In this document: piece after piece, positions 1 through 64,000 of the stretch
How positions within the stretch are numbered: the first letter of the stretch is position 1
How the letters are laid out: each line of letters opens with the position of its first letter
NCBI GenBank assembly: GCA_041650315.1
Contig: JBAZLJ010000002.1
Coordinates: 65,599-129,598 of the forward strand
Source of the DNA: Candidatus Woesearchaeota archaeon
GTDB lineage: Archaea > Nanobdellota > Nanobdellia > Woesearchaeales > JAGVYF01
Length of the DNA: 64,000 bases
Direction of reading: 5' to 3'
Notes under the pieces: model-generated
Database searches by the model: none
The model's input: the letters and a program-made list of their open reading frames with translations, nothing else
Told to the model about the DNA's origin: nothing
Made by a program: the position numbers and the translations under genes

Positions 1-948
1 GAAATCAGTCCGCGTCAGCACGTTCTTCGTATGAGAGAATTCACACAAGCAGAAGGGCAATTGTTCATATTCCCTGATCAGAAGAATAGTTACGAACCTT
101 ATGAAAAAGTCAAGAAGACTAAACTTCCGCTATGGTCTTATAGTCTTTGGTCAACTAATAAACCGCTTGAAGAAATTAGTTTAGAAGAAGCTATGAAAAA
201 AGGTTATTTGAAGAATCAAGCTTATGCATGGTCTGTCTATATGGCTTACGAATTGTTCAGAAATATGGGTATACCTGCAGACAAAATCAGATTAAGGCAA
301 CACGATCCTGCTGAAAAAGCGTTCTATGCTGACGATGCATGGGATGTCGAAGTACAGCTTAATACATTCGGATGGTTTGAATGCTGCGGCGTCCATGACA
401 GGACAGATTATGATTTGAAACAGCATGAGAAGTTCTCTAAAGAGAAATTGCAGGCTCGCGATTTGAATAATAATGTACTTACTCCACATATATTGGAGAT
501 TGCTTTCGGTACAGATAGACCGACTTATGCTTTATTAGATATATTCTATGAATTCAAAGAGAAAGAGCAAGGTATGAGCAAGTTCTCAATACCTTACAGA
601 CTATCTCCTGTGAAAGCAGCTATATTCCCATTGATGAAGAAAGATGGAATGCCTGAGCTCGCAGAAGAGATATATGCTAAGTTGTCAAAATCATTTGTTT
701 GCAAGTATGACGAGTCCGGTTCAATTGGACGTAGATACTTACGTGAAGATGAATCAGGCACTGCATTCTGCTTGACTATCGATTATGATTCATTAAAGAA
801 TAAGGATGTCACTATACGTGACAGGGATTCTGCCAAGCAGGCTCGTGTCAAGATTAAAGATTTGACATCCACCATATCTGAATTACTTTCAGGAGATATG
901 AAATTCACAGATTTGAAACTTGTCGAGGTAAAGAAAGATGAAAACTGA
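1..948 (+). CDS. glyS: glycyl-tRNA synthetase, C-terminal part (gene starts upstream of window)
   Basis: Reading frame is open from nt 1. REFTQAEGQLF matches the class II GlyRS motif (REFTMAE in archaeal/eukaryotic GlyRS). C-terminal anticodon-binding domain pattern (GTAFCLTIDYD...TIRDRDS). Confidence 0.6.
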   Translation, partial: EISPRQHVLRMREFTQAEGQLFIFPDQKNSYEPYEKVKKTKLPLWSYSLWSTNKPLEEISLEEAMKKGYLKNQAYAWSVYMAYELFRNMGIPADKIRLRQHDPAEKAFYADDAWDVEVQLNTFGWFECCGVHDRTDYDLKQHEKFSKEKLQARDLNNNVLTPHILEIAFGTDRPTYALLDIFYEFKEKEQGMSKFSIPYRLSPVKAAIFPLMKKDGMPELAEEIYAKLSKSFVCKYDESGSIGRRYLREDESGTAFCLTIDYDSLKNKDVTIRDRDSAKQARVKIKDLTSTISELLSGDMKFTDLKLVEVKKDEN

Positions 949-2218
949 ACGTGTCTTCACTAAGAATGTCGGACAGCATATTGGCAAAAGCATCACTGTA
1001 ACTGGTTTCGCGCAAGAAGTACGCGACCTGAAGAATATCAAGTTCATCGTTCTTAGAGATGTCACTGGTTTTGTTCAGACAATTGCGTTAAAGAAAGTGA
1101 CTGAACCTGCATCATTTGAAGCTATTCCTAAGATTACTGCTGAAAGCGTAGTCTCTCTTACTGGAGATGTTGTCGCTAACAAAGAAGCGAAGCAAGGCTA
1201 TGAGATACAGATCAAAACTGTTGAAGTGCTGAACACTGCTGAGCCATTGCCGATGGACATATCTGATAAAACTAATACTTCTTTTGATACTCGCTTGGAT
1301 AATAGATTCTTGGATTTCCATAAACCTAAGATCCAGGCTATTTTCAAGATACAGAATGAAGTCACAAATGCTTTCCGCGAGCATTGGTATAACAAAGGGT
1401 ACTTGGAAATGCAACCGCCATGTGTTATATCAGCTGCATCCGAAGGAGGCACTGAACTTTTCGCTGTGCAATATTTCGAGAAGAAAGCTTATCTTGCTCA
1501 ATCTCCGCAATTGTACAAGCAGATGCTAGCATGTTCTATGGAAAAAACGTTCACAATCACACCAGTCTGGAGAGCTGAGAAGCATAACACCACTAGACAC
1601 ATCAACGAGATAAGGCAGATGGATATTGAAGTTGCTTTTGTTGATCAGATGGGCGTAATGAAACTGCATGAAGAATGCGTTATCCATATGGTCCAAAAAG
1701 TCAAAGAGAAATGTGCTGCTGAACTTGAATTGCTTGGCGTCAAATTACATGTTCCTAAAGGCGTTTATTTATCCTATGAAGAAGCTAAAGAAGCTGTTAA
1801 GGGTAAAGTTGGTGAAGATTTCTCACCTGAAGAAGAGAAGATGCTGTGCGACATGCATCCAGGCGATATCGTTTATACTCATTCATGGCCTGCTTCATTG
1901 AAGCCGTTCTATATCATGCCGAAAGATGCTAAAGCTGATTCTCAAGTGAGCGAAGGCTTTGACGCATTGTATGGCGGTCTTGAGATAACTTCCGGCGGGC
2001 AAAGGATACACTTACCTGAATTGCTCATTGAAAGGATTAAGCACAAAGGATTACATCCTGAGAATTTCAAATCTTATATTGACTCATTTAGATACGGCGC
2101 ACCGCCTCACAGCGGTTGGTCCATTGGTCTAGAGAGGTTTACACAAATCCTTTGCGGTTTGGATAACGTCAAAGAAGCGACCATGTTCCCAAGGGATAGG
2201 GACAGGCTAACGCCTTAG
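938..2218 (+). CDS. aspS: class IIb aspartyl(/asparaginyl)-tRNA synthetase, archaeal type
   Basis: N-terminal OB fold, QSPQLYKQ, motif 2 FRAE and motif 3 GLERF. 426 aa fits archaeal AspRS. Start overlaps the glyS stop. Confidence 0.65.
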   Translation: MKTERVFTKNVGQHIGKSITVTGFAQEVRDLKNIKFIVLRDVTGFVQTIALKKVTEPASFEAIPKITAESVVSLTGDVVANKEAKQGYEIQIKTVEVLNTAEPLPMDISDKTNTSFDTRLDNRFLDFHKPKIQAIFKIQNEVTNAFREHWYNKGYLEMQPPCVISAASEGGTELFAVQYFEKKAYLAQSPQLYKQMLACSMEKTFTITPVWRAEKHNTTRHINEIRQMDIEVAFVDQMGVMKLHEECVIHMVQKVKEKCAAELELLGVKLHVPKGVYLSYEEAKEAVKGKVGEDFSPEEEKMLCDMHPGDIVYTHSWPASLKPFYIMPKDAKADSQVSEGFDALYGGLEITSGGQRIHLPELLIERIKHKGLHPENFKSYIDSFRYGAPPHSGWSIGLERFTQILCGLDNVKEATMFPRDRDRLTP

Positions 2219-2265
2219 ATTTGACCGAAAGCCTTTTAAAAAGACTATTTGTCCATATTGATGTT

Positions 2266-2283
2266 CATATAATGGGGATGTAG
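2266..2283 (+). repeat. upstream duplicate of the tRNA-Phe promoter plus first 12-20 nt of the tRNA (catataatggggatgtag...caatc); second copy at 2388-2405
   Basis: 18-bp exact direct repeat, extending to about 24 bp with two mismatches, read directly from the sequence. Confidence 0.5.
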
Positions 2284-2395
2284 ACCAATCAACCGGTTAC
2301 GCTCGGTTGACGCGCAACTGCTATATTCGTCAGTACTGCTGACTCAATAGCAACCGATGAAAGCATGATTCCAGAAGCGTGCTTTGACATATAAT

Positions 2396-2469
2396 GGGGA
2401 TGTAGCTCAATCTGGGAGAGCACCACGCTGAAGCCGTGGTTGTCCAGGGTTCAAATCCCTGCATTCCCA
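2396..2469 (+). tRNA. tRNA-Phe (anticodon GAA)
   Basis: Hand-folded cloverleaf: acceptor GGGGATG/CATTCCC, D-stem GCTC/GAGC, anticodon stem CCACG/CGTGG with loop CTGAAGC, T-arm CAGGG-TTCAAAT-CCCTG, discriminator A, no encoded CCA. Confidence 0.75.
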
Positions 2470-2546
2470 TTCGATTTTTCTATTCTTATGATTACCGAGA
2501 ATCTAAGACAATAATAAATTTAAATAGAACTTTCCTTTCGTTAAAA

Positions 2547-4100
2547 ATGCATCTAGAAAATACTGACTTAGATATTATATTTGAAGACATTAATAATGGC
2601 AAATTAGATGTGTTCATTTCCGCATTACAAAAATATTTTGGAGTGGTAAAACCAAAAATAAAATTTAAAATCTTTGTTAAGAAATTACAAAATGATAAAC
2701 ATAAAGATTCTTTAGAGTATAACAAGACATGTAACGAAGTTATTTCGTTTGCTAAAGAAGTTTATACGAGATATAATACTCCCGCAAATCTTCAATTAAA
2801 AGAAATATTTGAAAAAATGAATTCTAATTTAATGGGTCGATTACACACATACCCCCCAGAATATAGATATGATTTGTTGTTAGAAAATATTCTCGATTGT
2901 CTAAATGGTAAAATCATAAATAAAAAAGATAAAGAAACATACGAAAAATTGTATGATCAATATTTTAAGCGATATAATGACTATAACTCTAAGAAAAAAG
3001 ACGCATTGTGGCATAAACTAGATGAAATAAATCATTATCTTGTAACATATACTTATCGAACAGATGGAATCAAAAACCAAAAAGATCAATTTTTACCTTA
3101 TTTGATACAATTTCATAAAGCGTATATGGAATTTAAAACAAGTTATGGGGAGGAGTTTAACGAAAAAAAGAATGAATTTTTAAATAGCCTAAAAAAAGAG
3201 GGGGGATTAAAGTCGCTCTTAAAAATTAATTCTATATATAATGATGAATTATGGTTATTAAACATAATATTATACTCTATATTTGCCATATTTTTAATTT
3301 TAATGGCAGTTTATTCAAGTAAACAAGATATAGGCCGAAGTTTAGAACTTTTAGGCATTACTTCTAAATTAAATTTAGATTATTACATGGGTAGTGCAAT
3401 AATTTGGATAACGATTATTTGTGTACTATTGTTTATTAAATACTGTATTACTAAATTAAAAGATTATGAATCTTTAAATTATATTAACAAACATTTTCTT
3501 AATCGGTTTCTAAATGGATATTTTTTATTATCAACAAGTCTAATCTTATTATTTGTCGCGATGGGATTAAATTTGTTAACATTTCAGTATGGTTCAAGCT
3601 TTCCTAAGCCATTGGATTTTAAAAATGCGGCTGGATACCCAAACTTTATTGAGGACAATATTGATGAAATAACTGGAGTATGTAACGGAAGAGATGATGA
3701 GAGATTTTTTATAAAGGATAAAGAAGCAATTTGTAATATAACTTTAAAAATTAAAAAGGAGAGTAATTTTAAATTTAATTATATGAATAAATGTATTTGG
3801 GATAACAAAAACAATATATGTAAACCCGCAAACGAATATAATTATTTAACTAATTATTATCTTGAAATCAATCCTACTGAAGAAGGTGAATTTGAATTTA
3901 AAGTAGAAATTTATGGGCAAAATAATTCTAATACTCTTATAAATCCGATTAATGCTAAATTTAAAGATAAAGTAAGAACTATTGAGGAAATCCAGAAATT
4001 GGAAAATGAAAAAATAACATTATTCTTTGCGATTATTTCTTTAGGAGTATTTTCTATTTTATCGGGTGTACAAAATATAAAGGAATTAACAAAAGAATGA
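2547..4100 (+). CDS. hypothetical Asn/Lys-rich membrane protein (about 4 TM helices); very AT-rich gene immediately downstream of tRNA-Phe
   Basis: Long ORF. The listed ORF start at 2436 lies inside the tRNA, so the first plausible ATG at 2547 is used. No recognisable catalytic motif. Confidence 0.4.
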   Translation: MHLENTDLDIIFEDINNGKLDVFISALQKYFGVVKPKIKFKIFVKKLQNDKHKDSLEYNKTCNEVISFAKEVYTRYNTPANLQLKEIFEKMNSNLMGRLHTYPPEYRYDLLLENILDCLNGKIINKKDKETYEKLYDQYFKRYNDYNSKKKDALWHKLDEINHYLVTYTYRTDGIKNQKDQFLPYLIQFHKAYMEFKTSYGEEFNEKKNEFLNSLKKEGGLKSLLKINSIYNDELWLLNIILYSIFAIFLILMAVYSSKQDIGRSLELLGITSKLNLDYYMGSAIIWITIICVLLFIKYCITKLKDYESLNYINKHFLNRFLNGYFLLSTSLILLFVAMGLNLLTFQYGSSFPKPLDFKNAAGYPNFIEDNIDEITGVCNGRDDERFFIKDKEAICNITLKIKKESNFKFNYMNKCIWDNKNNICKPANEYNYLTNYYLEINPTEEGEFEFKVEIYGQNNSNTLINPINAKFKDKVRTIEEIQKLENEKITLFFAIISLGVFSILSGVQNIKELTKE

Positions 4101-4114
4101 ATTAGCTTTTGTTT

Positions 4115-6352
4115 TTAAACAGCAATTCCGCTGAGTATAGAAGAAGCAATAAAGTTGAACACTAGAATGACAGTGAATGCTAGACCTACATACAATATAG
4201 TACCACGAATGAGATTCAAGCCGAGATTGTAACGTTCTGCCAATGGGTCTGCACCATTCTCTATGGAGTTGACAATGACAGTGAGTATGTATATGATCTG
4301 AACAACATACAATCCAACGATGATCTGGAAATAATAAGTCGGCATGCCTTCGCCAAGCATATTCGTCAAAGAACCTATCCCACCAAGACCTTCTGCGCCA
4401 CCTGAACCGCCTGCGCCTTTAGATACAGTATTCATCAATACAGTGAGCTTGCCCAGAATTGTGGTGACCATAGAAGTTATGCCTATGACTATGCCGGCAA
4501 TGACCGGCGCCATGAATTTAATCTGCGAATTCATTGAAGAAACTATTTCCGCCATCAGGTCTTTCAATCTTTCATCAACCTTGTGGATCTCTTTCAGATA
4601 TTCTGAAATATTTATCAAAGTCTGAGCTGCAATCTTAGGGCCTTTCTTTGTCGCCTGAGTAAGTACTTTCATGGATGATCTGATTATGCTCGAAGGGAAC
4701 TGGGCCAATGCGCCTCTCTTAGGATCGAATATCGCTTGCTCAACGCTCATACCCATCCTAGTAACATTGTCCGAAACTATTGACATGAATTTGCCTGAAA
4801 GAGTATCACGCATAGATTGAGCCACTTTACCGAAAGCTATCTCTGTAGGCAATCCGTCACCTAACCTGTTTCCTAGCTGGAACAATGCAGAAGCGAATTC
4901 TTTCTCGAGCGCTTTGCTCTTCTCTCTTATCTCAATGACATTCTGCGATCTGAATTTGTAATATAGACCAATTCCTATACCGAATGCAAGGACCATGCCC
5001 AGACTCAATATGCCTGCGCCAATACCATATGGCCCGAATGAAAGTCCTACTAATGGACCAGTTGTCGCTGAACTTACCCTGTATTCCAATAAGCAGAATG
5101 TTGAACCGCAAGGGCTTGTCGTATCTTCGCCCATGAAACCTATATCTGGGAAACCAAATAGATGGAATATCAATGGACTCAGACCAACCATAAACAGGCC
5201 AATGCCGATTATCATTGAAAGATATAATGGATTTATTGCTATTTCGATACTGCCTAACCTCAGCAGAATATTGGTGTATTTTTTGAGTTCCGGATTGGTC
5301 TCAGATATATCCATGTCTCCGTAACCAGTCGGTCTTGAAGCGAGTATTGATTTGCCGAGATAATAAACACCGACAGGAAGCGCGAAATTGTATAATGCCG
5401 CAATATACATAGCGAGAGTGGTAGGGCCGGTGGTGCCGGAAGTCATGAAGCTGACGATGAGCGGCAGGATGACAAGCCCGAGAATAGGTAGAATCACGCC
5501 GAGCATGTGGAGCATCGTGATAGGCGACTGGAGGCTATGCGCGAAATGAAGCATTTTTTCGTAAGTCCCTTCGAGGATAACTTCCAGTGATTTATCCAGA
5601 AGAGCTAATCTTCTCTGCTCAGTGGTCTCATACAACGAACCTTCGATAAGATGCATGCTCTCTATGAATTCCATGTTCCATTTGCGCCATGATTCGAGAT
5701 ATGCGTCAAGCGATTCTTTCAGTGAAGGGTATTTGCCAGTCTCGACATTCCATAGCATTCTCTTGAAATCCAATGACAACGGCTTGCTAAGATAATCTGA
5801 TGCGAATTTTATAGCACCTTCAAGATTCGAGGTATGCCTCATATAAGTAACGACATAGAAAACTGAAATTACCATTTGGTTGCTTGCCTTGATACGCCAA
5901 TCATTAGCTATATAGTTCGGAAGCTGAGTGAGTATGTACATTAATATCAGTCCGAACAAAATGAAGAATGCTGTGAAAAACAAACTAGGAGTTGGAAGGA
6001 AAAGTAATGTGAATAGGTAACCGAAAATCGAGCCCAGTAGCATCAGCGCAACTGGTCCGACTACTGCGAAACTCATCACGCCTGTAGGTGTTATGTTGAG
6101 ATGCGCAACCTCAATGCTGTCCTGTATCTTAGCGAGATCTTCTTTGCTAGGCGGAGCTATCCTAATAACTGTTTCTGAGAAGTTGCAAGCTTTCTCATAG
6201 AATGTAAGACTCTTTGGCATGAGCTCAGACTTAAACTGCAGATATTCTGTGGATTCCAGACCTTGATCAATCCCTGTACCTGGTCCAATCTCAGAGCTAA
6301 TCCTTTGCTGATATTTCCTCATCAGCTCCTTCATCTGCTCAGAGCTAGCCAT
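4115..6352 (-). CDS. FlaJ/TadC-like type IV pilus/archaellum platform membrane protein
   Basis: 745-aa polytopic membrane protein with a central soluble domain, in an operon with a FlaI-like ATPase. Confidence 0.5.
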   Translation of the reverse strand: MASSEQMKELMRKYQQRISSEIGPGTGIDQGLESTEYLQFKSELMPKSLTFYEKACNFSETVIRIAPPSKEDLAKIQDSIEVAHLNITPTGVMSFAVVGPVALMLLGSIFGYLFTLLFLPTPSLFFTAFFILFGLILMYILTQLPNYIANDWRIKASNQMVISVFYVVTYMRHTSNLEGAIKFASDYLSKPLSLDFKRMLWNVETGKYPSLKESLDAYLESWRKWNMEFIESMHLIEGSLYETTEQRRLALLDKSLEVILEGTYEKMLHFAHSLQSPITMLHMLGVILPILGLVILPLIVSFMTSGTTGPTTLAMYIAALYNFALPVGVYYLGKSILASRPTGYGDMDISETNPELKKYTNILLRLGSIEIAINPLYLSMIIGIGLFMVGLSPLIFHLFGFPDIGFMGEDTTSPCGSTFCLLEYRVSSATTGPLVGLSFGPYGIGAGILSLGMVLAFGIGIGLYYKFRSQNVIEIREKSKALEKEFASALFQLGNRLGDGLPTEIAFGKVAQSMRDTLSGKFMSIVSDNVTRMGMSVEQAIFDPKRGALAQFPSSIIRSSMKVLTQATKKGPKIAAQTLINISEYLKEIHKVDERLKDLMAEIVSSMNSQIKFMAPVIAGIVIGITSMVTTILGKLTVLMNTVSKGAGGSGGAEGLGGIGSLTNMLGEGMPTYYFQIIVGLYVVQIIYILTVIVNSIENGADPLAERYNLGLNLIRGTILYVGLAFTVILVFNFIASSILSGIAV

Positions 6353-6456
6353 CTATTTCCTCTTTTTTGCGTTTTATGTATTATAGATATATCTATCTAT
6401 ATAGAATATCATATATTTTATTTATATAAAGGTTTGGGTAAAGTTTGACTAGATGA

Positions 6457-6927
6457 TTATTTCAAGCGTTTGACGAAATCAGCTACTTTCTTGTGATAAT
6501 CTCCCTTCATATCCTTCGCATTCAATGTCAATGTCGCTAATGGTCTTCTGCCTATCAACTCAGCCATACCTTTGAAAGCTTTCTTATCTCCAGAACCGCC
6601 CATTGTACAAAAGAATGCAACATTCTTGAACGTACCTTTATTACCAATGATATATGTCCTTATCGCAGGGCTCATGCCTGCCCAGATTGGTGTTCCGATT
6701 ACTACAAGGCCATATTTCTGAGGCAGTTTTTTGTCTACCTTAATTGGTGTGAGTCTCTTGAGAACTGCGTCGCGTCCGCCTAGAATATAACCGATAATTC
6801 CTTTCCTGTTCCTTAAATCGTGAACTTCTTGGATATCTGCTTTCATATCTTTAGCAATAATCCCTGCGACCTTCTTAGTAATCCCTGTTCTAGAATAGTA
6901 TACAACTAAAGTCTTCATATTAATCAC
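6457..6927 (-). CDS. flavodoxin-like / NADPH-dependent FMN reductase-like protein
   Basis: MKTLVVYYSRTG N-terminus and a roughly 150-aa flavodoxin fold pattern. Confidence 0.55.
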   Translation of the reverse strand: MINMKTLVVYYSRTGITKKVAGIIAKDMKADIQEVHDLRNRKGIIGYILGGRDAVLKRLTPIKVDKKLPQKYGLVVIGTPIWAGMSPAIRTYIIGNKGTFKNVAFFCTMGGSGDKKAFKGMAELIGRRPLATLTLNAKDMKGDYHKKVADFVKRLK

Positions 6928-9212
6928 TTCTCCCCTCTTTTCTTCATTTCACGCTTGAGCCAGTCAAACCATTGGAAATAAATGCGTTCAGTATCAATTA
7001 TGCCTGTTTCTTCCTGGACCTCTGCCATGATATTGTGGAACATGTCGTTTGATTCTATAACGAAATGCGCTTCAAGCATCTTAGGATCCTTTAATTTCTC
7101 AGCGAATTCAACCAGAGTCTGCTTGATCTTCGCCCTTAGCATGATATTGTCCCAAACAGCGTCCCAATTCCCAGCCATGCCTTTGATATTGCCTGCGACT
7201 GCTTTCAGTATCTCGGAATCGCCATTGATCAAATCTTGAGTTGGTTGAAGTTGGTCAGTCTCGACATCGTATTTCATCAAATCGACGAAACCGCCTTCGA
7301 GCATAGGATCGTTTTCCCAATACTTCCTTACTTCTGTTATTTGCGTTACACGTCTGACACGTTTTGTGCCAGATGCAGTCTTGATCGGATTGCAGACAAC
7401 AATCAAATCAGTCGCTTTGAATGAAGTTTTTGGAACGCCAATGTCATTGACAACTCTGTCGAAAACGCCGTAAGGAGATTCTGCGTGGATCGTGCCTGCG
7501 ACAACATTAGCTGCAGCGCCGACCCTCATAGCTTCGTATAATGAAATCGCTTCCTGGCTCCTGACTTCGCCGATGAACAATGCGGAATCGCCAAGCCTTA
7601 ATGTAGACCTTATGCCGTCTGTCGCAGAGACTTCTGAACCGCCTTCTTTCGCCAACGCACCTGCGACTTTCATCTGCTGAAGGTTGTAGCCTTCGGCAAT
7701 CAATTGTTTGCCGGGCAATTCTAATGTATCTTCTATTGTGATTATCCTGTAACGTCGCATTATCTCTACTAACAATGAGCCAAGGAATGAAGTCTTACCT
7801 GATGACCTTGTTCCGCATACGAGCATTGTCCTTGTTCCGTCCACAAGGAAGCTCAATAACCCTGCAGCCAGCGGATTTATCATCTTCGCTTTCATGAAAA
7901 GCGGTAATGTCCATGGCTCGTCCCTATGACGCCTGAATGAGAAAGCCATTCCTGTAGGATCCAAAGGTCTTGTTATAACTGAAACCCTGGCTGAAGCGAC
8001 TGGAAGATTTATCTCGGTATCCAATATAGAATTTGCCTCATCCAATGGCCTTCCAGACATCATCCTGAGCTTAGTCGCCCATGACTCGGATTCTGTGGTT
8101 GTCGGATAGATGTTGGTATAGCAATCACCGAAGTCTTGATGCACAATAAAAATAGGGGTCTTGCCCATCGGGCTGTTGACTGAAATGTCTTGGACTTTAT
8201 CATCAGCCAGAAGCACTTCTATCAGACCGAAACCGACTGTGTATCTCACTAAGATTTCCACAATCTCAGTTATGTCTTGCTGACTAAAGCCGTAGTTTCT
8301 TGAGTTAGACAATTCTTCGACTAAATCTTTGCCTACTTTATGGAATACCTCACGCATACGTTCTGGATTGACGAATTCTTCTTTCGCCGGTTTATGCTCA
8401 GCCATGATGTTCCTGGCTAAGTCTAAGATCTCATACTTTTCTTCTGATAATTTGAATTCAGGCGGGAATATGTGATAAAGATTCTTGACAGAATCAGGGA
8501 ATTTGAAAATAGTTATCTCGTTTTCTCCGACTGCATATCCGTCAACTTCCTCACCATTAGGAGGATAGGCTGCCAGCAATTTCGTGTACATGAAATCAGG
8601 TTTTGTAGTCGCTGAAAATAGCTGTTTGTAGATGTTCCTGTCGCCAGGCACTGCGCCGGCAAGATACGGCTTGAGCGCTTGTATCAATTTTGTGGATTCT
8701 AATGCGTCAGCAATATAATCAACGAGCCTCAAGAATCTTGAAAGGAAGTCTTGCAGTTTAGGGTCAGGTATGGCTGAGATTTTTGAACGTTCTGATCTAG
8801 ACAATCTTCTCAGCTCTATATATGCACCAGCGGGATCAGACTTGAACATGCGGTAGAATACTTGTTCGAATTTCGCAAACGGCTGCGACAACGCTTTGCC
8901 TAGTATAGGGTCAGTGACCATCGTATGGAACAACTGGAGATAACGTTCCTTGACTATCTTCTTGTAAAGCTCTGCTACTTCTACCAATAATTGAGTCTGA
9001 GAATAATCGTATTCATAATCACGGTTCTGGACAAAAATAATCTTAGAAACCGAGCCGGTCTCGATGAGTCTATCAATGGCGCCTGACATGCAGTTAGGGT
9101 CATCTTCAAGCGAAGGAACGTTTATATTAGAACCATAATCTATCCTAAGTACTGATTCCTCACCCTCTTTCAACACTTCGTAACCTGGAGCTTTTTCCTC
9201 TTCGTCCGGCAT
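6924..9212 (-). CDS. FlaI/GspE-family secretion ATPase (type IV pilus/archaellum assembly ATPase) with long N-terminal extension
   Basis: Walker A GTRSSGKTS, Asp box TIEDTLEL, His box region. 762 aa. Confidence 0.65.
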   Translation of the reverse strand: MPDEEEKAPGYEVLKEGEESVLRIDYGSNINVPSLEDDPNCMSGAIDRLIETGSVSKIIFVQNRDYEYDYSQTQLLVEVAELYKKIVKERYLQLFHTMVTDPILGKALSQPFAKFEQVFYRMFKSDPAGAYIELRRLSRSERSKISAIPDPKLQDFLSRFLRLVDYIADALESTKLIQALKPYLAGAVPGDRNIYKQLFSATTKPDFMYTKLLAAYPPNGEEVDGYAVGENEITIFKFPDSVKNLYHIFPPEFKLSEEKYEILDLARNIMAEHKPAKEEFVNPERMREVFHKVGKDLVEELSNSRNYGFSQQDITEIVEILVRYTVGFGLIEVLLADDKVQDISVNSPMGKTPIFIVHQDFGDCYTNIYPTTTESESWATKLRMMSGRPLDEANSILDTEINLPVASARVSVITRPLDPTGMAFSFRRHRDEPWTLPLFMKAKMINPLAAGLLSFLVDGTRTMLVCGTRSSGKTSFLGSLLVEIMRRYRIITIEDTLELPGKQLIAEGYNLQQMKVAGALAKEGGSEVSATDGIRSTLRLGDSALFIGEVRSQEAISLYEAMRVGAAANVVAGTIHAESPYGVFDRVVNDIGVPKTSFKATDLIVVCNPIKTASGTKRVRRVTQITEVRKYWENDPMLEGGFVDLMKYDVETDQLQPTQDLINGDSEILKAVAGNIKGMAGNWDAVWDNIMLRAKIKQTLVEFAEKLKDPKMLEAHFVIESNDMFHNIMAEVQEETGIIDTERIYFQWFDWLKREMKKRGEK

Positions 9213-9296
9213 CTAACACCTACCTTAAAGCAAAAACTTAAATATTTAAGATATCAATATACATTATATCTATATATATAAAATTTTGGATGTCAC

Positions 9297-9827
9297 ATGG
9301 CGGATATACTGGATAACCTGAAGAAAGCTATGCAACCTGCGAATGCTAGCGCGAATAATGCTGTTCCTGAAACTCCTAAGGAAGAAGCGGCAAGCAAAGA
9401 ACAAATTTCTGAATTCATTGAAAAGCTGAACAATCTTACTCGTGCAATCAGAACAATTGAAGAAAGGTATAACAACCTCAGAAGAAAGTCTCAGTTGACA
9501 GACCATAATATACTTGTTCAGCATCAAAGGCTCAATAAGGAACTTAGGCTGAACGATTCTGATCTCATTGATATCAAGAGAGGATTGCAGAAGATAAACG
9601 ATAAACTGAATATGCTCGAGAAAGAGCTGGATGTCTGCGCGAAGAAGAATGAACTTGACGTACTTGCCAAATATATCGGATATTGGAGGCCGATGGAATT
9701 TGTCACGCGCGGAGAGGCTGAAAAGATAATAAACGCAGCAATTCTAGAGAAAGGGCCTAGAAAAGAAGAGCCTGAAAAGAAGCCTCTTGTAAATAGGTTG
9801 AATAACGGCGAAAGAAGCGTATACTAA
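9297..9827 (+). CDS. hypothetical coiled-coil protein
   Basis: ORF with heptad-like charged repeats; no motif recognised. Confidence 0.35.
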   Translation: MADILDNLKKAMQPANASANNAVPETPKEEAASKEQISEFIEKLNNLTRAIRTIEERYNNLRRKSQLTDHNILVQHQRLNKELRLNDSDLIDIKRGLQKINDKLNMLEKELDVCAKKNELDVLAKYIGYWRPMEFVTRGEAEKIINAAILEKGPRKEEPEKKPLVNRLNNGERSVY

Positions 9828-9842
9828 TTTGTCGCCGGTTTG

Positions 9843-9963
9843 TTTTGCCGTTAGTTCGCATGCGCTTCTGATAGGTGATTGCTGGCCTTCCCTTGTAAAG
9901 GGTCCAACATCCCTTGCCGCATAAGTCCATTGAACTACATGATGCTCACAAAGGACGGCAAAA
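9843..9963. ncRNA. candidate structured ncRNA / repeat element, family A copy 1 (strand undetermined)
   Basis: Conserved core (gcgcttct..gtgattg.tggccttcccttgtaaagggtccaaca.cccttgcc ... acatgat..ctcac.aag) shared with 18392-18511 and 57424-57549. Closed by a 9-bp terminal stem ttttgccgt/acggcaaaa that differs from, but is paired like, the stems of the other copies. Confidence 0.4.
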
Positions 9964-10030
9964 TAGTAATAACAAAACAAAAAGTTTATATACGTTTTAA
10001 AGTATAATAATCACAGAGGTATAGATAATA

Positions 10031-10588
10031 ATGGATGAAAACCTAGTCGATCTCATTCTACAGATGAAAAATAGTAGCTATACTAACGACCAAATCATAC
10101 AGCAGCTACAGAATCAAGGCTATAATAGTCAAGACATATATGATGCTATGACTACCGCTGATATGAGAACTGGTCAGCCTATCATGGAAGAAGGACAGAT
10201 GTTCCAAGGCACTCAAAGTTATGATATCGCACAAGCGCCTGTAGAAAATCTTCAGATGTCATCTGTCCGTGATGAGATTGAAGCGACAGCTGAATCCATA
10301 ATCGAAGAGAAGTGGGCAGAATTCGAAGATTCTGTCAAACGTATACTTGACTGGAAAGCTGAAGTAGAAACTAAAATAGAAAGCTTCACTAAAGAATTAG
10401 ATGATCTTAAACTTGACATATCAAACCTGCAGAAGGGCATATTCGGTAAAATGAACGAATATGATAAAAGCATAATGAATGTCGGCACTGATATAAAATC
10501 AATGGAAAAAGTATTCAAAGAAATATTGCCTGCATTCACAGAGAATGTGCAAGAGTTAGGAAGATTAACCGGCAAAACGAAGAAATAG
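10031..10588 (+). CDS. hypothetical acidic coiled-coil protein
   Basis: ORF only. Confidence 0.35.
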   Translation: MDENLVDLILQMKNSSYTNDQIIQQLQNQGYNSQDIYDAMTTADMRTGQPIMEEGQMFQGTQSYDIAQAPVENLQMSSVRDEIEATAESIIEEKWAEFEDSVKRILDWKAEVETKIESFTKELDDLKLDISNLQKGIFGKMNEYDKSIMNVGTDIKSMEKVFKEILPAFTENVQELGRLTGKTKK

Positions 10589-10637
10589 ATTTTTCTAAAT
10601 ATTTTTAATTTTAAACTAAAAAATAGAAATAATAATC

Positions 10638-11252
10638 TTATTTCTTAGGCAGTATAACATCGCCAGCAAGAAGCTTTATCGTGAATGCCGCGATTATCAG
10701 CACCAGAAGCATGCCGAGCACCTTTGGATGGAATATTGTCGCTGCGAAATTGACTTCTCCGCTTGCTGTAGCAACTCCATATTCATCAGTGTAATTTGCC
10801 GCTGTCGATGGTGTTATTATCGGCAGGACTGTGCCGGATGAACCGACATAGACTGAAGAGCCGCCGAAAAATACTTTACCGATAGCTCCTGCTAAGATAA
10901 TTATCGAAATGACAAGGATCCAATAGGTAAGGAAACGCGCATCATCAGATGTCTCGAATGCTCTTGTGATTGCTCCTTCAGATACTCCGAAGAATTTCAG
11001 GAATATCAAGAAAAACATTGCGAATATCAACATCATCGCGAACCATGGCGACATATATTGGATGACTGCTGTCGCTTGAGGTGAAAGCACAGTTAATAGC
11101 GCTACTACCAACGCGATTATTGAATGAAGACTCTGATTCTTGCCAAGCACTTCACGCCATTGCAATGCGCTGTATGTCACAGCCCAGACTAATATGAATG
11201 GAAAAAGTACCTGGACGTATTTCAGTATCCCGATATCTAGGAAGGTTGCCAT
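10638..11252 (-). CDS. small polytopic membrane protein, paralog 1 of 3
   Basis: Shares N-terminal (L/V)DxxGxxDVxLPFLLxFT and overall TM topology with the two upstream ORFs. Confidence 0.4.
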   Translation of the reverse strand: MATFLDIGILKYVQVLFPFILVWAVTYSALQWREVLGKNQSLHSIIALVVALLTVLSPQATAVIQYMSPWFAMMLIFAMFFLIFLKFFGVSEGAITRAFETSDDARFLTYWILVISIIILAGAIGKVFFGGSSVYVGSSGTVLPIITPSTAANYTDEYGVATASGEVNFAATIFHPKVLGMLLVLIIAAFTIKLLAGDVILPKK

Positions 11253-11258
11253 TTTTCT

Positions 11259-11864
11259 TTATTTCTTAGTCGTTGGTGGTTCCATCTTCTTGAAAAAATT
11301 GCTCATCAATTCTGGGAACCATTTATGGAATGGTTTATCATCCCCTTTATCTTCACTTGTGATGAACATAATCATTAGGACGAATATCGCTACCATGACA
11401 ATCAATGCCTGCGTATCCTGATTCAGCCAGTAGAACATTGACGTATTGAACCAGCCTGCTGATGAACCGAAGATGTATCCTACGATTAGTAGACATGTGA
11501 TCGCAAGCATTCCGCCATAGGCAGTATTTGCATATTCTGTGAATTGTATTCCGAAGATTGATAATAGTATGAGCATGCTAAACACAACTATCAATGCCAA
11601 TCCTATGTAGGGCATTGAATTATTGATTATATCAACAACATCTGCATTGAATCCATAATAGCTATAGTTTCCGCCTGTCACGTGCGGGAATATGACTGCC
11701 AATGAGATAGCTAAAGATAGAGTCATAGCAATAGATTTCTTGTTGAACATTGGTATGTTTCTTATTACAACATAAGAAACTGTGAATATTAAAAGGAAAG
11801 GAAGTACTACATCTTGAACACCGAGAGTGTCCAATGCCCTGATTGCGTTATCAAAAAAAGTCAT
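11259..11864 (-). CDS. small polytopic membrane protein, paralog 2 of 3
   Basis: MTFFDNAIRALDTLGVQDVVLPFLLIFT..., paralogous to its neighbours. Confidence 0.4.
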   Translation of the reverse strand: MTFFDNAIRALDTLGVQDVVLPFLLIFTVSYVVIRNIPMFNKKSIAMTLSLAISLAVIFPHVTGGNYSYYGFNADVVDIINNSMPYIGLALIVVFSMLILLSIFGIQFTEYANTAYGGMLAITCLLIVGYIFGSSAGWFNTSMFYWLNQDTQALIVMVAIFVLMIMFITSEDKGDDKPFHKWFPELMSNFFKKMEPPTTKK

Positions 11865-11874
11865 TTTGTATCAC

Positions 11875-12462
11875 CTATTCTTTCTTCGGAGCTTCCGGTG
11901 TTTTTGGAGTCGGCTCGTATGTTATCCCATACATGAATAATGCTATCATTCCTATCAATATGATGCTGCCCACCCATTCGCTGTCCCAATTATCTGACAT
12001 GTAATCATAGAACCAATCAAGCATTGACTGATCCCCATAAGGTATTGCATGGAAGAAAATCAACAGGACGCCTAGGATGGTGAATATCGTGAAAAAGTAC
12101 ATCGACCAAGATTTAGGATCGAATTTGAATTCTCCTGTGCCGTAAAATATGCCCAAGAGCATCAATGTGCTGACACCGACTAATGCTAGCACAACAACAT
12201 TGCCCATTGCTTCATTGATTAATGAAACTAACTGAGCAGATGCTATTACGAAAAATGCTATGACGAATGCTACTATTGAATTAAGGTTCTTCTTAGTGAA
12301 CTTTGTCTTGCCGTCAGATGCAGTATCTTCGCCTAAGACTCTGGTCTTTTCCAGTATGGCGAACATTATAGTGAAAACAAGCAAGAACGGAAGAATCACA
12401 TCATAAACTCCAATCTTATCTAAAAAGATTATGACGTTCCCTAGCACCGTCTCTTTTACCAT
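11875..12462 (-). CDS. small polytopic membrane protein, paralog 3 of 3
   Basis: LDKIGVYDVILPFLLVFT..., paralogous to its neighbours. Confidence 0.4.
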   Translation of the reverse strand: MVKETVLGNVIIFLDKIGVYDVILPFLLVFTIMFAILEKTRVLGEDTASDGKTKFTKKNLNSIVAFVIAFFVIASAQLVSLINEAMGNVVVLALVGVSTLMLLGIFYGTGEFKFDPKSWSMYFFTIFTILGVLLIFFHAIPYGDQSMLDWFYDYMSDNWDSEWVGSIILIGMIALFMYGITYEPTPKTPEAPKKE

Positions 12463-12568
12463 ATAGCTATTTTATAGGATATATTATTTATAAACCTTTG
12501 GTTTTTGATTTCTGAGTATATTATAACCCATATCGTAAGTATACTACATAGTTAATGTAGAATTTAGT

Positions 12569-12672
12569 CTGCAACGGATAAATTTTCTACTTTCCTTTGC
12601 TATGATAGCCATTCCCGGGACTGGTTCCTTGGCTATTCTCTTCTTTTGCTACAAAATTTATAGTTGTTGCAG
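12569..12672. repeat. family B inverted-repeat-bounded element (MITE-like or structured RNA), copy 1
   Basis: About 85% identical to 56727-56831. Terminal inverted repeat ctgcaac...gttgcag, extended by taaatttt/aaaattta. Central hairpin atagcca-ttcccgggactggttcc-tggctat. Confidence 0.4.
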
Positions 12673-12721
12673 ACCAATATGGTACAAACATTTATAAATT
12701 AACTTCTACGAACTATATATT

Positions 12722-13297
12722 ATGATAAATGAAAAAGATTTCAAAGAAATGAAGGACGAAATGCTCAAATTCGATTCTCATAGAGAATTGCTTATCAAAA
12801 AGTCAAGAGACGTACTTAAGCTGTCAAAGCAAGTCATATATGCAGTACATAGAGTTGATATGAAGGATGCTGAAAAACTCACTAAAGTTATGATTGCAGA
12901 ACTTGATGAACTCAATCAATATATCAAGAAGAACCCTAAGATGTACCACCAAGGGTCATACAAAGTGTCTGTCCAAGAGTATGTGGAAGCTATGCTATTC
13001 TATGGTTTTGTCAAAGAAAACAGGTTGATGACAAGGAAAGAGCTCAATGTTGATGCAGATTATTACTTACTTGGTCTGGCTGACTTGTCCGGCGAATTGG
13101 TGAGAAAAGCGATACTTGACGCTACCAACAAGAACTATGAAAGCCCTAAACAGATCAGGGAGATAGTGGCTCAGATATACCAATGGCTGCTTGAATTCGA
13201 TATCCGTGACGGCGAATTGCGCAAGAAGTTTGACGGAATCAAGTACGATCTCAAAAAGCTTGAAGATTTGTGCTTCCAGCTGAGTATGGTTCATTAA
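12722..13297 (+). CDS. translin-family protein
   Basis: All-alpha protein of about 190 aa with the YLLGLADLSGELVR motif characteristic of translin/TRAX. Confidence 0.55.
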   Translation: MINEKDFKEMKDEMLKFDSHRELLIKKSRDVLKLSKQVIYAVHRVDMKDAEKLTKVMIAELDELNQYIKKNPKMYHQGSYKVSVQEYVEAMLFYGFVKENRLMTRKELNVDADYYLLGLADLSGELVRKAILDATNKNYESPKQIREIVAQIYQWLLEFDIRDGELRKKFDGIKYDLKKLEDLCFQLSMVH

Positions 13298-13343
13298 GTT
13301 CAACTTTTATATATTAGTTAATTATTTCCACTATAGTTTCCAT

Positions 13344-13444
13344 AGGGTCGTGGTCTAGTGGCTACGCGCTTCCGTTCAGGAACGCGCCACAGATGACGTC
13401 GGTCTCACTCACCGAAGATCAGGGGTTCGAATCCCCTCGACCCT
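13344..13444 (+). tRNA. tRNA, probably intron-containing, isotype undetermined (possibly Val, anticodon CAC)
   Basis: Perfect 7-bp acceptor stem AGGGTCG/CGACCCT. T-arm AGGGG-TTCGAAT-CCCCT. Canonical-looking anticodon hairpin TCGGT-CTCACTC-ACCGA followed by a 5-nt variable loop. About 25-30 extra nt forming the hairpin GCGCTTCC-GTTCA-GGAACGCGC suggest a non-canonically placed intron. Confidence 0.5.
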
Positions 13445-13548
13445 ATTTTCTTTTATTTCTTCGTATGACTTTGCGTAGCAAATGTCATACTTGCGTTGTT
13501 TGGTCAAGCTTTTGCGTAGCGAAGCGGAGTCAAAAGGTTGGTTCCTGC

Positions 13549-13563
13549 ATCCCCTCGACCCTA
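13549..13563 (+). repeat. exact 15-bp duplicate of the 3' end of the upstream tRNA (atcccctcgacccta), an att-site-like remnant
   Basis: Identical to 13431-13445. The flanking ggttc is also shared. Confidence 0.5.
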
Positions 13564-13634
13564 CTTCTTATCATTCTTCTAAATTATATCTAAATAAGCA
13601 ATATTTAAATAGCCAGTTTTCCATAACTCTCATT

Positions 13635-14078
13635 ATGCTAATCACTACGCATATACTTGCCGGCTTAGTTGTCGGCAAATATCTCGGGCCAGAACATATG
13701 TTGCCAATATTGCTAGGATCAGTGCTAATTGATCTCGATCATATCTATGATATGGTCAAGCATGGATGGAAATATGGCATAAAGAAATCGTTCGAAATAT
13801 TGTTCATGCCATTCCCTGAAGAGAATGAACAACGTACTTTTTTCCATTCGATATTCGGTTGGATCCTGGTATCAACTATACTCTATCTAGTGGATCCAGT
13901 GTTCGGCAAATATTTCAGCATAGGCTATGCGGTGCATCTTTTATTGGATTCATTAGATACATCTGAATTGCAATTGTTCTATCCGCAGAAGTACAATGTG
14001 ACTGGGTTCATAGAATACAATTCATTGATGGAATATCTTTTCGGCATCGGATTGTTTATAATTTATTTCTTCTTTTAG
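13635..14078 (+). CDS. membrane-bound metal-dependent hydrolase-like protein (YdjM/DUF457-like)
   Basis: MLITTHILAGL... with His/Asp-rich TM segments. The upstream part of the listed ORF overlaps the tRNA region, so the ATG at 13635 is used. Confidence 0.4.
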   Translation: MLITTHILAGLVVGKYLGPEHMLPILLGSVLIDLDHIYDMVKHGWKYGIKKSFEILFMPFPEENEQRTFFHSIFGWILVSTILYLVDPVFGKYFSIGYAVHLLLDSLDTSELQLFYPQKYNVTGFIEYNSLMEYLFGIGLFIIYFFF

Positions 14079-15169
14079 ATATTCTTCCACTTTGCTACGA
14101 AATCTTTCTTGAACATAGAATAAGTGTCTTCCTTGATCGCTTCTCTGATTTTTTCTATGAATCTCTGCATGAAATAGATATTGTGATAACTTTTGAAGCG
14201 TTTGCCTGCAGGCTCTTGTATCTTAGTAAGATGATGAATGTACGCTTTTGAATAGCTCTTGCAGACATGACAATCGCAGCCTTCAACCATTGGCGAATTG
14301 TCGTTCTTGTATCTGCCTTGCGAAATATTGAGTATACCATCGAATGTGAATATCATATCATGCCTTGCATTCTTTGTTGGATAGACTGAATCGAAACAAT
14401 CTACGCCTAGCTCTATGCAATCTAATATGTCAACCGGATTGCCTACGCCCATTACGTATCTAGGTTTCTCTTTTGTTATGTATGGAATAGCTGATTCCAA
14501 TCCTAGATGCATCTGCTGTTTTGTTTCTCCGATTGCAAGACCGCCGATTGCTATTCCGTCGAATTCTAACGAACTTATGTATTCTGCGCTCTTCTTTCTC
14601 AGATCGGGTTCGAAACCGCCTTGACAGATGCCGAACAACAATTGTTTCTTATCAGTGTGATATTCTACGCATTCTTTTGCCCAACGATGAGTCTTGTTGA
14701 TTGATTCTAGAAATTCTTCTCTTGTGGCTTTCGGACCGGACATAGAATCGAGCATCATAGCGACATCGCAACCGATGTCCATCTGAATGTTCATTATCCT
14801 TTCAGGTGTAATGACATGCTTCTTGCCGTTGAACGGCGAAAGGAAGTGCAAGCCTTTGCTTGAATTGGTGAGATACATACTCCTTGATGCCTGGAATCCT
14901 CCGCAATCTGTGAAGATGCAGCCATCATAATTGATGAACTTGTGGATTCCGCCTGCGTTCTTGATAGTTTCAACGCCCGGCGCCATGGATAGCACTAAAG
15001 AATTGCAGATTATGTTTCTTGCGCCAATCTCTTTGTAATCATCAGTTGAAATGCATTTGCCTGAGCCCATTGTGGCGACTGGCATGAAGAAGGGAGTCTC
15101 AAACTTTCCTGAACGCGTTTTCAGCTCGCCTAGTCTGGCTTCTCCTGATTGATGTTTAATCTTGAACAT
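14075..15169 (-). CDS. tgt: archaeosine/queuine-type tRNA-guanine transglycosylase catalytic domain (no PUA domain)
   Basis: TIM-barrel TGT pattern and zinc site CDCHVCKSY...H. 364 aa. Confidence 0.7.
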   Translation of the reverse strand: MFKIKHQSGEARLGELKTRSGKFETPFFMPVATMGSGKCISTDDYKEIGARNIICNSLVLSMAPGVETIKNAGGIHKFINYDGCIFTDCGGFQASRSMYLTNSSKGLHFLSPFNGKKHVITPERIMNIQMDIGCDVAMMLDSMSGPKATREEFLESINKTHRWAKECVEYHTDKKQLLFGICQGGFEPDLRKKSAEYISSLEFDGIAIGGLAIGETKQQMHLGLESAIPYITKEKPRYVMGVGNPVDILDCIELGVDCFDSVYPTKNARHDMIFTFDGILNISQGRYKNDNSPMVEGCDCHVCKSYSKAYIHHLTKIQEPAGKRFKSYHNIYFMQRFIEKIREAIKEDTYSMFKKDFVAKWKNI

Positions 15170-15201
15170 ATATAATAGAATTATAGTGTCGGTTTTAAAT
15201 G

Positions 15202-15540
15202 TTATGCTTCTTCATGAACGTAATCTTTGCCGAAATTGTTCCGGTATAGAGAATTCATCTCCCTCTGCATCTTATACATCTTATACTTCTCGCAATATTT
15301 CGTAAGCCACCACATGCATTGGTCAGCCAATTCTTGATCCTTCTCATGACAATATTTAGTAAACCCTGCTATGAATTCACCTATCTCTTTTTCCAACTTA
15401 GAATCTTCCAAAATAGCATCAAGATCCAAAGGCTCCGCGAGCTTGAGATTATTCCTCACTGCAGCACGGACTCTATGATATTTCTTTTTCAGCGACTCTT
15501 CTTGGATATCTGATATCTTGATAGGTTTGCGCTCTACCAT
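15202..15540 (-). CDS. hypothetical protein
   Basis: ORF overlapping the mre11 start; no motif recognised. Confidence 0.3.
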   Translation of the reverse strand: MVERKPIKISDIQEESLKKKYHRVRAAVRNNLKLAEPLDLDAILEDSKLEKEIGEFIAGFTKYCHEKDQELADQCMWWLTKYCEKYKMYKMQREMNSLYRNNFGKDYVHEEA

Positions 15541-16742
15541 ATTACACCTGAAAGCTCCTGCTTAAGCTTTGATTCGAAGTCAAGAACCCTTTCTTCTTCG
15601 GCTTTCTCCATTGACAATGTTTTTAATAATGAATTGATCAAACCTTTCTCTTTGATTGTGTCCATATCGGGAATTTTTATCTTGCCGATGTGCTGGTCGA
15701 TGAGTTCATTCTCGATCGATTCGACGTTATCGACATTGACTTTTATCTCTTCGAATTCTGTTGTAGTTATTCCGGACGTGTTCTTCATCACGAAATATGC
15801 GGACTTTTCATACAATGTCTGGAAAATGCCGTTGAAATCAATATCCGAAATCCTACCGGATTCCAATTTGCCGTAGACTCTTAATGTGACTATTGTGTTG
15901 TTGAATTCTTTAGTACCAATCTTTGAAAGAATCATCTCATGCACTTGCTGCGGAGTCTTGTGCTGGCAATCTAGATCAAGACTAAATGTGTTGTATACTG
16001 ATACCGGAATCCATTCTACTTTATCGTTATCGATTATGTAGAATCCACCATTGCCGTACTTTTCCAGTTCGGCAAAATTAGCCGGGAATAGTGCGCCGGG
16101 ATAAGTGATCATGCCGTAATCAGGCTCTTGCTTCTGGAAGATGTAATGGACGTGCCCGCCGGCGTAGTAATTGAAGTTCTTGGGTAATAATGATAACGGC
16201 TGCGCTTCCATGTGCTCCATATCGTTCGGCTTGAATTCAGACAATGCTGTGTGGAACATGAATATCTTGTAACCAGGTTCTTGCTCTAGGTTTTCGTGCA
16301 TTAAATTTTCGTAATAAATCTTATCGAGCATGCCTTTCTTGCCTAGCAATCCTGTGATCTTCGCGCCGGTCTTCTTGTCGATCGTGAAATTCAGCTTTAG
16401 CTTGCCTTCTACGATTTCGCCTTTGACTACATTTGTTAGAAGTCCTGCATTCTCTAGAACGTCAAGCATTGTCTTGCCGGATGGCGAGAAGTCATGGCTG
16501 CCCGGGATGATGTAGACCGGAATGTTATTTTCGCTCAACGACTTCAGTTTGGTCACGACTTCCTTGAGAAGGTCAATGCTAGGCAATGATGTGTTGAACA
16601 GATCGCCTGCGATAAGAACGAAGTCTACCTTTCTCTCTATACACTGCTCTATCGCTTTGCTGAACACTTTCGTGCTTATGTCCTTCAGCTTGTCATCTCT
16701 CCAGGAACCGATGTGGCAGTCTGCGAGATGCGCGAATTTCAT
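15534..16742 (-). CDS. mre11: Mre11 DNA double-strand-break repair nuclease
   Basis: Calcineurin-like phosphoesterase motifs HLADCHIG, GDLFN, GSHD and GGHVH. Confidence 0.75.
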   Translation of the reverse strand: MKFAHLADCHIGSWRDDKLKDISTKVFSKAIEQCIERKVDFVLIAGDLFNTSLPSIDLLKEVVTKLKSLSENNIPVYIIPGSHDFSPSGKTMLDVLENAGLLTNVVKGEIVEGKLKLNFTIDKKTGAKITGLLGKKGMLDKIYYENLMHENLEQEPGYKIFMFHTALSEFKPNDMEHMEAQPLSLLPKNFNYYAGGHVHYIFQKQEPDYGMITYPGALFPANFAELEKYGNGGFYIIDNDKVEWIPVSVYNTFSLDLDCQHKTPQQVHEMILSKIGTKEFNNTIVTLRVYGKLESGRISDIDFNGIFQTLYEKSAYFVMKNTSGITTTEFEEIKVNVDNVESIENELIDQHIGKIKIPDMDTIKEKGLINSLLKTLSMEKAEEERVLDFESKLKQELSGVIW

Positions 16743-16797
16743 TGAGATTGTGATGCCTGATGGAATTATAAAGATATGTTTAGGAGAAAATATAGGT

Positions 16798-18321
16798 CTA
16801 TAGTTTAATTCCGCCGAAACTAAGATTGCTCTGCCCCTTTTTCTGCAAAATAGATTTGTCGAACAACGGAATCTTCACAGGAATTGCGAATTTCGAGAAG
16901 TTGGATGAGATGATGGCTTCGCCTTTATCTAAAGATGCAATCGTCCTGTTCGCCGCGCTCAAGTCCTGGCTTGCGCTGTCGATTATCGCCTGCCTCTCTG
17001 CAGCCATCTCTATGCCGAGGATTATCTTCGTGTTCATGTTCGCCAAAATCTGCCTTGGTATGAGCGAAGGAAGCTGAGTTATGGCTGTAAGACCAATGCG
17101 GAACTTACGTCCCTCTCTGGCGATTGTCGCGAATATGTTCGGGCCTTCTTCTAGAACTTCTTTACCAAGCACTCTCGGCGCTTCTTCTAGAACTATAGAA
17201 ATCACCGGCTTTTCACTTAACCTACCTTGCGACTTATATTTCTTATACCTGTTGAATATCTCTGAAGTGATGAGCGATCCAATCAATATCTCTACTGCGC
17301 CTGAGAATGAGGAAGTGTCTATCACCACTTTCTTCCCCGTCTCGAGCTCGCTGCAGATATCGCTGACTATCATCTCGCCAGCGTTCAGAGTAAATACACC
17401 ATTGCAGAATAATTGATTCTCAGCAAATTCCAGATCCAATACATTGAGCAATCTCCTCTTTATCACTGCCAATGTCGCCTCATAGAAATCCACTTCCAGA
17501 GGCTTGTCCAATATTATCGATTGAATCCAAGTATCGCCATATCTTTTGTAATATGAAGCCAATGCCTGTTTCTGCGCGTCTGAAAAAGTTATCGCGCCAT
17601 CGAAATGATGCGGTTTAAGAGTTCTTAGATTAATCTTCAATGTGCTGCATCCAACAGGCACTTCATTGTGAGTATAATATCTTACGTTCTCTTTCATCGG
17701 ATGGTCTTTCAGTCCGAACTTGGTCCTTCCGTAATATTCGTCATGCGGGTCGAGTACAAGGATTCCGCAGTAGTCCTTGTCGATTGTGTTCCATAATAGG
17801 TTCGACATCAAAACAGATTTGCCTCTGCCGGTCGTTCCTGCAATCATTATGTGATGACTGAACACTTGGTCGCCTGGAAGGTTTACGTCAACGTCAAGCA
17901 TCTTCGAGCCGGAACGGATCTTGCCGAAGCACATTGAATTATCCGGTTTCGATAGGAATGTGAGATCTTCTTTTGTGAGCTCTCTTGCTTCGGAGAAAAA
18001 TGCAGGCAATGTTTTGCACAAGACTGCGTTGTTGTTGCTGACTTGAAGAACTGGTTTGAGGATTGCTAATGTGTACGTTCTGAGTTCTGGATCCAATAAT
18101 TCTAGGTCTTCGTTTATGTCCTGCTCCAGTTTTATGCCGGACATCAGCTCGAGATTCTGCTGCGATATCTGGCTGCCGAACACTAAATCAATGACTTCGA
18201 GAATTATCTTCTGATTTGAATCTTCTGTGACAAGCAGTTCACCAATCTCGACCGGCTTGCCGGATTTCTGTCTCGCGACTATACGACCGAGCTCGCCTGA
18301 TATGATTAACGCTTTTGTCAT
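16798..18321 (-). CDS. herA: HerA-type hexameric DNA helicase/translocase
   Basis: Walker A GTTGRGKS and FtsK/HerA fold pattern. 507 aa. Lies immediately upstream of mre11. Confidence 0.7.
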
Positions 18322-18391
18322 CGGATGTTTGATTGGTCAATCTGTTTTTAAGCATTTATGCTGGTCTGATTTATAGTATCTAAAACTACGT

Positions 18392-18511
18392 TTAAGTTAG
18401 CATCAGGTTCGACTTGTACTTCTAATTGTATATAACTGACATTTCCCGTAGGGACAACCCCCTTGTCAGTTCTAAATATAGCATGATAAGTCTCACAAGT
18501 GATGCTAACTG
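18392..18511. ncRNA. family A structured element, copy 3 (divergent core)
   Basis: Same terminal stem as copy 2 (aagttagcatc/gatgctaact). Core has a shortened hairpin cccgtaggg and the conserved ccaac.cccttg and atgataa..ctcacaag blocks. Confidence 0.35.
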
Positions 18512-18554
18512 ACTAACAGCAATTTATTTAAATGAGCAACCCAAAAAGAACAAT

Positions 18555-18875
18555 ATGCACGAGCTTTTCGCAGTACAGAAGCTGATAGAAGAGGCAAAGA
18601 AACAGGGCGAAGTAGTCGAAATCAGGTTAGAGCTTGGCGAACTTGCGCCTGTGGAAGACCATGATTTGCTTAAAGTTTTTAAAAACTTGACCGAATGGAA
18701 AGTCAAGATTGTGCCGTTGAAAGCGAAAGTCAAATGCGAGTGCGGTTATGAAGGCGAGCCGAAAATAGTAGATAGGACTCACGATTCTGTAGTATATGTC
18801 TGCCCGAAATGTGGAAAGAAGCCAAAGATAGAAGAGGGCGACGAGATAATACTTTCTGAAGTTGTTGTCAAATGA
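18555..18875 (+). CDS. hypA: hydrogenase nickel-insertion protein HypA
   Basis: MHELF... N-terminus and two CxxC pairs (CECG...CPKCG). 106 aa. Confidence 0.7.
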   Translation: MHELFAVQKLIEEAKKQGEVVEIRLELGELAPVEDHDLLKVFKNLTEWKVKIVPLKAKVKCECGYEGEPKIVDRTHDSVVYVCPKCGKKPKIEEGDEIILSEVVVK

Positions 18876-19192
18876 TAACAGTGTATTGTTTCGGCAATGA
18901 ATACATTTCTAATGATAAGCTGGCTAAGGAAATAGCTGGCAAACTTTCTGTTCCGGATGTTGAATTCGTACTTTGCGATGGGATTGAAGACATATTTGAA
19001 GTCCAAGGAACAATCTACATAATGGATGTCGTCAAAAACTTGCGCGAAGTCACTATACTCCACGGAATGGAATACTTCAAAGTGAATCCTTCTGTGTCCT
19101 GCCATGATTTCGATCTAGGGTATTTCCTGAAGCTGTTCCAGAAGATGGGCAGGATAGGCGATGTTGTTGTTATCGGTCTTCCTATGCAATAA
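18872..19192 (+). CDS. [NiFe]-hydrogenase maturation endopeptidase (HycI/FrhD-like)
   Basis: Aligns by eye to HycI: VYCFGNEYISND / LCDG / IYIMDV / SCHDFDLGYFL / VVVIGLP. Lies next to hypA and the hydrogenase genes. Confidence 0.55.
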   Translation: MITVYCFGNEYISNDKLAKEIAGKLSVPDVEFVLCDGIEDIFEVQGTIYIMDVVKNLREVTILHGMEYFKVNPSVSCHDFDLGYFLKLFQKMGRIGDVVVIGLPMQ

Positions 19193-19265
19193 GTTCTGCG
19201 ATATATATTTTGAGACCTAAAGATAATTATATATAATATTATATTAAGGTCGCATACGTAAGAAA

Positions 19266-21200
19266 ATGCGACATATGTCACTAAGCTCGATAGTCAAAAA
19301 GCTACTTTTAACTTTTCCTCTGGTAATGTACCCTATGTTCACCGATTCTGCTGATGCTTTGAAAGACAAAAATTTACGTCCGTTGCCAAGGATAGAATGC
19401 GTGACTGAAAGCCCGAAAACCGAGCCCATAGAAAAGGATGAGGAATCGGGAATAGAATTGAGAGTATTGTACGGAACTGATAAAGGCAAAGGCCTCTATA
19501 GAATAACTGCAATCGCCCAGGATACGAAAGGAAAGAAAAAGGGCATCAAGAAAATAGAATTATATGAAAACGGAAAAAGAATACATACATCTAACACTAG
19601 ATTCCTTACTGCAGATATCAAACGCAAAAAGAATCCAGCCAAATATAATCTGGCTATAATAGATAGCGATGGAAATATGTATATCACGAAACCGGCGGAA
19701 ATTTTATCTGAAGTTTTGAAAGTACCGCCCATGTTATTATTAGCGTTCAAAAAAGACAAAAATCATCTTATCGATGGATACACACCTTCTTTTGGCGAAG
19801 CTGGATATTTCAAAAACTATGATAAGAATTCATTGAAGTTCAAGCTAGGAGAAACTGAAGTGATAATACCTGCGATGAAGGATGAAAAAGCCAAATGTCT
19901 GAAGTGTCATAATCCTCAGGCATTGCAGAATACGATTGGACAAAAACTCGCACTCTATGAGAATATGGTCCTGAGATTATGGGACACAAATCAAAAGTTA
20001 TCACTTAGGCAGATTATTTTGAATCCTGCTGATATATCAAAGATAACTGAGAAGGATATAAAGAACATAGAAGAAGCAATGGTTAAAGAAGGGCTTACCG
20101 AACGGCAGAAAGAGATGTACAAAAGAATGTTCAATGGGGGCGGTTCTGATGGTGTCTATTATACTGATAAGCATTTCATCGCGACCATGATTGGACCCAG
20201 ACTTGAATCAATACTTCTCCACGAATTCACGCACGCTCTACAGCGGCAAACACCTATAAAGCTTTCAAAGACCGGAGAAAAGCATTTGCCTAGCAACATG
20301 ACTTTATGCGAGCCGTTTGCATATTACATCTCTGCGCTCACTGAAGAGACAGCCCCACTTATATGGATCATTGATGAAATAAAAGCCACTGAAAATAGGC
20401 ATTCGGACCAGACTGAGTTCGTAAAAGAAATAGTGAGAACTTATTGCCATTATTTCGACAAAGATGATTTCGATCCGGAAGCGTTTGCGAAAGCAGTAGA
20501 CACAATGGAAGATAAGACTTTACCCATGATGCGAAAAACATTCCTGGAATACAACCAGAATGTGTTGGCCATGGATACATTAGCCATTGAAGCGCAAAGC
20601 CACGAATTCCCTTTAGAAGCCATTATCGCTGCAAATTTCAATCCTATAATAACAGATACTGATCCTAAAAAAGTTGAGGAAGGAGTTATAAAATGCAATG
20701 AGCTTTGGGACACCTATCGGCTCAAGACAGAACAAATGACTTTACCTATAGTCAGAGAGCAGAGTAATTCATATCTTGCTGGCGGAGATGGCATCAAAGA
20801 GAATCTGATGACCAATGTCAAATCCGCGCAGTATCTAATTAAAGAGAGTCTATTGGAAGCGGGGTACAGCAAGAGAGAAGTATTGCAGATATACCACACT
20901 TTCCTCAAGCAAAGATTTAGTGATGGAAATGGTAACTTCAATTATGAGCCTGATACGCAGAAGATGATGGTTGTGCTCGAATTAAGATTCCAGAGAGCAT
21001 GGACACATTATGTGTGCGAAAAAGCGAATAGCGAAGATGATGAAAGCGACGCTATCATGACTCCTGAGAGCAAGGCAAAAATGGAAGCATGGATGACAAC
21101 CTCTGAGAATTCCGAAGTCAAAGCGTTATACGCCGAGAAGAAAAGACTGGAATCTAAACTTTCTCCAAGTCCAGTTCAAGGAAATGCGTCGAGCAACTGA
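19266..21200 (+). CDS. secreted protein with HExxH zinc-metallopeptidase motif
   Basis: N-terminal signal-like segment; LLHEFTHALQRQ. Confidence 0.45.
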   Translation: MRHMSLSSIVKKLLLTFPLVMYPMFTDSADALKDKNLRPLPRIECVTESPKTEPIEKDEESGIELRVLYGTDKGKGLYRITAIAQDTKGKKKGIKKIELYENGKRIHTSNTRFLTADIKRKKNPAKYNLAIIDSDGNMYITKPAEILSEVLKVPPMLLLAFKKDKNHLIDGYTPSFGEAGYFKNYDKNSLKFKLGETEVIIPAMKDEKAKCLKCHNPQALQNTIGQKLALYENMVLRLWDTNQKLSLRQIILNPADISKITEKDIKNIEEAMVKEGLTERQKEMYKRMFNGGGSDGVYYTDKHFIATMIGPRLESILLHEFTHALQRQTPIKLSKTGEKHLPSNMTLCEPFAYYISALTEETAPLIWIIDEIKATENRHSDQTEFVKEIVRTYCHYFDKDDFDPEAFAKAVDTMEDKTLPMMRKTFLEYNQNVLAMDTLAIEAQSHEFPLEAIIAANFNPIITDTDPKKVEEGVIKCNELWDTYRLKTEQMTLPIVREQSNSYLAGGDGIKENLMTNVKSAQYLIKESLLEAGYSKREVLQIYHTFLKQRFSDGNGNFNYEPDTQKMMVVLELRFQRAWTHYVCEKANSEDDESDAIMTPESKAKMEAWMTTSENSEVKALYAEKKRLESKLSPSPVQGNASSN

Positions 21201-22428
21201 TGCAAGGATCGTACGCCCTGATAAGTTTTTCTAACTCTAATTTTATTTCATCTTTTGATTTATTGAGAATTGTCGGAAGATAGATTTTAATTGATTCTTG
21301 CAGGTTCAGAAGATTCTGCGATGTCGGAGTCGTGATGTTCGCATACGTGCATTTGCCGTCTTTATCGAACTTGTATTTGTGGAATAAGATTCCTCTTGGA
21401 GCTTCGGATGCGCCTACGCCGATGCTCGCTTTCGGCGTGATTAGTTTTGGTGATTCCTGCTTGAGCTTCATGTTTTCTAGGATTTCAATGCTTCTTCTGA
21501 CACCTTCGTGGACTTCAATCGCCTGCGCTATGTTGTTCATATAAGGCGAGAATTTGTGCTTGAGCAATTTATCCGCTAATTTGATCGAATAATTGGATAA
21601 TTGGTCTTTGTTATTGTATAATCTTGACAATGCGCCGACCATGTAGCTCTTTCCGTCCTTCATGACGAATTCTGCAGTCGAATCCTCTTGGAAGAATTCC
21701 TTAAAGTGTTGTTCATAATCTTTTGTCTGGAAGCATTTGTCTTCCTGGCAAGCCACTATGTCTGATGAATCGAAATATGCTCCGCCCCCTAACGCGACTA
21801 GAAGTTTCTGATGCTCAAAATGAGGATAGTTAAGTTCTGAGAATAATTCAACAGTCTCTTTCGCATCTTTCTGCACTGCTAATAGCTGCGTTAATAATGT
21901 ATCAACCGCTTTCTGGTCAGGAATTCTTGAGATCCCGCCAGGGATGACGGCGATAGGATGTATGTCACGTCCCCCGAGTACGTTTACCATCGCATTGCCT
22001 GCCCTCTTTATCCTTAACGCTTTTTCTATCTCAGGCTTGTATTTAGGAAGCATATCTAGCGCGCTGCTATGGCCCGTATAATCAGGCAGTGTGAGGAAAT
22101 ATAAATGCAGGACGTGACTCTGTATCAATCCGCCGATGTTGATGAGTTCCCTCAATAAGCTTGTTTGTGGACTAACCCTAACGCCGAACGCATTCTCAAT
22201 TGCTTTGACTGAAGTCAGTGTGTGCACAGGTGAGCATACGCCACAGATTCTTGAGGAGATATTTGGAAGATCGTTCCACAATTTATTTTTGAGAATTCCT
22301 TCAAAGTATCTCGAGCCTTCGAAAATATTTAATGAAGCTTCTTTCACTTCGCCTTTATCGATTCTGATATGCAGTTTAGCATGGCCTTCAATTTTCGTTA
22401 CGTGGTCCAGCTTGATAGTCCTTGTCAT
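21154..22428 (-). CDS. [NiFe] hydrogenase large subunit (cytoplasmic, group 3-like)
   Basis: N-terminal RICGVCSPVH and C-terminal DPCISCSTH nickel-binding motifs. Start placed at MTRTIKL, which abuts the small-subunit stop. Confidence 0.75.
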   Translation of the reverse strand: MTRTIKLDHVTKIEGHAKLHIRIDKGEVKEASLNIFEGSRYFEGILKNKLWNDLPNISSRICGVCSPVHTLTSVKAIENAFGVRVSPQTSLLRELINIGGLIQSHVLHLYFLTLPDYTGHSSALDMLPKYKPEIEKALRIKRAGNAMVNVLGGRDIHPIAVIPGGISRIPDQKAVDTLLTQLLAVQKDAKETVELFSELNYPHFEHQKLLVALGGGAYFDSSDIVACQEDKCFQTKDYEQHFKEFFQEDSTAEFVMKDGKSYMVGALSRLYNNKDQLSNYSIKLADKLLKHKFSPYMNNIAQAIEVHEGVRRSIEILENMKLKQESPKLITPKASIGVGASEAPRGILFHKYKFDKDGKCTYANITTPTSQNLLNLQESIKIYLPTILNKSKDEIKLELEKLIRAYDPCISCSTHFLELDLEKV

Positions 22429-23276
22429 TTCCTGCACACCTTCTTTTTCTTCCCGCATGATTCACATTTCTCGCTGATGTCGGCGAACTTATGCATCTTG
22501 TTGCAGATATCTTCATCTGTCAATCCCCATGATTTGAATAATTGAACTTCCGCAGGGAAATTCGCTGACGGCAATGGCCCTCTGCACATTATGCAAGGAA
22601 TATCATCCTTTGTGCAGATCGCATCGCACCCGCCGTGCGTGACTGCGCCTAAGCAAACTACTTTCTTTAGCAGATAACAATCTTTTCCTCTTTTAGGACA
22701 TTGGTCGCAAACACTGCCCTGGAACTCTTTTAGAACTTTCTTTTTTAGATAAGTGTTAAGGAAATCGACGAACTCTTTCTTTATTATCGGACATCCGCGC
22801 ATATGGTAATCGACTTTCACAATCTTGTCGATTGGCTGGACGTCGATGGAATCTTTCAGCATCTTCTGATTGTATACATAACGTTCTAGTTCTTTGTTCT
22901 CGACGTAATTGCGCATCGCGGGGATTCCGCCGTTGACTGCGCATGCGCCTAATGCGACAACAAACTTTGATTTTTTTCTTATTATTTTGAGTTTTCTTAT
23001 TTCGCGCTTTGTCGTGATTGCGCCTTCGATAAACGCGATATCGAACTTCGCATCCCTGTTCTTCTCTTTCAGAAGATGGAAGTATTGGACATCAAACTTC
23101 TTCAAGATGTCAAGTATCTTCTCTATGAACAATACTGTGAATTGGCAGCCTTGACAGCAGGTGAATGAGAAAAATCCTATTGATAGTTTTTTTTTACTAG
23201 GCATGCACTTTTCAAGGGATTTTGAATATATAAAGATTAGCAATAATCTGATAGATAATCTATTTTCTAGTAGCAT
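22425..23276 (-). CDS. [NiFe] hydrogenase small subunit
   Basis: Cys clusters (FTCCQGCQ, GCPIIKKE, CDQCP...C...C...GGCDAIC...CIMC); no Tat signal. Confidence 0.6.
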   Translation of the reverse strand: MLLENRLSIRLLLIFIYSKSLEKCMPSKKKLSIGFFSFTCCQGCQFTVLFIEKILDILKKFDVQYFHLLKEKNRDAKFDIAFIEGAITTKREIRKLKIIRKKSKFVVALGACAVNGGIPAMRNYVENKELERYVYNQKMLKDSIDVQPIDKIVKVDYHMRGCPIIKKEFVDFLNTYLKKKVLKEFQGSVCDQCPKRGKDCYLLKKVVCLGAVTHGGCDAICTKDDIPCIMCRGPLPSANFPAEVQLFKSWGLTDEDICNKMHKFADISEKCESCGKKKKVCRK

Positions 23277-23343
23277 TGGACTGCGGAACTACTGCTGTAG
23301 TTCTAGCCCATTGCTTATACAATTAATTATATATTTTCAACAA

Positions 23344-23377
23344 GCACTGGACATTCTCCCTAGTGCACTGGACATTC
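23344..23377. promoter_or_regulatory. two direct copies of gcactggacattc, 21 bp apart, in the divergent hydrogenase/RhuM intergenic region
   Basis: Seen directly in the sequence; candidate operator. Confidence 0.3.
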
Positions 23378-23423
23378 GTGAAACTTATAAACATAGAATT
23401 TGAAAAATGTTCCGGTGATCTGA

Positions 23424-24224
23424 ATGACTCCGGAAAAAGCATTAGTGGCTTTTCAAGATAGAAAGATAAGAAGAGCATGGCATAATGATGAATGGTATTA
23501 CTCAGTAGTTGATGTTGTTGAAGCTTTGACTGAAAGCCCCAGCCCTAGACAATATTGGGGCGTCCTTAAAGGAAGAGAAATTCAGTTGTTAACAATTTGT
23601 TTACAACTGAAATTATTATCTGCAGATGGTAAATATTATAATACGGATTGCGCCAATACTAAATCAATATTCAGGATAATCCAATCAATTCCATCTCCGA
23701 AAGCGGAACCTTTCAAACTATGGCTGGCGCAATTAGGGCAGGAAAGGATTGAAGAGATAAGGAATCCAGAACTCGCTATCGAAAGGGCGCGCAGATATTA
23801 CGAAATTAAAGGATACCCGTTGAACTGGATCCTAAAACGTCTACCATCTATCTCTATACGGAATGAACTTACAGATGAATGGAAAAGCAGAGGCATATCA
23901 AAAGATAAGGATTTCGCTATACTCACTGATGAGATATCTAAGACGATATTCGACGCTAGTGTAGATGAGCATAAAAGATTGAAGAGGATTGACAAAGGCA
24001 ATCTGCGCGACAATATGGTTGATTGGGAACTATTGTTAACAATATTAGGCGAGAAAGCCGCAGTTGATATAACTGTTGCAAAAAATTCCAAAGGATTCTC
24101 GGAATGCGAGAAATCAGCTTTGGAAGGCGCTGAAATCGCGAAGAACGCTCGCAAAGAATTGGAGAAGAAGATAGGTAAATCCACTATCTCAACTAAGAAA
24201 ATAATAGAGTGCAAAAATAAATAA
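23424..24224 (+). CDS. RhuM-family protein (ORF6N/Bro-N-like N-terminal domain)
   Basis: WHNDEWYYSVVDVVEALTES...PRQYW...LLTICLQLKLLSADGK pattern is typical of RhuM / virulence RhuM family proteins. Confidence 0.55.
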   Translation: MTPEKALVAFQDRKIRRAWHNDEWYYSVVDVVEALTESPSPRQYWGVLKGREIQLLTICLQLKLLSADGKYYNTDCANTKSIFRIIQSIPSPKAEPFKLWLAQLGQERIEEIRNPELAIERARRYYEIKGYPLNWILKRLPSISIRNELTDEWKSRGISKDKDFAILTDEISKTIFDASVDEHKRLKRIDKGNLRDNMVDWELLLTILGEKAAVDITVAKNSKGFSECEKSALEGAEIAKNARKELEKKIGKSTISTKKIIECKNK

Positions 24225-25331
24225 TTATACTCTGCAAGTCTTACACTTTTTTGAGACTCTCGCTTTCGCTACGTCCATTGCTGCTATCCTTGGCGGGACT
24301 TTTCTTTTCTTTGCTAATTCTAATACTTCTTTAGTGTTCTGCTTGACTTTCTGCTCAACTAATTTGAACATAGTCTTTGTCGAGCCGTTAATGAATTCAA
24401 CGTATGAACTTATTACGCCGCCTGCGTTTGCTACGAAGTCCGGAACTACTATAATTCCTTTCTTGTGCAGCTTGTATTCAGTGTCGTGCCCCATAGGGAT
24501 GTTTGATCCTTCGACTAATAATTTGTACTTTATCCTGTTAACATCTTTAGGTTTCACTAGATCAGGAATAGCTGCAGTGACTAGCATGTCTGCTTTGATA
24601 TCAAGAATCTTATCTGAAGGCATTACCTTTCCTTCTTTGTATTTTACAACTGAACCTTGCTTCTTTTTTACATCTGCGAGTTTCTTGAAATCAAGTCCGT
24701 TTTCATTGTAGATGAGTCCTTGCGAGTCTGATGTTGCTATTAATTTCGCGCCGGCATCGCACAGATGCTTTGCCGCGAACCAGCCGACATTGCCAAAGCC
24801 TTCGACTGCGAATGTTATGTCTTTTACATTTAATCCCAGGTGTTTAATTGCCACTAAAGCTGAATGGTACACACCGAAACCTGTACTGCCTAATTCGTGC
24901 GGGATTCCGCCGAGGTTCTTGGGCTTGCCTGTTACTACACATCTATTTTTTAGACGTTTAGAAATCCAGCCCATCTCTTCCTCTGCCATGTACATGTCAG
25001 GAGCTGCGACGTATTTATGTGGCGCAATATCTCTTAACGCATCTGCATAAGCTTCAACCAATTCTTTCTTTCTTTGCTTTGTGAGTTTCTTAGAATCTGC
25101 AATTATTCCTGACTTGGCTCCGCCGAACGGCAAACCTGCCAATGCACATTTCCAGGTCATCGCTCTTGCGAGCCTTGCGACTTCATCAACATCAACAGTT
25201 GGTGTCATCCTGATGCCGCCTTTACCAGGACCTAGCGCAGTATTATCAATGACAATGACTGCGTGCATATCTGCTTTAGGATTATAGACTTGAATGATCA
25301 TCTCTGGGCCGAAGCCGTCATAATCTATCAT
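24225..25331 (-). CDS. Glu/Leu/Phe/Val dehydrogenase family protein (short glutamate dehydrogenase-like)
   Basis: GPGKGGIRMTP and GGAKSGI motifs and a Rossmann GFGNVG. 368 aa. Confidence 0.65.
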   Translation of the reverse strand: MIDYDGFGPEMIIQVYNPKADMHAVIVIDNTALGPGKGGIRMTPTVDVDEVARLARAMTWKCALAGLPFGGAKSGIIADSKKLTKQRKKELVEAYADALRDIAPHKYVAAPDMYMAEEEMGWISKRLKNRCVVTGKPKNLGGIPHELGSTGFGVYHSALVAIKHLGLNVKDITFAVEGFGNVGWFAAKHLCDAGAKLIATSDSQGLIYNENGLDFKKLADVKKKQGSVVKYKEGKVMPSDKILDIKADMLVTAAIPDLVKPKDVNRIKYKLLVEGSNIPMGHDTEYKLHKKGIIVVPDFVANAGGVISSYVEFINGSTKTMFKLVEQKVKQNTKEVLELAKKRKVPPRIAAMDVAKARVSKKCKTCRV

Positions 25332-25440
25332 GATGGAACACCTCTATTTTGAATATAATGATACTGATAGAATATTTAGTATTTTCTTATATATAAAACA
25401 TTAAGTTTTTAAATCGTAATAGATACTGCAGTATATAATC

Positions 25441-26976
25441 ATGGAACTAGCCAAAGCTATGAAGGACGGCGAACTTGTGCCTGAAAATCAATGGAAGGCG
25501 CATATCGATAGTTTGCAATCCAATGGTCGCGGCAGCAAAGGCGCAGTTAGCAAAGCTTTAGTTTCTGCAGTTAGTAAAAGAATTCCTAAGAAGAAGTTCG
25601 CAATTATGTTTTCAGGCGGAGTGGATAGTTCACTGATTGCTTACTTATGCAAGAAAGCGAATGCTGATTTTGTTTGTTACGCTGTCGGCATTGAAAATTC
25701 CACTGATCTTGTGCAAGCAAAGACTGCTGCAGAAGAGATGGGATTGAAACTCGTTTCTAAAGAATATTCACTCGATGAAGCGGAAGTCATAATCAAAAAA
25801 GTAGTAAAGCTTGTCGGCACTGATCCTGTAGCAGTTGGAGTAGGCTGTGTTGTATACGCGTGCATGGAACTGGCTAAGAAAGACAAAATCAATACATTCT
25901 TCACCGGATTAGGCTCAGAAGAGATTTTCGCGGGATATGAAAGACATAAAGTCGATGATATCAATGCAGAATGCTGGAACGGATTGAAAGCAATGTATCA
26001 ACGTGATTTCCTTAGAGATTTCGCTATCGCTAAATCATTCGGCGCTAAAGTATTGACGCCTTTCTTAGATTCTGATCTAATCAAAGAAGCAATGCTCATA
26101 CCTGGCGCTCAAAAAATAAAAGGTGATGTGAAAAAATACATACTTCGCGAAATTGCTGAAGAACTCGGCTTGCCTAAAGAAATCGCCTGGCGCAAGAAGA
26201 TGGCGGCGCAGTACGGAAGCAAGTTCGACAGAGCAATATCAAGACTCGCGCATAGGATGAATATGAAATTCAAGAAAGAATATCTATGCTCTTTGGTGAA
26301 ATTAGGGGCATTATTCAGCTCAGGCAAAGATAGCACCTACGCTTTGTATCTAATGCAGAAGCAAGGCTATGATGTCAGATGCTTGATAACTATCAAAAGC
26401 AAGAATACTGCTTCGTTCATGTTTCATACTCCTAACATAGACATGACCAAGTATCAAGCAGAAGCTTTGGAATTGCCATTGATGACTTTTGAGACTAAAG
26501 GTGAGAAAGAAATTGAGTTAAAAGATCTCGAATCTGCTATCAAAAAAGCTAAAACAAAATATGACCTTGACGGCATCATAACAGGCGCATTATTCTCTGA
26601 ATATCAAGCTAGCAGAATTATCAAATTATGCGAAGGATTGGGATTGAAATGTTATTCACCATTGTGGCACATGGATCAGGAGACTGAAGTTCGCGAAATA
26701 ATCAAAGCGGGTTTCAAAATTGTGTTGACTGCAGTCGCTGCTGAAGGTTTGAACAAGAAGTGGCTCGGCAGAGTCCTAACAGAGAAAGATGTGGATGCTC
26801 TCGTCGCTGTTCACAGGAAAGTCGGCATCAATATAGCTGGCGAAGGCGGAGAGTTTGAGTCATTGGTCATTGACGGACCTAACTTCAAAAAAAGATTAGA
26901 GATACTTGATTCTGAGATTATTGAAGAGAACGAAAATACTGCTTTATTGCGAATAAAGAAAGCAAAATTGTGCTGA
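25441..26976 (+). CDS. fusion of two PP-loop ATP-pyrophosphatase domains (asparagine-synthetase-like N-domain plus Dph6/MJ0570-like C-domain)
   Basis: Two SGGxDS-type PP-loops: FAIMFSGGVDSS and ALFSSGKDST. Confidence 0.5.
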   Translation: MELAKAMKDGELVPENQWKAHIDSLQSNGRGSKGAVSKALVSAVSKRIPKKKFAIMFSGGVDSSLIAYLCKKANADFVCYAVGIENSTDLVQAKTAAEEMGLKLVSKEYSLDEAEVIIKKVVKLVGTDPVAVGVGCVVYACMELAKKDKINTFFTGLGSEEIFAGYERHKVDDINAECWNGLKAMYQRDFLRDFAIAKSFGAKVLTPFLDSDLIKEAMLIPGAQKIKGDVKKYILREIAEELGLPKEIAWRKKMAAQYGSKFDRAISRLAHRMNMKFKKEYLCSLVKLGALFSSGKDSTYALYLMQKQGYDVRCLITIKSKNTASFMFHTPNIDMTKYQAEALELPLMTFETKGEKEIELKDLESAIKKAKTKYDLDGIITGALFSEYQASRIIKLCEGLGLKCYSPLWHMDQETEVREIIKAGFKIVLTAVAAEGLNKKWLGRVLTEKDVDALVAVHRKVGINIAGEGGEFESLVIDGPNFKKRLEILDSEIIEENENTALLRIKKAKLC

Positions 26977-27057
26977 TTTATAGCATTCAAAATATATTAT
27001 TTCAAACCGCAAAGTATATAAACTTAGTCGTGCTAAATTAAAAGCTAGGAGAGCAAG

Positions 27058-27101
27058 TTTTTGGCGAAACTTGTTTCCTTTTGGCGATAAAAAGTTTGGC
27101 G
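27058..27101. promoter_or_regulatory. three direct ttggcg repeats upstream of ftsZ
   Basis: ttggcg at 27061, 27081 and 27096. Confidence 0.25.
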
Positions 27102-27215
27102 TTTGTATAATGACTGTTTCTAAGAAATCATAGTCTTAAATGTATTTAAGAATTGTGGTGGTAGGAAATACAATCACTATATTAGAAATAAACAAAACAG
27201 GGGGAATGGTAGAAA

Positions 27216-28283
27216 ATGATGGAATTTATGGTGGAAAATGCTATGAAAGGCAGCCAAGACCTAACAGCCTTGGTAGGACAAGCTAATATCAAAGTAATTG
27301 GTTGTGGCGGGGCAGGCAACAATGTAGTAAGTTGGCTGTATAAAAAAGGAATACGTGGCGCAGAAATTATAGCATGCAACACGGACAAACAACATTTGAC
27401 AATAAGTGAAGCTGACAAGAAATTCTTGATCGGTAAAGAATTGACAAGAGGTCTTGGATGCGGCGGTTTCCCAGAAAGGGGCGCAGAAGCAGCTAAAGAG
27501 AGCATGAGCGAAATAAAAGAAGCTCTAAAAGGCTCTGATATGGTATTCGTATGCGCAGGAATGGGCGGCGGTACAGGTACAGGTTCAGCACCAGTCGTAG
27601 CTCAAGTAGCTAAAGACACAGGCGCAATCGTAATCGGAACAGTAACAATGCCTTTCAAGATCGAAAGAGCTAGAGTAGACAAAGCTGAATTCGGTTTACA
27701 GCAATTGAGGCAAGTATCCGATACAGTAATCGTTATCGATAACAACAGGCTAGTGCAAATCGCTGGAAATCTTCCAGTACAGCAAGCATTCGCAGTAGCT
27801 AACGAGCTAGTTTCTACAATGATTAAAGGAATCGTAGAGACTATCGCAGTACCTTCATTGGTCAACTTGGATTATGCGGACGTTAAAGCAATCATGACTA
27901 ACGGCGGAGTAGCTGCTATCGGCGTCGGTTCATCCGATACCAATAACAGAGTAGAAGAAGCAGTCAAAGGCGCTTTGAGCAATCCTTTGCTTGACATCAG
28001 CTATGAAGGCGCGACAGGCGCTCTTATCCACGTATCCGGCGGAGCAGATATGACTCTTGAAGATATCAACAGAGTAGGTGAATTAGTCACTGAATCATTG
28101 GATGAAGACGCAAACGTTATCTGGGGAGCCAGAGTATGCGACGACCTTAAAGGAAGATTGATTGTAATGACAATCATCACAGGCGTCAAATCTCCATGGA
28201 TACTGGGCAAGCTTGATAAAAAGCATGCAGCAGTAGAAGCTCATCAGATGAGTAAAGAGCTCGGCATAGAAATCGTAAGGTAG
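27216..28283 (+). CDS. ftsZ: cell division GTPase FtsZ
   Basis: Tubulin signature GMGGGTGTG. 355 aa. Preceded by aggggg. Confidence 0.85.
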
Positions 28284-28287
28284 ATAC

Positions 28288-28305
28288 CTTACTTTTTTTC
28301 ATTTT
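28288..28305 (+). terminator. oligo-T stretch after ftsZ
   Basis: ttttttt run immediately after the stop codon, typical of archaeal termination. Confidence 0.3.
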
Positions 28306-28569
28306 AAGCTCGTACAGGCTCTTGCTCATATGAACTTCTCATGATACCCCCAACATATCTAAAATTCATGGGGCAAGGCCTTTTTTCTTCTCTTTTTATT
28401 GATTTTTAATTGACTAGAATTAAGTTAAATGTGATTCGAAAAAAAAGCTTATTCTATGATTATCTTATGTTCAGTCTGAGAAACATCTATCTCACAGCTT
28501 TTTGACTTCGCAAAAACCTGGGAAAACACTGAGACATGCGTTCGCTTCGCTCACTTAGTCTCAACAGAA

Positions 28570-28845
28570 TTATTCTATAATAATCTTATGCTCGTTCTGA
28601 GAAACATCTATCTCTTTCAAATCATTGACTACAATATCAGAACCCCTTGGTAGATATTTAACATCGTGATTCTTGAAAACTACGCTCATTACATTATGGA
28701 ATTCCAATGTCTTTGTAGGAACTTCTACAGTCTTATGCGCGTCATTAATCTTGAAGAGCTTAACCTCTACCATATACGGATATTCATCGTTCTCTGGAGA
28801 TTCTTTTCTCCTGCATACGATAATGCTCTTCGCTTTGTATTTCAT
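28570..28845 (-). CDS. hypothetical protein; its last 13 codons are duplicated at 28455-28497
   Basis: ORF. The sequence downstream encodes a second ...IDVSQTEHKIIIE* fragment. Confidence 0.3.
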   Translation of the reverse strand: MKYKAKSIIVCRRKESPENDEYPYMVEVKLFKINDAHKTVEVPTKTLEFHNVMSVVFKNHDVKYLPRGSDIVVNDLKEIDVSQNEHKIIIE

Positions 28846-28898
28846 AGGTGATACAGAAATTGCTGGATTTAAAAATGTTGCGGATTAAAAATTGTGAA

Positions 28899-28913
28899 AA
28901 GCCTCAGGGGAGA
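28899..28913. repeat. 15-bp direct repeat aagcctcaggggaga, identical to the 3' end of tRNA-Thr at 53368-53382; putative distal att site
   Basis: Exact 15-mer match. A chance match of a specific 15-mer in 64 kb is very unlikely. Confidence 0.55.
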
Positions 28914-29058
28914 ACCTGGTTTCAGGTGCACTTCCCACGGCTTTGTAGTATTCTTATGCCACTTTAGATAATGTGCTAGTATTTATTATTTTCTGTCTGC
29001 GATTAAATATTATTAGTATGTAATATACAGATATACTAATTGGAGAGTTATAATAAAA

Positions 29059-29595
29059 TTATTCAGAATCTAAGCTCTCAGATAATTCAAAATCGTCTCT
29101 TATCTCCCCATATAATGGAAAATCAAAATTGCAACATAGTGCAGGTTTGTTCTTTTTTTGACAAGAAACAAAGTTTTGACAAATACCCTCATTTGCCTTT
29201 TTAAGGACGTATCTTATTCCTTTTTTATGCTTAATTATCTCTTTTTTAATTTTACCCCTACATATTAATTGAGTCACATATCCCCTAATCAAATCACCAT
29301 GCGTTAAATCTGTAATATCTAATTTTTCTATGATTTTTCTTATATTAAATGAAACATCTGCTAATTTTTCATCAATTACATTACTTACTTTGATAAATCC
29401 GCTTTTTTGCTCATTAGCTATAAAATTCTTATTTTTTACATATGATTCGGCATTACTTCTTTTACAGTATCTTTGTTCAGTTTTCACGTATTTTGCGGCA
29501 GGCTCACTTCGTGCTTCAGCGAGGGTAGTTGTTGATTGAATAGTATGTGGGCTTTTTTCAATCATTTCTTCTTCTGTTCTCCAGACTTTAACCAT
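29059..29595 (-). CDS. hypothetical Cys-rich protein, first gene inside the element
   Basis: ORF; C-terminal CQNFVSCQ...CCNF. Confidence 0.35.
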   Translation of the reverse strand: MVKVWRTEEEMIEKSPHTIQSTTTLAEARSEPAAKYVKTEQRYCKRSNAESYVKNKNFIANEQKSGFIKVSNVIDEKLADVSFNIRKIIEKLDITDLTHGDLIRGYVTQLICRGKIKKEIIKHKKGIRYVLKKANEGICQNFVSCQKKNKPALCCNFDFPLYGEIRDDFELSESLDSE

Positions 29596-29747
29596 TTTTA
29601 GATTAAAATTATCGTTAATATTTAAGCATTATTGTGGTTAGGATGTTTATCTTGCCGTAGCTTTGCCGTAGTTTCTGTTAAACCGATTCAAATAGTTCCC
29701 GTCTCAGTTCTGGTGTATCCGTAAAAACGATTCAAGGAGGATACGCC

Positions 29748-29912
29748 ATGATATGCATAATCTGCAACAAGAAAATCGAAGGCAAGGAAGACATCTGCCA
29801 GGAATGCGATAAACTGATGGATCTCTTCTACAGGAAACATCCAGAAGACAAACCGATGGCATTACAGATGTTCCGGGACGCAAAGGAGGATGAAGATGAA
29901 GGCTGGTATTAA
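29748..29912 (+). CDS. small zinc-ribbon protein (54 aa; CxxC...CxxC)
   Basis: aggagg ribosome-binding site 8 nt upstream. MICIICNKKIEGKEDICQECDK... Confidence 0.35.
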   Translation: MICIICNKKIEGKEDICQECDKLMDLFYRKHPEDKPMALQMFRDAKEDEDEGWY

Positions 29913-30153
29913 ATATTATCTGGCGTGGTTTTGCATTTACCTGCCGATAGCCATGAGCTACAAATATCTGGTCAGGGATGAGATAACCACACTGCTCGGC
30001 ATCATCGTGATAGCATTGGCAGTAATACCAGTATTCCTTGCAGTCTTCAAAGACAGACCTAGACTGGACTTGAACTATTCAAGACCCGGCGAATTCAATG
30101 TGCCAGCTCCAGTCATGAGGACAGCGATAAAAGTAATGGGGTGGGACAAATGA
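29890..30153 (+). CDS. small two-TM membrane protein
   Basis: ORF in tight overlap with its neighbours. Confidence 0.4.
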   Translation: MKMKAGIKYYLAWFCIYLPIAMSYKYLVRDEITTLLGIIVIALAVIPVFLAVFKDRPRLDLNYSRPGEFNVPAPVMRTAIKVMGWDK

Positions 30154-30485
30154 ACCTGAAAATATTATGGGACACGTTACTGCTCATGATGGTTGTCGGC
30201 ACAGTATTCATGCCCGCCGTCTCCGCAGTGACTTTCACAGGACCGACCGCAAGCGACATCAGCACCTTCAACGACATACTCTCGCCATTGATGAAATTGT
30301 ACAACTTCGTGAAATACGCAGCCACAGTCTTAGCTGTGCTGTATCTCGTATTCGCAGGCATATCTTTCATCATGGCGAGCAATGACCCGAGACAGAGAGA
30401 ATTAACCAAATCAATGGCGAGCTACGTCTTGGTAGGATTGGTAGTAGTCTGGGCTGCGCCGATGATGGTGGAGTATCTGCTGTGA
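30141..30485 (+). CDS. VirB2/TrbC/TedC-like conjugative pilin candidate
   Basis: Signal peptide ending AVSA, then two hydrophobic helices separated by a short charged loop (SNDPRQRELTKS). About 90-aa mature length. Confidence 0.45.
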   Translation: MGQMNLKILWDTLLLMMVVGTVFMPAVSAVTFTGPTASDISTFNDILSPLMKLYNFVKYAATVLAVLYLVFAGISFIMASNDPRQRELTKSMASYVLVGLVVVWAAPMMVEYLL

Positions 30486-31390
30486 GAAAACTTATTTTTC
30501 TCTTATTTTTTGTACTACTCATCATACCATCAGCTTATGCTTCAAGCAACAGCGATTGGTGGGATGTCGTGGACGAGTTCTATGACATCGCAGACTACTT
30601 CATCGAGAAGATTGTCGAGTTCATGTTCGCTTTGATACAAGGTGCGACAAGACCATTCCTATCATTGATTGAAACATTGCTAAAATCCGAAGTATCTATC
30701 ACCCCTTTTCAGAGCCTATGGCGTTCATTGGCGTACGTCGTCAGTATGTTCTACGGCTTGCTTTTCCTTTACGCAGGATTGCAGTTCATCACCTCCGGCA
30801 ATGATCCAGCGAAACGGACAGATGCAAAGACGTGGCTCAAGAATACATTTGTGATGATTGTCCTAGTCCAAGCTTCGTACTATCTTTACCAACTGACAAT
30901 GCAGATATCATCAGCTCTGACAACAGCGATACTGAAAAAGTGCTGGGTAAGCTTTTTCACGATAACCTATGACGTTTTCACTAATCTCAGCATGGAGTAT
31001 ATGTTCATCACGTTGTATATCATAATCCTGCTAGTTACAATCCTATTGTTGGCAATCCGTTACATCTTCGCATCAATCGGCGTAGTCTTTGCCCCGATAG
31101 GAATCTTTCTCAGCTTCATCCCACCATTGCAGAGCTATGGCAAATTGATAATCAACAGCCTAGGAATAATGGCGTTCATCCCATTCGTCGATGCAATCAT
31201 CATCCTCGCATCATCGCAGTTATTATTCACGCCAGTCTTTTCAAGCATGCAGATTCTGGTCAAGATAGTGGCGTTTTTGATAATCGATTTCTCCACAATC
31301 ATGCTCTTCAGATTGGCAGTCACCAAATCCGCATTCGATTCAGTCACAGGCGGAGTCACAAAAGTGATCAAATACGCATCATTGCTCTAA
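30482..31390 (+). CDS. VirB6/TrbL/CedA-like polytopic membrane protein
   Basis: 302 aa with at least 6 TM helices, translationally coupled to the pilin-like gene and the VirB4-like gene. Confidence 0.45.
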   Translation: MRKLIFLLFFVLLIIPSAYASSNSDWWDVVDEFYDIADYFIEKIVEFMFALIQGATRPFLSLIETLLKSEVSITPFQSLWRSLAYVVSMFYGLLFLYAGLQFITSGNDPAKRTDAKTWLKNTFVMIVLVQASYYLYQLTMQISSALTTAILKKCWVSFFTITYDVFTNLSMEYMFITLYIIILLVTILLLAIRYIFASIGVVFAPIGIFLSFIPPLQSYGKLIINSLGIMAFIPFVDAIIILASSQLLFTPVFSSMQILVKIVAFLIIDFSTIMLFRLAVTKSAFDSVTGGVTKVIKYASLL

Positions 31391-31391
31391 T

Positions 31392-34300
31392 ATGTCCTAC
31401 GAAATCCCTGCGGAACTTGAATACAAAGAGATAATCATGTTCGGACTTACATTCATGCAGTTGCTCTACGCAATGGTTTTCCTAGTGCCTATTGCCATCA
31501 TCCTGAAATCCGGCATCGATTACACAATCCAGGCAGTCATCATCGCATTGCTCGTCGGAATCGCTCTCATGTTCATGTTCTTCAATCTCACAGAGAAGCT
31601 CAAGGAGATGTGGCAATACATGAAGCTGAAGACCAAGTACCAAAGATACCTAGAGACTGACCAGAAAGTCGCCGTCCTAAAGATAAAGCCGATTAATTTC
31701 ACGATAAAGACTGACGAGGAGAAGCAAGTCATCATCAAGACGTTCAGGAAATTCCTTAACTCGTTGAACTTTCCGATACAGATACTCATCAAGACAGAGC
31801 CGTTGCTATTGGACAATTATCTGAACCAACTGCATAAGAAATCCTTGAATAAGGAGCTGGTCGCTGGCATGAAGAAACATCTTAGCGAGACTCTGAGTGA
31901 TAAAGTCTTGAACAAGACGTTCTACATAATCATCCCAGAGAAAACCGGATTGGAGAAAAGGCAGTGCATCGAGAAGCTCAAAGACCTCAACCTCAAAGTC
32001 GATGAAGCCAAACTGCCTGCAGAGAAATATTACAAAATCGATATAACGTCGGCAGACTTCAAGATAAAGCAATACCATACGATAATAGCGGTCAGAGGCT
32101 ATCCGAGATTTGTCGAATCCGGATTCCTCGACAAAGTAGTAACTTCGCAGGGCTATTTCGATATAAGCATCCATATCGAGCCGGATTCGATTGAGCATAC
32201 CATGGTCACGCTCAATAAAGAGTTGCAGAAACAGAAAGCCGATCTCTATTCTGCCGAACTCAAAGGCGTAGTATCGCCATCTCTCGAAATCAAGTACAAA
32301 GACACAAAGAGCATCCTTGAGCAGTTGCATAAAGGCGAAGAAAAGCTGTTCAATGTTTCAGTCTATGTCGAATGCAGAGCATCGACCAGAGAAGAACTGA
32401 GAGACCTTGTGGCGAAAATCCAGTCCGAGCTTAATGCGTTAATGATGGATTCCAAGATTCCTACTTATCGGATGATTCAAGGCTTGAAATCAGTCTTGCC
32501 GTCAGGCATTGATGCGTTGAACATCAAGCGAAACATAACAAGCAACGCCCTTTCGGCATTCTTTCCTTTCACATCCCCATTCCTTGAAATAGATGATGAC
32601 GGCATCTGGCTCGGCTTGAATAAGAACAACATTCCGGTAATAAAAGATGTATTCAAGCAATTCAATCCCAATGGTTGTATCTTAGCATCATCCGGCTCAG
32701 GCAAATCATACACCGCTAAACTAATCATAAGCCGTTATATTTTGAACGGGACTAAAGTCATAGTCATAGACCCCCAATGCGAATATAAGCAACTCGTGAA
32801 GCATTTTAACGGGCAATGCGTTGAGATTAGCAGGACTTCTGAGACCGTGATTAATCCATTAGACCTAGTAGGACACGAATATCCAGACAAACGTCTGTCA
32901 TTGATGGGCTTGATTCCAGTCATGTTAGGCGAACTGACGGAATCGCAGAAATCATTGATGGACAAAGCCATAACCATGGCATACCAAAAGAAGGGCATCA
33001 GCATAGATGAAGCCACATGGAGCAATATGTGTCCCATGATGTCCGATGTGCTCGATGCCCTCAAAACAATGGAAAGAGGGGCAAATACCTTTGAGAAAGT
33101 CTCCATTAAGTCTCTGATGAACAGGGTAGAGATGTATGTCAATGGCGTATTCTGTTTCCTCAATAAGCAGACGAAGCTCGATTTCAACAACAATTTCGTA
33201 TGCTTCGATATATCCAAGATGCCTAAATTAGTGCAACCAGTGATGATGTATCTGATTCTGGACTATGTCTACATGAAGATGAAGGCGGACATAAACCGCA
33301 AACTGCTTGTCATCGATGAAGCATGGACGCTTCTAGGCAGAGCAGAGGATTCCAATTACATATTCGAGATAGTCAAGACTTGCAGGAAATTCAATATGGG
33401 GCTTCTCTTAATCAACCAAGAGGTTGAAGGATTATTGACCTCAAAAGCCGGAAAGTCTGTGCTTGCCAATACATCATACACATTCCTGATGAAACAGAAG
33501 CCTGCTGTCATCAAAGATATCCGAGACACGTTCAATCTCAGCCCTGCAGAAAAAGACTATCTCCTGACTGCTTCCATCGGCGAAGGGCTGTTGATAATCG
33601 GCGATGAGCATACTGAGCTTAAAGTGGTCGCATCTGCTGAAGAGCATAAGCTGATTACAACCAATGCGGATGAACTATTGAAGCTCGAAGCAAATGCTAT
33701 GAACCCTGCTTTCAGGAAGGACGTGGAGATCAAGCTGGACTTGTCCAGCGATGTCTACCGGAAAGCGGATTTGAGCGAGGATGATGTGAAGTATTTGGTT
33801 AGGAACGGATATGCTGAAGAGCAATGCAGAGCGATAGAGGCGAAAAGACAGGAAGCATATCTCGTGAAGAAAAAGAGATGCGAAAGTATGCCCCACGTTT
33901 TCTTAGTTTGGGAGATTGCGAATTATCTAAAAAAGTATACTTCTGAAATCAAAACTACATCAACATCTGTGGCAGATATTATTGTCCAAACGCCAAAGGG
34001 CGAATTCGCTATTGAGATTGAAACGGGCTATTTCTTGAAACACAACAAAGCAGAATTATTTGATAAAGTAAAGGCATTGAATGAAAAGTTCGGCTCAAAT
34101 TGGTGCTTTGTTGTGACTGACAATGATATAAGAAAACAATATAGGCGATTAGGGAGAACATATACACGGATGGATTTATCGAGATTAGTGCAAGAAATTC
34201 CCCTCTCACCCCCTCAAATTCTGGCGTTTAAAGCTTTATCCCCCTCAAACTCTGCGAATTCGCCCGCAGGACTTACCATTCATACAACCAACACGGAGGT

Positions 34301-34484
34301 ATCTAAAATGAACGACCAACAACCTAAGAACGATAAAAACGAACCGACTAAAGAATACAACGATCAACCGATTCTCGAAACGCGAATTAGCTTGAGCAAG
34401 GATGGGAAATATGTCATACACAAGACAATCATCACAGACATAAAACCGATTGCATATATGCAAAAAGTACTGGGCTCAGAATGA
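31392..34484 (+). CDS. VirB4/TrbE/CedB-like conjugation ATPase with N-terminal TM anchor and C-terminal extension
   Basis: Walker A ASSGSGKSYTAK and Walker B LLVIDEAWTLL. 1030 aa. Confidence 0.7.
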   Translation: MSYEIPAELEYKEIIMFGLTFMQLLYAMVFLVPIAIILKSGIDYTIQAVIIALLVGIALMFMFFNLTEKLKEMWQYMKLKTKYQRYLETDQKVAVLKIKPINFTIKTDEEKQVIIKTFRKFLNSLNFPIQILIKTEPLLLDNYLNQLHKKSLNKELVAGMKKHLSETLSDKVLNKTFYIIIPEKTGLEKRQCIEKLKDLNLKVDEAKLPAEKYYKIDITSADFKIKQYHTIIAVRGYPRFVESGFLDKVVTSQGYFDISIHIEPDSIEHTMVTLNKELQKQKADLYSAELKGVVSPSLEIKYKDTKSILEQLHKGEEKLFNVSVYVECRASTREELRDLVAKIQSELNALMMDSKIPTYRMIQGLKSVLPSGIDALNIKRNITSNALSAFFPFTSPFLEIDDDGIWLGLNKNNIPVIKDVFKQFNPNGCILASSGSGKSYTAKLIISRYILNGTKVIVIDPQCEYKQLVKHFNGQCVEISRTSETVINPLDLVGHEYPDKRLSLMGLIPVMLGELTESQKSLMDKAITMAYQKKGISIDEATWSNMCPMMSDVLDALKTMERGANTFEKVSIKSLMNRVEMYVNGVFCFLNKQTKLDFNNNFVCFDISKMPKLVQPVMMYLILDYVYMKMKADINRKLLVIDEAWTLLGRAEDSNYIFEIVKTCRKFNMGLLLINQEVEGLLTSKAGKSVLANTSYTFLMKQKPAVIKDIRDTFNLSPAEKDYLLTASIGEGLLIIGDEHTELKVVASAEEHKLITTNADELLKLEANAMNPAFRKDVEIKLDLSSDVYRKADLSEDDVKYLVRNGYAEEQCRAIEAKRQEAYLVKKKRCESMPHVFLVWEIANYLKKYTSEIKTTSTSVADIIVQTPKGEFAIEIETGYFLKHNKAELFDKVKALNEKFGSNWCFVVTDNDIRKQYRRLGRTYTRMDLSRLVQEIPLSPPQILAFKALSPSNSANSPAGLTIHTTNTEVSKMNDQQPKNDKNEPTKEYNDQPILETRISLSKDGKYVIHKTIITDIKPIAYMQKVLGSE

Positions 34485-34543
34485 GCCCACATTATTCTAT
34501 TTTAACATAAAGTATAAATACTCTGATTAAAATTAGGTTAACA

Positions 34544-35716
34544 TTGAAAAAAAGAATTCAAATTTCGGAAATAATGCCGATATTATCTAAAGCGATTAAT
34601 CAAAATAAATTAAGTCCTAATGTCCCTCATTATTATACCAGAATATTTACTTATTTTGATGAAATTGAAATTCCTGAAACATCATTTATGCAGACATTAA
34701 AATCCATATCATCCATCCTTAACGAAATAGATCAACACCACTTTAAAAGTCCAGAAGACTATTTTTTGTATATTATTAGTATTTGTGAACATATTACTTC
34801 AAAGATTTTTCAAAAAAGTATTAATCAAAAGGAGATATATGAAAAATATTCCACTCAATTTAATCAAATCGTAGATTTAATTAAAGAAATATATTCAAAA
34901 TTTGAAGATTCTTTTGCACAATCTCGAACAAATGAATATAATTCTTTCAAGGGGAATAATACTTCTTCCAAAATTGAATTAGAATTTGATTTAACTAGTG
35001 AACTGGACATTAAAAAAGCAATAATCAAAGAATTTGTTCTCCCCTACAAATATGAGATTAAAAAAGATAAAGTAATTAATAGGGGATATGTCCCGATAAT
35101 TTATCAAGGAAAAATAATTTATCAAAGTGAATCCAAATCATTTAGAGGGCACATAATTGAAAATGAAATCACCCCTATGGGATATCCCTTTTATGGAATA
35201 GACATAATTCATCCTAAAAATGAAAATGAGTTTATAGAATTTGTCAATGAATTAATTGCCATATTTAAACATAATATTGAACAGAGAAAGGGATATAAAC
35301 TATTATGGAATGGAACAAAAAGTAAGCCTGAAGAAGAAGTACAAATCTTTTTTGATAATCAAATTATAGAATTAGCCCAAAGAAGAGGCATTGAAGTCTC
35401 TCGAGAAAATGAAACGGGGCGCGGTCCAGTTGATTTTAAGTTTATTGAATCAGTAGAACATAAAGCACATCTTGAAATCAAAAAGGCGTCTAATCCTAAA
35501 TTAATAAAAGGGTTATCTAAACAATTAGTTACTTATTTAAAAGCGGATAAATTAGATATAGGTTTTTATCTAATAATTCAATTTTTTGACAATGAGGATA
35601 AAATTATCAATACGTTTAAACAACAAATTTCAAAATTAAGATTAGATAATAATATAAAGATATTTACTATATTTATTGATGCAAGAAGAAATAAAAAATC
35701 TGCATCAAAATTGTAA
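34544..35716 (+). CDS. hypothetical protein with candidate C-terminal PD-(D/E)xK nuclease motif
   Basis: Very AT-rich. ...ENETGRGPVDFKFIESVEHKAHLEIKKAS gives a D...ExK arrangement. Confidence 0.4.
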   Translation: MKKRIQISEIMPILSKAINQNKLSPNVPHYYTRIFTYFDEIEIPETSFMQTLKSISSILNEIDQHHFKSPEDYFLYIISICEHITSKIFQKSINQKEIYEKYSTQFNQIVDLIKEIYSKFEDSFAQSRTNEYNSFKGNNTSSKIELEFDLTSELDIKKAIIKEFVLPYKYEIKKDKVINRGYVPIIYQGKIIYQSESKSFRGHIIENEITPMGYPFYGIDIIHPKNENEFIEFVNELIAIFKHNIEQRKGYKLLWNGTKSKPEEEVQIFFDNQIIELAQRRGIEVSRENETGRGPVDFKFIESVEHKAHLEIKKASNPKLIKGLSKQLVTYLKADKLDIGFYLIIQFFDNEDKIINTFKQQISKLRLDNNIKIFTIFIDARRNKKSASKL

Positions 35717-35717
35717 A

Positions 35718-36707
35718 ATGGCTGAAAAAATAGTTAATCCCGAAACCAAAGAAATAATTATCAAGTGCAGTAGTGATTTAGAATTAAATAGCTATTCTAA
35801 TTTTTACGATGCATTTGGAGATTTAACTATTACTGAAATAGTTAATAATTTTAATATAGTTAGATATAGTTTATTTGAAAGATATTATTTGTCCGATAAA
35901 AGCTTTAAAGAAACAATTAAAGTGATGAAACAAAATATCCTAAAGCTTCAATCGCAATGGGATACTTTTACACCATTAAAACCTAGAATAATTGATATCG
36001 AAGATTTTAATGCGGGATTTAAATTTACTATTATTAAAAATATTAAAAAGAAAATTAAGGATAAATTAGATAATCTAGAGATATCAAGAAAAGGTACGGA
36101 TTTTGCATGTGTTGTTTATATCTATAAAAAAGAAAATAATAAAGTGGGGATTTTATTTTCGAATTATAATTATAGTAATTCTAAATTACTTGATTATCTC
36201 TCTAAAGAATTGGTTGAAAGGCTTATTTTCGAAAATCTTAGGCCTGAGAAATATAAATTAATTGAATTGGTAGATCGTTTAAATAAAGTAATTGGAATTA
36301 AATTTGACCCTGGGTACTTAGTCCCAAAAAAGATTAAAGATAAATTACAAGAACAAGATAAAATTAGATTAATCTCTAATTCTATAAAATTAGAGAAACA
36401 AGAAATTAGATTATTAGATTTAAAATCATTTGAAGAGTTTAATATTCTTATCTCTGATATTAAGAATAAAAAACGTGATATAGAGCAATTAGAGGGGTAT
36501 TTAGATTTAATTCGAATTAAAATTGAATCTTTGGATAAAGGCACTAAAACAGTAATTACGGTTTGGTCAAATAAATTAAATGTTGAAAGTAAAGGGGAAT
36601 TTGTTTATTTAATGGGTTTTTTAAAACAATTATTTTTAAAACAGAAATCAAATCATAAAAAAGAGATTATACAAAAAACAATTAAATCTAGTCTTATCGC
36701 TCATTAA
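35718..36707 (+). CDS. hypothetical Lys/Asn-rich protein, apparently co-operonic with the preceding gene
   Basis: ORF. Start placed at the ATG two nt after the upstream stop. Confidence 0.35.
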   Translation: MAEKIVNPETKEIIIKCSSDLELNSYSNFYDAFGDLTITEIVNNFNIVRYSLFERYYLSDKSFKETIKVMKQNILKLQSQWDTFTPLKPRIIDIEDFNAGFKFTIIKNIKKKIKDKLDNLEISRKGTDFACVVYIYKKENNKVGILFSNYNYSNSKLLDYLSKELVERLIFENLRPEKYKLIELVDRLNKVIGIKFDPGYLVPKKIKDKLQEQDKIRLISNSIKLEKQEIRLLDLKSFEEFNILISDIKNKKRDIEQLEGYLDLIRIKIESLDKGTKTVITVWSNKLNVESKGEFVYLMGFLKQLFLKQKSNHKKEIIQKTIKSSLIAH

Positions 36708-36932
36708 ATCAAGTTTTATAGTTTAAATTCATATTCCCCCATCTTTTTCTCTCTCTGCACCTTTTCCAAGCATATTTTCTCTTTTCGGCACGTTCTGAAG
36801 TTCATTGTGTTTTCCCTTCCGCATATCTTCACAAGGCATACGATTTGTGGCAAAAGGTCGCTTCTCGGCTAAAACATCATGACTTCCTCTCTGCAAGGCA
36901 CCTCTAGAAAAAATGCATGGAGGTGCATTAAA

Positions 36933-37034
36933 ATGATAGAAAAAGACCATTTTTGCGAATATGAAATAGCTGGAGAACTGATTCTCTGCGGAATATGCGG
37001 TGCAGAGCACCACATTAAGGGTGATGTCCAATGA
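36933..37034 (+). CDS. 33-aa zinc-finger-like peptide (C..C....C..C..HH), translationally coupled to ardA
   Basis: ggaggt ribosome-binding site. Its stop overlaps the ardA ATG (ATGA). Confidence 0.3.
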   Translation: MIEKDHFCEYEIAGELILCGICGAEHHIKGDVQ

Positions 37035-37534
37035 GGATTGCCATCACCGATTTGAAAGATTACAATGAAGCCATTCTCAGATTCGAATGGCTTAATCTCG
37101 AAAACTGCTCAACTGCAGATGAAATCGGATGTTTCATCAACAGATTCCTTGCAAAACGGAGCAGGGAAACCGGTGAACTCCATGAAGAATGGTTCGTAAC
37201 AGATTACGAAGAATTCGTTGATCTCGGTGAGTATCCTTCTATCGAAGAACTTGCCGAAGCAGCCAAACTTAGCAAACTGCATGGCTGGGAAGCGGTTTCA
37301 GCATATTACGGCTATAACCGCTCCTTTGACGGTTTTGATGATGCTTATTCTGGCATATATGAAAGCGAAGAGGATTTCGCCTATGATATAGCTCACGAAT
37401 GCTATAGCGAGAAAGAACTAGGCAAACTTGAGCTGTATATCGATTGGGGGAAGTACGCTAGAGATTTGTTTATTGGCGATTACTTTAGCGAAAAACTTGA
37501 ATCATTCAAAATTGCAGTATTTAGACGAATTTAG
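37031..37534 (+). CDS. ardA: ArdA-family anti-restriction protein
   Basis: 167-aa acidic protein. N-terminal IAITDLKDYNEAILRFEWL, central EWFVTDYEEFVDLGEYPSIEEL and C-terminal YIDWGKYARDLFIGDYF align to the ArdA proteins of conjugative transposons. Confidence 0.7.
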   Translation: MRIAITDLKDYNEAILRFEWLNLENCSTADEIGCFINRFLAKRSRETGELHEEWFVTDYEEFVDLGEYPSIEELAEAAKLSKLHGWEAVSAYYGYNRSFDGFDDAYSGIYESEEDFAYDIAHECYSEKELGKLELYIDWGKYARDLFIGDYFSEKLESFKIAVFRRI

Positions 37535-38007
37535 GGCAATGAATATCCTGCATCAAAATAAGCTTGCATATCTGCAGGAACTCTTTGTTTGATTCTTTTT
37601 GAATCTTGTAATTTACCAATTTTAAATCCGTATTCTATTAAATTCCACCAATATTTATTAGAATTAATTCTAGAAACGGGTCCCCAAGCAGTTGAATCTT
37701 CAGTTAGATCTTTCAAATATTCTGGAACTTTATCTGATTTTTTAAATGTGATTCGTAATTCAGGTCCGAATTTATCTACCGAATCTAATTTTCTATAATC
37801 ATCACTAGAAGCTACATCTTCGCCAGATTTAGATTTATATTTAACTTCAAAGGCATCTTCTGATTTTTGAGGTACTTCTGCCCATAATTGAGTTTTTCTT
37901 TTAGAATTTGCTAAATAACCTACTGATTCAAAAAAAGCCTCATCTTTTTTCTTCCAACCTACTGGTTTTTTTAAACTACCATCCGGATTAAATTCATATA
38001 AACCCAT
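37531..38007 (-). CDS. hypothetical protein, last gene of the methyltransferase/helicase operon
   Basis: ORF; no motif recognised. Confidence 0.35.
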   Translation of the reverse strand: MGLYEFNPDGSLKKPVGWKKKDEAFFESVGYLANSKRKTQLWAEVPQKSEDAFEVKYKSKSGEDVASSDDYRKLDSVDKFGPELRITFKKSDKVPEYLKDLTEDSTAWGPVSRINSNKYWWNLIEYGFKIGKLQDSKRIKQRVPADMQAYFDAGYSLP

Positions 38008-38015
38008 TATTTCAC

Positions 38016-38678
38016 CTATTTAGATAAATATTTAATAAATTCTTCAACTGAATGAACTTCATCATCATCAAAATCAAATGATACCATCTTCTCAATACCG
38101 CCCCTTATTTCGTATTCTTCAGCAATGTAAGTTTTTTTAAGATCTATTTTAATAAAATAAGTTTCTTTTTCTTTATCACAAGTATGGGCTACCCATATAT
38201 CCATTTCAGGATGTTTTTTCATATACTCTATTTTATCCGGTCTTAACCATAATTCCTTACCACAACCGATTTTGCCAGTAACTTCTAAATAAAGAGTCTT
38301 TTTGCCGAATTTCATAATTACATCTGGTCCACCTTTCTCGATTGGATGTTTAAGTATAATTTTAGTGGAATCTGTGCCAAATCCAATATCTTCAAAAGTA
38401 ACACCTTTAATTTTATCTTGAATTAGTGAAAATACTTGTTTTTTTCTTTCTTGTTCTTTTTCCCAAGAATCTTTATATTTTAATTTCCAAACATAATCAA
38501 TAACATCCGAAAGTTTTTTAGTATCTATAACTGAACCCATTTCTAGTTTAATTCCGCTCAAGCGTTCAATATCAGGGGTCCGAGTGATATATGTTGCCTT
38601 AAAGAATTTCCCATCTACATAGATACTAATTCTATCTTTATTGCCCGTCTGAATTCTTATATCAGTTATTTTGCTCAT
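38016..38678 (-). CDS. hypothetical protein (weak PD-ExK-like pattern GPDVIM...LYLEVTGK)
   Basis: ORF overlapping the methyltransferase stop by 17 nt. Confidence 0.35.
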   Translation of the reverse strand: MSKITDIRIQTGNKDRISIYVDGKFFKATYITRTPDIERLSGIKLEMGSVIDTKKLSDVIDYVWKLKYKDSWEKEQERKKQVFSLIQDKIKGVTFEDIGFGTDSTKIILKHPIEKGGPDVIMKFGKKTLYLEVTGKIGCGKELWLRPDKIEYMKKHPEMDIWVAHTCDKEKETYFIKIDLKKTYIAEEYEIRGGIEKMVSFDFDDDEVHSVEEFIKYLSK

Positions 38679-41610
38679 TATTCCAATTTTCTATAAGATT
38701 GATATCATTAGATTCTAGATTATATAATTTGTAAATCTGTGAATTTAATTTATTTTCGAGAACTAATTTTTCTGTAGATTCTTTAGATTTTATAGCCAAT
38801 ATTTCATCTACCAACTTGGAGAATTTCTTTTGATCATTCAAATCAAGTGCAGGGATAGGTATTTTCATTAAATAGATTCCATCTAAATGAATTGTAAGAT
38901 TTGCTGAATTTAATATATATCTATAAAAGAAATAACTAACTACTCTCGAATTTAATATTGCTAAGATATACCTAGGGTCAAATTTTAATTCATCAAAGGA
39001 AACAATCACGCACCCACCCGAAGGCACATTTTTATCAGTATTGATTATAACACCCCTTGGATAAAGAGTTCCAAATTGAGTTATAACTACTAATTGTTTA
39101 TGCTCTAAGTAAGGGTTAGTATTGGTCTTATCTTTTGCAGAATATGCATCATAATCAAGATAAAATCGTTTTATATTCTTACCTCCTAAATAATAATATT
39201 TACCATTAGGTGTAATTTCCTTATCTAAATCAATGCCTCTATCACCATCAAGAATATTTGCTTTAAATTTGCTTATCTTTGAATAAATATCATCATAATA
39301 AAGAATCCAATACCCTTTTTCAACAGCCTCATTTATCGGCAAGAAACAGGTTTTATCTTCTCTCATAGAGTAGCATTTTATTTGATAATTATTTTTAATG
39401 CATTTCTGATAAAATATGATTATCATTTCTAAAGTAACGCCTTGGAATTGACCATATGCATCAGTAATTTCACGCAAAACTGAATTAGATTGGATGAAAT
39501 TTCGGATATAGTAATATCCCTCAGACCTAGAGATTGAATGCGGTACAATCATTGAAAATTGCCCATTTTTAGCTAATAAAAAATAAGTTCTTTCTAGAAA
39601 CATGGTCGCTAGATTGAATTGATTCTTAAATCTAGATTTGGTATTATGTGTTATAGATAAAATCTTGTATATCTCCTTATATTTCTCATTTAAATCATAA
39701 CAGACATAAGGGGGATTTCCAATAACTACATCAAATCCACCATTCAGTATAATATGCCCAAAATCGATTCTCCAATGGAATACTTGAAGCTCTGAAAATT
39801 CTTTATCAGATATTGGGGGATTCTTTCGAATAGCTTTATACTTTGCAGTTTGTTCCTTATGCGCTTTGCCATAATCAATGCCCGCTAATTTAAAATTAAT
39901 ATATTCTAAAAATGAGGGGGTTACTGCATGATAAATCGATTTTCTAATTGTCTCGATAATACTCCTTAGGTTTTCTGCTTTCAAACCATGTGTTTTTCTA
40001 TAAATTTTATACAAAATATAATATGCCTCAATATAATCATTTAATTTATAGGTTTTCAACAATTCTCTTGCTTTTTTAAGATCAGTACCTTCGCTATTTT
40101 CAGAAAAAGCGATTAAACCAGTGAATATCCCATCAACCTTCTCGGTAAGTGGCGTATTCATTGGCATTTGAACTAATTTCTCATCGAGCCAACCTACCAA
40201 ACTATTTCCCACTTTAAGATTATATTCAATATTCGGCAATGCTTTTATTTCATGTTTATTATCTTCATAATCTGAGATTAACCATAGCCAGAGTCTTAAT
40301 TTAGAAATTTCAATTGCACCAGCTAAAAAATCAACGCCATATATATTTTCAGTGATTATATCTAATTTTAATTCATAGAAATTTTTCTTTTCTTTTAATT
40401 CATATAATAGTCTTCTTTTAAGTCCCAATAATACTTCAGATGCTTTAATTAAAAATGCCCCTGAGCCACAGGCGGGATCTATTACTTTGATTTCATCAAG
40501 TATTTTTAGAGCATCTTTCATATCTTTTTTATTTTTGGATTCTATTAATTCCTCAAAAGAATGGAATTTGCCTAGCTTATCAAATAGACATGGAAGTATA
40601 GTATTATTAGAGATATAATCAGTAATAGATTCAGGCGTATAATATACCCCCTTTTTCTTTCTTTCAGTTATCTTTTTGACCGCATTTTCAGCTTCTTTTT
40701 CAAAACCTTCACTTTCCCATTCAACAACGCTTCTTTCATAGACATGACCTAATATTTCTGGAGTTAATATTTTTTCTTCATTCTCCTCTATAGCTTTAAC
40801 ATCTTCAATTATCCAATGGTAACTATTCAAAAATTCAAATATTTCTCCCCATTGTTCAGAATCTAATTTTATATCCAAATCTTGTTCTAACACATCAGGT
40901 CTGAATAAACCACCATTCAAATAAGGCACAACTATCTGATAATCGCCTATTTCAAGTAGGTTCTTCTCTTGAGAATTAAATAGATGGAACAATTTTTTAA
41001 GATTCTGTAAAAAGTTACCCTTTTTTAATAATATCTTAGTAAATAAACTTTCACCAGAAATTTTACCCCCATCATTAAATTTTATAATTCCCTTGTGGCA
41101 TAAGAAATATATAAAGAAAAACCTATCAAATATTTTCTGAGCAATTAGATATTTATGTATTGGTTCAACATCATTTTTTATATTTTGAACAAGAAGATTT
41201 CTTTTAAGCTTAAAAGCTTCATAAAATAATCCCGAGATATCTTTTGATTGGAATAAATAGTCTAAATTAGTGATATTCTTTAGTTTATCTACTTTTGAAG
41301 GATTATTTTTTGTTCGTTCAGAATAAATGAAATGTTTTGTTTCGCCAAAGCTTCTAAAAAATATTAGTTTAGTATCTATGCAGATTATACAATAACTTAA
41401 ACCTCTATCCATTAAGAAATGATCTTTGATCTCTTTAATCTTTTCTTCATCGTATACTTCATATATGACTAAAAGCTTTCGCTTATCTATTCTAAAGAAG
41501 ATTCCTTCTTTGTATTCTTCATCAGAATATTCTTTTTCTTCATTAAACCCTTTTTCTTTTAAGAATTCTATTAATCTTTTCTTTCCACCCAATATCTCTT
41601 GAACTTCCAT
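38662..41610 (-). CDS. gamma-class N6-adenine DNA methyltransferase with N-terminal domain and C-terminal target-recognition domain (Eco57I/PglX/LlaGI-methyltransferase-like)
   Basis: Motif I VIDPACGSGAFL and motif IV GNPPY. 982 aa. Confidence 0.75.
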   Translation of the reverse strand: MEVQEILGGKKRLIEFLKEKGFNEEKEYSDEEYKEGIFFRIDKRKLLVIYEVYDEEKIKEIKDHFLMDRGLSYCIICIDTKLIFFRSFGETKHFIYSERTKNNPSKVDKLKNITNLDYLFQSKDISGLFYEAFKLKRNLLVQNIKNDVEPIHKYLIAQKIFDRFFFIYFLCHKGIIKFNDGGKISGESLFTKILLKKGNFLQNLKKLFHLFNSQEKNLLEIGDYQIVVPYLNGGLFRPDVLEQDLDIKLDSEQWGEIFEFLNSYHWIIEDVKAIEENEEKILTPEILGHVYERSVVEWESEGFEKEAENAVKKITERKKKGVYYTPESITDYISNNTILPCLFDKLGKFHSFEELIESKNKKDMKDALKILDEIKVIDPACGSGAFLIKASEVLLGLKRRLLYELKEKKNFYELKLDIITENIYGVDFLAGAIEISKLRLWLWLISDYEDNKHEIKALPNIEYNLKVGNSLVGWLDEKLVQMPMNTPLTEKVDGIFTGLIAFSENSEGTDLKKARELLKTYKLNDYIEAYYILYKIYRKTHGLKAENLRSIIETIRKSIYHAVTPSFLEYINFKLAGIDYGKAHKEQTAKYKAIRKNPPISDKEFSELQVFHWRIDFGHIILNGGFDVVIGNPPYVCYDLNEKYKEIYKILSITHNTKSRFKNQFNLATMFLERTYFLLAKNGQFSMIVPHSISRSEGYYYIRNFIQSNSVLREITDAYGQFQGVTLEMIIIFYQKCIKNNYQIKCYSMREDKTCFLPINEAVEKGYWILYYDDIYSKISKFKANILDGDRGIDLDKEITPNGKYYYLGGKNIKRFYLDYDAYSAKDKTNTNPYLEHKQLVVITQFGTLYPRGVIINTDKNVPSGGCVIVSFDELKFDPRYILAILNSRVVSYFFYRYILNSANLTIHLDGIYLMKIPIPALDLNDQKKFSKLVDEILAIKSKESTEKLVLENKLNSQIYKLYNLESNDINLIENWNNEQNN

Positions 41611-44600
41611 TTATTTCTCAATAAAGCTAATTGCAAATAATGATTCTTTGTTAGTATTTAACTTTTGCTGAACCCCTAATTTTGTGAAACTATCTTTAAG
41701 TTCATTAATCCATTGTTTAACTTTAGTATTGGTTATTTCTTCTTTTAATTCAACTTTTATTTTTTTAACCACTTTTTCAGTTGTACTCCCGCAATTATGT
41801 CTAGTCAATTCAAGAGTATCTTCTAATTTTGAAATTTCAGAATACAATTCAACAAGTTTTTCAGAAGTAATATAATCTAAAATATTATTTATTAATTTAT
41901 CAACATTATCATTGAAATAATGCATCCTTAGATGTTCTTTTCTTTTATTACTTAAATACTCTTCAAATGAATTAAGTTCGTGTTTAAAAATTCCTTCGAA
42001 ATCAATTCTTCTACTTAGTTCATCAGGATTTTGATTAGACAAAATTTCCTCGTTATATGAATCAGTATTCTTATAGACAATACTTAATCCCTTTTTACCT
42101 TCGAAACTAGTATAATTCTTACCTGAGGGGATATTGACTTTAGTTAGATCTTCCTTCTTAAGATTATACTTTTTAATTGCTTTTTGCAAAAATATTAAGA
42201 TGGGTTTTGAATAATCTAAAGCAATTTCTAAATCTTTAAAATTGCCTTCTCTTAAATTACCCCTTATTTTTTGAAGTACTTCTATGTACATCCTTTTGTC
42301 TTTAGCTCTTCTTTCCGATAAAAGCTCTTTTTCTGCTTCAAACCATATCCTATATTCAACTCCTACAAATCGAATTATATCCTTAATCCTTAATTCCATT
42401 GTTTCAACTAGTTTTAGTTCAATATCTAAATCATCATCCGGTCTAAAATTCAGAATCTCAATTTCTTTTGGAGCATCAAGTCTTGTTGCTCTACCTATTC
42501 TCTGTATTATTCTTACGGGATTATAGGGGATATCAAAATTTATTACTAAATCCGCACCGCTTATATTGAATCCTTCGGAGAGTGTATCTGTAGTTATTAA
42601 TATTCGAAGTTTATCTTTAGATTCATTAAATTTCTCGATGATTGTTTGTTTATTTTCAGTATTAGAATCAACAAATCTTATCTCATCGGGATGAATTGAA
42701 TTTTTAAAGTATTCTTTAATCGCTTTCAATGTATCTTTATATTCGGTAAATATCAGTATCTTTTTACTTTTATTAGAATTGAATACTTGACTTAATTGAT
42801 TTATTTTTTGGTCATTTTTGAATAATACTCCTGATTTTTCCTTTAAGAAGGGCTCTAATTTTTTTATTTGTTCATTTATCTTAGCTACATCAATTTTTAA
42901 TTCATTGAGTATTTTTAGATTACCAGATCCTTTACCTTCTTTGATTTTATCGATTACCTCTGAAAGCTTGTTTTTATAATCTAAATCAAAGTTGATATCT
43001 ATATCATTAAAATCCGAACCAAAATTAACATCAATCTCATCTTCATATTCTTCTTCCTCTAGATATTTAGTGTTTTGTTTCTCAATGGCAGTTAATATCA
43101 TAGTGCTTTTCTTGGATAATCTCTTAAGAGTAAGGTAGTAAGAACTGATATCACTTTCAAATCTTTTATATAATATCCATTTGAAAAACCCGCCTAAACG
43201 GACACCTTTTTCAGGGTCTAATATTCTTAAATGGGCGGCAGATAAGCTTGTGATAAAGTCTACAATCCCATTCACAATGTCTTTGTATCGTAAATCTAGC
43301 TCATATTTTATTTCTTCAATCTCGGGATCCTTTATTTTAGTAATATCAACATTTGAAAATGTCTTTAATTCGTCTATATAATCGGAAGAAGTTTTGATTG
43401 TCTCCCTCGTTGATTTGACAAACATCTCTCGTTCAATTTCTTCCTGTACCTTAGACAGATTCTCTTTTTCAGAATCAGTTAATTCTTCATATTCTTTATT
43501 TTTGAATAAGTTAATCAAATCACCAAGTTCTCTAACCAAAGTATCAAAGAGCAAGTTTTGCCCATGCCTATAGAATAATTTAACCAAATCCAAAAGATTA
43601 TCTAAGCTGGTATTAATTGGTGTTGCAGTTAAGAATAATATCTTAGAATTACCATTTTCATCGATTATCTTCTTTAGATTTCTAGTTCTATAAGCATCAG
43701 GATTCCTATAGTTATGAGCTTCATCGATTATAATTAACCCATAATTCTTTGCATATTTCTCAATTTTAAACATCTCGGGTCTTTTTTGCAAATCCCCCAT
43801 AGAAACCAGATTAACCTTATCATAAATCTCAAATTCTTTCAAATATCTAGGCCATTGGTCTTCATTATGGGCTAAACCCGCTGGAACTAGAATCATTACT
43901 TTTTTATCATTATTCAAGAAATATTTGGCTATTTGAGATGCAACATATGATTTCCCTAATCCTACTGATGAAGTTAAGAAACAACCCCTATACCCCTTAC
44001 TATTAAAATTATTTAACACCCTAATGAAATCTACATATTGGAATCGAAGTAATTTTGATTTTTTAAATTCCTCAAATAAATAATCAGCGTTTAGATACTT
44101 AATCAAAATCTTCAAAAATTCTTTCGGTTCAATATACATGAATGTATTTTCTAATTCTTCTTTAAACTTTGAATTTTCAATTGCCTCTACAATTGCATCA
44201 GCAACCTTCAGTTTTTCAAAATCTTCTGTTCCTTTCTTCCAAAGACTTTCAAACCATAATTCAACATCTTCTAAATCCTTAGGTTCAGTAATAATGGTGT
44301 TCAGCTCAGTATTTCCGATTAACCCACTAGGAGTCAAATTAGAAGAACCAATTACTCCCGCATTATACTTTTGAGATAAATTCGATGTGGAAATATCCTT
44401 TAAAAAAAGATATGCTTTACTATGCAATCTTTCAGGATTTTTTTCATCACCAAAATAAACCCTTACTTTAAGTGTCTTATATTCTTTGATTAATTGATAA
44501 AATAATTTTATCGCAGGTTTAGTTTGTTCATTTATTTGAAGTTCATTAAATTTCTCTTTGAAAGCTTTGATCAGCATATCTTTAGTAGGCTTTGTAGTTT

Positions 44601-44808
44601 CATAACCCATTAAAATCTTAATTTCTTTAAGATCTTTAAGAGAATTAATAATCTCAACTAAACCTTCAATATAGAAATAACCTACTGCACATTTGAAACC
44701 TTCTGAATCTTGAGCAATAGTTTTGAGAACTTCCTTCATATTAAGAGGATTTACTTGTTTATTATCAATTATTTTCCCATATCTTAATAGATTCTCAAAA
44801 TCAGTCAT
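41611..44808 (-). CDS. fusion of PLD-family (Nuc/BfiI-like) nuclease domain and SNF2/SF2 helicase
   Basis: N-terminal HKD-type motif LHSKAYLF...GSSNLT. Helicase motifs I GLGKS, II IIIDEAHN, III LTATP, VI QRIGRATR. 1065 aa. Confidence 0.7.
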   Translation of the reverse strand: MTDFENLLRYGKIIDNKQVNPLNMKEVLKTIAQDSEGFKCAVGYFYIEGLVEIINSLKDLKEIKILMGYETTKPTKDMLIKAFKEKFNELQINEQTKPAIKLFYQLIKEYKTLKVRVYFGDEKNPERLHSKAYLFLKDISTSNLSQKYNAGVIGSSNLTPSGLIGNTELNTIITEPKDLEDVELWFESLWKKGTEDFEKLKVADAIVEAIENSKFKEELENTFMYIEPKEFLKILIKYLNADYLFEEFKKSKLLRFQYVDFIRVLNNFNSKGYRGCFLTSSVGLGKSYVASQIAKYFLNNDKKVMILVPAGLAHNEDQWPRYLKEFEIYDKVNLVSMGDLQKRPEMFKIEKYAKNYGLIIIDEAHNYRNPDAYRTRNLKKIIDENGNSKILFLTATPINTSLDNLLDLVKLFYRHGQNLLFDTLVRELGDLINLFKNKEYEELTDSEKENLSKVQEEIEREMFVKSTRETIKTSSDYIDELKTFSNVDITKIKDPEIEEIKYELDLRYKDIVNGIVDFITSLSAAHLRILDPEKGVRLGGFFKWILYKRFESDISSYYLTLKRLSKKSTMILTAIEKQNTKYLEEEEYEDEIDVNFGSDFNDIDINFDLDYKNKLSEVIDKIKEGKGSGNLKILNELKIDVAKINEQIKKLEPFLKEKSGVLFKNDQKINQLSQVFNSNKSKKILIFTEYKDTLKAIKEYFKNSIHPDEIRFVDSNTENKQTIIEKFNESKDKLRILITTDTLSEGFNISGADLVINFDIPYNPVRIIQRIGRATRLDAPKEIEILNFRPDDDLDIELKLVETMELRIKDIIRFVGVEYRIWFEAEKELLSERRAKDKRMYIEVLQKIRGNLREGNFKDLEIALDYSKPILIFLQKAIKKYNLKKEDLTKVNIPSGKNYTSFEGKKGLSIVYKNTDSYNEEILSNQNPDELSRRIDFEGIFKHELNSFEEYLSNKRKEHLRMHYFNDNVDKLINNILDYITSEKLVELYSEISKLEDTLELTRHNCGSTTEKVVKKIKVELKEEITNTKVKQWINELKDSFTKLGVQQKLNTNKESLFAISFIEK

Positions 44809-44885
44809 TTTTAGTCATCAAAATATTATTTATGGTTTACTCTTATATAGCCTCAAAGATTTTTTGAATATATAAACCTTTATTT

Positions 44886-45314
44886 TTAAAACTCATCCTT
44901 TAATCTTTTAATCAGTTCCGCCCAATCCTTATACTCCACAACCTCATCCGCAGCAGCCTTCAGGAATGCGGATTCTTTGCCTGATTCGCACATAGCGACA
45001 ACACGAAGCCCTAATGCCTTGGCATAGCCCATCTCGAAATAGACACCATTGGCTTTCTCAGTGATATCCGCTAAAATCATATCGCAATCTTTAAGTCCCG
45101 CAGTAGCTCCTTCAATCACTTCAGGAAGCGAAGTCTGGACTGCGCCCCACTTCTGCACATCCCTAAAGAAGATGAATGTAGAGTGTCCAGCAGATTCTAA
45201 AGCATCGCTAAGCTCAGTCAATTTCTTCTTCAATATTGTAGTATCCGCATCCTTAAACTTGTACGCTATGTAGATTTTCATTCTTTTGACCTCCATAAAA
45301 TCGTTTATATGCAT
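44886..45314 (-). CDS. nucleoside 2-deoxyribosyltransferase-like (SLOG-fold) protein
   Basis: MKIYIAYKF... and GVYFEMGYAKALGLRVV resemble the NDT active-site region (catalytic Glu in F-E-x-G-Y-A). Confidence 0.45.
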   Translation of the reverse strand: MHINDFMEVKRMKIYIAYKFKDADTTILKKKLTELSDALESAGHSTFIFFRDVQKWGAVQTSLPEVIEGATAGLKDCDMILADITEKANGVYFEMGYAKALGLRVVAMCESGKESAFLKAAADEVVEYKDWAELIKRLKDEF

Positions 45315-46578
45315 TCTGCACTAATCTGACCAATTCAGGCAATTCTATATCAGATAAGCTTGCTTTATTGCTCAATTGGTATTTGATGAACCTATACAAC
45401 TCTTTCTCAGTCTCTGGTATAGTATCGTGTATATGTGAATATCTGTCTAACTCCTTATATCCCTTGGCATTAAGCTCATTGTATAAAGGTGTGCCTGGGA
45501 AAGCTCTGATGACTGAAAAGCAGACTATGTCTGGCTTGATCTCTTCAGCGAACTGCAATGTCTCCTCGATTTCCTGCAAAGTCTCTGTAGGCATACCGAA
45601 CATGAAATAAGCCTTTGTCCTGATTCCATACTTCCTGCAAACTGCGATAGCCTTGCGAGAATCTTCAAGAGTAATGCCCTTATTCATCAATTTCAAAACC
45701 CTAGAACTTCCTGACTCCAAACCGAAAGAAATCTTGTAACAGCCATTTTTAGCCATCAAATCAATTGTATTTTCATTGAACCTAGCGATAACATCTGCCC
45801 TAGACAGAATCCTCCATTTCACAACCAATTTGCGCCTATTCAACTCATGGATGAATGTAAGCACTCTTTCTTCAGTATGCGCAAAATTGTTATCTATGAA
45901 ATGGAAGTCATGAATCCCGCTAGAGACAATATGCTCAATCTCATCGACAATATTCTTGATACTGCGTTCCCGCACAACAGAGCCGGTCGGTTTGGAAGCT
46001 GAACAAAATACGCAGTTATATGGGCAACCACGTGAGCCCAGAATGACCGCAGAATATTTTTCATTAACAAATAAACTTCTATCAATGAAAGGTAAAGAAT
46101 CCAATTCCATAATCAAATGCCTATCAGGGTTATGCACTATCCCAGAATCCGAAAGATAGCTTACGCCATCGACATCTCTGCCATGTGCGATAAGTTCTTT
46201 CAAAGTATCTTCGCCTTCGCCACGGACAAGAGCATACGCATTGGTTTCACGCAATACTTTTTCAGGGAATAAAGTGGCATGAATCCCACCAACAATGATT
46301 TTGATATCATCAAGTTCAGCAATAATTCCTTTAATCAGTTCGTAAGTCGGACTGAGTATAGTGAAACAAGCATAATCAGGCTTGAACGATTTAACTGAAG
46401 AAACAATCTCCGCTGGAGACAAGCCTAAAGCTTCGCCATCAATTAATTTGATAGTATGCCCCGCATTCTGTAATATAGTCGCCATGTACCCTAGACCGAT
46501 TGGCGGCACTGTGTCGTATTCTTTTTTCTTATCTAACGCATAGTCTCTCAATGGAGAGCTCACAAAGACAATTCTCAT
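45253..46578 (-). CDS. B12-binding-domain radical SAM enzyme
   Basis: N-terminal cobalamin-binding-like Rossmann domain plus CPYNCVFC (Cx3Cx2C). Confidence 0.7.
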   Translation of the reverse strand: MRIVFVSSPLRDYALDKKKEYDTVPPIGLGYMATILQNAGHTIKLIDGEALGLSPAEIVSSVKSFKPDYACFTILSPTYELIKGIIAELDDIKIIVGGIHATLFPEKVLRETNAYALVRGEGEDTLKELIAHGRDVDGVSYLSDSGIVHNPDRHLIMELDSLPFIDRSLFVNEKYSAVILGSRGCPYNCVFCSASKPTGSVVRERSIKNIVDEIEHIVSSGIHDFHFIDNNFAHTEERVLTFIHELNRRKLVVKWRILSRADVIARFNENTIDLMAKNGCYKISFGLESGSSRVLKLMNKGITLEDSRKAIAVCRKYGIRTKAYFMFGMPTETLQEIEETLQFAEEIKPDIVCFSVIRAFPGTPLYNELNAKGYKELDRYSHIHDTIPETEKELYRFIKYQLSNKASLSDIELPELVRLVQNAYKRFYGGQKNENLHSVQV

Positions 46579-46580
46579 TT

Positions 46581-47720
46581 CTAGACCCCCATATTCTTTA
46601 AGTCTATCACGATATTGTCTACCAACCTCTTTGGTTTTCTATCACCCGCTATCAGTTTTTGATTTCTTAGATAATTCAGATAAGTGGAGACTGTGCTTAG
46701 ATTCAAGCCAGTCTTCTGTGCGATATTCAAGCTAGTATTCTCGCCATCGCAATTCTGTAGAATTTTGAGCTTCAAGGTGTTCAATGGCTTGATGTGCTGC
46801 TCAAACCTCTCTGCGCCCCCTATGAACATAGTTTTAGTCTTATCCTTGACATTCTCTTCCTGCACGTATTTGTTGATTACAGCGAAATAACGCATGAAAT
46901 TGTCAGTTATGACTGGGAACAAATTAGTCGAGTTTACTTTATCCAATAATTGATCTTTGGTAAATATTTCTTCGTTATAAGAAAATTTGTCGTTCAGAGC
47001 AGTATCAAGCACATCAAGCAAATGCTCGATTTCCAGCTTCGATGGTTTCTTCTCGCTATAATGCCCTTCGATAATCTTCAAGATATGCGTTCTAGACATT
47101 TCCATTGATGGAATCAAGCCAGTAGTCGGATGGATTATTACGGGGATCTTGGTAACATAGATGACTTTTGGCGGAGTGAATTTCACATAGCTTTGCTCTA
47201 GGACTTCTGAGATTATATTATAGAATACTTTGAATCTTTCAGATGTCAGATAATGCGTAGGCGGAGCACTGCATAATTCAGGGAATAGTTCAGGCATAGC
47301 CATAGCAATGAGATAATCTGCGATGATGTAACTCAGTTTTGAGATAGAAATCTTGTCAAATGGAATATAATCCAGTTCAAAGCCTTTCTTGAGATCCCCA
47401 ATAGTTATTCGGGACAATATTTTCTGGAATACCGCCGAATATTCAGAATTCCTGAATAGCCTGTCCCACGCCTCAGAGAAAGTAAATGTGTTATAGTCCA
47501 TCTTGAGATGAGACATCAATTTCTTCAGAACATCTACATTCTCATCCAGCTTCTGCGGTTTATTCTTTACTCCATGGAAAAGCTCGTTTTCATATACATA
47601 ATTGTCCCAGACGCAAAGATAGACCTTATTGGCTCTAGCTTCATTCTTCAAATAATAGACATGATTCAGATTAGTGTAAGCTTTGGTTACTGGACTGATG
47701 TTAGTATAGACGATGTTCAT
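46581..47720 (-). CDS. hypothetical protein with C-terminal winged-helix DNA-binding domain
   Basis: C-terminal LSTVSTYLNYLRNQKLI helix-turn-helix. N-terminal 300 aa unknown. Confidence 0.4.
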   Translation of the reverse strand: MNIVYTNISPVTKAYTNLNHVYYLKNEARANKVYLCVWDNYVYENELFHGVKNKPQKLDENVDVLKKLMSHLKMDYNTFTFSEAWDRLFRNSEYSAVFQKILSRITIGDLKKGFELDYIPFDKISISKLSYIIADYLIAMAMPELFPELCSAPPTHYLTSERFKVFYNIISEVLEQSYVKFTPPKVIYVTKIPVIIHPTTGLIPSMEMSRTHILKIIEGHYSEKKPSKLEIEHLLDVLDTALNDKFSYNEEIFTKDQLLDKVNSTNLFPVITDNFMRYFAVINKYVQEENVKDKTKTMFIGGAERFEQHIKPLNTLKLKILQNCDGENTSLNIAQKTGLNLSTVSTYLNYLRNQKLIAGDRKPKRLVDNIVIDLKNMGV

Positions 47721-48340
47721 TTCAGCAAGTCCTCCAGATGCTCCGGCTGAACGTGCTTTGTATCCATGCCCGCCAAAGCAGCACCAGATAAATCTCTATC
47801 AAAATCATGCGAAACATAGACAGACTTCTCGGGCTTTACATTAGCTCTTCTTAATGCTTCAAGATAGATTGCTGGATGCGGTTTCCTGTATCCTACTTCG
47901 TAGGACATCGTGATAGTCTGGAATAAATCCTGGAGGTTATATTGTTTTAACTTCGGCATTATAGAATCGTGCGGGCAATCTGAAATTATATGCAAAGGAT
48001 ATTTTCCTGCAAGAGCTCTTAATACTTGTTCAGTTTGCGGAAATATCTCGTAATCATGGTCATTCAAGCGATAGATATCAGTCAATGCGTCTGTCAGCTT
48101 ATCATCTAAGCCATACGCTTGCTTCACTATTCTTGGCAAAGGCCATTCTATGCTATGCTTTCTATCTTTCACATAAAGCTTGATTGCTTGCGTCCATTGA
48201 TCTCGTAGTTGCTCGTTAGTATAGCTTAAACCTTCTTGTCGTAAATATTGCTGAGCCATAGCATGAGCTCTATCAGAAGTCTGTTGATTGAATGTTATAT
48301 CGAATAGCAATCCCCCAAAATCGAAAAACCAATCTGCCAT
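47717..48340 (-). CDS. HAD-superfamily hydrolase (phosphatase-like)
   Basis: Motif I FDFGGLLFD, a Lys motif (KPHP) and motif IV YVSHDFDRD. Confidence 0.55.
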   Translation of the reverse strand: MADWFFDFGGLLFDITFNQQTSDRAHAMAQQYLRQEGLSYTNEQLRDQWTQAIKLYVKDRKHSIEWPLPRIVKQAYGLDDKLTDALTDIYRLNDHDYEIFPQTEQVLRALAGKYPLHIISDCPHDSIMPKLKQYNLQDLFQTITMSYEVGYRKPHPAIYLEALRRANVKPEKSVYVSHDFDRDLSGAALAGMDTKHVQPEHLEDLLK

Positions 48341-48458
48341 TATACTGCCTGAAATTCCGTGAGGGTTTATAAAGATTTTGATGAATTCGTGAACAATGCT
48401 TTAATATAATCGTGAAGTAGTTTTGATAACGTGAGGTGGTAGCCGAAGAGGTTAACAT

Positions 48459-48494
48459 TATTTATAAATGCACTGACCCACCGGGGTCCGTGCA
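48459..48494. promoter_or_regulatory. perfect 10-bp inverted repeat ataaatgcac-N16-gtgcatttat with a GC-rich centre, upstream of the HAD/radical-SAM operon
   Basis: Seen directly; candidate operator or hairpin. Confidence 0.35.
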
Positions 48495-48525
48495 TTTATA
48501 TAGAATTATAGTAAAGGTTATCACT

Positions 48526-48732
48526 ATGTTAGATTATACCGGATTGGGTTGGAAAGTAAAATTAAGACAGAAACGAGCGAGTTATTTCTGTACATTGGCT
48601 AAAGAGATTATTGTGGGCAATACCCTGAAGCAAGGCGATGAGCTTTACTATTATCTTGTGAATGTTGAGGGAAGGAAGGGGGTACTGGTGTACTTGGATG
48701 GGAAAGAGAGAATCAATCTTAATAGTAAATAA
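48526..48732 (+). CDS. small AbrB/MazE-like (swapped-hairpin) protein candidate
   Basis: LAKEIIVGNTLKQGDELYYYLVNVEGRKGVLVYL resembles the AbrB/SpoVT pattern. Confidence 0.3.
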   Translation: MLDYTGLGWKVKLRQKRASYFCTLAKEIIVGNTLKQGDELYYYLVNVEGRKGVLVYLDGKERINLNSK

Positions 48733-48783
48733 CCATTCTTCAGAAAACAAATATTTATTAATGTAGAGTTTATCATATTTCGT

Positions 48784-49653
48784 ATGGGTTTATTGAATCG
48801 TCTTTTTGGGTCAACAGAATCTATTGCGAAAGAAATCGAAGCAGATGATGCAGTTATTAAAAAGCAATGGGATGATTATCTTAAAACAATACCCAAAAAG
48901 AAAATTATCATAGGAAAACTTAATCCTGACGCTAAACTAAATTCTAATCTTAAAGAATTAGCCTCATTATTGGCATTAGAATTGACAGATATTCGCAGTG
49001 AAGAAAAGGAAGAATCGGAACTGATAGCGGATTTGGAATCGTTAGAGCAATCTAAGAAAATAAAACGCGTAGACAAATTAGAGCAGACTTTATGCTATAT
49101 GGAGACTAGGCACGAATATATCCACAAATTGTTGGAGCAACTCGATTCTATACTGAAATCCGAAATGAATTTAGTGATAGTATTGCAGAAAGGCTCTAAG
49201 GATATAGAAAAACTGATCTCTTCATTGAAATCTCAATTAAGCCTCGAATTGAATATTCTGGATAAGATTGAGAAAAGATCTACTTTCCATGAAATGTTCT
49301 CTGCGCTTGTCAAAGGCGAGCATATAATCAAATTCATGGATTCACGAGAAAAACGTATGCTCAGCAAGATGCAGAAAGGATTAGGCAAGATATATGGCGG
49401 TGAAATCGATAAGGGAGTGACATTTGAATGGGCGATGGGCGTTTTTGAATCGGTTGAAGATTCGGTACGTGAAGCGATAGCTAACGGCCTATTAGAAATG
49501 CATCCTGATGTAGATTTCGAATTCGTAAATACTTCTCAATTTCTCGTATTGGTTAAAGGTAAAATCCAGAGCCTAAGAAAAAGACCAGTTTCAGACCAGA
49601 TGATAACTGTCTTTGTTCATCTATTTAGGGAATGGTACAACGAAAGAGAATGA
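48784..49653 (+). CDS. hypothetical protein
   Basis: ORF. Confidence 0.35.
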   Translation: MGLLNRLFGSTESIAKEIEADDAVIKKQWDDYLKTIPKKKIIIGKLNPDAKLNSNLKELASLLALELTDIRSEEKEESELIADLESLEQSKKIKRVDKLEQTLCYMETRHEYIHKLLEQLDSILKSEMNLVIVLQKGSKDIEKLISSLKSQLSLELNILDKIEKRSTFHEMFSALVKGEHIIKFMDSREKRMLSKMQKGLGKIYGGEIDKGVTFEWAMGVFESVEDSVREAIANGLLEMHPDVDFEFVNTSQFLVLVKGKIQSLRKRPVSDQMITVFVHLFREWYNERE

Positions 49654-49766
49654 TTAAAATCCCTTTCTATGTTTAAGTTAAGCGTCTATTTCTAAAATAT
49701 ATAGCAGAAATTGCCCTAATATCAATTGATTACTCTTCGGATTGGATATTAGATAGTGTTTGTTAT

Positions 49767-50342
49767 TTAGATTAAGGGGAACATATTGCTATTTGCAGTC
49801 AAACTATTGATGATGCCCAATAATTGCCCGATATAGACTATGATTCCAATCAAGCATACGTAAAGAACTACACCTAAGAATGATCTTAGATAAGAAATCT
49901 TATACTTTTTAGAAAAACCATATACATATACAAGGATAGTCAATATAGCAATAACATATCCCGGGAAAATCAAACTTGGAATTATCAATACTATCATTGA
50001 ATAAGCCAATGCCTGCATTGCACTAAGGTAATTGTCTTTCTTAGCGATTAATCTCATTATAAGATTGATTATGAACGCCTCAATCTCTAGCATGACTCCA
50101 ACCACGATTTTAGCCAATAAGACTATCACCAAAATGGCGATTAAGTCTAAATAGGATGGATTGATTAACAAACCATAAATTCCGTTCAATAAAAGACTAG
50201 CACGAAATACTAAAGTAAGCATATCAATCAATTGCTCAGAAGAGCCCCTATCTTTCTCAAATACGACTAATGGAGATTTAAGGAATTTTACTATCCTGAG
50301 AAAAGATTCTTTTTCAGTGCCGAAACCAATCCATGACTGCAT
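49767..50342 (-). CDS. hypothetical membrane protein
   Basis: ORF with 4-5 TM helices. Confidence 0.35.
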   Translation of the reverse strand: MQSWIGFGTEKESFLRIVKFLKSPLVVFEKDRGSSEQLIDMLTLVFRASLLLNGIYGLLINPSYLDLIAILVIVLLAKIVVGVMLEIEAFIINLIMRLIAKKDNYLSAMQALAYSMIVLIIPSLIFPGYVIAILTILVYVYGFSKKYKISYLRSFLGVVLYVCLIGIIVYIGQLLGIINSLTANSNMFPLI

Positions 50343-50439
50343 AGTTACTTTTAAGGTTTTTAAGCTATTTAAATATTACTAAAATCAGTTTTATTCCCAT
50401 TTGGGTTTAATACTCCGTAGCTTGCTGTGGCAGGGAGTT

Positions 50440-51354
50440 TCATTTTTTAGTTATAATGTTCAGACAAATAGTTTTCATATTGTATGCTTCGCTTTTTATC
50501 TCATTGCAAAGATCTGCGTTTCTGGTCTCGATTGCATACCATTGGATGCACAAATCCTGCTGAGTCTCCAGTGCTTCCATATAGCATGAAATATCGCACG
50601 TGACTTTCCGGCATTCTGTCCAGTCTTTAGTCACTTTGGCTTTGCAGAATCCTTTTGATTTAGGCATACCTGTATTGTCGCATACCAAAGCATCTTTTGC
50701 AATAATAGCATACTCCGTGAAGCATTCATCCGAATTAGTGGCATTGAATAGTTTGAACACTAAATCGCAAACATCACTGTTTTTCAGTTCAATGCCTACA
50801 CTTGCCACGCATCTGGCGAGCTTGCCATCACGAGACCAGCCATCTACGTCAACAATTGGTTCAACCATTAAAGCGTTACACTTATCAGTGATTTTCTTCT
50901 CGAACTCCGCTTGCCTTGCCCAAAGGTTGAATACTGATAGATTCGTTTTAGCGACAATTATTCCATTGCCGTCTTTAATTGTCAGAAGCTCAATGATATA
51001 TTCGCTTGGTCTAAGATTATGATAATATCTATTCGGTTCTATCCAATCTTTATCTTTTGCGATGAATGTTACATAAACTGGCATTGCTATATTTCCATTC
51101 TCGTCAATAATCCTGAATCCATATTCTGTTCCTTCAGGAAGCCCTTTCTGCTGAAAGAAAAACCCTTGGTCCATATCAATGGAAGTCGCTATATTTCTAT
51201 CATTGTCTAGAATGAATACTTTGACATAGGGGGATATATTTTCTGAAACGTTCAGTTCTAGTCCGGGTGGAGTCGCACGAGGGAGGAATCCGTTAAGGAA
51301 GAATATGGTGATTATTGCGAGAATGATTAATAGGAAAATATATCTCAGTTTCAT
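50440..51354 (-). CDS. secreted Cys-rich protein (possible surface/adhesion protein of the element)
   Basis: Signal-like N-terminus MKLRYIFLLIILAIITIFFL (start moved to this Met); many Cys in the C-terminal half. Confidence 0.35.
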   Translation of the reverse strand: MKLRYIFLLIILAIITIFFLNGFLPRATPPGLELNVSENISPYVKVFILDNDRNIATSIDMDQGFFFQQKGLPEGTEYGFRIIDENGNIAMPVYVTFIAKDKDWIEPNRYYHNLRPSEYIIELLTIKDGNGIIVAKTNLSVFNLWARQAEFEKKITDKCNALMVEPIVDVDGWSRDGKLARCVASVGIELKNSDVCDLVFKLFNATNSDECFTEYAIIAKDALVCDNTGMPKSKGFCKAKVTKDWTECRKVTCDISCYMEALETQQDLCIQWYAIETRNADLCNEIKSEAYNMKTICLNIITKK

Positions 51355-51471
51355 ATATGAAACGTGGATAATCGTCTTTAAAAAAGCTTGTTTTTTACAT
51401 TCATGCACCCCCATAAAGCCCCCCACAAAGCCCCGTCCTATGTTTAAGTCAAGCGTCTATTTCTATAATTC

Positions 51472-51654
51472 ATGAAGAAGCGTTATGAACTGCGACTGAC
51501 CGAATCACAGGATATTCAGTTAAGGCAGAGAGCAGAAGCATTAGGATTTTCTAAGAAAATCGATTATGTCCGTTTTATGGCATTCCTAGAACCATCTTTC
51601 ATAGAAAAGATTGACCAGATCCATAAGAAGCTGTGTGGTGAAGATGCTAGATAA
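51472..51654 (+). CDS. ribbon-helix-helix (CopG/Arc-like) protein 1
   Basis: KKRYELRLTESQDIQLRQRAEALGFSKKIDYVRFMAF. Confidence 0.4.
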   Translation: MKKRYELRLTESQDIQLRQRAEALGFSKKIDYVRFMAFLEPSFIEKIDQIHKKLCGEDAR

Positions 51655-51802
51655 GGTTCGGCTTAGGACAAGATCAAGGAGCATCAGCATTTCGCTAGAC
51701 CTTTTAGATAAAATAAGATTTGTCTGTAAAGGCAATATGTCAGTTTCAGCATTCATAAGGATGGCAATAAAGAAAGAACTGCTAAGAAGAGGGATTGCAT
51801 GA
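51611..51802 (+). CDS. ribbon-helix-helix (CopG-like) protein 2
   Basis: SISISLDLLDKI...SAFIRMAIKKEL. Confidence 0.5.
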   Translation: MTRSIRSCVVKMLDKVRLRTRSRSISISLDLLDKIRFVCKGNMSVSAFIRMAIKKELLRRGIA

Positions 51803-51984
51803 GGCGACATTATTTTTTTAAGCTGAGGATGACTCTATCTGAAAAAGAAGAATTATGCGAAATAGCTAAAGACAATGGATTTGATACAGTTAGTTCTTAT
51901 TTAAGATGGGCAATTATGAATAATCTTCCTAAAGATATCCAAGAGATAAAAAATATTCTGCAAAAAAGAGAAGAAAAAAACTAA
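51799..51984 (+). CDS. ribbon-helix-helix (CopG-like) protein 3
   Basis: MTLSEKEELCEIAKDNGFDTVSSYLRWAI. Confidence 0.45.
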   Translation: MRRHYFFKLRMTLSEKEELCEIAKDNGFDTVSSYLRWAIMNNLPKDIQEIKNILQKREEKN

Positions 51985-53228
51985 CCGATAACCTTAGCGG
52001 TAGTTGTATTCATTTCCTGCATCTTCTGCGCAAGAAGCTGGATAATCTCTGGATGATGGCTAATCCTATCCAATAAGTCATCAGTTTCGTTCAGCCTTTT
52101 GCTATCTTCATTATACTTTGCCTGTATTGCCATGGCTTCGTGAATATCCAATATACCCGCACATCTGCAACAATACTTGCTTTCATAGCTGTTTATTGTC
52201 TCGCAACGTGGACAGGTCTTAGACCTTAGATGCACCTCTTCAGTTTTCTTATCCATGCTTTTGATGCCATTCATTACTAAAATAGCACTCTCTACCTCTT
52301 TCCCAGACATATGCACATAAGTCGAAGGCATCTCTGAACCCTGCGCCCAACCAAAGTATTGGTTCATCTGGAATTCAGTAAGATGATTGGCAAGATAAGT
52401 GGCACGACTATGCCTGAACATATGCGGATTGCATCTTTTAGTGATTCCAGATTTAGCGCAGTGCACACGCAATAGCTTATTTATCGCCCTATAGCTGATT
52501 GGAACAGATTTCTGGCGATTGCTCATGGTGACCCATAATGATTCAGTCCTATCATCTCTCTGAGGATGTATGTTCAGCCAAGTCATAAGATATTGAGTAG
52601 ATGAAACTAATCTTAATTTACGAGCACCAGTCTTGCCTTGAACGGTTATCAATATGCCATATTTATCTATTTCGACATTATTGATCTGCAATGAACAAAG
52701 TTCGCCTACCCTGCATCCAGATTCCCATAGCATAGACACGAATGCCTTATCTCTTGGAGAATTTATTGATTTGAGCAATTTCTCAATATCTTTTTCGTTC
52801 AGAAGTTCTCCGGATGAGGGCAGTTTCTTATCGCATAGCCTAAGTTTCGCCTTAATCCATTTTACTTCAGGCGGGAATTCATCACCACTATTCTTCAACC
52901 ATTTGAAGAATCTCTTGATTGCCATCTTATATGATTTCTTGGACCAAATTCCGTAATTTGGGTCCATCTGAATTTGGCTGACAATTGGTGCAATATCTTC
53001 CTTAGTTACTATATCAAAGTCCTTATTTAGCCACAATGCCCAAAATCTAAGGGTATCTGTATATTTAGCCACCCTAGACAAAGAAATTCCTTCTGCCACC
53101 AAACTATCCACAAATCTTCGGATTATCTCCTGATTGTGTGCACTCACGCTCGAATCCTTTAATCTCCTTAATGCCCATTGTGCTTGCCTTGCGTAGTTAT
53201 GGATATCTGTTTTCATGTTAGTCTCCAT
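51981..53228 (-). CDS. int: tyrosine recombinase / integrase (XerC/D-like, intact)
   Basis: C-terminal catalytic region with R...HMFRHSRATYL...Y. Lies adjacent to the tRNA att site. Confidence 0.8.
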   Translation of the reverse strand: METNMKTDIHNYARQAQWALRRLKDSSVSAHNQEIIRRFVDSLVAEGISLSRVAKYTDTLRFWALWLNKDFDIVTKEDIAPIVSQIQMDPNYGIWSKKSYKMAIKRFFKWLKNSGDEFPPEVKWIKAKLRLCDKKLPSSGELLNEKDIEKLLKSINSPRDKAFVSMLWESGCRVGELCSLQINNVEIDKYGILITVQGKTGARKLRLVSSTQYLMTWLNIHPQRDDRTESLWVTMSNRQKSVPISYRAINKLLRVHCAKSGITKRCNPHMFRHSRATYLANHLTEFQMNQYFGWAQGSEMPSTYVHMSGKEVESAILVMNGIKSMDKKTEEVHLRSKTCPRCETINSYESKYCCRCAGILDIHEAMAIQAKYNEDSKRLNETDDLLDRISHHPEIIQLLAQKMQEMNTTTAKVIG

Positions 53229-53368
53229 AAGAATAAGCTACGTTAAATACTTGAGGACCACATTGTGGCCACAACCCGTGGGTTGCACTTCAAGTAAGAA
53301 GCCTCTAGAGAGATTCCTGCTTCAAATACATCTCCCCAGAAAAGCGGGGAAATGAACTTCAAGTAAGA

Positions 53369-53441
53369 AGCCTCAGGGGAGATTTGCACTCCCGACCTCG
53401 GCCTTACCAAGGCCGCGCAATAGCTGCTATGCTACAGAGGC
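53369..53441 (-). tRNA. tRNA-Thr (anticodon GGU)
   Basis: Minus strand. Acceptor GCCTCTG/CTGAGGC with one T-T mismatch, anticodon stem CGGCC/GGCCG with loop TTGGTAA, T-arm GGGAG-TGCAAAT-CTCCC, discriminator T. Weak 3-bp D-stem, so moderate confidence. Confidence 0.55.
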
Positions 53442-53447
53442 GTATAT

Positions 53448-53475
53448 GTGGGGAAAGGGATTCGAACCCTTGAAC
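53448..53475 (-). other. tRNA 3'-half-like fragment (T-arm AAGGG-TTCGAAT-CCCTT plus acceptor 3' strand TCCCCAC) without a detectable 5' half
   Basis: No complementary GTGGGGA acceptor 5' strand within 150 nt upstream on the minus strand, or upstream of the adjacent homing endonuclease gene. Confidence 0.35.
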
Positions 53476-53579
53476 ACACTAAGTGACAGGATATCTCATG
53501 CCGAAACATAAGTGTCTTTCATGTATTACGTTCTTAAGTCCTGCGCATTTGACCAGGCTTTGCTCTAAAGAATGCCAAA

Positions 53580-54191
53580 CTAAAGTTGCTTAGCATTTAT
53601 CCCCACATTACCCGGTCTTTTGGAAATGGGTTCAACTGTATTTAAAAACCTTTCTTTTTCCGAATTAGGTATACGCAGGGCATATAGAGGTTTACGATTA
53701 GGCTTTAATTGAGGCTTAATCATATAGGCGCTGAATCCTACTTGATTAAGTAAGCTTAATACGCCGGATAAACCTTCAATATTTGTCGAAAAAAATCTTA
53801 TAGACTTACTGGCTGTACCATCACCATCAAAATATCCTCTAACAAATGCCTTTTTTATTGAATCATCAGATGATAAAATCTTGGAAGGGACTCTCCAAAT
53901 TAGATTGCCTAATTCGGTATTGTTGATTACTTCTCTAATTATATCACGCTTACAAATATTTATTTTTCCAAAACGAGTGACTTTTGTAGGATAACTAAAT
54001 TCTTTCAAAAGCAGATCTTGATAATGCGACAATAATGTTTTGTCTTTATTATAAAATTCTATCCGTTCAGATTTCATATGCTTACGAAATCTTTTTCTTC
54101 CACGAAATGTTTCCCAATAATCACTATACTGAATAATATGACACCCTTCTGCACATAATAGACCAATTATTTCAGCAAGTTCGGGACTCAT
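53580..54191 (-). CDS. LAGLIDADG homing endonuclease, free-standing
   Basis: Two LAGLIDADG motifs: LAEIIGLLCAEG and FVRGYFDGDGTAS. 203 aa. Confidence 0.7.
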   Translation of the reverse strand: MSPELAEIIGLLCAEGCHIIQYSDYWETFRGRKRFRKHMKSERIEFYNKDKTLLSHYQDLLLKEFSYPTKVTRFGKINICKRDIIREVINNTELGNLIWRVPSKILSSDDSIKKAFVRGYFDGDGTASKSIRFFSTNIEGLSGVLSLLNQVGFSAYMIKPQLKPNRKPLYALRIPNSEKERFLNTVEPISKRPGNVGINAKQL

Positions 54192-54312
54192 GGTCGCTAT
54201 TCTAAAAATAGATGATATATAAATTTAATCCAGAACTTATACAAATTTAAAGGACAGGAATAAGTCCAAAAAATCCCAAAATATTATAAAGTCCCTAGAA
54301 AAAATACTCACC

Positions 54313-55644
54313 ATGAGCCATATAACTTCAAAATCGTATATTCAACTTAGAAATAGGCTTGATAAATCGCCACAAGGCGCTCCGAAGTCAGACACTCTAT
54401 TCAAAATACTTGAACATCTATTCACTGAACGCGAGGCGCAGTTAGTATCAGTTTTACCCATTGCGTCATTTACTCTTGAAAAAGCCTCAAAAATCTGGAA
54501 ACTTTCTGAACCAGATTCTGAAAAAGCGCTTAATGGTCTTGCAGACAAAGGAATAATCGTTGACTTGACCAATAACGACAGGAAGGCGTACGTTCTTGCT
54601 CCGCCAATGGCTGGTTTTTTTGAATTCTCGATCATGAAAATGCACGGCAAGTTTGATAAGAAACTCTTGTCAGAGCTTTATCATCAATACATCAATACAG
54701 AAGACGAATTCGGTCAACGTGTCTTTGGATTAAATCCGCCAATAGGTCGGACTTTTGTGCACGAAGACAAGATCCCTCACAAAGACCGAGATATAGTATT
54801 AGATTACGAAAGAGCAACTAAAGTTATTGAGAACTCAACATTCTGTAGCGTAGGCACTTGCTATTGTAGACATAAGATGGAGCATCTAGGCAAAGCATGT
54901 AATCATTCCATGGAAGTCTGCCTCGCATTCAACGAAACCGGCAAAAGTCTTGCAGATCACAAGATTGCGCGAGCGATAACAAAAGAAGAAGCTATGCAGA
55001 TACTAAAGAAGTGCAGAGACGAGGGGCTTGTACAAGTCGGCTCTAATCTGCAGGATGGAGTGTCCTGGATATGCAACTGCTGCGGCTGCTGTTGCGAAGC
55101 GCTTCTGGCCTATAAAAAACTCGGATATAATCCTAGGATAGAGACTAATTGGCTTGCAAAGAATGAAACATCAAAATGCACAAGCTGCGGAATATGCGTA
55201 AAGAAATGTCCGGTCAATGCAATCTCAGTCATTAAAGAAGGTGTTGAAGATCCTAAATCATACGCGAAGATAGATCCTGAACGATGCATCGGATGCGGAG
55301 TCTGCACCAGGTTCTGTCCGGGTAAATGTTTGACTTTAGAAAGACGTAAAGAAACTGTCTTCGTCCCAAAAGATACTTTCGAGAGGTTTGTGCTTGGCGC
55401 GATTGATTCTGGCACTCTCCAGAACCTGCTCTTTGACAATTATCATCTCTGGCAATACGGCATATTAAGAAAAGTGTTTGAGATAATATTCAAGCTTCCT
55501 CCTGCGAAATGGATTCTTGCGAATAAGCAAATGCAGTCGCGGTTCTTAACTAGCGTCGGCAATTATTATTATCTTAAAGACCCAGCTCTGTTCAATAACA
55601 AGAAACCTGATTATTCTCACACAGAATTAAATAAAAAATTCTAG
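54313..55644 (+). CDS. Fe-S protein with 2x[4Fe-4S] ferredoxin domain plus additional Cys cluster (CNCCGCCC)
   Basis: CTSCGICVKKCP and CIGCGVCTRFCP ferredoxin motifs. Confidence 0.5.
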   Translation: MSHITSKSYIQLRNRLDKSPQGAPKSDTLFKILEHLFTEREAQLVSVLPIASFTLEKASKIWKLSEPDSEKALNGLADKGIIVDLTNNDRKAYVLAPPMAGFFEFSIMKMHGKFDKKLLSELYHQYINTEDEFGQRVFGLNPPIGRTFVHEDKIPHKDRDIVLDYERATKVIENSTFCSVGTCYCRHKMEHLGKACNHSMEVCLAFNETGKSLADHKIARAITKEEAMQILKKCRDEGLVQVGSNLQDGVSWICNCCGCCCEALLAYKKLGYNPRIETNWLAKNETSKCTSCGICVKKCPVNAISVIKEGVEDPKSYAKIDPERCIGCGVCTRFCPGKCLTLERRKETVFVPKDTFERFVLGAIDSGTLQNLLFDNYHLWQYGILRKVFEIIFKLPPAKWILANKQMQSRFLTSVGNYYYLKDPALFNNKKPDYSHTELNKKF

Positions 55645-56141
55645 AATTTATACAGGTTCAAGAACGCTTTCACAGAATCCTTGACATACATAGTATGCTC
55701 TTTCAATTCGGATATTTCTTTCGAGATATAGATTGGATAGAGATACTTGTTTATGACATGACCAATGAATACCAGATCCGGACGCGATTTCCATTTGCCG
55801 GCGAGATCTGTTTTCAACTTTGATTTGAATTCTATCTCAATATCGCCTTCATTGTATTTAATCTTGCGATCGCCTTTAGTGACGACTGTGTCTTTCATCT
55901 CTTTGATTTTTAGCTCGACTTCAATCACATATTTGATGTAAGACGATTGTCTTTTGCCGTATTCCATCTTGAGCTCGATGTTCTTGCCCTTGGCAGTCAC
56001 TTTCTCGGTATTGGATTTCTCTTCTTTATCGTAATTCTTTTTGGTGAGAATCTCGTTTATCTCAGTCAGAAGATCTTTTGCCTTGAACAGACCGCTATAG
56101 GAAACTGTGACGCCTTCCACAACAACATATTCTTCGCCCAT
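55641..56141 (-). CDS. hypothetical protein, tandem paralog A
   Basis: Shares KGK..E..W.G.K.TEY.KYEIEV pattern with the adjacent ORF. Confidence 0.4.
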   Translation of the reverse strand: MGEEYVVVEGVTVSYSGLFKAKDLLTEINEILTKKNYDKEEKSNTEKVTAKGKNIELKMEYGKRQSSYIKYVIEVELKIKEMKDTVVTKGDRKIKYNEGDIEIEFKSKLKTDLAGKWKSRPDLVFIGHVINKYLYPIYISKEISELKEHTMYVKDSVKAFLNLYKF

Positions 56142-56142
56142 C

Positions 56143-56679
56143 TTACATATGCTCCATGCCTATAGTCTCTCTCACATCATCATAAAAGCCATAGACTAGC
56201 TTATACAGAGGTGAGTAGACTTTAAAAATTATATCTTTATTTATGATATATTTGTGATACAAGTCTTGCATATAATGAACAAATTTCTTATTAGGAATAT
56301 CTGAAATAGATTTGACTGGCGCCGGCGTGGATCCCCAGCTCTTTGCATAATCAAGCACATAGGCGCCTTTTATGACCATCTGAATCCTGCCCTTATTCAT
56401 CTTTATTGTCTGTCCGTCTTTGACTACTTCAGTCTCGCCGAATTCCCAGATGAATAACGCGACTTCTATCTCGTATTTGTAATATTCAGTGATCTTCTTG
56501 TCGCCGAACCATTCGAACTCAAGCTCTTTGCCTTTATGCACGTACTTCTTCTCCTGCATATCGTATCCGTGAGCCTTATACCATTTAGTGATTGACTTGT
56601 AAAGCTTATCAAAATCAAAGACGCCAGTATACCTTATGATAGGCGGCTGGTCTGTGAGCTCGTTCCTTACTTCTACCAT
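56143..56679 (-). CDS. hypothetical protein, tandem paralog B
   Basis: See paralog A. Confidence 0.4.
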   Translation of the reverse strand: MVEVRNELTDQPPIIRYTGVFDFDKLYKSITKWYKAHGYDMQEKKYVHKGKELEFEWFGDKKITEYYKYEIEVALFIWEFGETEVVKDGQTIKMNKGRIQMVIKGAYVLDYAKSWGSTPAPVKSISDIPNKKFVHYMQDLYHKYIINKDIIFKVYSPLYKLVYGFYDDVRETIGMEHM

Positions 56680-56726
56680 AGAGGAAATCTAAAGAAACTT
56701 CTTATATAAACTTTACTATTGAGCAT

Positions 56727-56831
56727 TGCAACAGGTAAATTTTCTACGTTCCAATGCTAAGATAGCCATTCCCGGGGACTGGGCACCTTGGCTATTTTCT
56801 TCTTTAGCTATAAAATTTACAATAGTTGCAA
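56727..56831. repeat. family B inverted-repeat-bounded element, copy 2
   Basis: About 85% identical to 12569-12672 with the same terminal inverted repeat and central hairpin. Confidence 0.4.
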
Positions 56832-57362
56832 TTATATCGTTATATCCGTAATCTTGCCGCAAGTTGGGCAGACAGTCTTATCCTTGCCTTTCTCTGACAG
56901 GAATACTGGCTTATTCGCCGCTTCACGTATCGAGAATATGTCAACCACCAATTCGCATAATTGTGGTTGAACTCTGAGGATATCCTTCAAAGTAACATAA
57001 CCTATGACGTGTTTTCTGGCTATGACTGGAAGGTGCTTTATATTGAAATCACTCATGAGCTGGATTGCATCTGACAATTCTATCTCTGGACTTACTGTGA
57101 ATATCTGCTTGACCATCACTTCTGAGATCGGAATTTTATTAGCGTTTAGGTTATTGGCGAACACTTTCCTCACTATGTCCTGTTCTGTGACAATCCCATC
57201 AAGCTTTTTCCTAGAGCCTATCACTAATGAACCTATGTTCTCATTGGCCATTATCCTTGCGCAATCTGCGATAGAAGTTTCTTTGGGCACTATGACTGGT
57301 TTCTTAGTCATAGCATCGAATACCCTCAAACCTGATTTCATGTCATACATAGAGCTCCCCAT
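56832..57362 (-). CDS. CBS-domain pair protein with C-terminal CxxC zinc-ribbon
   Basis: Two CBS repeats; C-terminal CPTCGK. Confidence 0.55.
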   Translation of the reverse strand: MGSSMYDMKSGLRVFDAMTKKPVIVPKETSIADCARIMANENIGSLVIGSRKKLDGIVTEQDIVRKVFANNLNANKIPISEVMVKQIFTVSPEIELSDAIQLMSDFNIKHLPVIARKHVIGYVTLKDILRVQPQLCELVVDIFSIREAANKPVFLSEKGKDKTVCPTCGKITDITI

Positions 57363-57423
57363 ATAGCATATAAGCTAAGCTTGTATTAAATTGTAATTAT
57401 CAAGGGTACTGCACTTGTGACAA

Positions 57424-57549
57424 CTAAGTTAGCATCAGTTCGGATGCGCTTCTTATCAGTGATTGTTGGCCTTCCCTTGTAAAGGGTCCAACAACCCTTG
57501 CCACAGATGATACTATAACATGATAATCCTCACTAAGAATGCTAACTTA
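57424..57549. ncRNA. family A structured element, copy 2
   Basis: Conserved core plus terminal stem ctaagttagcat/atgctaacttaa. Confidence 0.4.
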
Positions 57550-57550
57550 A

Positions 57551-58585
57551 TTAGAAAATGATATTGAAAATGTACGACAGAATCAGGACTTGAGGAACGC
57601 TCACTATTGGCATCCACATTGCAGTTTTCTTGCCGATGGTTGACCAGATCAAGCCAATCTCTGTATAGTCTGTCACTACTCCAGCCATCAGGAAAGTGAA
57701 TACGTTGCCGAAAGCGCCGGTCTGGCGGTATAGTTCGAATGCGATTGGTGAAGAGCCTTCTGAGCAGACTTCGATGATTGTGGCAATAAGTAGGGTTGCT
57801 AATAGGCCTAGTATTGATGGACCAAAGTAGTCCATGAAAATATGAGTCGGAACGTATGCTCTGATGAATGCGGCTATAGTCATGCCAATCATTATCCACC
57901 AGAGAATCATCCTAGTCAATGACCAAGAGCCTTTAGCTATGCCTTTTGCTATTGCTTTAGGCGAATAATCAATCTTTAACGGAGTTTTTCTTGCTTTGAT
58001 CTCTTTTTGGTACTTGTGCTGGTCAAGCATTCCTTTTCGGTCTAATACTTGAAGTATGAGTCCGGTTGTTGTTGCAATGAAAATCGCTGAAATTACGAAA
58101 ACTAGTGCTTTCCAGCCGAAGAAGCTGAATAAGAGCAAAGTTATCGGTAGATTAGCCCAAGGGCTTGCTAATAGGAATGCTATGACTGCTGGAATGGATG
58201 CGCCTTTCTTGTATAATTCCACTGATAATGCCAATATTCCATGACTGCAAGCACTTAACAAGAAACCGAGCATGACTGATATGAATATTGTTTTCTTCTT
58301 TGTTCCGCCTATAAGCTTCATCACGAATTCGTCCGGTACGAGATAATCAATGACTCCCCCGAGGAATAATCCTAACGCTACAGCCCACCAGATGAGCAGG
58401 AAATATTCGATCAACGCTGCTGCGAACGGATTTAGATATGATGTGAATGAACCTATTGCGAATAATGTCAAAGTAACGACACTCACCCAGAATAAGTTCT
58501 CTCTGTAAAAAGGAGTGCCTGGTTTGCAATGTTCGCAAGTCAGAGATTCTTTAGGTTCATGTTCTGGATGATGGACGTGAGACAT
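57551..58585 (-). CDS. permease-like polytopic membrane protein (DUF318/ArsP-like) with N-terminal His/Cys-rich segment
   Basis: 344 aa, 8-10 TM helices, N-terminal HVHHPEHEP...CEHCKPG. Confidence 0.4.
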   Translation of the reverse strand: MSHVHHPEHEPKESLTCEHCKPGTPFYRENLFWVSVVTLTLFAIGSFTSYLNPFAAALIEYFLLIWWAVALGLFLGGVIDYLVPDEFVMKLIGGTKKKTIFISVMLGFLLSACSHGILALSVELYKKGASIPAVIAFLLASPWANLPITLLLFSFFGWKALVFVISAIFIATTTGLILQVLDRKGMLDQHKYQKEIKARKTPLKIDYSPKAIAKGIAKGSWSLTRMILWWIMIGMTIAAFIRAYVPTHIFMDYFGPSILGLLATLLIATIIEVCSEGSSPIAFELYRQTGAFGNVFTFLMAGVVTDYTEIGLIWSTIGKKTAMWMPIVSVPQVLILSYIFNIIF

Positions 58586-58717
58586 ACAGCATTCTTTGGA
58601 AACTGAATTATTTAAAGTTGTTGTTTTACCAATTAACCAACGTAAAACCGAAACGTAACATATATAAATGATAAAATATCTATATTCCTATAAGAAAAAA
58701 GAGGGTGTATCTGTAGC

Positions 58718-59176
58718 ATGATAGAAACGATTACCAGTTTGTTTACTAGTTTATGGTTTTATTCAGCGATACTTCTAGTTGTAATCGTAATATTGGTTGT
58801 GTACAAACTCAAACTATTCAGTAATATGTTCTATAAAGATCATGAGACAGATATCGCTGAAAAGGCATCTGCATTGATCCAAAAAGAAAAGGAATTGAAG
58901 CTTAAAGAGAAAGAAGTCCATAGACAGATTGAATTGCTTTACAAGGATTCCATTGTTGTCGATAACCTGCGTGAGATGATGGACAAGAAGCATTCTACCT
59001 ACAAAGAGTATGAACAGAAAGTAAAAGGGCATCATAAAGAGCTGAAAGATGTCAAAGAAGTATTGTCTACTGTTGACGAACTGCTTGAGAAGCTGCCTGA
59101 AAAGGATATAGAGAAATTCGTGAAATCATCAAAATTCAAGATATATAAGAAAGCTATAGAGAAATATGTGAAATGA
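58718..59176 (+). CDS. membrane-anchored coiled-coil protein
   Basis: N-terminal TM followed by a Lys/Glu-rich coiled coil. Confidence 0.35.
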   Translation: MIETITSLFTSLWFYSAILLVVIVILVVYKLKLFSNMFYKDHETDIAEKASALIQKEKELKLKEKEVHRQIELLYKDSIVVDNLREMMDKKHSTYKEYEQKVKGHHKELKDVKEVLSTVDELLEKLPEKDIEKFVKSSKFKIYKKAIEKYVK

Positions 59177-59177
59177 G

Positions 59178-59567
59178 ATGGCTGCTAAAACCAAATTAAA
59201 AAAATCGCGTAAAGTCCCTTCTAAGAAAGCTAGCAAACCATTATCGAATCATGTATACACCACAAAGATCGACGAGATACTCAGCCTAATACAGAAAGAG
59301 GGGAAGATTTCCCTCGAAGATCTTGCTATTGAGACTGACCTTTCTCTTGAGGAAGTCGAAAACTGGCTCAAGATACTGCAAGGCAAGAATCTTGTCGGCA
59401 TTGAATACCCAGTTATGGGAAAGCCTTACGTTTATGTCATCGGAAAGACGAAACATGAAGAAGTTGACCCGAGCGAAATTGAAACTACTAAGACACGGAA
59501 CATGATAGTGTTTGGAGCTATTGTGTTTGTGCTGATGATGGTAGCTTATTACTTATTTTTCATGTGA
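59178..59567 (+). CDS. hypothetical protein with winged-helix-like segment and C-terminal TM
   Basis: ORF translationally coupled to the downstream ATPase. Confidence 0.35.
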   Translation: MAAKTKLKKSRKVPSKKASKPLSNHVYTTKIDEILSLIQKEGKISLEDLAIETDLSLEEVENWLKILQGKNLVGIEYPVMGKPYVYVIGKTKHEEVDPSEIETTKTRNMIVFGAIVFVLMMVAYYLFFM

Positions 59568-61120
59568 AAATGAAACTAAAAGAATACGAAACTTGCGGAC
59601 AGAAAAAATTGCTTGATTCCTATACTTTAGTGTCTGATAATGTGCCTGTAACTGTCAATATATGGGACTGCAGTGAAGAGAGCATCCCTGTATATGAAAT
59701 AAAGTTCCCTGCAATCGGCGCTGGAACCTCAGCGTTCTTGGACGCTTTACGTGATGAAGTAGCACGAGATATCTCTGTGAAGAACGAGATATTGACTGAC
59801 CCTAAAGTCGCTGCGCGCACTAAATCCGAATACCATCACAAGATTAGGCATATGATAAAAGATAGATTGCCTGGAACTCCGGAAGATCATATCAATCTTT
59901 TCGCAGGAATGACTCTGCATAAGATGTACGGACTTGGCGATATGGAAATAGTCCTTTCTGATAATTTCCTAGAAGAAGTCGCTGTGAATAGCGCGAAGCA
60001 GCCTGTCTCTGTGTACCACAAGAAGCATGGCTGGTGTAAGACAATGCTCTTTGTCGAGAATGAGGAAGAAATCTATAATATCTCTTCATTGATTGGACGT
60101 AATGTCGGCAAAGATATCACTAATCTTAATCCTATGATGGATGCACATCTCCTTTCAGGCGACAGGGTCGCTTCCACGCTATTTCCGATCAGTACTGGCG
60201 GGAACACTATCACAATTAGACGTTTTGCTAGAGTGCCTTGGACTGTGACTCACTTTATCAGTCCGGAATACAAAACTATGTCTGTCGATGTCGCCGCACT
60301 CCTTTGGATGGCTATGCATTACGAACTTAATGTTGTCGTTGCCGGAGGAACTGCTTCTGGTAAAACTTCTGTTTTGAATACCCTCGCTTCATTCATTCCA
60401 CCAACTCAAAGGATTATTTCAGTTGAAGATACTCGCGAGATTAATTTGCCGAAACCATTGCATTGGAACTGGGTTCCTTTGGCAAGCAGGACCCCTAACT
60501 TAGAAGGACAAGGTTCTGTGTCAATGCTTGATTTGATTCAAGCATCTTTACGTATGAGGCCTGACAGAATAGTTGTCGGCGAGATCCGGAAACCTGACCA
60601 GGCAGAAGCTTTATTCGAAGCTATGCACACAGGACACTCTATTTACGCTACTATGCATGCAGATACAGCCCAACAAGTTCAAAGAAGACTGACCGAACCG
60701 CCAATGAATGTACCAGTGGCGGAAGTCTCTTCTTTGCATCTGATATTAGTCCAGTATCGTGATAGACGAACGGGGCGCAGAAGGACTATGGAATTGACTG
60801 AACTGCTTCCGACCTCAGGAGAAACTTCTAAACTTGAGTTGAATCCTCTCTACAGATGGAGACCGAGAGTAGATAAATTCGAAGAAGTCAATAAACCAAC
60901 ACGTCTTTTTGACGAATTGAACCTGCATACAGGCATGACAGTCAAAGAGATTGAAGAGGATCTTGAAGGGAAGAAATCAGTCTTGAACTGGATGATCAAA
61001 AATAAATTGTTCGATATAGATCAAGTTGGAGATGTGTTCAGGATATACTACAAAGAGCCTTCACTACTTCTTAATGCTGTGAAAGAAGGCTGGACTTATG
61101 ATAGATTGGTCGGCAAATGA
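59564..61120 (+). CDS. type II/IV secretion-family ATPase (FlaI/TadA-like) of a second pilus locus
   Basis: Walker A GGTASGKTS, Asp box SVEDTREI and a His box. Confidence 0.7.
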   Translation: MKMKLKEYETCGQKKLLDSYTLVSDNVPVTVNIWDCSEESIPVYEIKFPAIGAGTSAFLDALRDEVARDISVKNEILTDPKVAARTKSEYHHKIRHMIKDRLPGTPEDHINLFAGMTLHKMYGLGDMEIVLSDNFLEEVAVNSAKQPVSVYHKKHGWCKTMLFVENEEEIYNISSLIGRNVGKDITNLNPMMDAHLLSGDRVASTLFPISTGGNTITIRRFARVPWTVTHFISPEYKTMSVDVAALLWMAMHYELNVVVAGGTASGKTSVLNTLASFIPPTQRIISVEDTREINLPKPLHWNWVPLASRTPNLEGQGSVSMLDLIQASLRMRPDRIVVGEIRKPDQAEALFEAMHTGHSIYATMHADTAQQVQRRLTEPPMNVPVAEVSSLHLILVQYRDRRTGRRRTMELTELLPTSGETSKLELNPLYRWRPRVDKFEEVNKPTRLFDELNLHTGMTVKEIEEDLEGKKSVLNWMIKNKLFDIDQVGDVFRIYYKEPSLLLNAVKEGWTYDRLVGK

Positions 61121-62013
61121 AAGACATAAGATTGCCATTCCAGATCTTTGGAATACGGACAACGAATAAGTTGGATTCTGCTTTTTCAGGTATTTTCCAA
61201 CGCGTTGAGAAGTTTGTTCCTGGATTGAAATATGATCTAGTAAAAAGCGATCTTGAGGTTTCACCAACTGAATATGTCGGATTCTGCTTTTTTAATTCGT
61301 TTTTTATGTTCGCTATCGCTTTTGTTTTCTTATTTCCGCTTAGCTTTCTTGTAGCTGGACGTCCTTTGCTTATCTCTTTGGAGATTGGGCTTGGTTCTGC
61401 TTTGTTGATATTTTTTATGATGTTCTATATCTTACTGCGTTATCCTTCAGTCACTGCCGGTAAAATAAGCGAACAGATCGACAAGAATCTTGTGTATGGT
61501 CTGAAGGATTTGCTTCTACAACTTAGTTCAGGAATTCCGTTGTATAACGCTATATCCAACGTAGCTGACGCTAAATACGGACAGATTTCCTATGAGTTCT
61601 CTAAAGTCAGCAAGAATATCAAAACAGGAATGCCTGTTGTTATCGCCTTAGAGAAGATGGCAGTAGAGACTAAATCAAAATTCTTGAAAAGGACTGTGTG
61701 GCAGATGGTCAACTCGATTAAAGCTGGATCTTCTGTTAAAGGCGCTTTACAGTCGGTTATACTAGAATTGATGAATGAGCAACGCAATAGCATAATGAAT
61801 TACGCCAAGGAATTGAATCTATGGACTTTGATTTACATGCTTTTTGCTGTGGCTATACCTTCAATTGGCGGTACGCTGCTGATAGTATTGTCTAGCTTCG
61901 CTGGCGCGGGAATAAGCAAAAGTTCTTTTGTATTGTTTTTATCTCTCGGATTCATTGTACAGATCGGATTGATTGAATTCATAAAATCACGGAGACCGGT
62001 GATCAACATATGA
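61117..62013 (+). CDS. TadB/FlaJ-like platform protein (N-terminal half-type)
   Basis: Polytopic membrane protein coupled to the ATPase. Confidence 0.5.
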   Translation: MKDIRLPFQIFGIRTTNKLDSAFSGIFQRVEKFVPGLKYDLVKSDLEVSPTEYVGFCFFNSFFMFAIAFVFLFPLSFLVAGRPLLISLEIGLGSALLIFFMMFYILLRYPSVTAGKISEQIDKNLVYGLKDLLLQLSSGIPLYNAISNVADAKYGQISYEFSKVSKNIKTGMPVVIALEKMAVETKSKFLKRTVWQMVNSIKAGSSVKGALQSVILELMNEQRNSIMNYAKELNLWTLIYMLFAVAIPSIGGTLLIVLSSFAGAGISKSSFVLFLSLGFIVQIGLIEFIKSRRPVINI

Positions 62014-62978
62014 ATATCTATAAGTTTGTTGCAAACCTGTATCCTAAGAAAGCGCAGATCTATTTGGGCAAATTGCTGAAATCTGCAGGAGATAATTCTC
62101 CGCTTGAATATTGGCTTGGCTCTTATACGTTATTTTCATTTTTAGTTGGTTTCGCTATATTCATATCGTCTTGGACGATTTATGGATATCTCGACTTATA
62201 TTACCTTTTAGTGGGTATTGCTGTATCTCTACTTATCATGTTCTTTGTGCTGATTGTGATATTCTTGAAATTCGAGGATAGGATTGCGCGTATCGATGAA
62301 GTGATTCCGGATATGCTGATGCTTGTCGCATCTAATCTGACTTCGGGACTTACGCCTTACCAAGCATTGAATGTGAGCGCGCGTCCTGAGTTTGGTCCGC
62401 TTTCTGAAGAGATTAAAGTGGTTGTGAAGAAAAGTCACGGGACTGAATCTTTTACGGACTTGCTTCTTCGTATGACTGATAATATTAAATCAGAATCACT
62501 TGATAGGGTAATTAAAATGTTCTCTTCTGCTATGCGTGCCGGCGGGAAACTTGCGCAATTGCTTGAGGATATCGCCGCAGATATGTCTGCGACCAAAGTA
62601 TTGAAGGATGAGCTTGTGACTACTACTAAAACTTATACGACTTTCATTTTGTTTACGATTATTATTGGAAGTCCTTTACTTTTGGGAATATCCATACATT
62701 TCATCAATCTTGTCGCGGATCTGCAGACGAGCACCACTAACAACCCAGGTTATGGGCTGGATTTCCTCGCAGGCGGATTGACTATAACGCCGGAGTATCT
62801 GACTATGGTGTCCATCATCATGCTGATAATCACATCGTTCTTGACAGCTTCATTGCTCGGAGTGATTAAAGAAGGAAACGAGATATACGGACTGCGTTAT
62901 GCTCCACTTTTGTTAGCGGGGACTTTGACGACTTTCTTCATTGTCAGGTATGTGATCAGTGTGTTCTTCGCAGTTTAA
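62010..62978 (+). CDS. TadC/FlaJ-like platform protein
   Basis: Polytopic membrane protein with a T2SS-F-like cytoplasmic domain. Confidence 0.5.
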   Translation: MNIYKFVANLYPKKAQIYLGKLLKSAGDNSPLEYWLGSYTLFSFLVGFAIFISSWTIYGYLDLYYLLVGIAVSLLIMFFVLIVIFLKFEDRIARIDEVIPDMLMLVASNLTSGLTPYQALNVSARPEFGPLSEEIKVVVKKSHGTESFTDLLLRMTDNIKSESLDRVIKMFSSAMRAGGKLAQLLEDIAADMSATKVLKDELVTTTKTYTTFILFTIIIGSPLLLGISIHFINLVADLQTSTTNNPGYGLDFLAGGLTITPEYLTMVSIIMLIITSFLTASLLGVIKEGNEIYGLRYAPLLLAGTLTTFFIVRYVISVFFAV

Positions 62979-62988
62979 AAATAAAAAA

Positions 62989-63351
62989 TTATGCAGCCAT
63001 CTCATTATTTGAGAACATATTTATCGAGAATCTATTGGCTATATGTGGAAATTTTTTCTTGTTCCTCTCAATTATTTTGACTAACCCTATGCCTTCAAGA
63101 TACTTTATGTTCCTGAATACCACTTCATAAGGCTTATTCAATTCTTTAGCCAATTGATATATATTCTTGACATTATTCTTATATACCTTCTGAAGCAATT
63201 TTATTCTTTCAGGACTGAACACTTTGTTGAAAATCTCGGGAGTCATGATTATGTCGGATTCAGGCTTAGTCAATCTGCCTTTCTTCATCTTTTCATTAAT
63301 CTCTTCATTGTACTTCTTAATAGATTCCACAATTTTTATCTCGTGCACCAT
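62989..63351 (-). CDS. winged-helix transcriptional regulator-like protein
   Basis: IYQLAKELNKPYEVVFRNIKYLEGIGLV helix-turn-helix. Confidence 0.4.
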   Translation of the reverse strand: MVHEIKIVESIKKYNEEINEKMKKGRLTKPESDIIMTPEIFNKVFSPERIKLLQKVYKNNVKNIYQLAKELNKPYEVVFRNIKYLEGIGLVKIIERNKKKFPHIANRFSINMFSNNEMAA

Positions 63352-63361
63352 TTTATTACCT

Positions 63362-63691
63362 CTATTCGAATTCTATAATCCTCTTGAATCTCTCTTTCAA
63401 TAGGCGTTTGCTTACCTCTTTGATGACTTTCTCAGCATCATGGAAAGAGACATCTATTCTCTTGACTTTCCTTACCTTGTATACATGTATATGACAGCCA
63501 TATTGCGATTCGTGAGGATAATTATCAATCCGGCATAGCTCGATCCATTCTGAACCATTGAAATAAAGCATCTGCAATGCCCATTTGAACATCTCAGGAA
63601 ATTCCTTAGGGACTTCCATCTTGCTTAGATTCTTCACTAATCTGACATCAACATCGTACATCTCTTCGAAGCCGTCAAATATCAATTTCAT
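63362..63691 (-). CDS. hypothetical protein, co-operonic with the wHTH gene
   Basis: ORF. Confidence 0.3.
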   Translation of the reverse strand: MKLIFDGFEEMYDVDVRLVKNLSKMEVPKEFPEMFKWALQMLYFNGSEWIELCRIDNYPHESQYGCHIHVYKVRKVKRIDVSFHDAEKVIKEVSKRLLKERFKRIIEFE

Positions 63692-63793
63692 GGCGTTCTA
63701 CTATATGACTTACCAAGTCATATATATAAACTTTTCTATCATCTATTGCCTTTATAATAACATTTATAAATCTATATTGAGTACTCAACACCT

Positions 63794-64000
63794 ATGGAAG
63801 ACATGCGCAAGATAGCAGACTCACTGCATCCTTTAGAGAGGAAAGTATTGCCTCTTATTAAGAAACATGACAGGCTTTCTTCGCTAATTACTGCATCTGG
63901 ACTTGCTGATGCGGCTGTTATGAGAGCTTTGCAATGGTTGGCGAACAAATCTTTAGTTGTATCTAAAGAAGATTTCTTGAAGCGCGTTGAATTGGATAAG
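63794..64000 (+). CDS. pheS: phenylalanyl-tRNA synthetase alpha subunit, N-terminal part (runs off window end)
   Basis: N-terminal winged-helix region ...LHPLERKVLPLIKKH...AAVMRALQWLANKSLV typical of archaeal PheRS alpha. Confidence 0.45.
   Translation, partial: MEDMRKIADSLHPLERKVLPLIKKHDRLSSLITASGLADAAVMRALQWLANKSLVVSKEDFLKRVELDK

Follow-up and report, generated by a model that had tools for sequence, protein, structure and literature searches.

A dispersed family of covarying hairpin elements between the genes of a Woesearchaeota genome

Genes and intergenic repeats of the locus

The window analysed here, the whole 64-kb stretch of Candidatus Woesearchaeota DNA, carries about 60 genes, among them those for HerA and HypA, a permease gene and a CBS gene. 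A low-GC island at about 31400-46000 (GC 0.27-0.35) encodes a VirB4/TraG-like ATPase (31392-34484), an Eco57I/MmeI-type methylase (38662-41610) and a PLD-helicase (41611-44808). The island was probably acquired and may belong to an element integrated at tRNA-Thr (53369-53441, minus strand). A tyrosine recombinase gene (51981-53228, minus strand) adjoins this tRNA gene, and a 32-nt direct repeat (53284-53315 and 53353-53384) overlaps the 3' end of the tRNA and looks like the att site of an integrated element. A free-standing LAGLIDADG-domain protein is encoded just past the tRNA (53580-54191, minus strand). Another tRNA, identified by Rfam at 13344-13445 on the plus strand and absent from the ARAGORN output, has a 32-nt insertion in the D-loop region that is probably a non-canonical archaeal intron.

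Other repeats are also present. For example, a 43-nt direct repeat (49656-49698 and 51427-51469, about 86-89% identical) lies on the 3' side of two minus-strand genes and is unrelated to the hairpin family described below, and the copies of a 45-nt direct repeat (28449-28493 and 28570-28614) are 89% identical and 121 nt apart. In one of the related loci used for comparison (L004), an rve-family IS at 14168-15078 with 27-nt terminal inverted repeats (CTAAACCGCATTAATGTTAC...) is missing from the near-identical L005, and a 158-nt partial copy of one end of this IS lies at 883-1037.

The intergenic regions of the window contain three homologous elements of about 120 nt (family A; copies c1, c2 and c3), all on the plus strand (Table 1). 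A preliminary description had placed three such copies at these positions, and a profile HMM built from them (nhmmer) matches only c1, c2 and c3 in the window, with E-values of 5e-40, 1e-38 and 2e-30. The three copies are real, but the family is larger than the three that were originally proposed, as it includes two distant members in the window (B1 and B2, family B) and more in two related loci (L002 and L074). The B1/B2 pair was first seen by repeat finding, as 12570-12671 and 56727-56830. Covariance models and a search of related genomes had been suggested as a check, and the models were built from family A (R1) and from B1 and B2 (R2). The fourth match of R1 in the window is B2 (56724-56833), which is weak (14.3 bits, E 0.43), and R2 in turn matches c2 on the plus strand; these reciprocal matches indicate that families A and B are homologous, with c2 between them. 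Across about 170 kb of relatives' loci the model searches found X1 (L002) and X2 (L074) as the only members, which brings the known sequences to seven members and one ortholog of c1 (c1b, strain L049).

With both models, five of five copies in the window lie on the plus strand, whichever way the adjacent genes run. At five in 64 kb their density is about 78 per Mb, and the 9 kb to the left of the window contain no further copy. The low-GC island is free of the hairpin repeats. Weak matches of the models R2 and R3 at 43825-43939 on the minus strand (17.7 and 18.8 bits, E about 0.1), within the helicase gene of that island, were taken as chance and could be a decayed copy.

Searches of wider collections returned little. 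The pattern CCCTTGYCN{11,20}RCATGATRN{0,3}CTCACNA, which has about 20 fixed bases and is too strict for diverged members, gave only chance matches over genome and metagenome contig collections except for the c1 ortholog in L049. Pattern scans of viral contigs and blastn against plasmids and phages yielded no match, and a six-frame peptide profile of the element, by which spurious ORFs over other copies were sought, had no matches among 5.8 billion predicted proteins.

Table 1. Positions, strands and settings of the hairpin elements and of the structural parts of c1 (window coordinates unless a related locus is named).
Feature	Position	Strand	Setting, partner or structure	Score
Copy 1 (c1), family A, 121 nt	9843-9963	+	flanked by the stop codon of ORF 9297-9827 and the TATA box of ORF 10031-10588	152.5 bits with R1
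Copy 2 (c2), intermediate of families A and B	18394-18511	+	between divergent promoters of HerA (16798-18321, -) and HypA (18555-18875, +)	50.9 bits with R1; 37.9 bits, E 8e-7 with the family B model
Copy 3 (c3), family A	57425-57549	+	upstream of the CBS gene, 62 nt from its start; 1 nt from the permease stop codon (gene 57551-58585, -)	141.3 bits with R1
B1, family B	12567-12675	+	P1 GTCTGCAAC / GTTGCAGAC; P2 ATAAATTTT / AAAATTTAT; P3 ATAGCCA / TGGCTAT; apical loop TTCCCGGGACTGGTTCCT	
B2, family B	56725-56832	+	P1 ATTGCAAC / GTTGCAAT; P2 GTAAATTTT / AAAATTTAC; P3 ATAGCCA / TGGCTAT; abuts the CBS gene stop codon	
c1 P1, 5' arm TTTTGCCGTT	9843-9852	+	partner 9954-9963 GACGGCAAAA; innermost pair U.G in the window, C-G in strain L049	
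c1 P1, 3' arm	9954-9963	+		
c1 P2, 5' strand GT-TC-GCAT	9854-9861	+	partner 9942-9949 ATGC-TC-AC; conserved 2x2 UC/UC mismatch	
c1 P2, 3' strand	9942-9949	+		
c1 P3, 5' strand TGC(T)GGC	9880-9886	+	partner 9916-9921 GCCGCA	
c1 P3, 3' strand	9916-9921	+		
c1 apical hairpin CCCTT-GTA-AAGGG	9890-9902	+	equivalents CCC-GTA-GGG (c2) and CCGC-GTA-GCGG (X1 of L002)	
X1	L002: 16318-16428	-		43.9 bits, E 3e-8 with R2; 22.9 bits with R1
X2	L074: 13135-13230	+		25.4 bits, E 1e-3 with R1

A rod-shaped fold with covarying helices

Each element is an imperfect palindrome of 96-123 nt that forms a rod when single-stranded, and a hand alignment of c1, c1b, c3 and c2 resolves three helices (P1, P2 and P3) besides an apical hairpin. 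The common fold runs from P1 through a small asymmetric internal loop to P2, then through larger loops to P3 and an apical UCCC/GUA hairpin. P1 is the terminal helix of 8-11 bp, its last pair is C-G, and the internal loop that follows has 1-2 nt facing 4-5 A-rich nt. The conserved unpaired motifs are AG after P1, a UC/UC mismatch, UCCC and the GUA triloop.

As originally noted, the closing helices differ in sequence and are complementary in each copy. The terminal arms are TTTTGCCGT and ACGGCAAAA in copy 1, AGTTAGCATCA and TGATGCTAACT in copy 2, and AAGTTAGCAT and ATGCTAACTT, followed by a C.A mismatch, in copy 3. P1 of family A has 9-11 bp, and in five of nine pairs both partners are changed between c1 and c2/c3. 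The terminal sequence varies likewise among the copies as a whole, as is seen from TTTTGCCGT, AGTTAGCATC, AATTAGCGTC, GTCTGCAAC and ATTGCAAC.

The conservation of pairing rather than of sequence is confirmed and extends to three helices with many compensatory changes, since P2 and P3 covary too. The GTTCG and CTCAC motifs are the two strands of P2, with the conserved UC/UC mismatch between them, and compensatory changes turn GCAT/ATGC in c1 into GGAT/ATCC in c3 and GACTT/AAGTC in c2. Similarly, P3 is TGC(T)GGC / GCCGCA in c1, TGT(T)GGC / GCCACA in c3 and ACTGACA / TGTCAGT in c2, with four pairs changed on both sides. An alternative helix, TTGTTGG / CCAACAA, was rejected as it competes with the covarying P3, is missing in c2 and has a C.A mismatch in c1.

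Some details of the preliminary description require amendment. The core motifs that it listed are present in the copies, but CATGAT stands about 3 nt apart in c1 and c3, and thus not at homologous positions in their gapless alignment. The shortened hairpin CCCGTAGGG, which had been assigned to copy 3, belongs to copy 2 (18392-18511). The apical loops of B1 and B2 begin with TTCCC. X1 retains a P1 (GTTAGCATC) and a P3 (GACTGAC) of the c2 type, differs in P2 (ACAAAAGAT / ATCTTTTGT) and keeps the GUA triloop on an altered stem, CCGC / GCGG. X2 retains P1 (AATTAGCGTC / GACGCTAATT) and a P2 of the family A type, and its apical domain has been swapped for another hairpin.

The counts of covarying pairs come from few related sequences, and one of the two alignments, that of B1, B2, X1 and c2 (n = 4), was fitted to the model; within these limits family A has 11 pairs with compensatory double changes and one mismatch (C.A in c3), and the model-based alignment has standard pairs in 97% of its cells, with 17 of 25 pairs changed on both sides and none of the 25 on one side only. 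None of 500 shuffles of this alignment reached any of the measures, and when the partners were slid by 1-3 columns only 26-45% of cells were paired, with at most three pairs changed on both sides.

In the assigned helices of eight sequences, which were defined without the conserved UC/UC loop, there are 207 Watson-Crick pairs, one G.T on the plus strand and one on the minus strand (2 of 209); the tRNA-Phe of the window, by contrast, has a G.U in its acceptor stem. The near-absence of wobble pairs implies a constraint that acts on both strands alike. Such a constraint looks symmetric, as would be expected of a DNA palindrome or of something that folds in either orientation, and not of an RNA under selection on one strand. 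Folding energies make no consistent choice of strand either, as family A folds better on the minus strand and family B on the plus strand.

These results bear on the main rival explanation, in which the elements are paralogous genes for rod-shaped small RNAs of about 110-125 nt with their own promoters, gained in particular lineages, whose variable loops might be guides or protein-binding sites. The strong covariation of three helices, the short unpaired motifs that are kept, the single orientation of the five window copies and the TATA-like AT-rich boxes that can be read 20-30 nt upstream of several copies would all suit RNA genes. However, a G.U share of 2 in 209 is unusual for an RNA selected on one strand, the strand preferred by folding energy is inconsistent between families A and B, the apical domain of X2 has been replaced outright, and neither a promoter nor an oligo-T terminator is conserved at a fixed position.

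Comparison with known RNA families points the same way, and the earlier statement that the elements match no nameable ncRNA class stands. At gathering thresholds Rfam 15 recognises three tRNAs only in the whole window, and relaxing the threshold to E 10 yields only chance matches around c1 and c3, for example to mir-204 and Fibro-purF. A C/D box sRNA has a C box (RUGAUGA) near its 5' end, a D box (CUGA) near its 3' end and a K-turn closed by the terminal stem. CUGA occurs in c1 only (CTTCTGAT, against CTTCTTAT in c3 and CTTCTAAT in c2) and lies 5' of ATGATG, and the C/D-box reading therefore fails; with the order inverted and the boxes unconserved, the doubt first voiced about this architecture was well placed. 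Candidate readings as 5S rRNA, a tRNA-like T-loop (GGTTCGA in c2), H/ACA RNA, a K-turn or a Shine-Dalgarno sequence plus small ORF were set aside as the motif was misplaced or unconserved across copies, and a reading as an origin recognition box was ruled out by spacing.

Presence and absence at intergenic sites

The relatives available for comparison were loci with a HerA about 75% identical to that of the window (L002, L004/L005, L073 and L074) and relatives of the CBS gene (L069-L072). Four of the five window sites (c1, c2, B1 and B2) are empty in relatives, in that the flanks can be aligned or the spacers are too short for an element, although whether each site reflects gain or loss is a matter of parsimony among relatives at only about 75% protein identity. 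At the c2 site the divergent HerA/HypA spacer can be aligned on both sides, including its promoter-like AT boxes, and a clean block of about 125 nt is missing in L002, L004 and L005; the c1 site shows the same pattern and is empty in L002 and L004. At the B1 site the spacer measures 259 nt in the window and 116 nt in L002, and the spacer of L072 that corresponds to the B2 site measures 23 nt. At the c3 site the models detect no family member in the syntenic loci L069 and L072, where the gene content of the relatives differs.

The reverse comparison gives the same picture. The X1 site lies upstream of the L002 T2SSE gene, and the corresponding window spacer has 84 nt and no element. The X2 site is a convergent spacer that is filled in L074 and has 57 nt in L002, and X2 is inverted with respect to the gene backbone that the loci share. 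X1 has also affected annotation, as the public gene call for the L002 T2SSE ATPase gives 795 aa compared to 762 aa in the window, starting inside X1 with an extension of 33 codons (L002 16350-16448); by homology, the start is a TTG located about 24 nt past X1.

At closer range, strain L049, whose identity to the window is about 95.6%, has c1 at this site too. Of the three substitutions in its copy, one turns the innermost P1 pair from U.G into C-G. The ortholog is 97.5% identical to c1 compared to 95.6% in the surroundings, and its sole stem change improves the pair. This conservation is as compatible with a selected function, whether of an RNA or of another kind, as with a selfish element. 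It can be counted in favour of small RNA genes, but positions that differ between related genomes count against them, and taken with the scarcity of G.U pairs and the Rfam result this makes RNA genes a possible but doubtful explanation.

The positions of the elements raise a second RNA explanation, that they are cis-acting hairpins of untranslated regions (terminators, stabilisers or attenuators) which arose by local duplication. c1, c3 and B2 are found 0-16 nt from a stop codon, and X1 is in the probable 5' leader of the L002 T2SSE gene. The scarcity of G.U would follow from the ability of a palindrome to fold on transcription of either strand. However, c2 and B1 are between divergent promoters and outside both transcription units, the elements have no relation to gene function or direction, and the same genes in relatives are without them. 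As such, this explanation is very unlikely.

Mobility and known hairpin systems

The first description offered two options, structured RNAs or structured mobile DNA. The empty sites and the scarcity of G.U favour mobile DNA and weaken the case for an RNA gene. It had been reasoned that transposon-like insertion polymorphism with target-site duplications in homologues would indicate a MITE rather than an RNA; the insertion polymorphism is found, but the duplications of a MITE are not seen.

A classical MITE, a deletion derivative of an IS with a DDE transposase that is cut and pasted as double-stranded DNA by a transposase binding its terminal inverted repeats, would have the size of these elements (96-123 nt) and terminal inverted repeats of 8-12 bp. 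The elements are likewise small, non-coding, intergenic, multicopy and polymorphic in their insertion. A MITE census placed a Woesearchaeal genome among the most MITE-dense archaea, with 105 per Mb (PMC11602168), so the general phenomenon is not new. Prokaryotic MITEs further share with the elements their dispersal between genes, several subfamilies per genome and differences in presence or absence between relatives. Unlike MITEs, however, the elements have no conserved terminal repeat, since c1 and c3 differ at five of nine terminal pairs while their interiors align without internal gaps and are about 85% identical. The covariation of the internal helices P2 and P3 would be left unexplained by a transposase that binds the ends. 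No consistent target-site duplication surrounds the eight copies, and TAA is found on both sides of three of the four GTTAGC-type copies at variable spacing. No autonomous element or IS with matching ends was found in the window or in about 300 kb of related loci, and the sole IS seen (in L004) has unrelated terminal repeats. Overall, a classical MITE is an unlikely explanation.

Recognition of a folded single strand is known from integrons, and the elements might be attC-like sites of an archaeal integron or CALIN (an attC cluster without integrase), recombined as folded single strands by an integron integrase. The hairpin of an attC site carries at its base the core sites R'' (RYYYAAC) and R' (GTTRRRY). 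The ends of family B are ...CAAC and GTTG..., placed and oriented like the R boxes, and B2 and c3 lie in direct orientation on either side of a single gene. The likeness of the architecture extends to size, two helices with an unpaired spacer, a variable apex and structure kept over sequence, although the resemblance is one of architecture alone. Bacterial and archaeal attC sites are imperfect palindromes of 57-141 nt that are recognised as folded strands, have two basal helices and an unpaired spacer with a variable apex, and are more alike within a genome (PMC9668308). Against this, AAC/GTT is found in family B only, with ATC/GAT, GTC/GAC or GTT/GAC in family A, X1 and X2. There is no cassette array either, as the copies are 0.6 to 39 kb apart with core genes between them that keep their order in relatives; the CBS gene, which separates B2 from c3, is for instance a syntenic core gene in L069 and L072. 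The sole tyrosine recombinase of the window scores far below the cut-offs (XerA/IntI: 113.9 vs 220 and 39.9 vs 265 bits), and no integron integrase, transposase or HUH enzyme was found among the approximately 30 of about 60 window genes that were scanned. The attC explanation is thus largely refuted and is the least credible of those considered.

The analysis shows the homology of the elements, their fold with its support from covariation, their precise intergenic presence and absence between related genomes and the lack of an Rfam match. On balance, these findings are probably best explained by a small, non-coding and non-autonomous mobile element of a lineage within the Woesearchaeota (DPANN archaea) that is recognised as a folded single strand. 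The element would be copied into further intergenic positions by an enzyme whose gene lies elsewhere in the genome. Rather than a fixed sequence at the ends, this enzyme would recognise the folded hairpin, in all likelihood in single-stranded DNA. Recognition of a hairpin would explain why the stems freely change sequence and yet remain strictly Watson-Crick on both strands. Compensation by Watson-Crick pairs only in three helices, a P1-loop-P2 module kept beneath a swappable apex, and the absence of duplication are left unexplained by a transposase binding terminal repeats and fit recognition of a folded single strand. Selection may then have spared only those insertions that separate a stop codon from the promoter following it, or one divergent promoter from the other.

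The intermediate of a mobile hairpin of this kind would most likely be single-stranded DNA but may instead be RNA. More speculatively, the rods could be substrates of a structure-specific DNA mobilisation system new for DPANN archaea, a counterpart of REP/RAYT or attC/IntI or a new enzyme, which would recognise and copy the C-G-closed basal helix and the A-rich asymmetric loop independently of sequence; we advance this only tentatively.

DPANN archaea have very small genomes that are usually thought to be repeat-poor, and a dispersed hairpin family at the density found here would show that selfish DNA persists in them. If the mobilising enzyme reads structure and not sequence, it would add a new archaeal case to single-strand, structure-specific recombination, a class that is useful as a source of tools. 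There are practical consequences as well, as hairpin elements can mislead annotation, as in the L002 gene call that reaches 33 codons into X1, and could pass for novel ncRNA genes in covariation screens.

The elements do not show the defining features of REP/RAYT systems or of attC sites and show those of IS200/IS605-derived elements at most in part, and their relation to each is one of partial likeness. From attC sites they differ in the lack of AAC/GTT outside family B, of cassette arrays and of an integron integrase, and in that the genes flanked are core and syntenic. REP/RAYT systems have been described in bacteria. REPs and BIMEs (handled by RAYT, an HUH Y1 enzyme) and IS200/IS605-derived PATEs are likewise intergenic hairpin repeats that involve single-stranded DNA, have no target-site duplication, keep their stems by compensation and are biased in strand or orientation. 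REPs, however, have 20-40 nt and a conserved GTAG, compared to 96-123 nt and no GTAG head in the elements described here. PATEs are recognised by subterminal hairpins on the left and right without terminal repeats or duplication, by insertion 3' of a fixed tetranucleotide and by a TnpA in the genome. The elements resemble them in lacking a duplication, and four of seven left flanks end in TTT(A/G/T), but no TnpA or TnpB was seen in the scanned ORFs, neither a RAYT nor a TnpA gene is known from this genome, and where a PATE has a separate hairpin at each end, the ends of the present elements are paired to one another along the whole rod. Although ERIC and Correia-type elements are unrelated in sequence and restricted to Proteobacteria, and Correia elements have conserved terminal repeats and a TA duplication, they too are imperfect palindromes of about 100-150 nt that are intergenic or untranslated, polymorphic between species and foldable as RNA in either orientation.

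Follow-up and report, generated by a model that had tools for sequence, protein, structure and literature searches.

Integrative and conjugative elements (ICEs) of Thaumarchaeota (Nitrososphaeria) and the conjugative plasmids of Sulfolobus and Thermococcus typically encode a VirB4 and VirD4/TraG pair (PMC6563490, PMC12857230). They have in common with the locus described here an archaeal host, a tyrosine integrase directed at a tRNA gene, VirB4 with VirB6/VirB3-type membrane proteins, variable cargo and no recognisable relaxase. In contrast to them, the present locus lacks VirD4, TFIIB and ParB, and has a VirB2-type pilin, a DPANN host and a nuclease-fold domain on its VirB4. The Ced system of Sulfolobales and the Ted system of Thermoproteales also combine a pilin, a VirB6-like channel and a VirB4-like ATPase without a relaxase, but they are chromosomal, domesticated importers (PMC9905601), whereas the genes studied here lie in an integrase-bounded element with ArdA. 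The type IV secretion systems (T4SSs) of Patescibacteria (CPR), likewise found in ultra-small symbionts, share monoderm-type (MPF_FATA) VirB4, PrgI/VirB3, VirB6 and VirB2-like pilins (Pfam PF18895/PF04956), with the relaxase usually absent (PMC12102498). The CPR genes are described as occupying a conserved locus of the chromosome, in many cases close to the replication origin; epibiotic growth requires them, and VirB3-VirB4 fusions were not found there (PMC12102498). For such T4SS-like systems of other ultra-small symbionts the proposed role is host interaction and not conjugation (PMC12102498, PMC10266531), which speaks against transfer by the present locus.

We analysed a window of 64 kb, that is, the whole stretch of DNA. 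The region 28899-53382 is probably a mobile element integrated in the genome of a DPANN (Woesearchaeota-type) archaeon, for which we infer excision as a circle and self-transfer by a T4SS. The host is archaeal, as had been proposed, and of the DPANN type: its FtsZ shares 80-85% identity with that of Woesearchaeota/Nanoarchaeota MAGs, and the window also holds a diphthamide synthase and intron-bearing tRNAs.

The element of 24.5 kb is bracketed by an exact 15-bp direct repeat, AAGCCTCAGGGGAGA, which forms its left edge (attL, 28899..28913) and its right end (attR, 53368..53382), both on the + strand. Exactly two copies are present in the whole window, and two or more matches were found in none of 100 dinucleotide shuffles. 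The right copy coincides with the 3' end of a tRNA-Thr(GGU) gene (53369..53441, - strand) found by ARAGORN, which scored 57.3 bits with the Rfam model RF00005 (gathering score 29). From the position of this gene it follows that attR spans the last T-loop base, the 3' strands of the T-stem and the acceptor stem and the discriminator; it also takes in one further base past the discriminator. By a rough arithmetic estimate, a direct repeat of at least 15 bp from any part of a tRNA would occur by chance within 64 kb with a probability of about 0.004. The first-pass annotation had claimed this repeat, its identity with the tRNA 3' end and an intact integrase next to it, and had named covariance-model scanning as a check of the tRNA fold; all of these stand, and every ORF that it had listed is present. 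As follows from this anatomy, the integrase carried out recombination between the 15-bp core and the tRNA-Thr(GGU) 3' end, which restored the tRNA gene at attR and gave rise to the duplicate of the core at attL. Past the core, the attL-side interior had no significant similarity to the tRNA body (323 of 2000 shuffles reached the observed score). A degenerate second copy of the attR junction (53284..53315, +), recovered by repeat search (families D7 and D11) and alignment, is 88% identical over 32 nt and lies 69 bp inside attR. The GC content is 43-45% in the T4SS module, 25-31% in most of the cargo and about 38-42% in the flanks.

The integrase (51981..53228, -; 415 aa with a C-terminal Cys4 motif) starts 140 bp from attR. 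It matched Pfam Phage_integrase with 78 bits (E = 9e-22, cut-off 27) and XerA_Arch of NCBIfam with 114 bits, under the cut-off of that family. Convergent with it are two or three small RHH-like genes (51472..51984, +). Three CopG-like genes had been proposed here. Two gave sub-threshold Pfam matches (RHH_1, E = 0.0099; NikA-like, E = 2.8e-4), the first had no Pfam match, and the gene caller predicted only two. Among the 82 related metagenomic loci that served for comparison (L-numbered), L084 and L087 have a homologue of the third gene close to their integrase or pilin gene. The encoded proteins are possible regulators or excision cofactors.

The left part of the element begins with a 178-aa ORF with a Cys-rich C-terminus (29059..29595, -), called as a gene on a Logan contig, for which no Pfam or NCBIfam match and no homologue among the 82 loci was found. 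It is followed by a 54-aa Zn-ribbon ORF (29748..29912, +; CxxC...CxxC), missed by the gene caller and recognised from its translation and a weak DZR_2 match (E = 5e-4), and by a small membrane protein (29953..30153, +; 66 aa as called, 87 aa from 29890). The gene of the latter is situated immediately 5' of the pilin gene, as are its homologues in L083 and L084. The pilin (30150..30485, +) has a signal peptide ending in AxA, two hydrophobic helices and a basic loop. With 48.3 bits it clears the cut-off of Pfam T4SS_pilin (26.6; E = 1.1e-12), which bears out its earlier designation as VirB2-like; the TrbC match is weak, and its profile matched no conjugative pilin chain in the PDB.

The next gene (30482..31390, +) encodes a 302-aa protein at the VirB6 position, with a signal peptide and about six hydrophobic segments (topology judged by eye). 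Residues 82-132 form a pilin-like hairpin, which hhalign aligned to the pilin profile (probability 97.5%, E = 7e-12), and the gene is syntenic in 69 of the 82 loci. The label VirB6-like is thus backed by gene position, polytopic topology and the hairpin, but not by sequence: apart from a weak TrbL_3 match in the precomputed annotation, no similarity was detected to the Firmicute VirB6/TrbL protein CD1112, nor between its profile and any solved chain in the PDB. The lack of detectable similarity to bacterial VirB6 is an observation that speaks against transfer.

The third gene (31392..34484, +) encodes a 1030-aa VirB3(PrgI)-VirB4 fusion, identified with Pfam, NCBIfam, PDB and hhalign. It consists of a PrgI/VirB3-like membrane N-terminus (residues 4-97), the VirB4 ATPase up to about residue 756, a PD-(D/E)xK-fold domain (about 785-935) and a small tail. 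Judged by its matches to PDB 4AG5 (E = 1e-32) and to the NCBIfam CD1110 family (conju_CD1110, 304 bits), the ATPase is a genuine VirB4, in keeping with the first-pass annotation. For the N-terminus, hhalign found homology to the pCDC3875 PrgI (probability 92%); in many relatives this part is a separate ORF. The nuclease-like domain (residues 781-940; 33732..34211, +) was kept in all 120 VirB4 homologues with an invariant E...(P)D...ExE...K pattern, its invariant residues being E831, H835, D862, E875, E877 and K892, and the VirB4 found here keeps every residue invariant in the family alignment. An AF2 model of the domain (pLDDT 91.6) had PD-(D/E)xK nucleases as structural neighbours in a structure search. 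Among the matches listed for plasmid VirB4s none reaches beyond about residue 780, and none of the best 5000 records covers 80% of the query. The domain is invariant across this VirB4 family and absent from the plasmid-borne bacterial VirB4 matches listed.

By sequence, the machinery is nearest to the T4SSs of monoderm bacteria and not to Ced/Ted. The best VirB4 matches are to the CD1110/CD1112/CD1115-type systems (MPF_FA/FATA), with the score given above, and to Mollicutes ICEs (VirB4_plasma, 262 bits); the gene order VirB6 - PrgI - VirB4 is that of the Clostridium botulinum plasmid pCDC3875, a PrgI-like sequence is shared, and the pilin is weakly similar to a Mollicutes ICE pilin-like protein in the NCBIfam scan. 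In contrast to the monoderm systems, the element lacks VirD4, a relaxase, a VirB1-type hydrolase and a VirB8-like gene; its VirB6-position protein is unrelated in sequence to CD1112, its PrgI is fused to VirB4, and the nuclease-fold domain is added. The resemblance to Ced/Ted that had been suggested holds for the parts list. TedC has a cleavable signal peptide, as has the pilin found here, and a pilin-homologous segment like that of our VirB6-position protein is reported for CedA/CedA1 (PMC9905601). Membership by sequence was rejected: the CedD model scored 45 bits against a cut-off of 600, and in the PDB the pilin and VirB6-like profiles matched no chain of a conjugative pilin or of VirB6.

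Cargo fills most of the space between VirB4 and the RHH-like genes. Two AT-rich ORFs of 390 and 343 aa (34544..36707, +) had no match in Pfam, NCBIfam or PADLOC scans; for the first (380 aa as called) the sole record is a precomputed DUF8371 (PF28130) match. ArdA (37031..37534, +; Pfam E = 8e-27, 95 bits, cut-off 27) shields the DNA of mobile elements that enter a restricting recipient. A homologue occurs in only one of the 82 loci (L084), a rarity that counts against transfer. A defence operon follows (37531..44808, -; Pfam, PADLOC) with a type IIG Eco57I/MmeI-like methylase (38662-41610; REase_MTase_IIG, E = 3e-44), a PLD(HKD)-SNF2 helicase (41611-44808; HKD+Snf2, E = 1.5e-42) and ORFs of 220 and 158 aa. 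Next to it lies a radical-SAM cassette (44886..48340, -; Pfam, PADLOC PDC-M51A) of a nucleoside 2-deoxyribosyltransferase-like protein, a B12-binding radical-SAM enzyme, a 379-aa winged-helix-domain protein and a HAD hydrolase; the first three genes recur in L144, 7 kb downstream of VirB4. The remaining cargo (48436..51426, mixed strands) comprises 98-aa and 289-aa ORFs (+), a Yip1-like membrane protein (-) and a 328-aa Cys-rich membrane or secreted protein (-). The cargo thus includes the defence and anti-defence genes that had been expected, and we regard it as exchangeable and mostly devoted to defence and DNA modification. Pfam and NCBIfam scans of the window ORFs matched no relaxase family, as already noted in the first-pass annotation, and detected neither a VirD4 coupling protein nor a recognised replication gene; that none of the three was found speaks against transfer.

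The element belongs to a widespread family whose VirB4 is fused to the nuclease-like domain. Synteny of the pilin-VirB6-VirB4 trio is seen in 62-69 of the 82 loci. Integrases 37-62% identical to ours adjoin the trio in nine, six of which have a tRNA gene directly at the integrase start (Pro, Asn, Asp, Ser, Arg, Asp); in the other 73 loci no integrase is present within 10 kb. In L084, L083, L087 and L110 integrase identity (62, 58, 46 and 37%) tracks VirB4 identity (87, 86, 50 and 52%). The nearest relatives (VirB4 86-87% identical) have other genomic contexts and other cargo. The distant relative L132 shows the same architecture: a 13-nt repeat, T4SS genes, cargo, an integrase-domain protein and then tRNA-Glu. 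Among 104 neighbour ORFs from 13 loci, DNA methylases, restriction-modification subunits, recombinases (five tyrosine, three serine) and SNF2 helicases were commonest, and the top 25 families included no housekeeping family. These DPANN islands differ in this from the CPR locus.

We suggest that the integrase, perhaps with the RHH proteins, would excise a circular form of the element. Its DNA would then be moved into another cell by a minimal monoderm-type apparatus of VirB2-like pilin, polytopic VirB6-position channel protein and single PrgI/VirB3-VirB4 ATPase, the PD-(D/E)xK-fold domain possibly cutting or processing DNA at the channel entrance. ArdA would guard the incoming DNA against restriction in the recipient, and the integrase would insert it into the tRNA-Thr gene there. 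A search of related genomes for an empty tRNA-Thr site found none and no shared synteny, junction patterns had no match in metagenome and viral collections, and look-ups of exact proteins yielded no contigs other than those of the same sample. As neither an empty site nor a circular junction was found, we only infer mobility and self-transfer.

The island could instead be integrated while the trio is a cell-to-cell apparatus for symbiosis, importing DNA or nucleotides of the host cell, much as Ced/Ted import DNA, or delivering effectors as proposed for Patescibacteria and Nanohaloarchaeota, with the island spreading this apparatus by other means. We consider this rather unlikely but a serious alternative. 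The many loci without a nearby integrase, the rarity of ArdA and the missing relaxase and VirD4 would fit it, as would the giant RHS/YD-repeat toxin genes that adjoin the trio of L083. Among published precedents, Patescibacteria cannot grow as epibionts without their T4SS, in which a relaxase is mostly missing (PMC12102498, PMC12857230), a role as effector channels has been proposed for the giant VirB4-domain proteins of Nanohaloarchaeota (PMC10266531), and Ced/Ted serve DNA import (PMC9905601); a channel-associated nuclease would also suit the processing of imported DNA. However, the trio lies together with ArdA inside an att-bounded element, integrase identity declines in step with VirB4 identity, two copies occur on a single 965-kb contig, and the neighbourhoods are full of recombinases and restriction-modification genes rather than conserved chromosomal genes.

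That the element is a relic, now fixed and immobile and kept for its defence cargo with the T4SS genes as non-functional leftovers, seems to us improbable. The vain search for excision, the mosaic composition, the degenerate att copy and the decay products of the family, in which an integrase N-terminus is joined to a C-terminal VirB4 fragment (P0125, P0126, P0145), point in this direction; yet the att cores are identical over 15 bp, the ORFs of integrase, pilin, VirB6-like protein, VirB4 and ArdA are all full length, and VirB4 retains its family-invariant residues. We give hardly any credence to a coincidental repeat or a provirus. The core is short and does not extend further, but it ends exactly at the tRNA 3' end beside an integrase, the shuffles did not reproduce it, L132 repeats the architecture, Pfam scans matched no capsid, portal or terminase family, and 2.9 million IMG/VR viral contigs contained no relative of the VirB4 family.

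We retain the reading of a probably mobile and self-transferring element. No description of its family was found in the literature searched; new are the synteny of the trio, the varied tRNA genes that abut related integrases, the architecture shared with L132 and the family-wide PD-(D/E)xK-fold domain at the C-terminus of VirB4.

The first-pass annotation had proposed that an element of 24.5 kb (28899-53382) is integrated in a tRNA-Thr gene and is bounded by an exact 15-bp direct repeat. The sequence AAGCCTCAGGGGAGA is found exactly twice in the 64-kb window, at 28899-28913 (attL) and 53368-53382 (attR), both times on the plus strand, and two or more matches were obtained in none of 100 dinucleotide shuffles. 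ARAGORN placed a tRNA-Thr(GGT) gene on the minus strand at 53369-53441. The fold also withstood the scan with a covariance model that the annotation had named as a test, the Rfam tRNA model scoring 57.3 bits at a gathering score of 29. Because of this placement the right repeat spans the 3' parts of the tRNA: it is composed of the last base of the T-loop, the 3' strands of the T-stem and the acceptor stem, the discriminator, and one further base. A longer att core or a pseudo-tRNA at attL was considered and rejected, since the MAFFT similarity inward of attL lacks significance, its score being reached in 323 of 2000 shuffles; the core is therefore taken as 15 bp. As had been proposed, an integrase gene abuts the tRNA end. 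It codes for a tyrosine recombinase of 415 aa (51981-53228, minus strand; Phage_integrase, 78 bits, E = 9e-22) and starts 140 bp from the tRNA. Both the recombinase and the flanking att repeats at a defined target, which characterize an integrative conjugative element, are thus present. This anatomy shows that a tyrosine recombinase integrated the element at the 3' end of the tRNA-Thr gene, duplicating the 15-bp core. The GC content is mosaic, with 43-45% in the transfer module, 25-31% in most of the cargo and about 38-42% in the flanks.

Several further features were seen close to the ends of the element. A degenerate copy of the attR junction (53284-53315; 88% over 32 nt), located 69 bp inside attR, could be an arm-type site of the integrase or the scar of an earlier event. 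The acceptor stem of the tRNA-Thr shows a U6-U67 mismatch, and a related Woesearchaeote (locus L050, 3847-3954) carries a tRNA-Thr gene with an intron and a canonical pair at 6-67. Since position 67 falls within the att core and the pair is canonical in L050, the tRNA-Thr may have been altered by a 3' end supplied by the element. Just left of attL a 45-nt direct repeat (28449-28493 and 28570-28614, 89% identical) duplicates the 3' end of a 91-aa ORF. Directly upstream of the tRNA-Thr gene lies a tRNA-Leu(UAA) gene (53449-53606, minus strand) with two introns; the first, of about 34 nt, comes behind the 5' acceptor strand GTGGGGA, and the second, of 40 nt, is located at position 37/38. ARAGORN and Rfam missed this gene, and ARAGORN calls a tRNA-Leu(taa) once the introns are deleted in silico. 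Its 5' end is overlapped by the 3' end of a stand-alone LAGLIDADG_3 gene (53580-54191, minus strand, E = 1.7e-13), and two Logan contigs of the same sample also end at this overlap.

Among the flanking genes are those for FtsZ and a diphthamide synthase fusion. When GTDB was scanned with the FtsZ protein, taking one genome for each species, 80 loci of 78-85% identity were obtained, nearly all labelled Woesearchaeota, Nanoarchaeota or Nanoarchaeia. Because the FtsZ relatives are so labelled and intron-bearing tRNAs are found in the window, the host belongs to the DPANN archaea and is of the Woesearchaeota type. Far to the left, a 554-aa membrane-protein ORF of 25% GC starts inside a tRNA-Phe gene (2395-2470), with FlaJ/TadC-like and FlaI-like genes for type IV pili behind it; this region (2395-4100) could be a second small tRNA-associated island.

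We searched for the products of excision. The junction of the empty site (attB) would run from AAAAATTGTGAA through the core into TTTGCACTCCCGACC, and that of the circle (attP) from ACTTCAAGTAAG through the core into ACCTGGTTTCAGGTG. Neither an empty site nor a circular junction was found in related genomes, with junction patterns or by exact-protein look-up. The FtsZ neighborhoods of the 80 related GTDB genomes showed no common synteny and no tRNA-Thr adjoining FtsZ; these genomes are too diverged for an empty-site comparison, the diphthamide synthase gene not even lying beside FtsZ. A degenerate pattern for attL, attR, attB and attP had no match in metagenome and viral collections. Look-ups with FtsZ, its 91-aa neighbor, the integrase and the Fe-S protein of the right flank returned only two Logan contigs from the same sample (SRR8542065), with no empty site; they break inside the neighboring tRNA-Leu, not at an att site.

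Reading inward from attL, the element starts with an ORF on the minus strand for a 178-aa protein of no assigned function. It is followed by a 54-aa Zn-ribbon ORF, a small membrane protein and the trio of transfer genes (30150-34484, plus strand), which code for a pilin, a 302-aa protein and a 1030-aa VirB4-like ATPase. Behind VirB4 are two AT-rich proteins of no assigned function and the cargo, which had been described as consistent with defense and anti-defense functions; genes of both kinds were found. ArdA passes the cut-off of the Pfam anti-restriction family over its full length (95.2 bits at a cut-off of 27; profile positions 3-147 of 155). On the minus strand, a PLD(HKD)-SNF2 helicase (PADLOC HKD+Snf2, E = 1.5e-42) and a type IIG Eco57I/MmeI-like methylase (PADLOC REase_MTase_IIG, E = 3e-44) share an operon with two small ORFs. 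A 220-aa ORF of this operon (38016-38678, minus strand) has a weakly RecX_N-like N-terminus and, by eye, a PD...ExK-like motif (GPDVIM...LEVTGK); judged by this motif, it may be a nuclease partner of the methylase. There follows a cassette for a nucleoside-deoxyribosyltransferase-like protein, a B12 radical-SAM enzyme, a winged-helix protein and a HAD hydrolase. Its part at 44886-47720 (the deoxyribosyltransferase-like, B12 radical-SAM and 379-aa winged-helix proteins) recurs in the related locus L144 (20232-22904), 7 kb downstream of a distant VirB4. Possibly the cassette is a shared cargo module, with a role perhaps in the modification of DNA or nucleotides or in defense (PADLOC PDC-M51A). 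Membrane proteins separate it from two or three RHH-like genes beside the integrase. Three RHH genes had been annotated here; two have sub-threshold Pfam matches, and the third is without a Pfam match.

With Pfam and NCBIfam, no relaxase, VirD4, replication initiator, partition or virion protein was matched among the ORFs of the element, in line with the relaxase-less composition noted by the first-pass annotation. The sole relaxase-related signal is a weak NikA-like RHH match (E = 2.8e-4). To date no archaeal conjugative element has been described with a relaxase (PMC6563490, PMC12857230). The element has one T4SS-type ATPase only, and apart from it no ORF matches a family of type IV coupling proteins (VirD4/TraG/TcpA).

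The assignment of this ATPase to VirB4 held. Its residues 401-756 match the solved VirB4 C-terminal domain 4AG5 (E = 1e-32), and Pfam finds the TraG P-loop, DUF87 and AAA_10; a mating-pair-formation T4SS with a VirB4 ATPase, as expected of an integrative conjugative element, is therefore encoded. The top NCBIfam models are CD1110 of monoderm bacteria, with 304 bits just under the curated cut-off of 325, and the VirB4 of Mollicutes ICEs (262 bits), whereas the F-type TraC and VirB4/CagE models score lower. Among the matches listed, the closest plasmid-borne relatives come from Firmicutes and Actinobacteria, with 23-32% identity. The N-terminus (residues 4-97) is homologous to the VirB3-type protein PrgI of the C. 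botulinum plasmid pCDC3875 (hhalign 92%, E = 6e-7; weak match to Pfam PrgI), whose gene order VirB6 - PrgI - VirB4 parallels that of the element. In many relatives, including locus L132, the PrgI-like segment is a separate ORF of 110-125 aa. The PrgI/VirB3-like protein that stands upstream of VirB4 in CD1110-type systems is thus present here as a fusion. The last ~40 residues (about 990-1030; 34365-34484), a beta-hairpin, stand as a small ORF of their own after VirB4 in many relatives, and on that account the protein is a fusion of four modules.

The pilin candidate passes the Pfam T4SS_pilin threshold (48.3 bits at 26.6), with a weak TrbC match. In the family alignment its signal peptide ends in AxA, and two hydrophobic helices and a basic loop complete an architecture of the VirB2/TedC design. 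The claim of a VirB6-like protein stood in part. By eye, the 302-aa protein has a signal peptide and about six hydrophobic segments, and its residues 82-132 are homologous to the two-helix core of the pilin (profile-profile comparison, probability 97.5%, E = 7e-12). Homology of this same kind has been reported for CedA and CedA1 and for VirB6 and VirB2 (PMC9905601). Across the family the pilin-like segment is the only Pfam match (15 of 34 members scanned). No similarity was found to the CD1112 VirB6/TrbL protein of the plasmid (hhalign probability 0.2%; no NCBIfam match) or, with sequence and profile searches, to solved chains in the PDB. We therefore call the protein VirB6-like by design and by position, not a proven VirB6. 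PDB searches, with single sequences and with profiles, for pilin and VirB6-like protein as members of solved T4SS, Ced or Ted systems gave only spurious matches to two-helix membrane proteins (RNase kappa) or nothing.

The 275 residues past the VirB4 ATPase have no counterpart in the plasmid-borne bacterial VirB4s: among the plasmid matches listed none reaches beyond residue 780 or so, and of the best 5000 plasmid records not one has a query coverage of 80%. All of the 120 best homologues share the first ~180 of these residues, with 30-40% identity. In an alignment of 47 sequences E831, H835, D862, E875, E877, G879, K892, W904 and Y917 are invariant (consensus ...NESxxHxFL...KPDIVFE...AIEVETG...K). 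AlphaFold2 predicted for the domain an alpha-beta-beta-beta-alpha-beta core with a pLDDT of 91.6 (77.7 for full-length VirB4). The structural neighbors of the model are overwhelmingly PD-(D/E)xK nucleases, with Foldseek probabilities of 0.95-0.97 to EndoMS/NucS, Cdn1 and Can2. Since Pfam and PDB sequence searches with the domain returned no match, its predicted assignment to the PD-(D/E)xK nucleases is one at the level of fold and motif.

A profile of the domain recovered 725 representative clusters (E <= 1e-3) among 1.84 billion proteins. The sampled carriers comprise VirB4 C-terminal fragments, stand-alone and membrane-anchored proteins and one Zn-ribbon fusion. In the carriers other than VirB4 (P0121, P0123, P0124, P0127, P0129, P0130 and P0136) the domain, which has no Pfam family, stands alone (about 170 aa) or is preceded either by N-terminal membrane helices with a Lys-rich linker or by a Zn-ribbon. 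Three chimeras (P0125, P0126, P0145) join an integrase-like N-terminus to a VirB4 C-terminal fragment with the domain and are probably deletion remnants of elements of this family.

More than 3000 relatives of the VirB4 protein were obtained among the 8000 candidates scored, and those with a named source belong to Woesearchaeota, Pacearchaeota or Nanoarchaeota. In the two closest elements, L083 and L084, VirB4 is 86-87% identical and lies in the same block of small ORFs, pilin, VirB6-like protein and VirB4. The block adjoins an integrase 58-62% identical to that of the window, and flanks and cargo are different: L083 carries RHS/YD toxins, and L084 carries ArdA, RmuC, a Dnd-associated protein with a radical-SAM enzyme, and a SNF2 helicase. 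L083 also has several tRNA copies. The sequence between tRNA-Pro(cgg) and the integrase contains a perfect 81-bp tandem duplication, which starts with a tRNA-5'-like sequence, and a truncated tRNA-Pro(ggg) copy (both within 4522-4834). A further tRNA-Pro(ggg) gene, this one intact, is situated between integrase and T4SS genes (7945-8019). Repeated integration may have left these features as scars; alternatively, the element may have a tRNA of its own.

Together with 80 loci from a metagenome scan with the VirB4 alignment, these two elements make up a set of 82 loci. The order pilin, VirB6-like protein, VirB4 is conserved in 62-69 of them, and most of the remainder were attributed to contig ends cutting the locus. 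A family integrase lies upstream of the trio in nine loci, and in six of these a tRNA gene (Pro, Asn, Asp, Ser, Arg, Asp) directly abuts its start. Around the trio, tRNA genes as such are not enriched over what their density would roughly predict; the one informative feature is that tRNA and integrase directly abut, not proximity. One locus, L132 (VirB4 53% identical), repeats the entire layout of the window. A 13-nt repeat (4890-4902 and 18066-18078) brackets the genes for pilin, VirB6-like protein, VirB3 and VirB4 together with cargo; its right copy forms the 3' end of a tRNA-Glu gene on the minus strand, abutted by a 1018-aa protein with a Phage_integrase domain. The repeat alone is statistically weak, about one chance match being expected over all tRNAs tested, and gains weight only because of this integrase-domain gene beside the tRNA. 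A RVT_1 reverse-transcriptase ORF between the pilin and VirB6-like genes of L132 (6813-8105, minus strand) could be explained by a group II intron or by an insertion of the retron type. Elsewhere among the related loci no tRNA-end direct repeat of at least 13 nt brackets the T4SS module, probably because the elements exceed the 10-kb flanks.

Among 104 neighbor ORFs from 13 loci with long flanks, the most frequent Pfam families are DNA methylases, type I/III/IIG restriction-modification subunits, recombinases (five tyrosine and three serine), SNF2/ResIII helicases and Fic, and the top 25 include no housekeeping family. The near-genome-sized contig Ga0208977_1000003 (964,825 bp) contains two trios, L144 and L153, about 22 kb apart. 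No VirB4 relative was found in IMG/VR. Synteny, tRNA-abutting integrases, L132, neighbor genes, paired trios, the chimeras and the lack of an IMG/VR relative together describe a family of mobile, modular islands, not a conserved chromosomal apparatus. A provirus reading of the island was rejected, as no virion gene was matched and the VirB4 family is without a relative in IMG/VR.

Relaxase-less archaeal elements with a T4SS, integrated in tRNA genes, are known from Thaumarchaeota, and corresponding plasmids from Sulfolobales and Thermococcus (PMC6563490, PMC12857230). The present element differs from these in its DPANN host, its bona fide VirB2-type pilin, its sequence affinity to monoderm bacterial T4SSs and the union of PrgI, VirB4 and a nuclease-fold domain in one protein. 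When tested for the thaumarchaeal and crenarchaeal signature (VirB4 and VirD4; in Thaumarchaeota also TFIIB and ParB), it was found to have VirB4 only, with no match to VirD4, TFIIB or ParB among its ORFs. The proposed likeness to Ced and Ted holds for the design, with a signal-peptide pilin of the VirB2/TedC kind. By sequence the element is not a member of Ced (CedD 45 bits at a cut-off of 600; no conjugative pilin or VirB6 chain matched in the PDB), which is a chromosomal DNA importer with CedA/CedA1/CedA2/CedB-type proteins, whereas the trio here resides on a mobile element. Ted often has a ParA/VirC1-like ATPase, Rad50 and HerA nearby; the element has no gene for ParA, Rad50 or HerA, and its pilin is like TedC in design only, PDB profile searches giving no pilin or VirB6 match. 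In comparison with the CD1110-type T4SS of monoderm bacteria, VirB4 is a possible family member, with its score just under the cut-off, and the 302-aa protein does not match CD1112. DPANN T4SS islands or a VirB4-nuclease fusion are not described in the literature searched, whose coverage is incomplete, so that an earlier description elsewhere is possible.

The way in which archaeal conjugative elements manage DNA processing when they lack a relaxase is acknowledged to be an open question (PMC6563490, PMC9905601, PMC12857230). We propose that the element would excise as a circle and be transferred by a minimal single-membrane T4SS consisting of pilin, channel protein and PrgI-VirB4 motor; ArdA would protect the DNA on entry, and the element would then re-integrate. 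The nuclease-fold domain fused to VirB4 would cut or process the DNA instead of the bacterial relaxase and coupling protein, and this replacement is the most speculative part of the proposal. The main rival keeps the island but lets the trio serve traffic between host and symbiont, either DNA import or effector export, as has been proposed for Patescibacteria (PMC12102498, PMC12857230), Nanohaloarchaeota (PMC10266531) and Ced/Ted (PMC9905601). ArdA bears on this choice in both directions, since it lies inside the element, which favors self-transfer, and is rare in the family, which counts against it. Most loci have no integrase within 10 kb of the trio, which also counts against self-transfer. 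Where integrases are compared, their identity drops in step with that of VirB4, and the neighborhoods are rich in recombinases and restriction-modification genes; both points favor self-transfer. That a large self-transmissible DPANN family with PD-(D/E)xK processing built into VirB4 represents relaxase-independent conjugation is a tentative suggestion, which we hold to be rather unlikely in this full form; movement of DNA between symbiont and host is also possible within it.

The nuclease-fold domain, invariably present in the homologues listed, is a concrete and biochemically testable candidate for DNA processing without a relaxase. Whether conjugation modules have been exchanged between domains becomes a question as well, the machinery being closest to the T4SSs of monoderm bacteria and Patescibacteria. 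In the literature searched, VirB4-type systems of ultra-small symbionts are discussed only as devices for interaction with the host. As the islands described here indicate, integrase-borne T4SS islands with a load of restriction-modification and defense genes occur in DPANN archaea, whose genomes measure about 1 Mb, and this bears on the gene flow and the immunity of the symbionts.

Follow-up and report, generated by a model that had tools for sequence, protein, structure and literature searches.

What function is served by two very AT-rich genes, A and B, that directly follow the VirB4 gene of a minimal T4SS in a 64,000-nucleotide stretch of DNA from a Candidatus Woesearchaeota archaeon (the whole of this stretch is referred to below as the window)? 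The original prediction had described two open reading frames, of 390 aa and about 330 aa, beyond a sharp fall in GC content near 34.5 kb, and had filed them with restriction-like or abortive-infection systems. Both genes proved to be real: at the local composition, the chance of open frames this long is approximately 1e-16 to 1e-17 per gene. The NCBI call for a protein identical to A has 390 aa, and the JGI call has 380 aa, starting from the ATG at 34574; for B, in-frame alternative starts further upstream (TTG 35676 or ATG 35679) would give 343 or 342 aa. The stop codon of A (TAA, 35714-35716) is followed, after a gap of 1 nt, by the ATG of B, an abutment that shows an operon layout.

The fall in GC content was likewise borne out, both in 100-bp bins and in sliding windows. 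The segment 34544-36707 has a GC content of 0.248 against a mean of 0.379 (sd 0.046) for the window, and it practically equals the window's minimum, which is the 2164-bp stretch starting at 34501 (0.247); sliding windows of 2164 bp with GC this low make up 0.08% of those across the whole window. The edges are abrupt, with GC changing from 0.38 to 0.22 at 34.5 kb and from 0.18 to 0.46 at 36.7-36.8 kb. A terminator-like hairpin across the VirB4 stop codon falls on the left GC boundary, and a candidate TATA box suggests that the pair may have its own promoter. The contrast between a GC content of 0.25 in the pair and 0.43 in the adjoining T4SS genes, together with the terminator-like hairpin after VirB4, suggests that A and B were acquired separately as a cassette.

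Table 1. Features of the A/B locus and its T4SS neighbours (window coordinates)
Feature	Coordinates	Strand	Description
T4SS pilin (TrbC/VirB2-like)	30141..30485	+	context
VirB6/TrbL_3-like membrane protein	30482..31390	+	context
VirB4 ATPase (CD1110-like)	31392..34484	+	N-terminal PrgI-like segment, conserved C-terminal extension
Hairpin, perfect 8-bp (TGGGCTCA-gaa-TGAGCCCA)	34471..34489	+	across VirB4 stop codon; T-rich sequence after
Candidate archaeal TATA box TATAAATA	34513..34520	+	~26 nt upstream of TTG 34544
Gene A	34544..35716	+	two-domain protein; 390 aa (TTG start) or 380 aa (ATG 34574)
A N-terminal domain	34544..35143	+	~200 aa, mostly helical, pLDDT 60-77
A C-terminal DUF8371 (PF28130) domain	35201..35713	+	predicted PD-(D/E)xK fold αβββαβαβ, pLDDT above 90
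A active-site segment ENETGRGPVDFKFIESVEHKAHLEIKKAS	35405..35491	+	residues 288-316 of 390-aa form
Gene B	35718..36707	+	329 aa from ATG; α/β
ArdA antirestriction protein	37031..37534	+	context

The statement that neither product has a recognizable family stood for B and fell for A. Pfam has a precomputed assignment of DUF8371, and of no other Pfam domain, for a protein identical to A (P0001); with an HMM built from 119 other DUF8371 members, residues 211-380 of A reach 190 bits; and PHROG 30194, an unannotated family, matches it with an E of 1e-20. Searches of A and B against local Pfam, PADLOC and NCBIfam profiles gave no match, the local Pfam copy being older than the DUF8371 family. Sequence searches of the PDB with A and with B found nothing significant, and a literature search on DUF8370/DUF8371 returned no result. 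The proposed motif, D297-x13-E311-x-K313 in the numbering of the 390-aa form, is present in A, followed by 74 residues and not at the end of the protein as had been said. Across 120 homologues, E263, D297, E311-x-K313 and Q327-xxx-Y331 are invariant (E253, D287, E301, K303, Q317 and Y321 in the 380-aa numbering, to which 10 is added for the 390-aa form). In the AF2 model, residues 210-380 mostly have a pLDDT above 90 and form an αβββαβ core, with elements in the order H253-270, E274-276, E288-291, E297-304, H310-324 and E329-336 (H, helix; E, strand). The conserved residues sit on the expected elements, with the acid in helix 1, D in strand 2 and (D/E)xK in strand 3. The best fold matches in the PDB and BFVD, though weak, were PD-(D/E)xK nucleases: SfsA, XPF, Mus81, NucS and Mrr-type or other restriction endonucleases. 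On the strength of the invariant residues, the confident model and these matches, the assignment holds as a prediction from sequence and structure modelling, and the C-terminal domain of A is a putative PD-(D/E)xK nuclease. The Q and Y that follow ExK place it with the RecB/Cas4-like kind, with an E-D-ExK-QxxxY signature. As for traits of Cas4 itself, the cysteine cluster is absent from the nuclease domain of A and the PADLOC and Pfam Cas4 models do not match it; the sole Cas4 match in the family is a weak one, of P0074 to Cas4_II (E 0.005).

The N-terminal domain of A and the whole of B belong to a small family. An exhaustive phmmer search of 1.8 billion representative proteins recovered three relatives of B, all distant, and word-indexed searches with the B sequence and a B-family profile returned known members only. 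Beside each of these relatives, at a distance of 34-53 bp, is a gene for a protein that matches A over its N-terminal ~190 residues; these neighbours have 339-345 aa and share 23-29% identity with the N-terminal domain of A (E 5e-17 in a single pairwise comparison, 1e-14 to 3e-11 in the local database). The motifs KFDP, EK and DLK are invariant between B and its three homologues. The structure model of B has a pLDDT of only 59.8 and is unreliable, and its START- and KA1-like Foldseek matches were disregarded for that reason. Two further candidates were rejected: a 324-aa gene downstream of a Cohnella DUF8370-DUF8371 protein was tested as a B homologue and is not one, and a 290-aa gene downstream of P0122, one of the B homologues, has no similarity to A and is not conserved in the other loci. 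We found nothing in tblastn searches of plasmids with B, P0122 and the A-like protein of locus L012, in tblastn searches of phages with A, or in scans of viral contigs with A, B and VirB4 profiles. Genome and metagenome scans returned already-known contigs only.

An A-type and a B-type gene are adjacent in all four known lineages, divergent in the three relatives and in tandem in the window. A and B form a functional pair, given that their adjacency is retained throughout, and the nuclease-plus-partner arrangement of the original prediction is confirmed in this respect. As to an oriT, only AT-rich, palindromic spacers between the divergent homologue pairs were seen. Two abutting genes with conserved pairing, located on a mobile element, are also what one would expect of an addiction (toxin-antitoxin-like) module, in which nuclease A would be the toxin, B would neutralize it and the integrated element would be stabilized; a Fic gene beside the L008 copy and RelE/ParE systems near plasmid DUF8371 genes point the same way. 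We consider this quite improbable: A and B are far larger than typical type II toxin-antitoxin components, the genes are divergent in three lineages and do not form one autoregulated operon there, and neither protein resembles known antitoxins or DNA-binding domains. Additionally, many DUF8371 proteins are solitary, so the toxicity of the domain itself is not such as to require a partner of its own.

The constant neighbour of the pair is VirB4. In L012-L015 the pair is flanked by VirB6 and VirB4, and in L016 and the window it comes immediately after VirB4, so that VirB4 is directly beside it, within a minimal T4SS cluster, in three of the four lineages, with differing cargo around. In the fourth (L008/L009), the pair lies between uvrB and uvrA and adjoins the Fic gene, and a T4SS is absent within the 15-kb contigs. 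An all-against-all comparison of the three T4SS loci, the only ones of the subfamily compared, limited the common proteins to pilin, VirB6, VirB4, A and B. Identity between these loci is 45-47% for VirB4, 35-47% for the T4SS proteins and 19-37% for the N-terminal domain of A and for B; the pair diverges faster than VirB4. Judged by these sequence comparisons, such low identities point to long co-inheritance, and would not fit recent cargo. The sample consists of four lineages, and its three T4SS loci are homologous elements, not independent associations.

In the window, the T4SS is on a candidate integrated element of ~24.5 kb, whose tyrosine integrase lies at a tRNA-Thr gene; no relaxase or coupling protein was recognized in the element. 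For its VirB4, the Firmicutes CD1110 type is the nearest, and a conserved nuclease-like motif is present at the VirB4 C-terminus. Comparison of the C-terminal extension with PDB sequences gave nothing significant, and in PLSDB this VirB4 has no close relative, and none that covers the extension. Related transfer machinery occurs in MAGs of two kinds, one labelled Woesearchaeota and the other from Methanosarcinales.

The reading that we favour, tentatively, is that A and B are a DNA-processing module serving this relaxase-less archaeal T4SS. Among the observations in its favour are the nuclease signature and the conserved pairing described above, the restriction of the genes common to the three T4SS loci to pilin, VirB6, VirB4, A and B, and the missing relaxase, which is recognized neither in the element nor, according to the literature, in archaeal conjugative elements (PMC9905601, PMC6563490). 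In the proposed mechanism, A and B accompany a minimal archaeal T4SS of pilin, VirB6-like protein and VirB4 on an integrated element. The helical N-terminal domain of A, specific to the small family, would link A to B, to the transfer machine or to both; the C-terminal domain would act as a Mg-dependent nuclease; and B would direct or restrain it. Most likely the two would cut or resect DNA connected with T4SS-mediated transfer, so that they would stand in functionally for the relaxase missing from archaeal conjugative elements. In the window they would form a separately transcribed, very AT-rich cassette with a DUF8371-type nuclease. That A interacts with B, what DNA they act on and that they are tied to transfer are all inferred. 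A more specific claim, that A and B are the missing relaxase-equivalent of relaxase-less archaeal MPF-FATA-type conjugative elements and generate the DNA substrate for inter-archaeal transfer, we regard as unlikely. Here A would be tethered to pilin-VirB6-VirB4 by its family-specific N-terminal domain and its dedicated partner B, and transfer might include DPANN (Woesearchaeota) and Methanosarcinales hosts.

The ArdA gene lies ~320 bp downstream of the pair on the same strand. With the promoter-like signal of the pair and its persistent association with transfer genes, this raises an anti-defence or establishment function in the leading region, by which A and B would act early in the recipient, like ArdA, and attack or process host defence components or DNA. 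Such a function is very improbable, given that ArdA is absent beside the pair in the related loci, that no similarity to any known anti-defence protein was found and that the 'leading region' is conjecture.

A more serious competitor of the transfer reading draws in part on the nuclease domain. In the A-like relatives the C-terminal domain is shorter and has a D-ExK arrangement; its HMM scores against DUF8371 are near 0 and its hhalign probability is 0.4%. It could not be shown to be DUF8371, although the G..D..ExK..Q register coincides, and a PDB sequence search with it gave nothing significant. The catalytic domain thus appears to differ between the window and the relatives, and the window's version seems to be a replacement, of a type known from defence-like settings in bacteria. 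Exchange of the nuclease domain between lineages, the fast evolution of the pair and its own transcription unit of foreign composition would suit a conflict module carried by the element, for defence, entry exclusion or competition between elements; in it, DNA arriving from phages, plasmids or rival elements would be degraded by A, with B as sensor or restraint. Elsewhere, DUF8371 domains occur with variable N-terminal domains and nSTAND1 neighbours, fused to an ATPase (AAA_22), and in plasmid accessory regions beside toxin-antitoxin systems, integrases and transposases. DUF8370, which precedes DUF8371 in bacterial proteins, matches the PADLOC candidate PDC-M36A (E 1e-33), a model that matches P0009 and P0016 and not A. 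Some surroundings of the pair point in this direction as well: ArdA and an RM-like block lie nearby in the window, where the neighbours include a PDC-M51A-like radical SAM protein and a type IIG-like methyltransferase accompanied by an HKD-SNF2 helicase; L016 is adjoined by a type I RM system; and the L008 copy sits with Fic in a small island that lacks a T4SS.

This is the main rival, close to the original prediction, and we judge it somewhat unlikely. A, B and their relatives match no PADLOC or Pfam defence model; in PADLOC-DB v2, at E ≤ 0.01, there was no match for A, B, the A-like proteins of L008 and L012, or the B homologues P0122 and P0123. The defence cargo of conjugative elements usually varies, whereas here one pair is kept amid cargo that otherwise differs throughout, and it is kept across elements whose VirB4 proteins are only 45-47% identical. 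In three of four lineages, the pair is within the T4SS operon or directly adjoins it, and phage and viral collections yielded no relatives. The PADLOC result and the adjoining VirB4 leave the filing under restriction or abortive infection unsupported; when the homologue neighbourhoods were examined, three of four lineages had a minimal T4SS cluster, a conjugation context that the original prediction had itself set against a defence role.

A role in DNA processing for transfer has evidence against it as well. The L008/L009 lineage has no T4SS within its contigs, the sample is tiny and its T4SS loci are homologous, and the sequences of the pair change more quickly than that of VirB4. Window and relatives differ in their catalytic domain, and effector swapping of this kind is more typical of conflict systems; DUF8371 occurs elsewhere in solitary plasmid accessory genes or defence-like settings. 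The GC contrast and the terminator-like hairpin suggest separate acquisition, sequence similarity to a MOBC relaxase is not detectable, the nuclease-like C-terminal motif of VirB4 could itself supply such an activity, and the model of B is unreliable.

Archaeal conjugative elements and Ced/Ted-like systems have no recognized relaxase (PMC9905601, PMC6563490), and a pair kept beside VirB4 across elements that share only the minimal T4SS genes is a concrete candidate for preparing their DNA for transfer. The related machinery in the Woesearchaeota-labelled and Methanosarcinales MAGs is relevant to the exchange of genes between methanogens and DPANN archaea. Should A and B instead be a defence or exclusion module, they would be a new two-gene system and would provide the first functional handle on DUF8371, a widespread uncharacterized nuclease family.

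The closest known proteins are the bacterial DUF8370-DUF8371 proteins (~476 aa; PHROG 30194), which share the C-terminal DUF8371 domain with A at 31-45% identity over ~165 residues and have identical E/D/ExK/QxxxY residues. A lacks DUF8370 and instead has the ~200-aa N-terminal domain otherwise found only in its three archaeal relatives; the bacterial genes are usually solitary and located in accessory regions, without T4SS neighbours or a B-type partner. Shedu (SduA) and similar single-protein defence nucleases combine a variable N-terminal domain with a C-terminal PD-(D/E)xK domain. A resembles them in having a lineage-specific N-terminal domain before the nuclease domain, as exchangeable modules; it differs in that Shedu/DUF4263 models do not match it and in its conserved partner gene and T4SS neighbourhood. 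In Tn916 the gene order is relaxase-orf19-ardA, which the order of nuclease pair and then ArdA in the window recalls.

The Ced/Ted import systems and the archaeal conjugative elements (MPF-FATA-type) have the same minimal set of pilin, VirB6-like and VirB4-like proteins as the window. A pair of the A/B type is not described there, and other nucleases, for example HerA-NurA, have been proposed for DNA processing (PMC9905601, PMC6563490, PMC11868833). The MOBC relaxases (Replic_Relax), such as TraX of pAD1 and MobC of CloDF13, are described as restriction-endonuclease-like in a passage of PMC6499999 that cites Francia et al. 2013. A is not a member of this group: it has no PF13814 match, and hhalign against the MOBC relaxase of pTEF1, a comparator verified as Replic_Relax, gave a probability of 0.1-0.2% with alignments A1 and A3. 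Unlike the MOBC relaxases, A carries the RecB/Cas4-like QxxxY signature. These relaxases, whose genes accompany those of a T4SS, carry out the DNA processing in conjugative transfer, and they provide a precedent for the role that we propose for A and B.

In the window, genes A and B, which encode a DUF8371 (PF28130) protein and its abutting partner, are preceded by genes for a TrbC/T4SS_pilin pilin, a VirB6/TrbL_3-like protein and a 1030-aa CD1110-type VirB4, and are followed by ArdA. A pair of this type lies between VirB6 and VirB4 in L012–L015, one element found in four samples, and in L016, from a Methanosarcinales MAG, VirB4 is followed by a 68-aa ORF and then the pair. All-against-all BLAST of window positions 26–52 kb against these loci returned just five common proteins: VirB4 (pairwise identity 45–47%), VirB6 (35–38%), the pilin (35–43%), A (23–34% in its N-terminal domain) and B (19–37%). 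The remaining neighbours vary, with ArdA and an RM-like block in the window, type I RM in L016, and DUF2779 and an SNF2 helicase in L012. The original prediction had been of a restriction-like or abortive-infection pair, a nuclease and its partner, in a defence island; because homologs are found beside conjugation genes, a result named beforehand as its refutation, that reading is not supported. We tentatively propose that the pair would serve the type IV secretion system (T4SS) as its DNA-processing module. In a fourth lineage (L008/L009) the pair lies between uvrB and uvrA with a Fic gene alongside, and no T4SS was found on these contigs of about 15 kb; we speculate that the L008 island could be a mobilisable remnant. 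The DPANN-labelled window MAG and a methanogen-order genome (L016/L017, Methanosarcinales MAG) both bear similar transfer apparatus.

Stop-free frames of 390 or 329 codons would arise by chance with a probability of about 1e-16 to 1e-17 at the composition of this stretch (34544–36707), so A and B are real genes. Identical proteins, which NCBI places in a Candidatus Woesearchaeota MAG (MFA5142172/3), have been called with different starts: for A, JGI uses ATG 34574 (380 aa) and NCBI the 390-aa form; for B, JGI uses ATG 35718 (329 aa) and NCBI ATG 35679 (342 aa). Homolog alignment favours 35718 for B and a start upstream of 34574 for A. The TAA stop of A occupies 35714–35716 and the B ATG lies one base further on; the two genes thus abut, and the translational coupling originally described is putative. 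GC content is 0.248 over the pair, compared with a window mean of 0.379 ± 0.046 for stretches of equal length; this is essentially the window minimum, equalled in just 0.08% of sliding windows. Its edges are abrupt, falling from 0.38 to 0.22 at 34.5 kb, as originally noted, and rising from 0.18 to 0.46 at 36.7–36.8 kb. A hairpin spans the VirB4 stop, and TATAAATA lies upstream of A.

Coordinates of features in the window
Feature	Position	Strand	Remarks
Direct repeats	28449-28493 / 28570-28614		45 nt, 89% identity, 121 bp apart
Candidate integrated element	~28898-53441		~24.5 kb
Second copy of AAGCCTCAGGGGAGA core	28898-28913
VirB4	31392-34484		PrgI-like membrane segment at N-terminus
VirB4 C-terminal extension	~33790-34180		residues ~800-930
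Hairpin	34471-34489
TATAAATA	34513-34520
Gene A ORF	34544-35716	+	390 aa, TTG start (ORF listing)
Gene B ORF, longest form	35676-36707	+	343 aa, TTG start (ORF listing)
Small Cys-rich ORF MIEKDHFCEYEIAGELILCGICGAEHHIKGDVQ	36933-37034	+	stop overlaps ArdA start codon (ATGA)
Second low-GC block	37531-44808	-	GC 0.26-0.30
Deoxyribosyltransferase-like and radical SAM genes	44886-46578	-	overlapping
Direct repeats	49656-49698 / 51427-51469		43 nt, 86% identity, 1771 bp apart
328-aa ORF	50440-51426		between the 43-nt repeats
Tyrosine integrase	51981-53228	-	adjoins tRNA-Thr
Degenerate third copy of AAGCCTCAGGGGAGA core	53294-53313
tRNA-Thr	53369-53441
LAGLIDADG_3 homing-endonuclease-like ORF	53580-54191	-	E 1.7e-13; just beyond tRNA-Thr

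Neither product had been assigned to a recognisable family. For A this stands in local Pfam, NCBIfam and PADLOC (zero matches) but not beyond them: a database search returned 131 homologs, every alignment confined to the last ~165 residues, with the precomputed Pfam label PF28130 (DUF8371), and PHROG 30194, of unknown function, also aligns there (E 1e-20). The common bacterial form, of 476 aa, additionally contains PF28123 (DUF8370). Residues E253, Q257, E278, G282, G284, D287, E301, K303, Q317 and Y321 (380-aa numbering; 10 higher in the 390-aa form) are invariant in a 120-sequence alignment; they include the E…D…ExK signature that marks PD-(D/E)xK nucleases and, after it, QxxxY, a motif typical of the RecB/Cas4 branch. 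The motif first placed at the protein's end spans residues 288–316 in the 390-aa form, and 74 more residues follow it. An AlphaFold2 model built with this alignment predicts residues 210–380 mostly at pLDDT >90 in the order helix, three strands, helix, strand, helix, strand, with the invariant residues on the expected elements. Together, the motif signature and this topology make a C-terminal nuclease fold well supported, as had been predicted, with weak support from structure searches. The N-terminal ~200 residues are modelled, with moderate confidence, as helical (residues 131–207 are left out of the model).

B matched only itself in a word-indexed search, and exhaustive phmmer against 1.84 billion representatives returned three relatives: P0122 (E 4.5e-16), P0123 (4e-7) and P0124 (8e-5). 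These proteins of 322–341 aa align with B over its whole length, with invariant KFDP, EK and DLK motifs; profile and locus scans gave no further members. The AlphaFold2 model of B is poor (pLDDT 59.8, pTM 0.38), and no reliance can be placed on its fold matches. Each relative adjoins, across a gap of 34–53 bp, a divergently transcribed gene for an A-like protein of 339–345 aa, which bears out the functional pairing originally proposed. The spacers contain AT-rich palindromes with TATA-like elements, consistent with bidirectional archaeal promoters. The N-terminal ~190 residues of the A-like proteins match that of A at 23–29% identity (E 5e-17 in a single pairwise comparison; 1e-14 to 3e-11 in a local database search). 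In the C-terminal ~115 residues of these proteins, E…GDSxxD…(I/V)E(T/V)K…GQ stands in register with A's motif, and DUF8371 is not detectable there (HMM scores near 0; hhalign probability 0.4%). By sequence comparison, the family is therefore defined by the A N-terminal domain plus B, and the nuclease module appears to have either diverged extremely or been exchanged in the window's lineage.

Elsewhere, DUF8371 lies behind DUF8370, is fused to an AAA_22 ATPase, or adjoins nSTAND1 NTPases; Bacillus and Paenibacillus proteins have a short N-terminal region. The DUF8370 sequence matches PDC-M36A, a phage-defence candidate in PADLOC (E 1e-33). Plasmid copies of DUF8371 are solitary hypothetical genes amid integrases, XRE regulators, RelE/ParE systems and transposases, and none of them lies in a T4SS operon. 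This distribution is that of a portable effector nuclease. The DUF8371 nucleases at L004 6001–7698 and L006 6001–7131 overlap or adjoin large nSTAND1/TPR NTPase genes, one of 895 aa upstream in L004 and one of 1567 aa downstream in Bacillus velezensis; these may be Avs-like sensor–effector pairs.

An element-borne defence or exclusion module, the main rival and in our view somewhat less likely than a T4SS-serving role, is kept alive by the points that count against that role: the sample is small and its loci non-independent, the pair evolves fast, its nuclease domain is apparently swapped or else extremely diverged, the cassette has foreign composition with putative transcription signals of its own (the hairpin and TATAAATA), and DUF8371 keeps defence-like company elsewhere. 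We give little weight to an addiction or an anti-defence role.

The window T4SS lies on a candidate integrated element; a 15-nt core, AAGCCTCAGGGGAGA, from the tRNA-Thr 3′ end recurs at 28898–28913. Among the element's larger ORFs, neither a relaxase nor a coupling ATPase was recognised. The second low-GC block looks like a restriction-like defence system: it encodes a 158-aa ORF, a 220-aa ORF with a weakly RecX_N-like N-terminus and a D..ExK-like motif (GGPDVIM…LYLEVTGK), a 982-aa Eco57I/MmeI-type methyltransferase with a TaqI_C domain, and a 1065-aa PLD(HKD)+SNF2 helicase (PADLOC C3a139 'HKD+Snf2', E 1.5e-42). Next to it lie two overlapping genes, one nucleoside 2-deoxyribosyltransferase-like and the other for a B12-binding radical SAM protein that matches the PADLOC defence candidate PDC-M51A (E 9e-20). 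The Cys-rich ORF may encode a zinc-ribbon protein co-translated with ArdA. The VirB4 extension, which is also conserved in VirB4 of L012 and of L016, has zero Pfam matches and a weak PDB profile match to 4qbo 'Nuclease' (E 0.067); its motif order, H835…D862-I-I…A-I-E875-x-E877-T…K883, resembles a restriction-endonuclease-like core. The last ~60 residues have their counterpart in a separate 62–68-aa ORF of L012.

The superfamily of the catalytic domain and its named, uncharacterised Pfam family (DUF8371) are already known; the combination of a family-specific N-terminal domain, partner B and persistent T4SS adjacency is undescribed. Our literature search found no mention of DUF8370 or DUF8371, no account of Methanoperedens conjugation or VirB4 and, in the archaeal T4SS literature it returned, no comparable accessory pair. 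Relaxases are not recognisable in archaeal conjugative elements (PMC9905601, PMC6563490), and the A/B pair is, on thin sampling, a testable candidate for this open problem. Bacteria have a restriction-endonuclease-like relaxase family, MOBC (PMC6499999). We rejected A as a member, given no Replic_Relax match and an hhalign probability of 0.1–0.2% against the pTEF1 relaxase.

Follow-up and report, generated by a model that had tools for sequence, protein, structure and literature searches.

ArdA is a textbook means for bacterial conjugative elements to evade Type I restriction, and a candidate gene for such a protein in an archaeon raises the questions of whether it truly belongs to the family, on what kind of element it travels and how its expression might be controlled. 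The gene lies in a 64,000-nt stretch of DNA from a Candidatus Woesearchaeota archaeon, the whole of which is referred to here as the window. As judged by comparison with related loci, positions 36728-37534 of the window are shown to be a compact, horizontally mobile, three-part module, formed by a 237-nt hairpin leader, a gene for a putative 33-aa zinc-knuckle protein of the His-Cys3 type and an overlapping ardA gene. The ardA call itself is routine and not new, since NCBI already names the exact protein ArdA (in the annotation of the identical protein of a Candidatus Woesearchaeota MAG). What is new here is the conserved 33-aa mini-ORF together with the clade-specific hairpin leader, and this packaging of ArdA has not been described previously; additionally, no paper discussing ArdA of T4SS-bearing integrated DPANN elements was found in the literature.

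The ORF at 37031-37534 (+ strand; ATG at 37031, stop at 37534) is confirmed, by profile matches and a predicted structure, as a genuine ArdA-family gene. Its 167-aa product is acidic (37 Asp and Glu residues versus 18 Lys and Arg, pI 4.44) and matches the Pfam ArdA profile PF07275 with 95.2 bits versus a cut-off of 27 (E=7.9e-27), residues 5-153 of the protein aligning to profile positions 3-147 of 155, while PHROG 2059, “anti-restriction protein”, covers residues 1-166 (E=6.8e-22). The family assignment made in the initial annotation is thus borne out by profile search and by a match to the Tn916 ArdA structure 2W82. The relatives of this protein form a clade, 52-92% identical and under clear purifying selection, and full-length identity is 31-35% to ArdA annotated on cyanobacterial and Legionella plasmids. 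A profile built from the clade and compared with the PDB using HMMER retrieved Tn916 ORF18 (2W82/7BTO) at E=3.5e-6 over residues 48-151, aligning LxxYIDWxKYARDL of the clade to LQNYIDYQAYGRDL of 2W82. The alignment of YIDWGKYARDLF with YIDYQAYGRDL, on which the family assignment had originally been argued, is reproduced by HMMER against 2W82 (YIDW-KYARDL). The AlphaFold2 (AF2) model is of high confidence (pLDDT 94), and its best matches in BFVD are all antirestriction or ArdA-like viral models (TM 0.58-0.63). Apart from weak RecX-N-like matches, NCBIfam gave no match for ArdA, the 33-aa peptide or the two ORFs downstream.

The closest well-described counterpart is ArdA of Tn916 (ORF18; PDB 2W82, complexes with EcoR124I 7BTO/7BTR), which belongs to the same Pfam family, has 165 aa versus 167 aa here and is also acidic. 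The likeness is found in the “antirestriction motif” of the dimer interface, YID...Y.RDL, and in a VF pair near the C-terminus (PMC2731889). In the Tn916 protein, the residues of this motif are Y137, I138, D139 and D146 (PMC2731889); among 20 clade members, Y136, D138, D145 and F164 are invariant and V163 nearly so (at least 90%). The essential VF motif of Tn916 ArdA corresponds to I160-F161, in the middle beta-strand of domain 3, and the V163-F164 pair found here lies in a predicted strand (161-165), although the HMMER alignment to 2W82 ends at residue 151, short of the pair. The order of secondary structure in the AF2 model (beta-alpha-beta-alpha-beta, then helices, then beta-alpha3-beta-beta) would fit the three domains of ORF18. 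In sequence, however, ORF18 is remote: it was found by the clade profile alone, as a single-sequence phmmer search of the PDB missed 2W82 and Foldseek of the model against the PDB did not retrieve it (best E=2.4). Both genes reside on an integrating element near a virB4-like gene, but the host here is a DPANN archaeon, ardA lies downstream rather than upstream of virB4, and a hairpin and a coupled zinc mini-ORF lie in front of it.

Judged by its boundaries and gene content, the unit that carries ArdA is a mobile element. The module sits in an element of about 24.5 kb integrated at a tRNA-Thr gene and bounded by a 15-nt repeat of the 3′ end of that tRNA. The putative attL (AAGCCTCAGGGGAGA, 28899-28913, + strand) is an exact repeat of 53368-53382, the putative attR at the 3′ end of tRNA-Thr (GGT; 53368-53441, - strand), and such a repeat would be expected by chance about 0.014 times in the window according to our estimate. 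Next to the tRNA lies the tyrosine integrase of the element (51981-53228, - strand; PF00589 at 8.7e-22). Just upstream of the module, and on its strand, there are a VirB2/TrbC-type T4SS pilin gene (30141-30485; PF18895 E=1.1e-12, and PF04956 with 27.0 bits, just under the 27.9-bit cut-off), a gene for a polytopic VirB6/TrbL-like membrane protein (30482-31390; a weak, precomputed TrbL_3 match and a weak T4SS_pilin match) and that of a 1030-aa VirB4-like ATPase (31392-34484; P-loop_TraG 9.5e-24, DUF87 3.9e-17, AAA_10 1.5e-11) with an N-terminal PrgI-like segment and a C-terminal extension. The proximity of ardA to VirB4-like genes, described in the initial annotation, was therefore found as claimed. 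The conjugative reading built on it holds in part: the VirB2-, VirB6- and VirB4-like genes and the integrase agree with it, but “conjugative” stays an inference because neither a relaxase nor a type IV coupling protein was recognised by Pfam or PHROGs among the ORFs of the element, several of which have no match at all and might encode divergent archaeal forms. No oriT was recognised in the element either.

The host of the element is archaeal (Woesearchaeota, DPANN), in agreement with the earlier view of an archaeal element: archaeal markers, namely an intron-bearing tRNA, diphthamide synthase, a TGT-family tRNA-ribosyltransferase and HerA/Mre11-type genes, stand on both sides of it. The GC content of the module is 0.43, versus 0.22-0.30 in its flanks, and the ArdA relatives occur in variable, island-like neighbourhoods that differ between loci. 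A conserved ArdA clade on T4SS-bearing DPANN elements argues for bacteria-like exchange of DNA across restriction barriers.

The first part of the module is a 237-nt imperfect hairpin (36728-36964). Its distal arm starts with TTCATATTC (36728-36736) and its proximal arm ends with GAATATGAA (36956-36964), which in the mini-ORF spans the last base of codon 7 and codons 8-10, so that the Shine-Dalgarno sequence (SD), the start codon and the first 10 codons of the mini-ORF pair with the distal arm. The same architecture was found in 8 relatives. The duplex between the arms gave z=-3.7 to -8.8 in 8 of 10 loci, 85.8% of the cells of the hairpin alignment are paired (46-58% when the alignment is slid), and 14 pairs are altered on both sides, that is, by compensatory changes. 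Within the arms, a distal anti-SD (TGCACC, 36756-36761) is complementary to the SD of the mini-ORF and pairs with GGTGCA in the folds; one of its T:A pairs becomes A:T in several relatives. An inner 5′ arm block (GGCACGTTCTGAAGTTCATTGTGTTTTCCC, 36787-36816), conserved in sequence in all relatives, pairs with an inner 3′ arm block (GGCTAAAACATCATGACTTC, 36867-36886) that is near-invariant in alignments A2 and A5; in this helix, 93% of the cells are paired and two columns covary. Additionally, a proximal anti-SD (GCACCTC, 36898-36904) may form a local hairpin with the SD, a helix that RNAalifold kept in 8 of 9 sequences of a short upstream alignment, with no compensatory changes. Using nhmmer on 1.77 Mb, the hairpin was found once per clade locus and nowhere else, and neither it nor the mini-ORF was seen upstream of 110 more distant ArdA genes used as a negative control (bacterial or phage genes of 29-40% identity, returned by most of the metagenome and viral scans for relatives). 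Other identities considered for the hairpin, an integron attC site, MITE-like inverted repeats and a terminator, were rejected because its 3′ arm is the SD and the start of a conserved ORF, there is no basal GTTRRRY core and no T-run follows; a terminator scan was at chance level. A minus-strand ORF predicted by one gene caller at 36729-36950 was discarded as well, as it is not called in the relatives.

From this arrangement, we consider it probable that the locus is an establishment-phase module in which a zinc mini-protein and ArdA, translationally coupled, are gated by the hairpin, which would act mainly on the mRNA as a mask of translation. The mini-ORF would have its strong SD (GGAGGTGC, 36919-36926), its AUG and its first 10 codons paired with the distal arm, approximately 160-230 nt upstream, or the SD might alternatively be masked by the proximal anti-SD; with these elements sequestered, ribosomes would load only on an open leader. 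Translation of the mini-ORF would then lead to that of ArdA by termination-reinitiation, as expected from the ardA SD (AGGGTGAT, 37018-37025; its GGTG does not vary in alignment A2), which lies within the final codons of the mini-ORF. The mask would keep ArdA low in the established state. By analogy with the ArdA family (McMahon 2009, PMC2731889), the 167-aa protein is expected to dimerise via the conserved Y136-I137-D138...D145 interface and, as with other members of the family, to protect the unmodified element on its entry into a new cell. In RNA ensembles of the full leader, the SD-AUG region is mostly paired (P(unpaired) of 0.25-0.52), values that do not tell possible 5′ ends apart. A packaging specific to this clade provides concrete, cloneable hypotheses on the timing of archaeal anti-defence genes.

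A role as a single-stranded DNA promoter at entry is the main alternative, or complement, to masking of the mRNA. The hairpin would be an archaeal analogue of Frpo/ssi, the folded template strand recreating a duplex promoter in the recipient, and a burst of mini-protein and ArdA would precede synthesis of the complementary strand. We regard both the promoter and the burst as possible but rather doubtful; if true, they would imply single-stranded DNA conjugation in DPANN archaea. The arrangement itself speaks for this idea, as a long imperfect hairpin directly 5′ of an ardA operon has been reported for F, ColIb-P9 and thousands of leading regions (PMC11541004; PMC8708921). The leader shares with those of ColIb-P9 (IncI1) ardA and F-type leading regions an imperfect hairpin of 200-330 nt immediately 5′ of an anti-restriction gene, a T4SS-bearing element and a predicted fold of the template strand (PMC11541004; PMC8708921). 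It differs from them in having no sequence similarity and no -35/-10 boxes above chance, in including the SD, the start codon and 10 codons of the first gene, and in occurring as one copy per locus rather than several. EGeRS1 leaders of the pLS20 family are likewise conserved, structured sequences of a few hundred nt just 5′ of the RBS of establishment/anti-restriction operons, and for them, as for the hairpin described here, the active form could be either single-stranded DNA or RNA (PMC8708921). They are, however, longer (about 325 nt plus extensions, versus 237 nt), branched, present in five copies per plasmid and found on plasmids of Firmicutes.

The signals that bear on the strand are contradictory. 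In 9 of 10 loci, the more stable fold is that of the minus (template) strand, and in 6 of 8 its shuffle z-score is also the stronger one; in the window, the z-scores of the single-stranded DNA folds are -4.5/-4.2 for the minus strand and -2.2/-2.7 for the plus strand, and those of the minus strand range from -1.7 to -8.7 in the relatives. Furthermore, a 306-nt segment of the plus strand, folded as RNA, did no better than its shuffles (z=-0.67). Together, the preference for the minus strand and the weak RNA fold argue against a hairpin that acts purely at the RNA level. Against the DNA-level reading, the plus strand of the leader is C-rich, a composition that may by itself give the minus strand its folding advantage, and the counts of G.T wobble cells (22-29 on the plus strand versus 15 on the minus strand) favour the plus-sense strand.

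The search for promoter signals is similarly divided. The inner stem is conserved in sequence beyond what pairing requires, including an A-rich GCTAAAA(A/C)AT block (GCTAAAACAT in the inner 3′ arm block of the window) that could, by inference only, be a TATA-like box. As nothing upstream of the hairpin is conserved among the relatives, a promoter inside it is plausible. A sigma-70 scan, by contrast, remained at chance level (3 sites versus 4.8 expected, for a bacterial consensus that may not apply to the archaeal host), and the sole sigma-70-like site in the stem, TAGAAA-18-TAAAAT, overlaps the start codon of the mini-ORF and is thus downstream of the SD. Unlike the hosts of Frpo/ssi, an archaeal host uses TBP/TFB promoters. 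A blastn search (word 11) with 36724-37034 found no match among 72,556 PLSDB plasmids, and the lack of a recognised relaxase or oriT also weighs against the single-stranded promoter. The hairpin covers exactly the SD, the AUG and coding sequence, as a translational mask would require; for a single-stranded promoter there is no such need.

A combination of the two ideas can be formulated as an archaeal “leading-region establishment cassette”, in which the palindrome on the incoming single-stranded DNA would rebuild a TBP/TFB promoter (an archaeal Frpo), produce a burst of the zinc mini-protein and ArdA, and later, in the double-stranded state, silence read-through mRNAs. We find this unlikely, but it would have considerable consequences. 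It would provide the first evidence of single-strand conjugation among DPANN archaea and extend single-strand promoters beyond Bacteria, the zinc mini-protein then being a new cofactor or auto-regulator in anti-defence.

Returning to the translational mask, the first gene that it would control is the 33-aa mini-ORF (MIEKDHFCEYEIAGELILCGICGAEHHIKGDVQ; + strand, ATG at 36933 to TGA at 37034), whose stop overlaps the ardA start (ATGA). Both ORFs and their overlap lie where the initial annotation had placed them, and the overlap exists in all loci with the mini-ORF directly 5′ of ardA. All loci of alignment A2 share GGAGGTGC as the SD of the mini-ORF, whereas L169 and L171 have AGGAGGTAA; the SD precedes the ATG by 6 nt (5-8 nt among relatives), and in the window, an SD-like 5-mer was found upstream of 12 of 56 ORFs versus 3 of 56 controls. 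A 51-aa version starting at 36879, present in the mechanical ORF list, was rejected: relatives have upstream stops, the invariant GGAGGTGC precedes the ATG at 36933, and the JGI/ENA gene calls also give the 33-aa product.

Of the 15 distinct loci of the clade, 11 have an intact mini-ORF (the window, L005, L006, L011, L012, L013, L014, L167, L168, L169 and L171). It is broken by a 1-nt shorter A-run in L009 and has been lost in the other three (L002 has a degenerate copy, L173 a deletion with fusion and L172 none), which indicates that the mini-protein is not essential for ArdA. The peptide conforms to K[DN]H[FY]CE[YF]E-x3-[ED]L[IV][FL]CxxCG, with an HxC-x10-CxxCG core. It had been described as a C4/HH finger, but it contains three Cys rather than four, and His26 and His27 are not conserved; the conserved candidate ligands are His6, Cys8, Cys19 and Cys22. 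A Pfam identity as “Zn_ribbon_recom” was discarded (E=0.37), and the AF2 prediction of the mini-protein alone is of low confidence (pLDDT 57). An exhaustive phmmer search of 1.8 billion representatives with the peptide returned two true relatives, both from this clade, the rest being low-complexity noise, while a search with the 51-aa version found only itself.

It could be argued that the 33-codon ORF is a mere leader (uORF) that opens the structure and delivers ribosomes to ardA, its peptide having no function. The conserved ATGA overlap and the ardA SD within the last codons would suit such a leader, the conservation of “RG[DE]” at the C-terminus of the peptide could be explained by that SD, and ArdA remains intact in L002, L173 and L172, where the peptide is lost or truncated. 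Nevertheless, dN/dS is 0.07-0.29 over a 20-codon core (with saturated dS), and His6, Cys8, Cys19, Cys22 and Gly23 are present in every intact copy, whereas synonymous changes are frequent (e.g., GAA CTG, GAA TTA or GAG CTT for Glu-Leu). Moreover, a 17-codon insertion common to L167 and L168 is in frame and preserves the downstream frame. Consequently, a functionless peptide appears improbable to us. The conservation, the ATGA overlap, the dN/dS values and the in-frame insertion indicate, by the usual sequence criteria, that the mini-ORF is a real gene, and the purifying selection implies that its product would act as a protein. We take it to be, most probably, a small regulator or partner of the module that depends on zinc, and more than a simple leader peptide. 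Archaeal zinc-finger proteins with one small domain (e.g., Brz of Halobacterium salinarum, or mini-proteins of the CPxCG type) are likewise very small, have a CxxCG knuckle and are encoded directly 5′ of, and co-oriented with, their associated gene; in the case of Brz, this is the downstream bop gene, which is under its transcriptional control (PMC2253796). The protein described here differs from Brz in its length of 31-33 aa, in its single HxC...CxxCG site and in having phmmer relatives only in its own clade. With this packaging, the anti-defence repertoire also gains a new orphan family of micro-proteins.

The neighbourhood of the module suggests a different target for ArdA: it might mainly temper the restriction systems of its own island while the R-M system of the element establishes, with a secondary role in countering the enzymes of the recipient. 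For instance, the module is directly downstream of a Type I hsdR in L006 and L167, adjoins an N6_N4 methyltransferase in L173 (in L005, one lies at 3 kb) and an HsdM_N fragment in L009, and is 1.1 kb from an Eco57I/MmeI-type methyltransferase and a PLD-SNF2 helicase in the window. Still, the neighbouring system in the window is not of Type I, and in those window ORFs that were scanned, no Type I R-M was recognised. With 0.43 versus 0.25-0.30, the module and the R-M-like block differ in GC content, which suggests separate acquisition, and incoming elements are known to carry clusters of anti-defence genes and methyltransferases that do not regulate each other (PMC11541004). We therefore judge this reading quite unlikely.

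Finally, that ardA is a recent bacterial import or a binning artefact unused by the archaeon is scarcely credible: a contig binned as Candidatus Auribacterota carries one relative and, nearby, a weak match to an outer-membrane beta-barrel, and the closest named plasmid homologues are bacterial, but the window is a piece of a 1,007,146-bp contig whose proteins are labelled Woesearchaeota by NCBI, archaeal markers flank the element, the clade as a whole is under purifying selection, and further members of it lie on contigs labelled Nanoarchaeota or on contigs that encode deoxyhypusine synthase or a PF04414 tRNA-deacylase.

The 33-codon ORF (ATG at 36933 to TGA at 37034; hereafter mini-ORF) and the 167-codon ardA ORF (ATG at 37031, ending at 37534) were found where the initial annotation had placed them, sharing the four bases ATGA. 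The longer product is acidic, as had been described (37 D+E against 18 K+R, pI 4.44), and profile searches place it in the proposed family: residues 5-153 match positions 3-147 of the 155 in PF07275 (ArdA; E=7.9e-27, 95.2 bits against a gathering score of 27), and residues 1-166 match PHROG 2059, “anti-restriction protein” (E=6.8e-22). Additionally, a profile built from 20 members of its clade, that is, its close homologues, reaches the crystallised ArdA encoded by ORF18 of Tn916 (2W82; also 7BTO and 7BTR; E=3.5e-6) and aligns the segment L-x-x-YIDW-x-KYARDL to LQNYIDYQAYGRDL of ORF18, described as the dimer-interface “antirestriction motif” with Y137, I138, D139 and D146 (McMahon et al., PMC2731889). 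The equivalent residues Y136, D138 and D145 are invariant across the clade, as is F164 of the C-terminal VF pair. The AlphaFold2 model (pLDDT 94) shows the secondary-structure order expected for three small domains; the viral structure predictions that it resembles most closely are all antirestriction or ArdA-like (TM 0.58-0.63, probability 1.0). A Foldseek search of the PDB, by contrast, failed to recover 2W82, and neither single-sequence phmmer against the PDB nor NCBIfam gave a match for the protein. A tblastn search of plasmids produced full-length matches at 31-35% identity, all annotated as ArdA and mostly from cyanobacterial plasmids. Family membership is established, and anti-restriction activity is predicted from it.

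The ArdA call is routine and was in GenBank beforehand: the exact protein is MFA5142174.1, titled [quoted passage not shown], from a 1,007,146-bp contig that also bears neighbouring FtsZ, VirB4-like protein, methyltransferase and glutamate dehydrogenase, so the bare identification is not new. Novelty lies in the packaging of this previously annotated gene with a hairpin leader and the mini-ORF; the literature searched seems to contain no description of a conserved module of these three parts in elements of DPANN archaea. The clade comprises 46 homologues, nearly all of 166-167 aa and 52-92% identical, and its labelled members come from Nanoarchaeota or Woesearchaeota MAGs, with one from an Auribacterota bin. 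At the DNA level, 15 distinct loci were compared, the window counted among them.

The mini-ORF is intact in 11 of these 15 loci (the window, L005, L006, L011, L012, L013, L014, L167, L168, L169 and L171), where an equivalently placed ORF of 31-50 codons encodes K[DN]H[FY]CE[YF]E-x3-[ED]L[IV][FL]C-x-x-CG. In all of them but L167, in which a 49-codon ORF intervenes, its end overlaps the ardA start by ATGA; the intervening ORF starts MTKVRIAIQDF, resembling the ArdA N-terminus. The conserved ligands of the mini-protein are His6, Cys8, Cys19 and Cys22, rather than the “C4/HH” set originally read from it. Pairwise dN/dS is 0.07-0.29 over the 20-codon core, with synonymous sites near saturation, and L167 (7706-8004) and L168 (703-849) have in common an in-frame 17-codon insertion after codon 4; a small inverted repeat (TCTCAGAAA...TTTCTNAGA) lies within the insertion. 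An invariant Shine-Dalgarno (SD) sequence, GGAGGTGC, lies 5-8 nt before the mini-ORF ATG (6 nt in the window), and the SD of ardA (GGTGA) lies within the last codons of the mini-ORF; across the window, SD-like 5-mers precede 12 of 56 ORFs against 3 of 56 controls. Losses and one interruption are also found. In L009 (9895-10004), an A-run is 1 nt shorter and the frame is broken; L002 has lost the CxxC portion; L173 (4148-4690) keeps the hairpin with the zinc knuckle deleted and the first five peptide codons fused to ArdA (180 aa); and L172 (1-750; 58% ArdA identity) has neither peptide nor hairpin, its ardA following a radC-like gene. L173, L172 and L009 are three variants showing module decay. 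Judged from these comparisons, the mini-ORF is a gene, usually kept and now and then lost, and, given its three losses, its product would be accessory rather than essential. Only two true relatives emerged when 1.8 billion representatives were searched exhaustively with phmmer, and no counterpart occurs at 110 distinct ArdA loci that are more distantly related (29-40% identity; from gut bacteria and phages), so the product is a clade-specific orphan micro-protein.

Upstream conservation among the relatives extends for about 200 nt before the mini-ORF and then ends, and positions 36728-36964 fold as a single long imperfect hairpin. Its 3′ arm is formed by the mini-ORF SD and codons 1-10, AUG included, and the matching 5′ arm is found some 160-230 nt further upstream. 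The z scores of the ssDNA fold are -4.5/-4.2 (minus strand) and -2.2/-2.7 (plus strand) in the window and -1.2 to -8.7 in seven relatives, with identical architecture in all, and the arm-arm duplex gives z=-3.7 to -8.8 against 200 shuffles in 8 of 10 loci. Compensatory changes are seen in TTCATATTC/GAATATGAA versus TTCAAATTC/GAATTTGAA, where a Tyr-to-Phe codon change is matched in the distal arm, in CTCACA/TGTGAG, and in CTAACAT/ATGTTAG versus TCGCAT/ATGC(T)GA. In a MAFFT alignment with a majority-vote structure, 85.8% of cells are paired, against 46-58% with partners slid; 14 pairs are changed on both sides, against 4-9 when slid; and the covariation score is 0.251, against 0.139 +/- 0.016 in shuffles (0 of 500 reach 0.251). 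A sequence profile of the hairpin matches once in each clade locus holding the upstream region (none in L172) with no further match across the 1.77 Mb that the window and loci comprise; the leader and mini-ORF sequence has no match among 72,556 plasmids.

By family membership, ArdA would act as in bacteria, as an acidic dimeric DNA mimic sequestering Type I enzymes as the unmodified element enters a new cell. The observed overlap suggests that its synthesis may be slaved to the mini-ORF via termination-reinitiation, and the long hairpin would control access to the mini-ORF ribosome-binding site. Tentatively, we prefer a mask acting on the mRNA, which would hold down expression from read-through transcripts. 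The mini-ORF SD has a second possible partner in a proximal anti-SD (GCACCTC, 36898-36904), so RNA ensembles show the SD-AUG region mostly paired for every 5′ end assumed, and the plus strand is favoured by the number of G.T wobble cells among the consensus pairs (22-29 against 15). Folding energy points the opposite way: in 9 of 10 loci the minimum free energy is better for the minus (template) strand, an advantage that the C-richness of the plus strand could account for. The main alternative, or complement, is a single-strand promoter active at entry, which we regard as somewhat less likely; Frpo/ssi promoters are a precedent for structured sequence upstream of anti-restriction or establishment genes (PMC11541004), the EGeRS1 leaders of pLS20-type plasmids are a second one, where the ssDNA-or-RNA question is also open (PMC8708921), and no promoter stands out in a sigma-70 scan. 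The mini-ORF most likely acts through its protein, possibly as a small regulator or an ArdA partner. Brz, for instance, is a small zinc-finger regulator in archaea encoded just upstream of its target (PMC2253796). Leaving aside this regulator idea and the ligand count, the initial ArdA interpretation is supported.

Two independent relatives have the module immediately after a Type I hsdR gene, on the downstream side of a complete or partial Type I restriction-modification locus: hsdM, hsdS, GmrSD, hsdR and radC in L006 (1-9000), and hsdS and hsdR in L167 (600-7100). An anti-Type-I gene is thus placed beside a Type I system; in other relatives the module lies beside methyltransferases. These neighbours fit anti-defence and defence islands on mobile DNA, and the same adjacency leaves room for a role of ArdA in tempering the island's own restriction system.

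In the window, the module is carried by an element of about 24.5 kb, bounded by a 15-nt repeat (the last 14 nt of tRNA-Thr plus one further base, AAGCCTCAGGGGAGA) that recurs once, at 28899-28913. A tyrosine integrase gene (51981-53228, minus) abuts the tRNA-Thr (53369-53441, minus), and a LAGLIDADG-domain ORF (53580-54191, minus) lies just beyond this putative attR. We infer that the element is conjugative, as first proposed: genes for a VirB2/TrbC-type pilin (30141-30485), a TrbL/VirB6-like membrane protein (30482-31390) and a 1030-aa VirB4-like ATPase (31392-34484) are present, but no relaxase or coupling protein was recognised among the element ORFs, a gene set resembling the relaxase-less T4SS clusters of archaea and patescibacteria (PMC12102498). 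The ATPase has a weak PrgI-like membrane segment at its N-terminus and a C-terminal extension of about 230 aa, with a nuclease-like motif by eye (ADIIVQTPKGEFAIEIETG). The host is consistent with an archaeon, as the window holds diphthamide synthase, a TGT-family tRNA-ribosyltransferase, a HerA/Mre11-type pair and an intron-containing tRNA (102 nt, 13344-13445; an Rfam match missed by ARAGORN, apparently owing to the intron).

ArdA and its leader form an islet of 0.43 GC between AT-rich insertions, as the genes on both sides have low GC (0.22-0.30). On the left, between virB4 and the module (34544-36707; GC 0.22-0.28), are genes for a DUF8371/phrog_30194 protein (390 aa) and a 343-aa protein without family. 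Convergent with ardA are two orphan genes (37531-38678, minus): one, for a 158-aa protein from a singleton cluster, extends 4 nt over the ardA stop, and the other encodes a 220-aa protein with a RecX N-terminal-like match far under the cut-off (E=8e-6). The right-hand block contains a gene pair (38662-44808, minus; GC 0.25-0.30) for a 982-aa Eco57I/MmeI-type N6-methyltransferase with a TaqI_C specificity domain and a 1065-aa PLD(HKD)+SNF2-helicase protein, whose best PADLOC matches are Type IIG REase-MTase/DrmMI and the candidate “C3a139 HKD+Snf2”/DrmD; it looks like a two-gene restriction-like defence system on ArdA's own element. A four-gene cluster (44886-48340, minus) may be nucleotide- or DNA-modification or defence cargo, and consists of genes for a nucleoside 2-deoxyribosyltransferase-like protein, a HAD hydrolase, a B12-binding radical SAM enzyme (PADLOC candidate PDC-M51A) and a 379-aa protein with a C-terminal winged helix and weak CARF/CasR-like matches. 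Finally, a low-GC block (0.295) after tRNA-Phe (2395-6352), with ORFs of 554 and 745 aa without Pfam match, may be a second integrated island.
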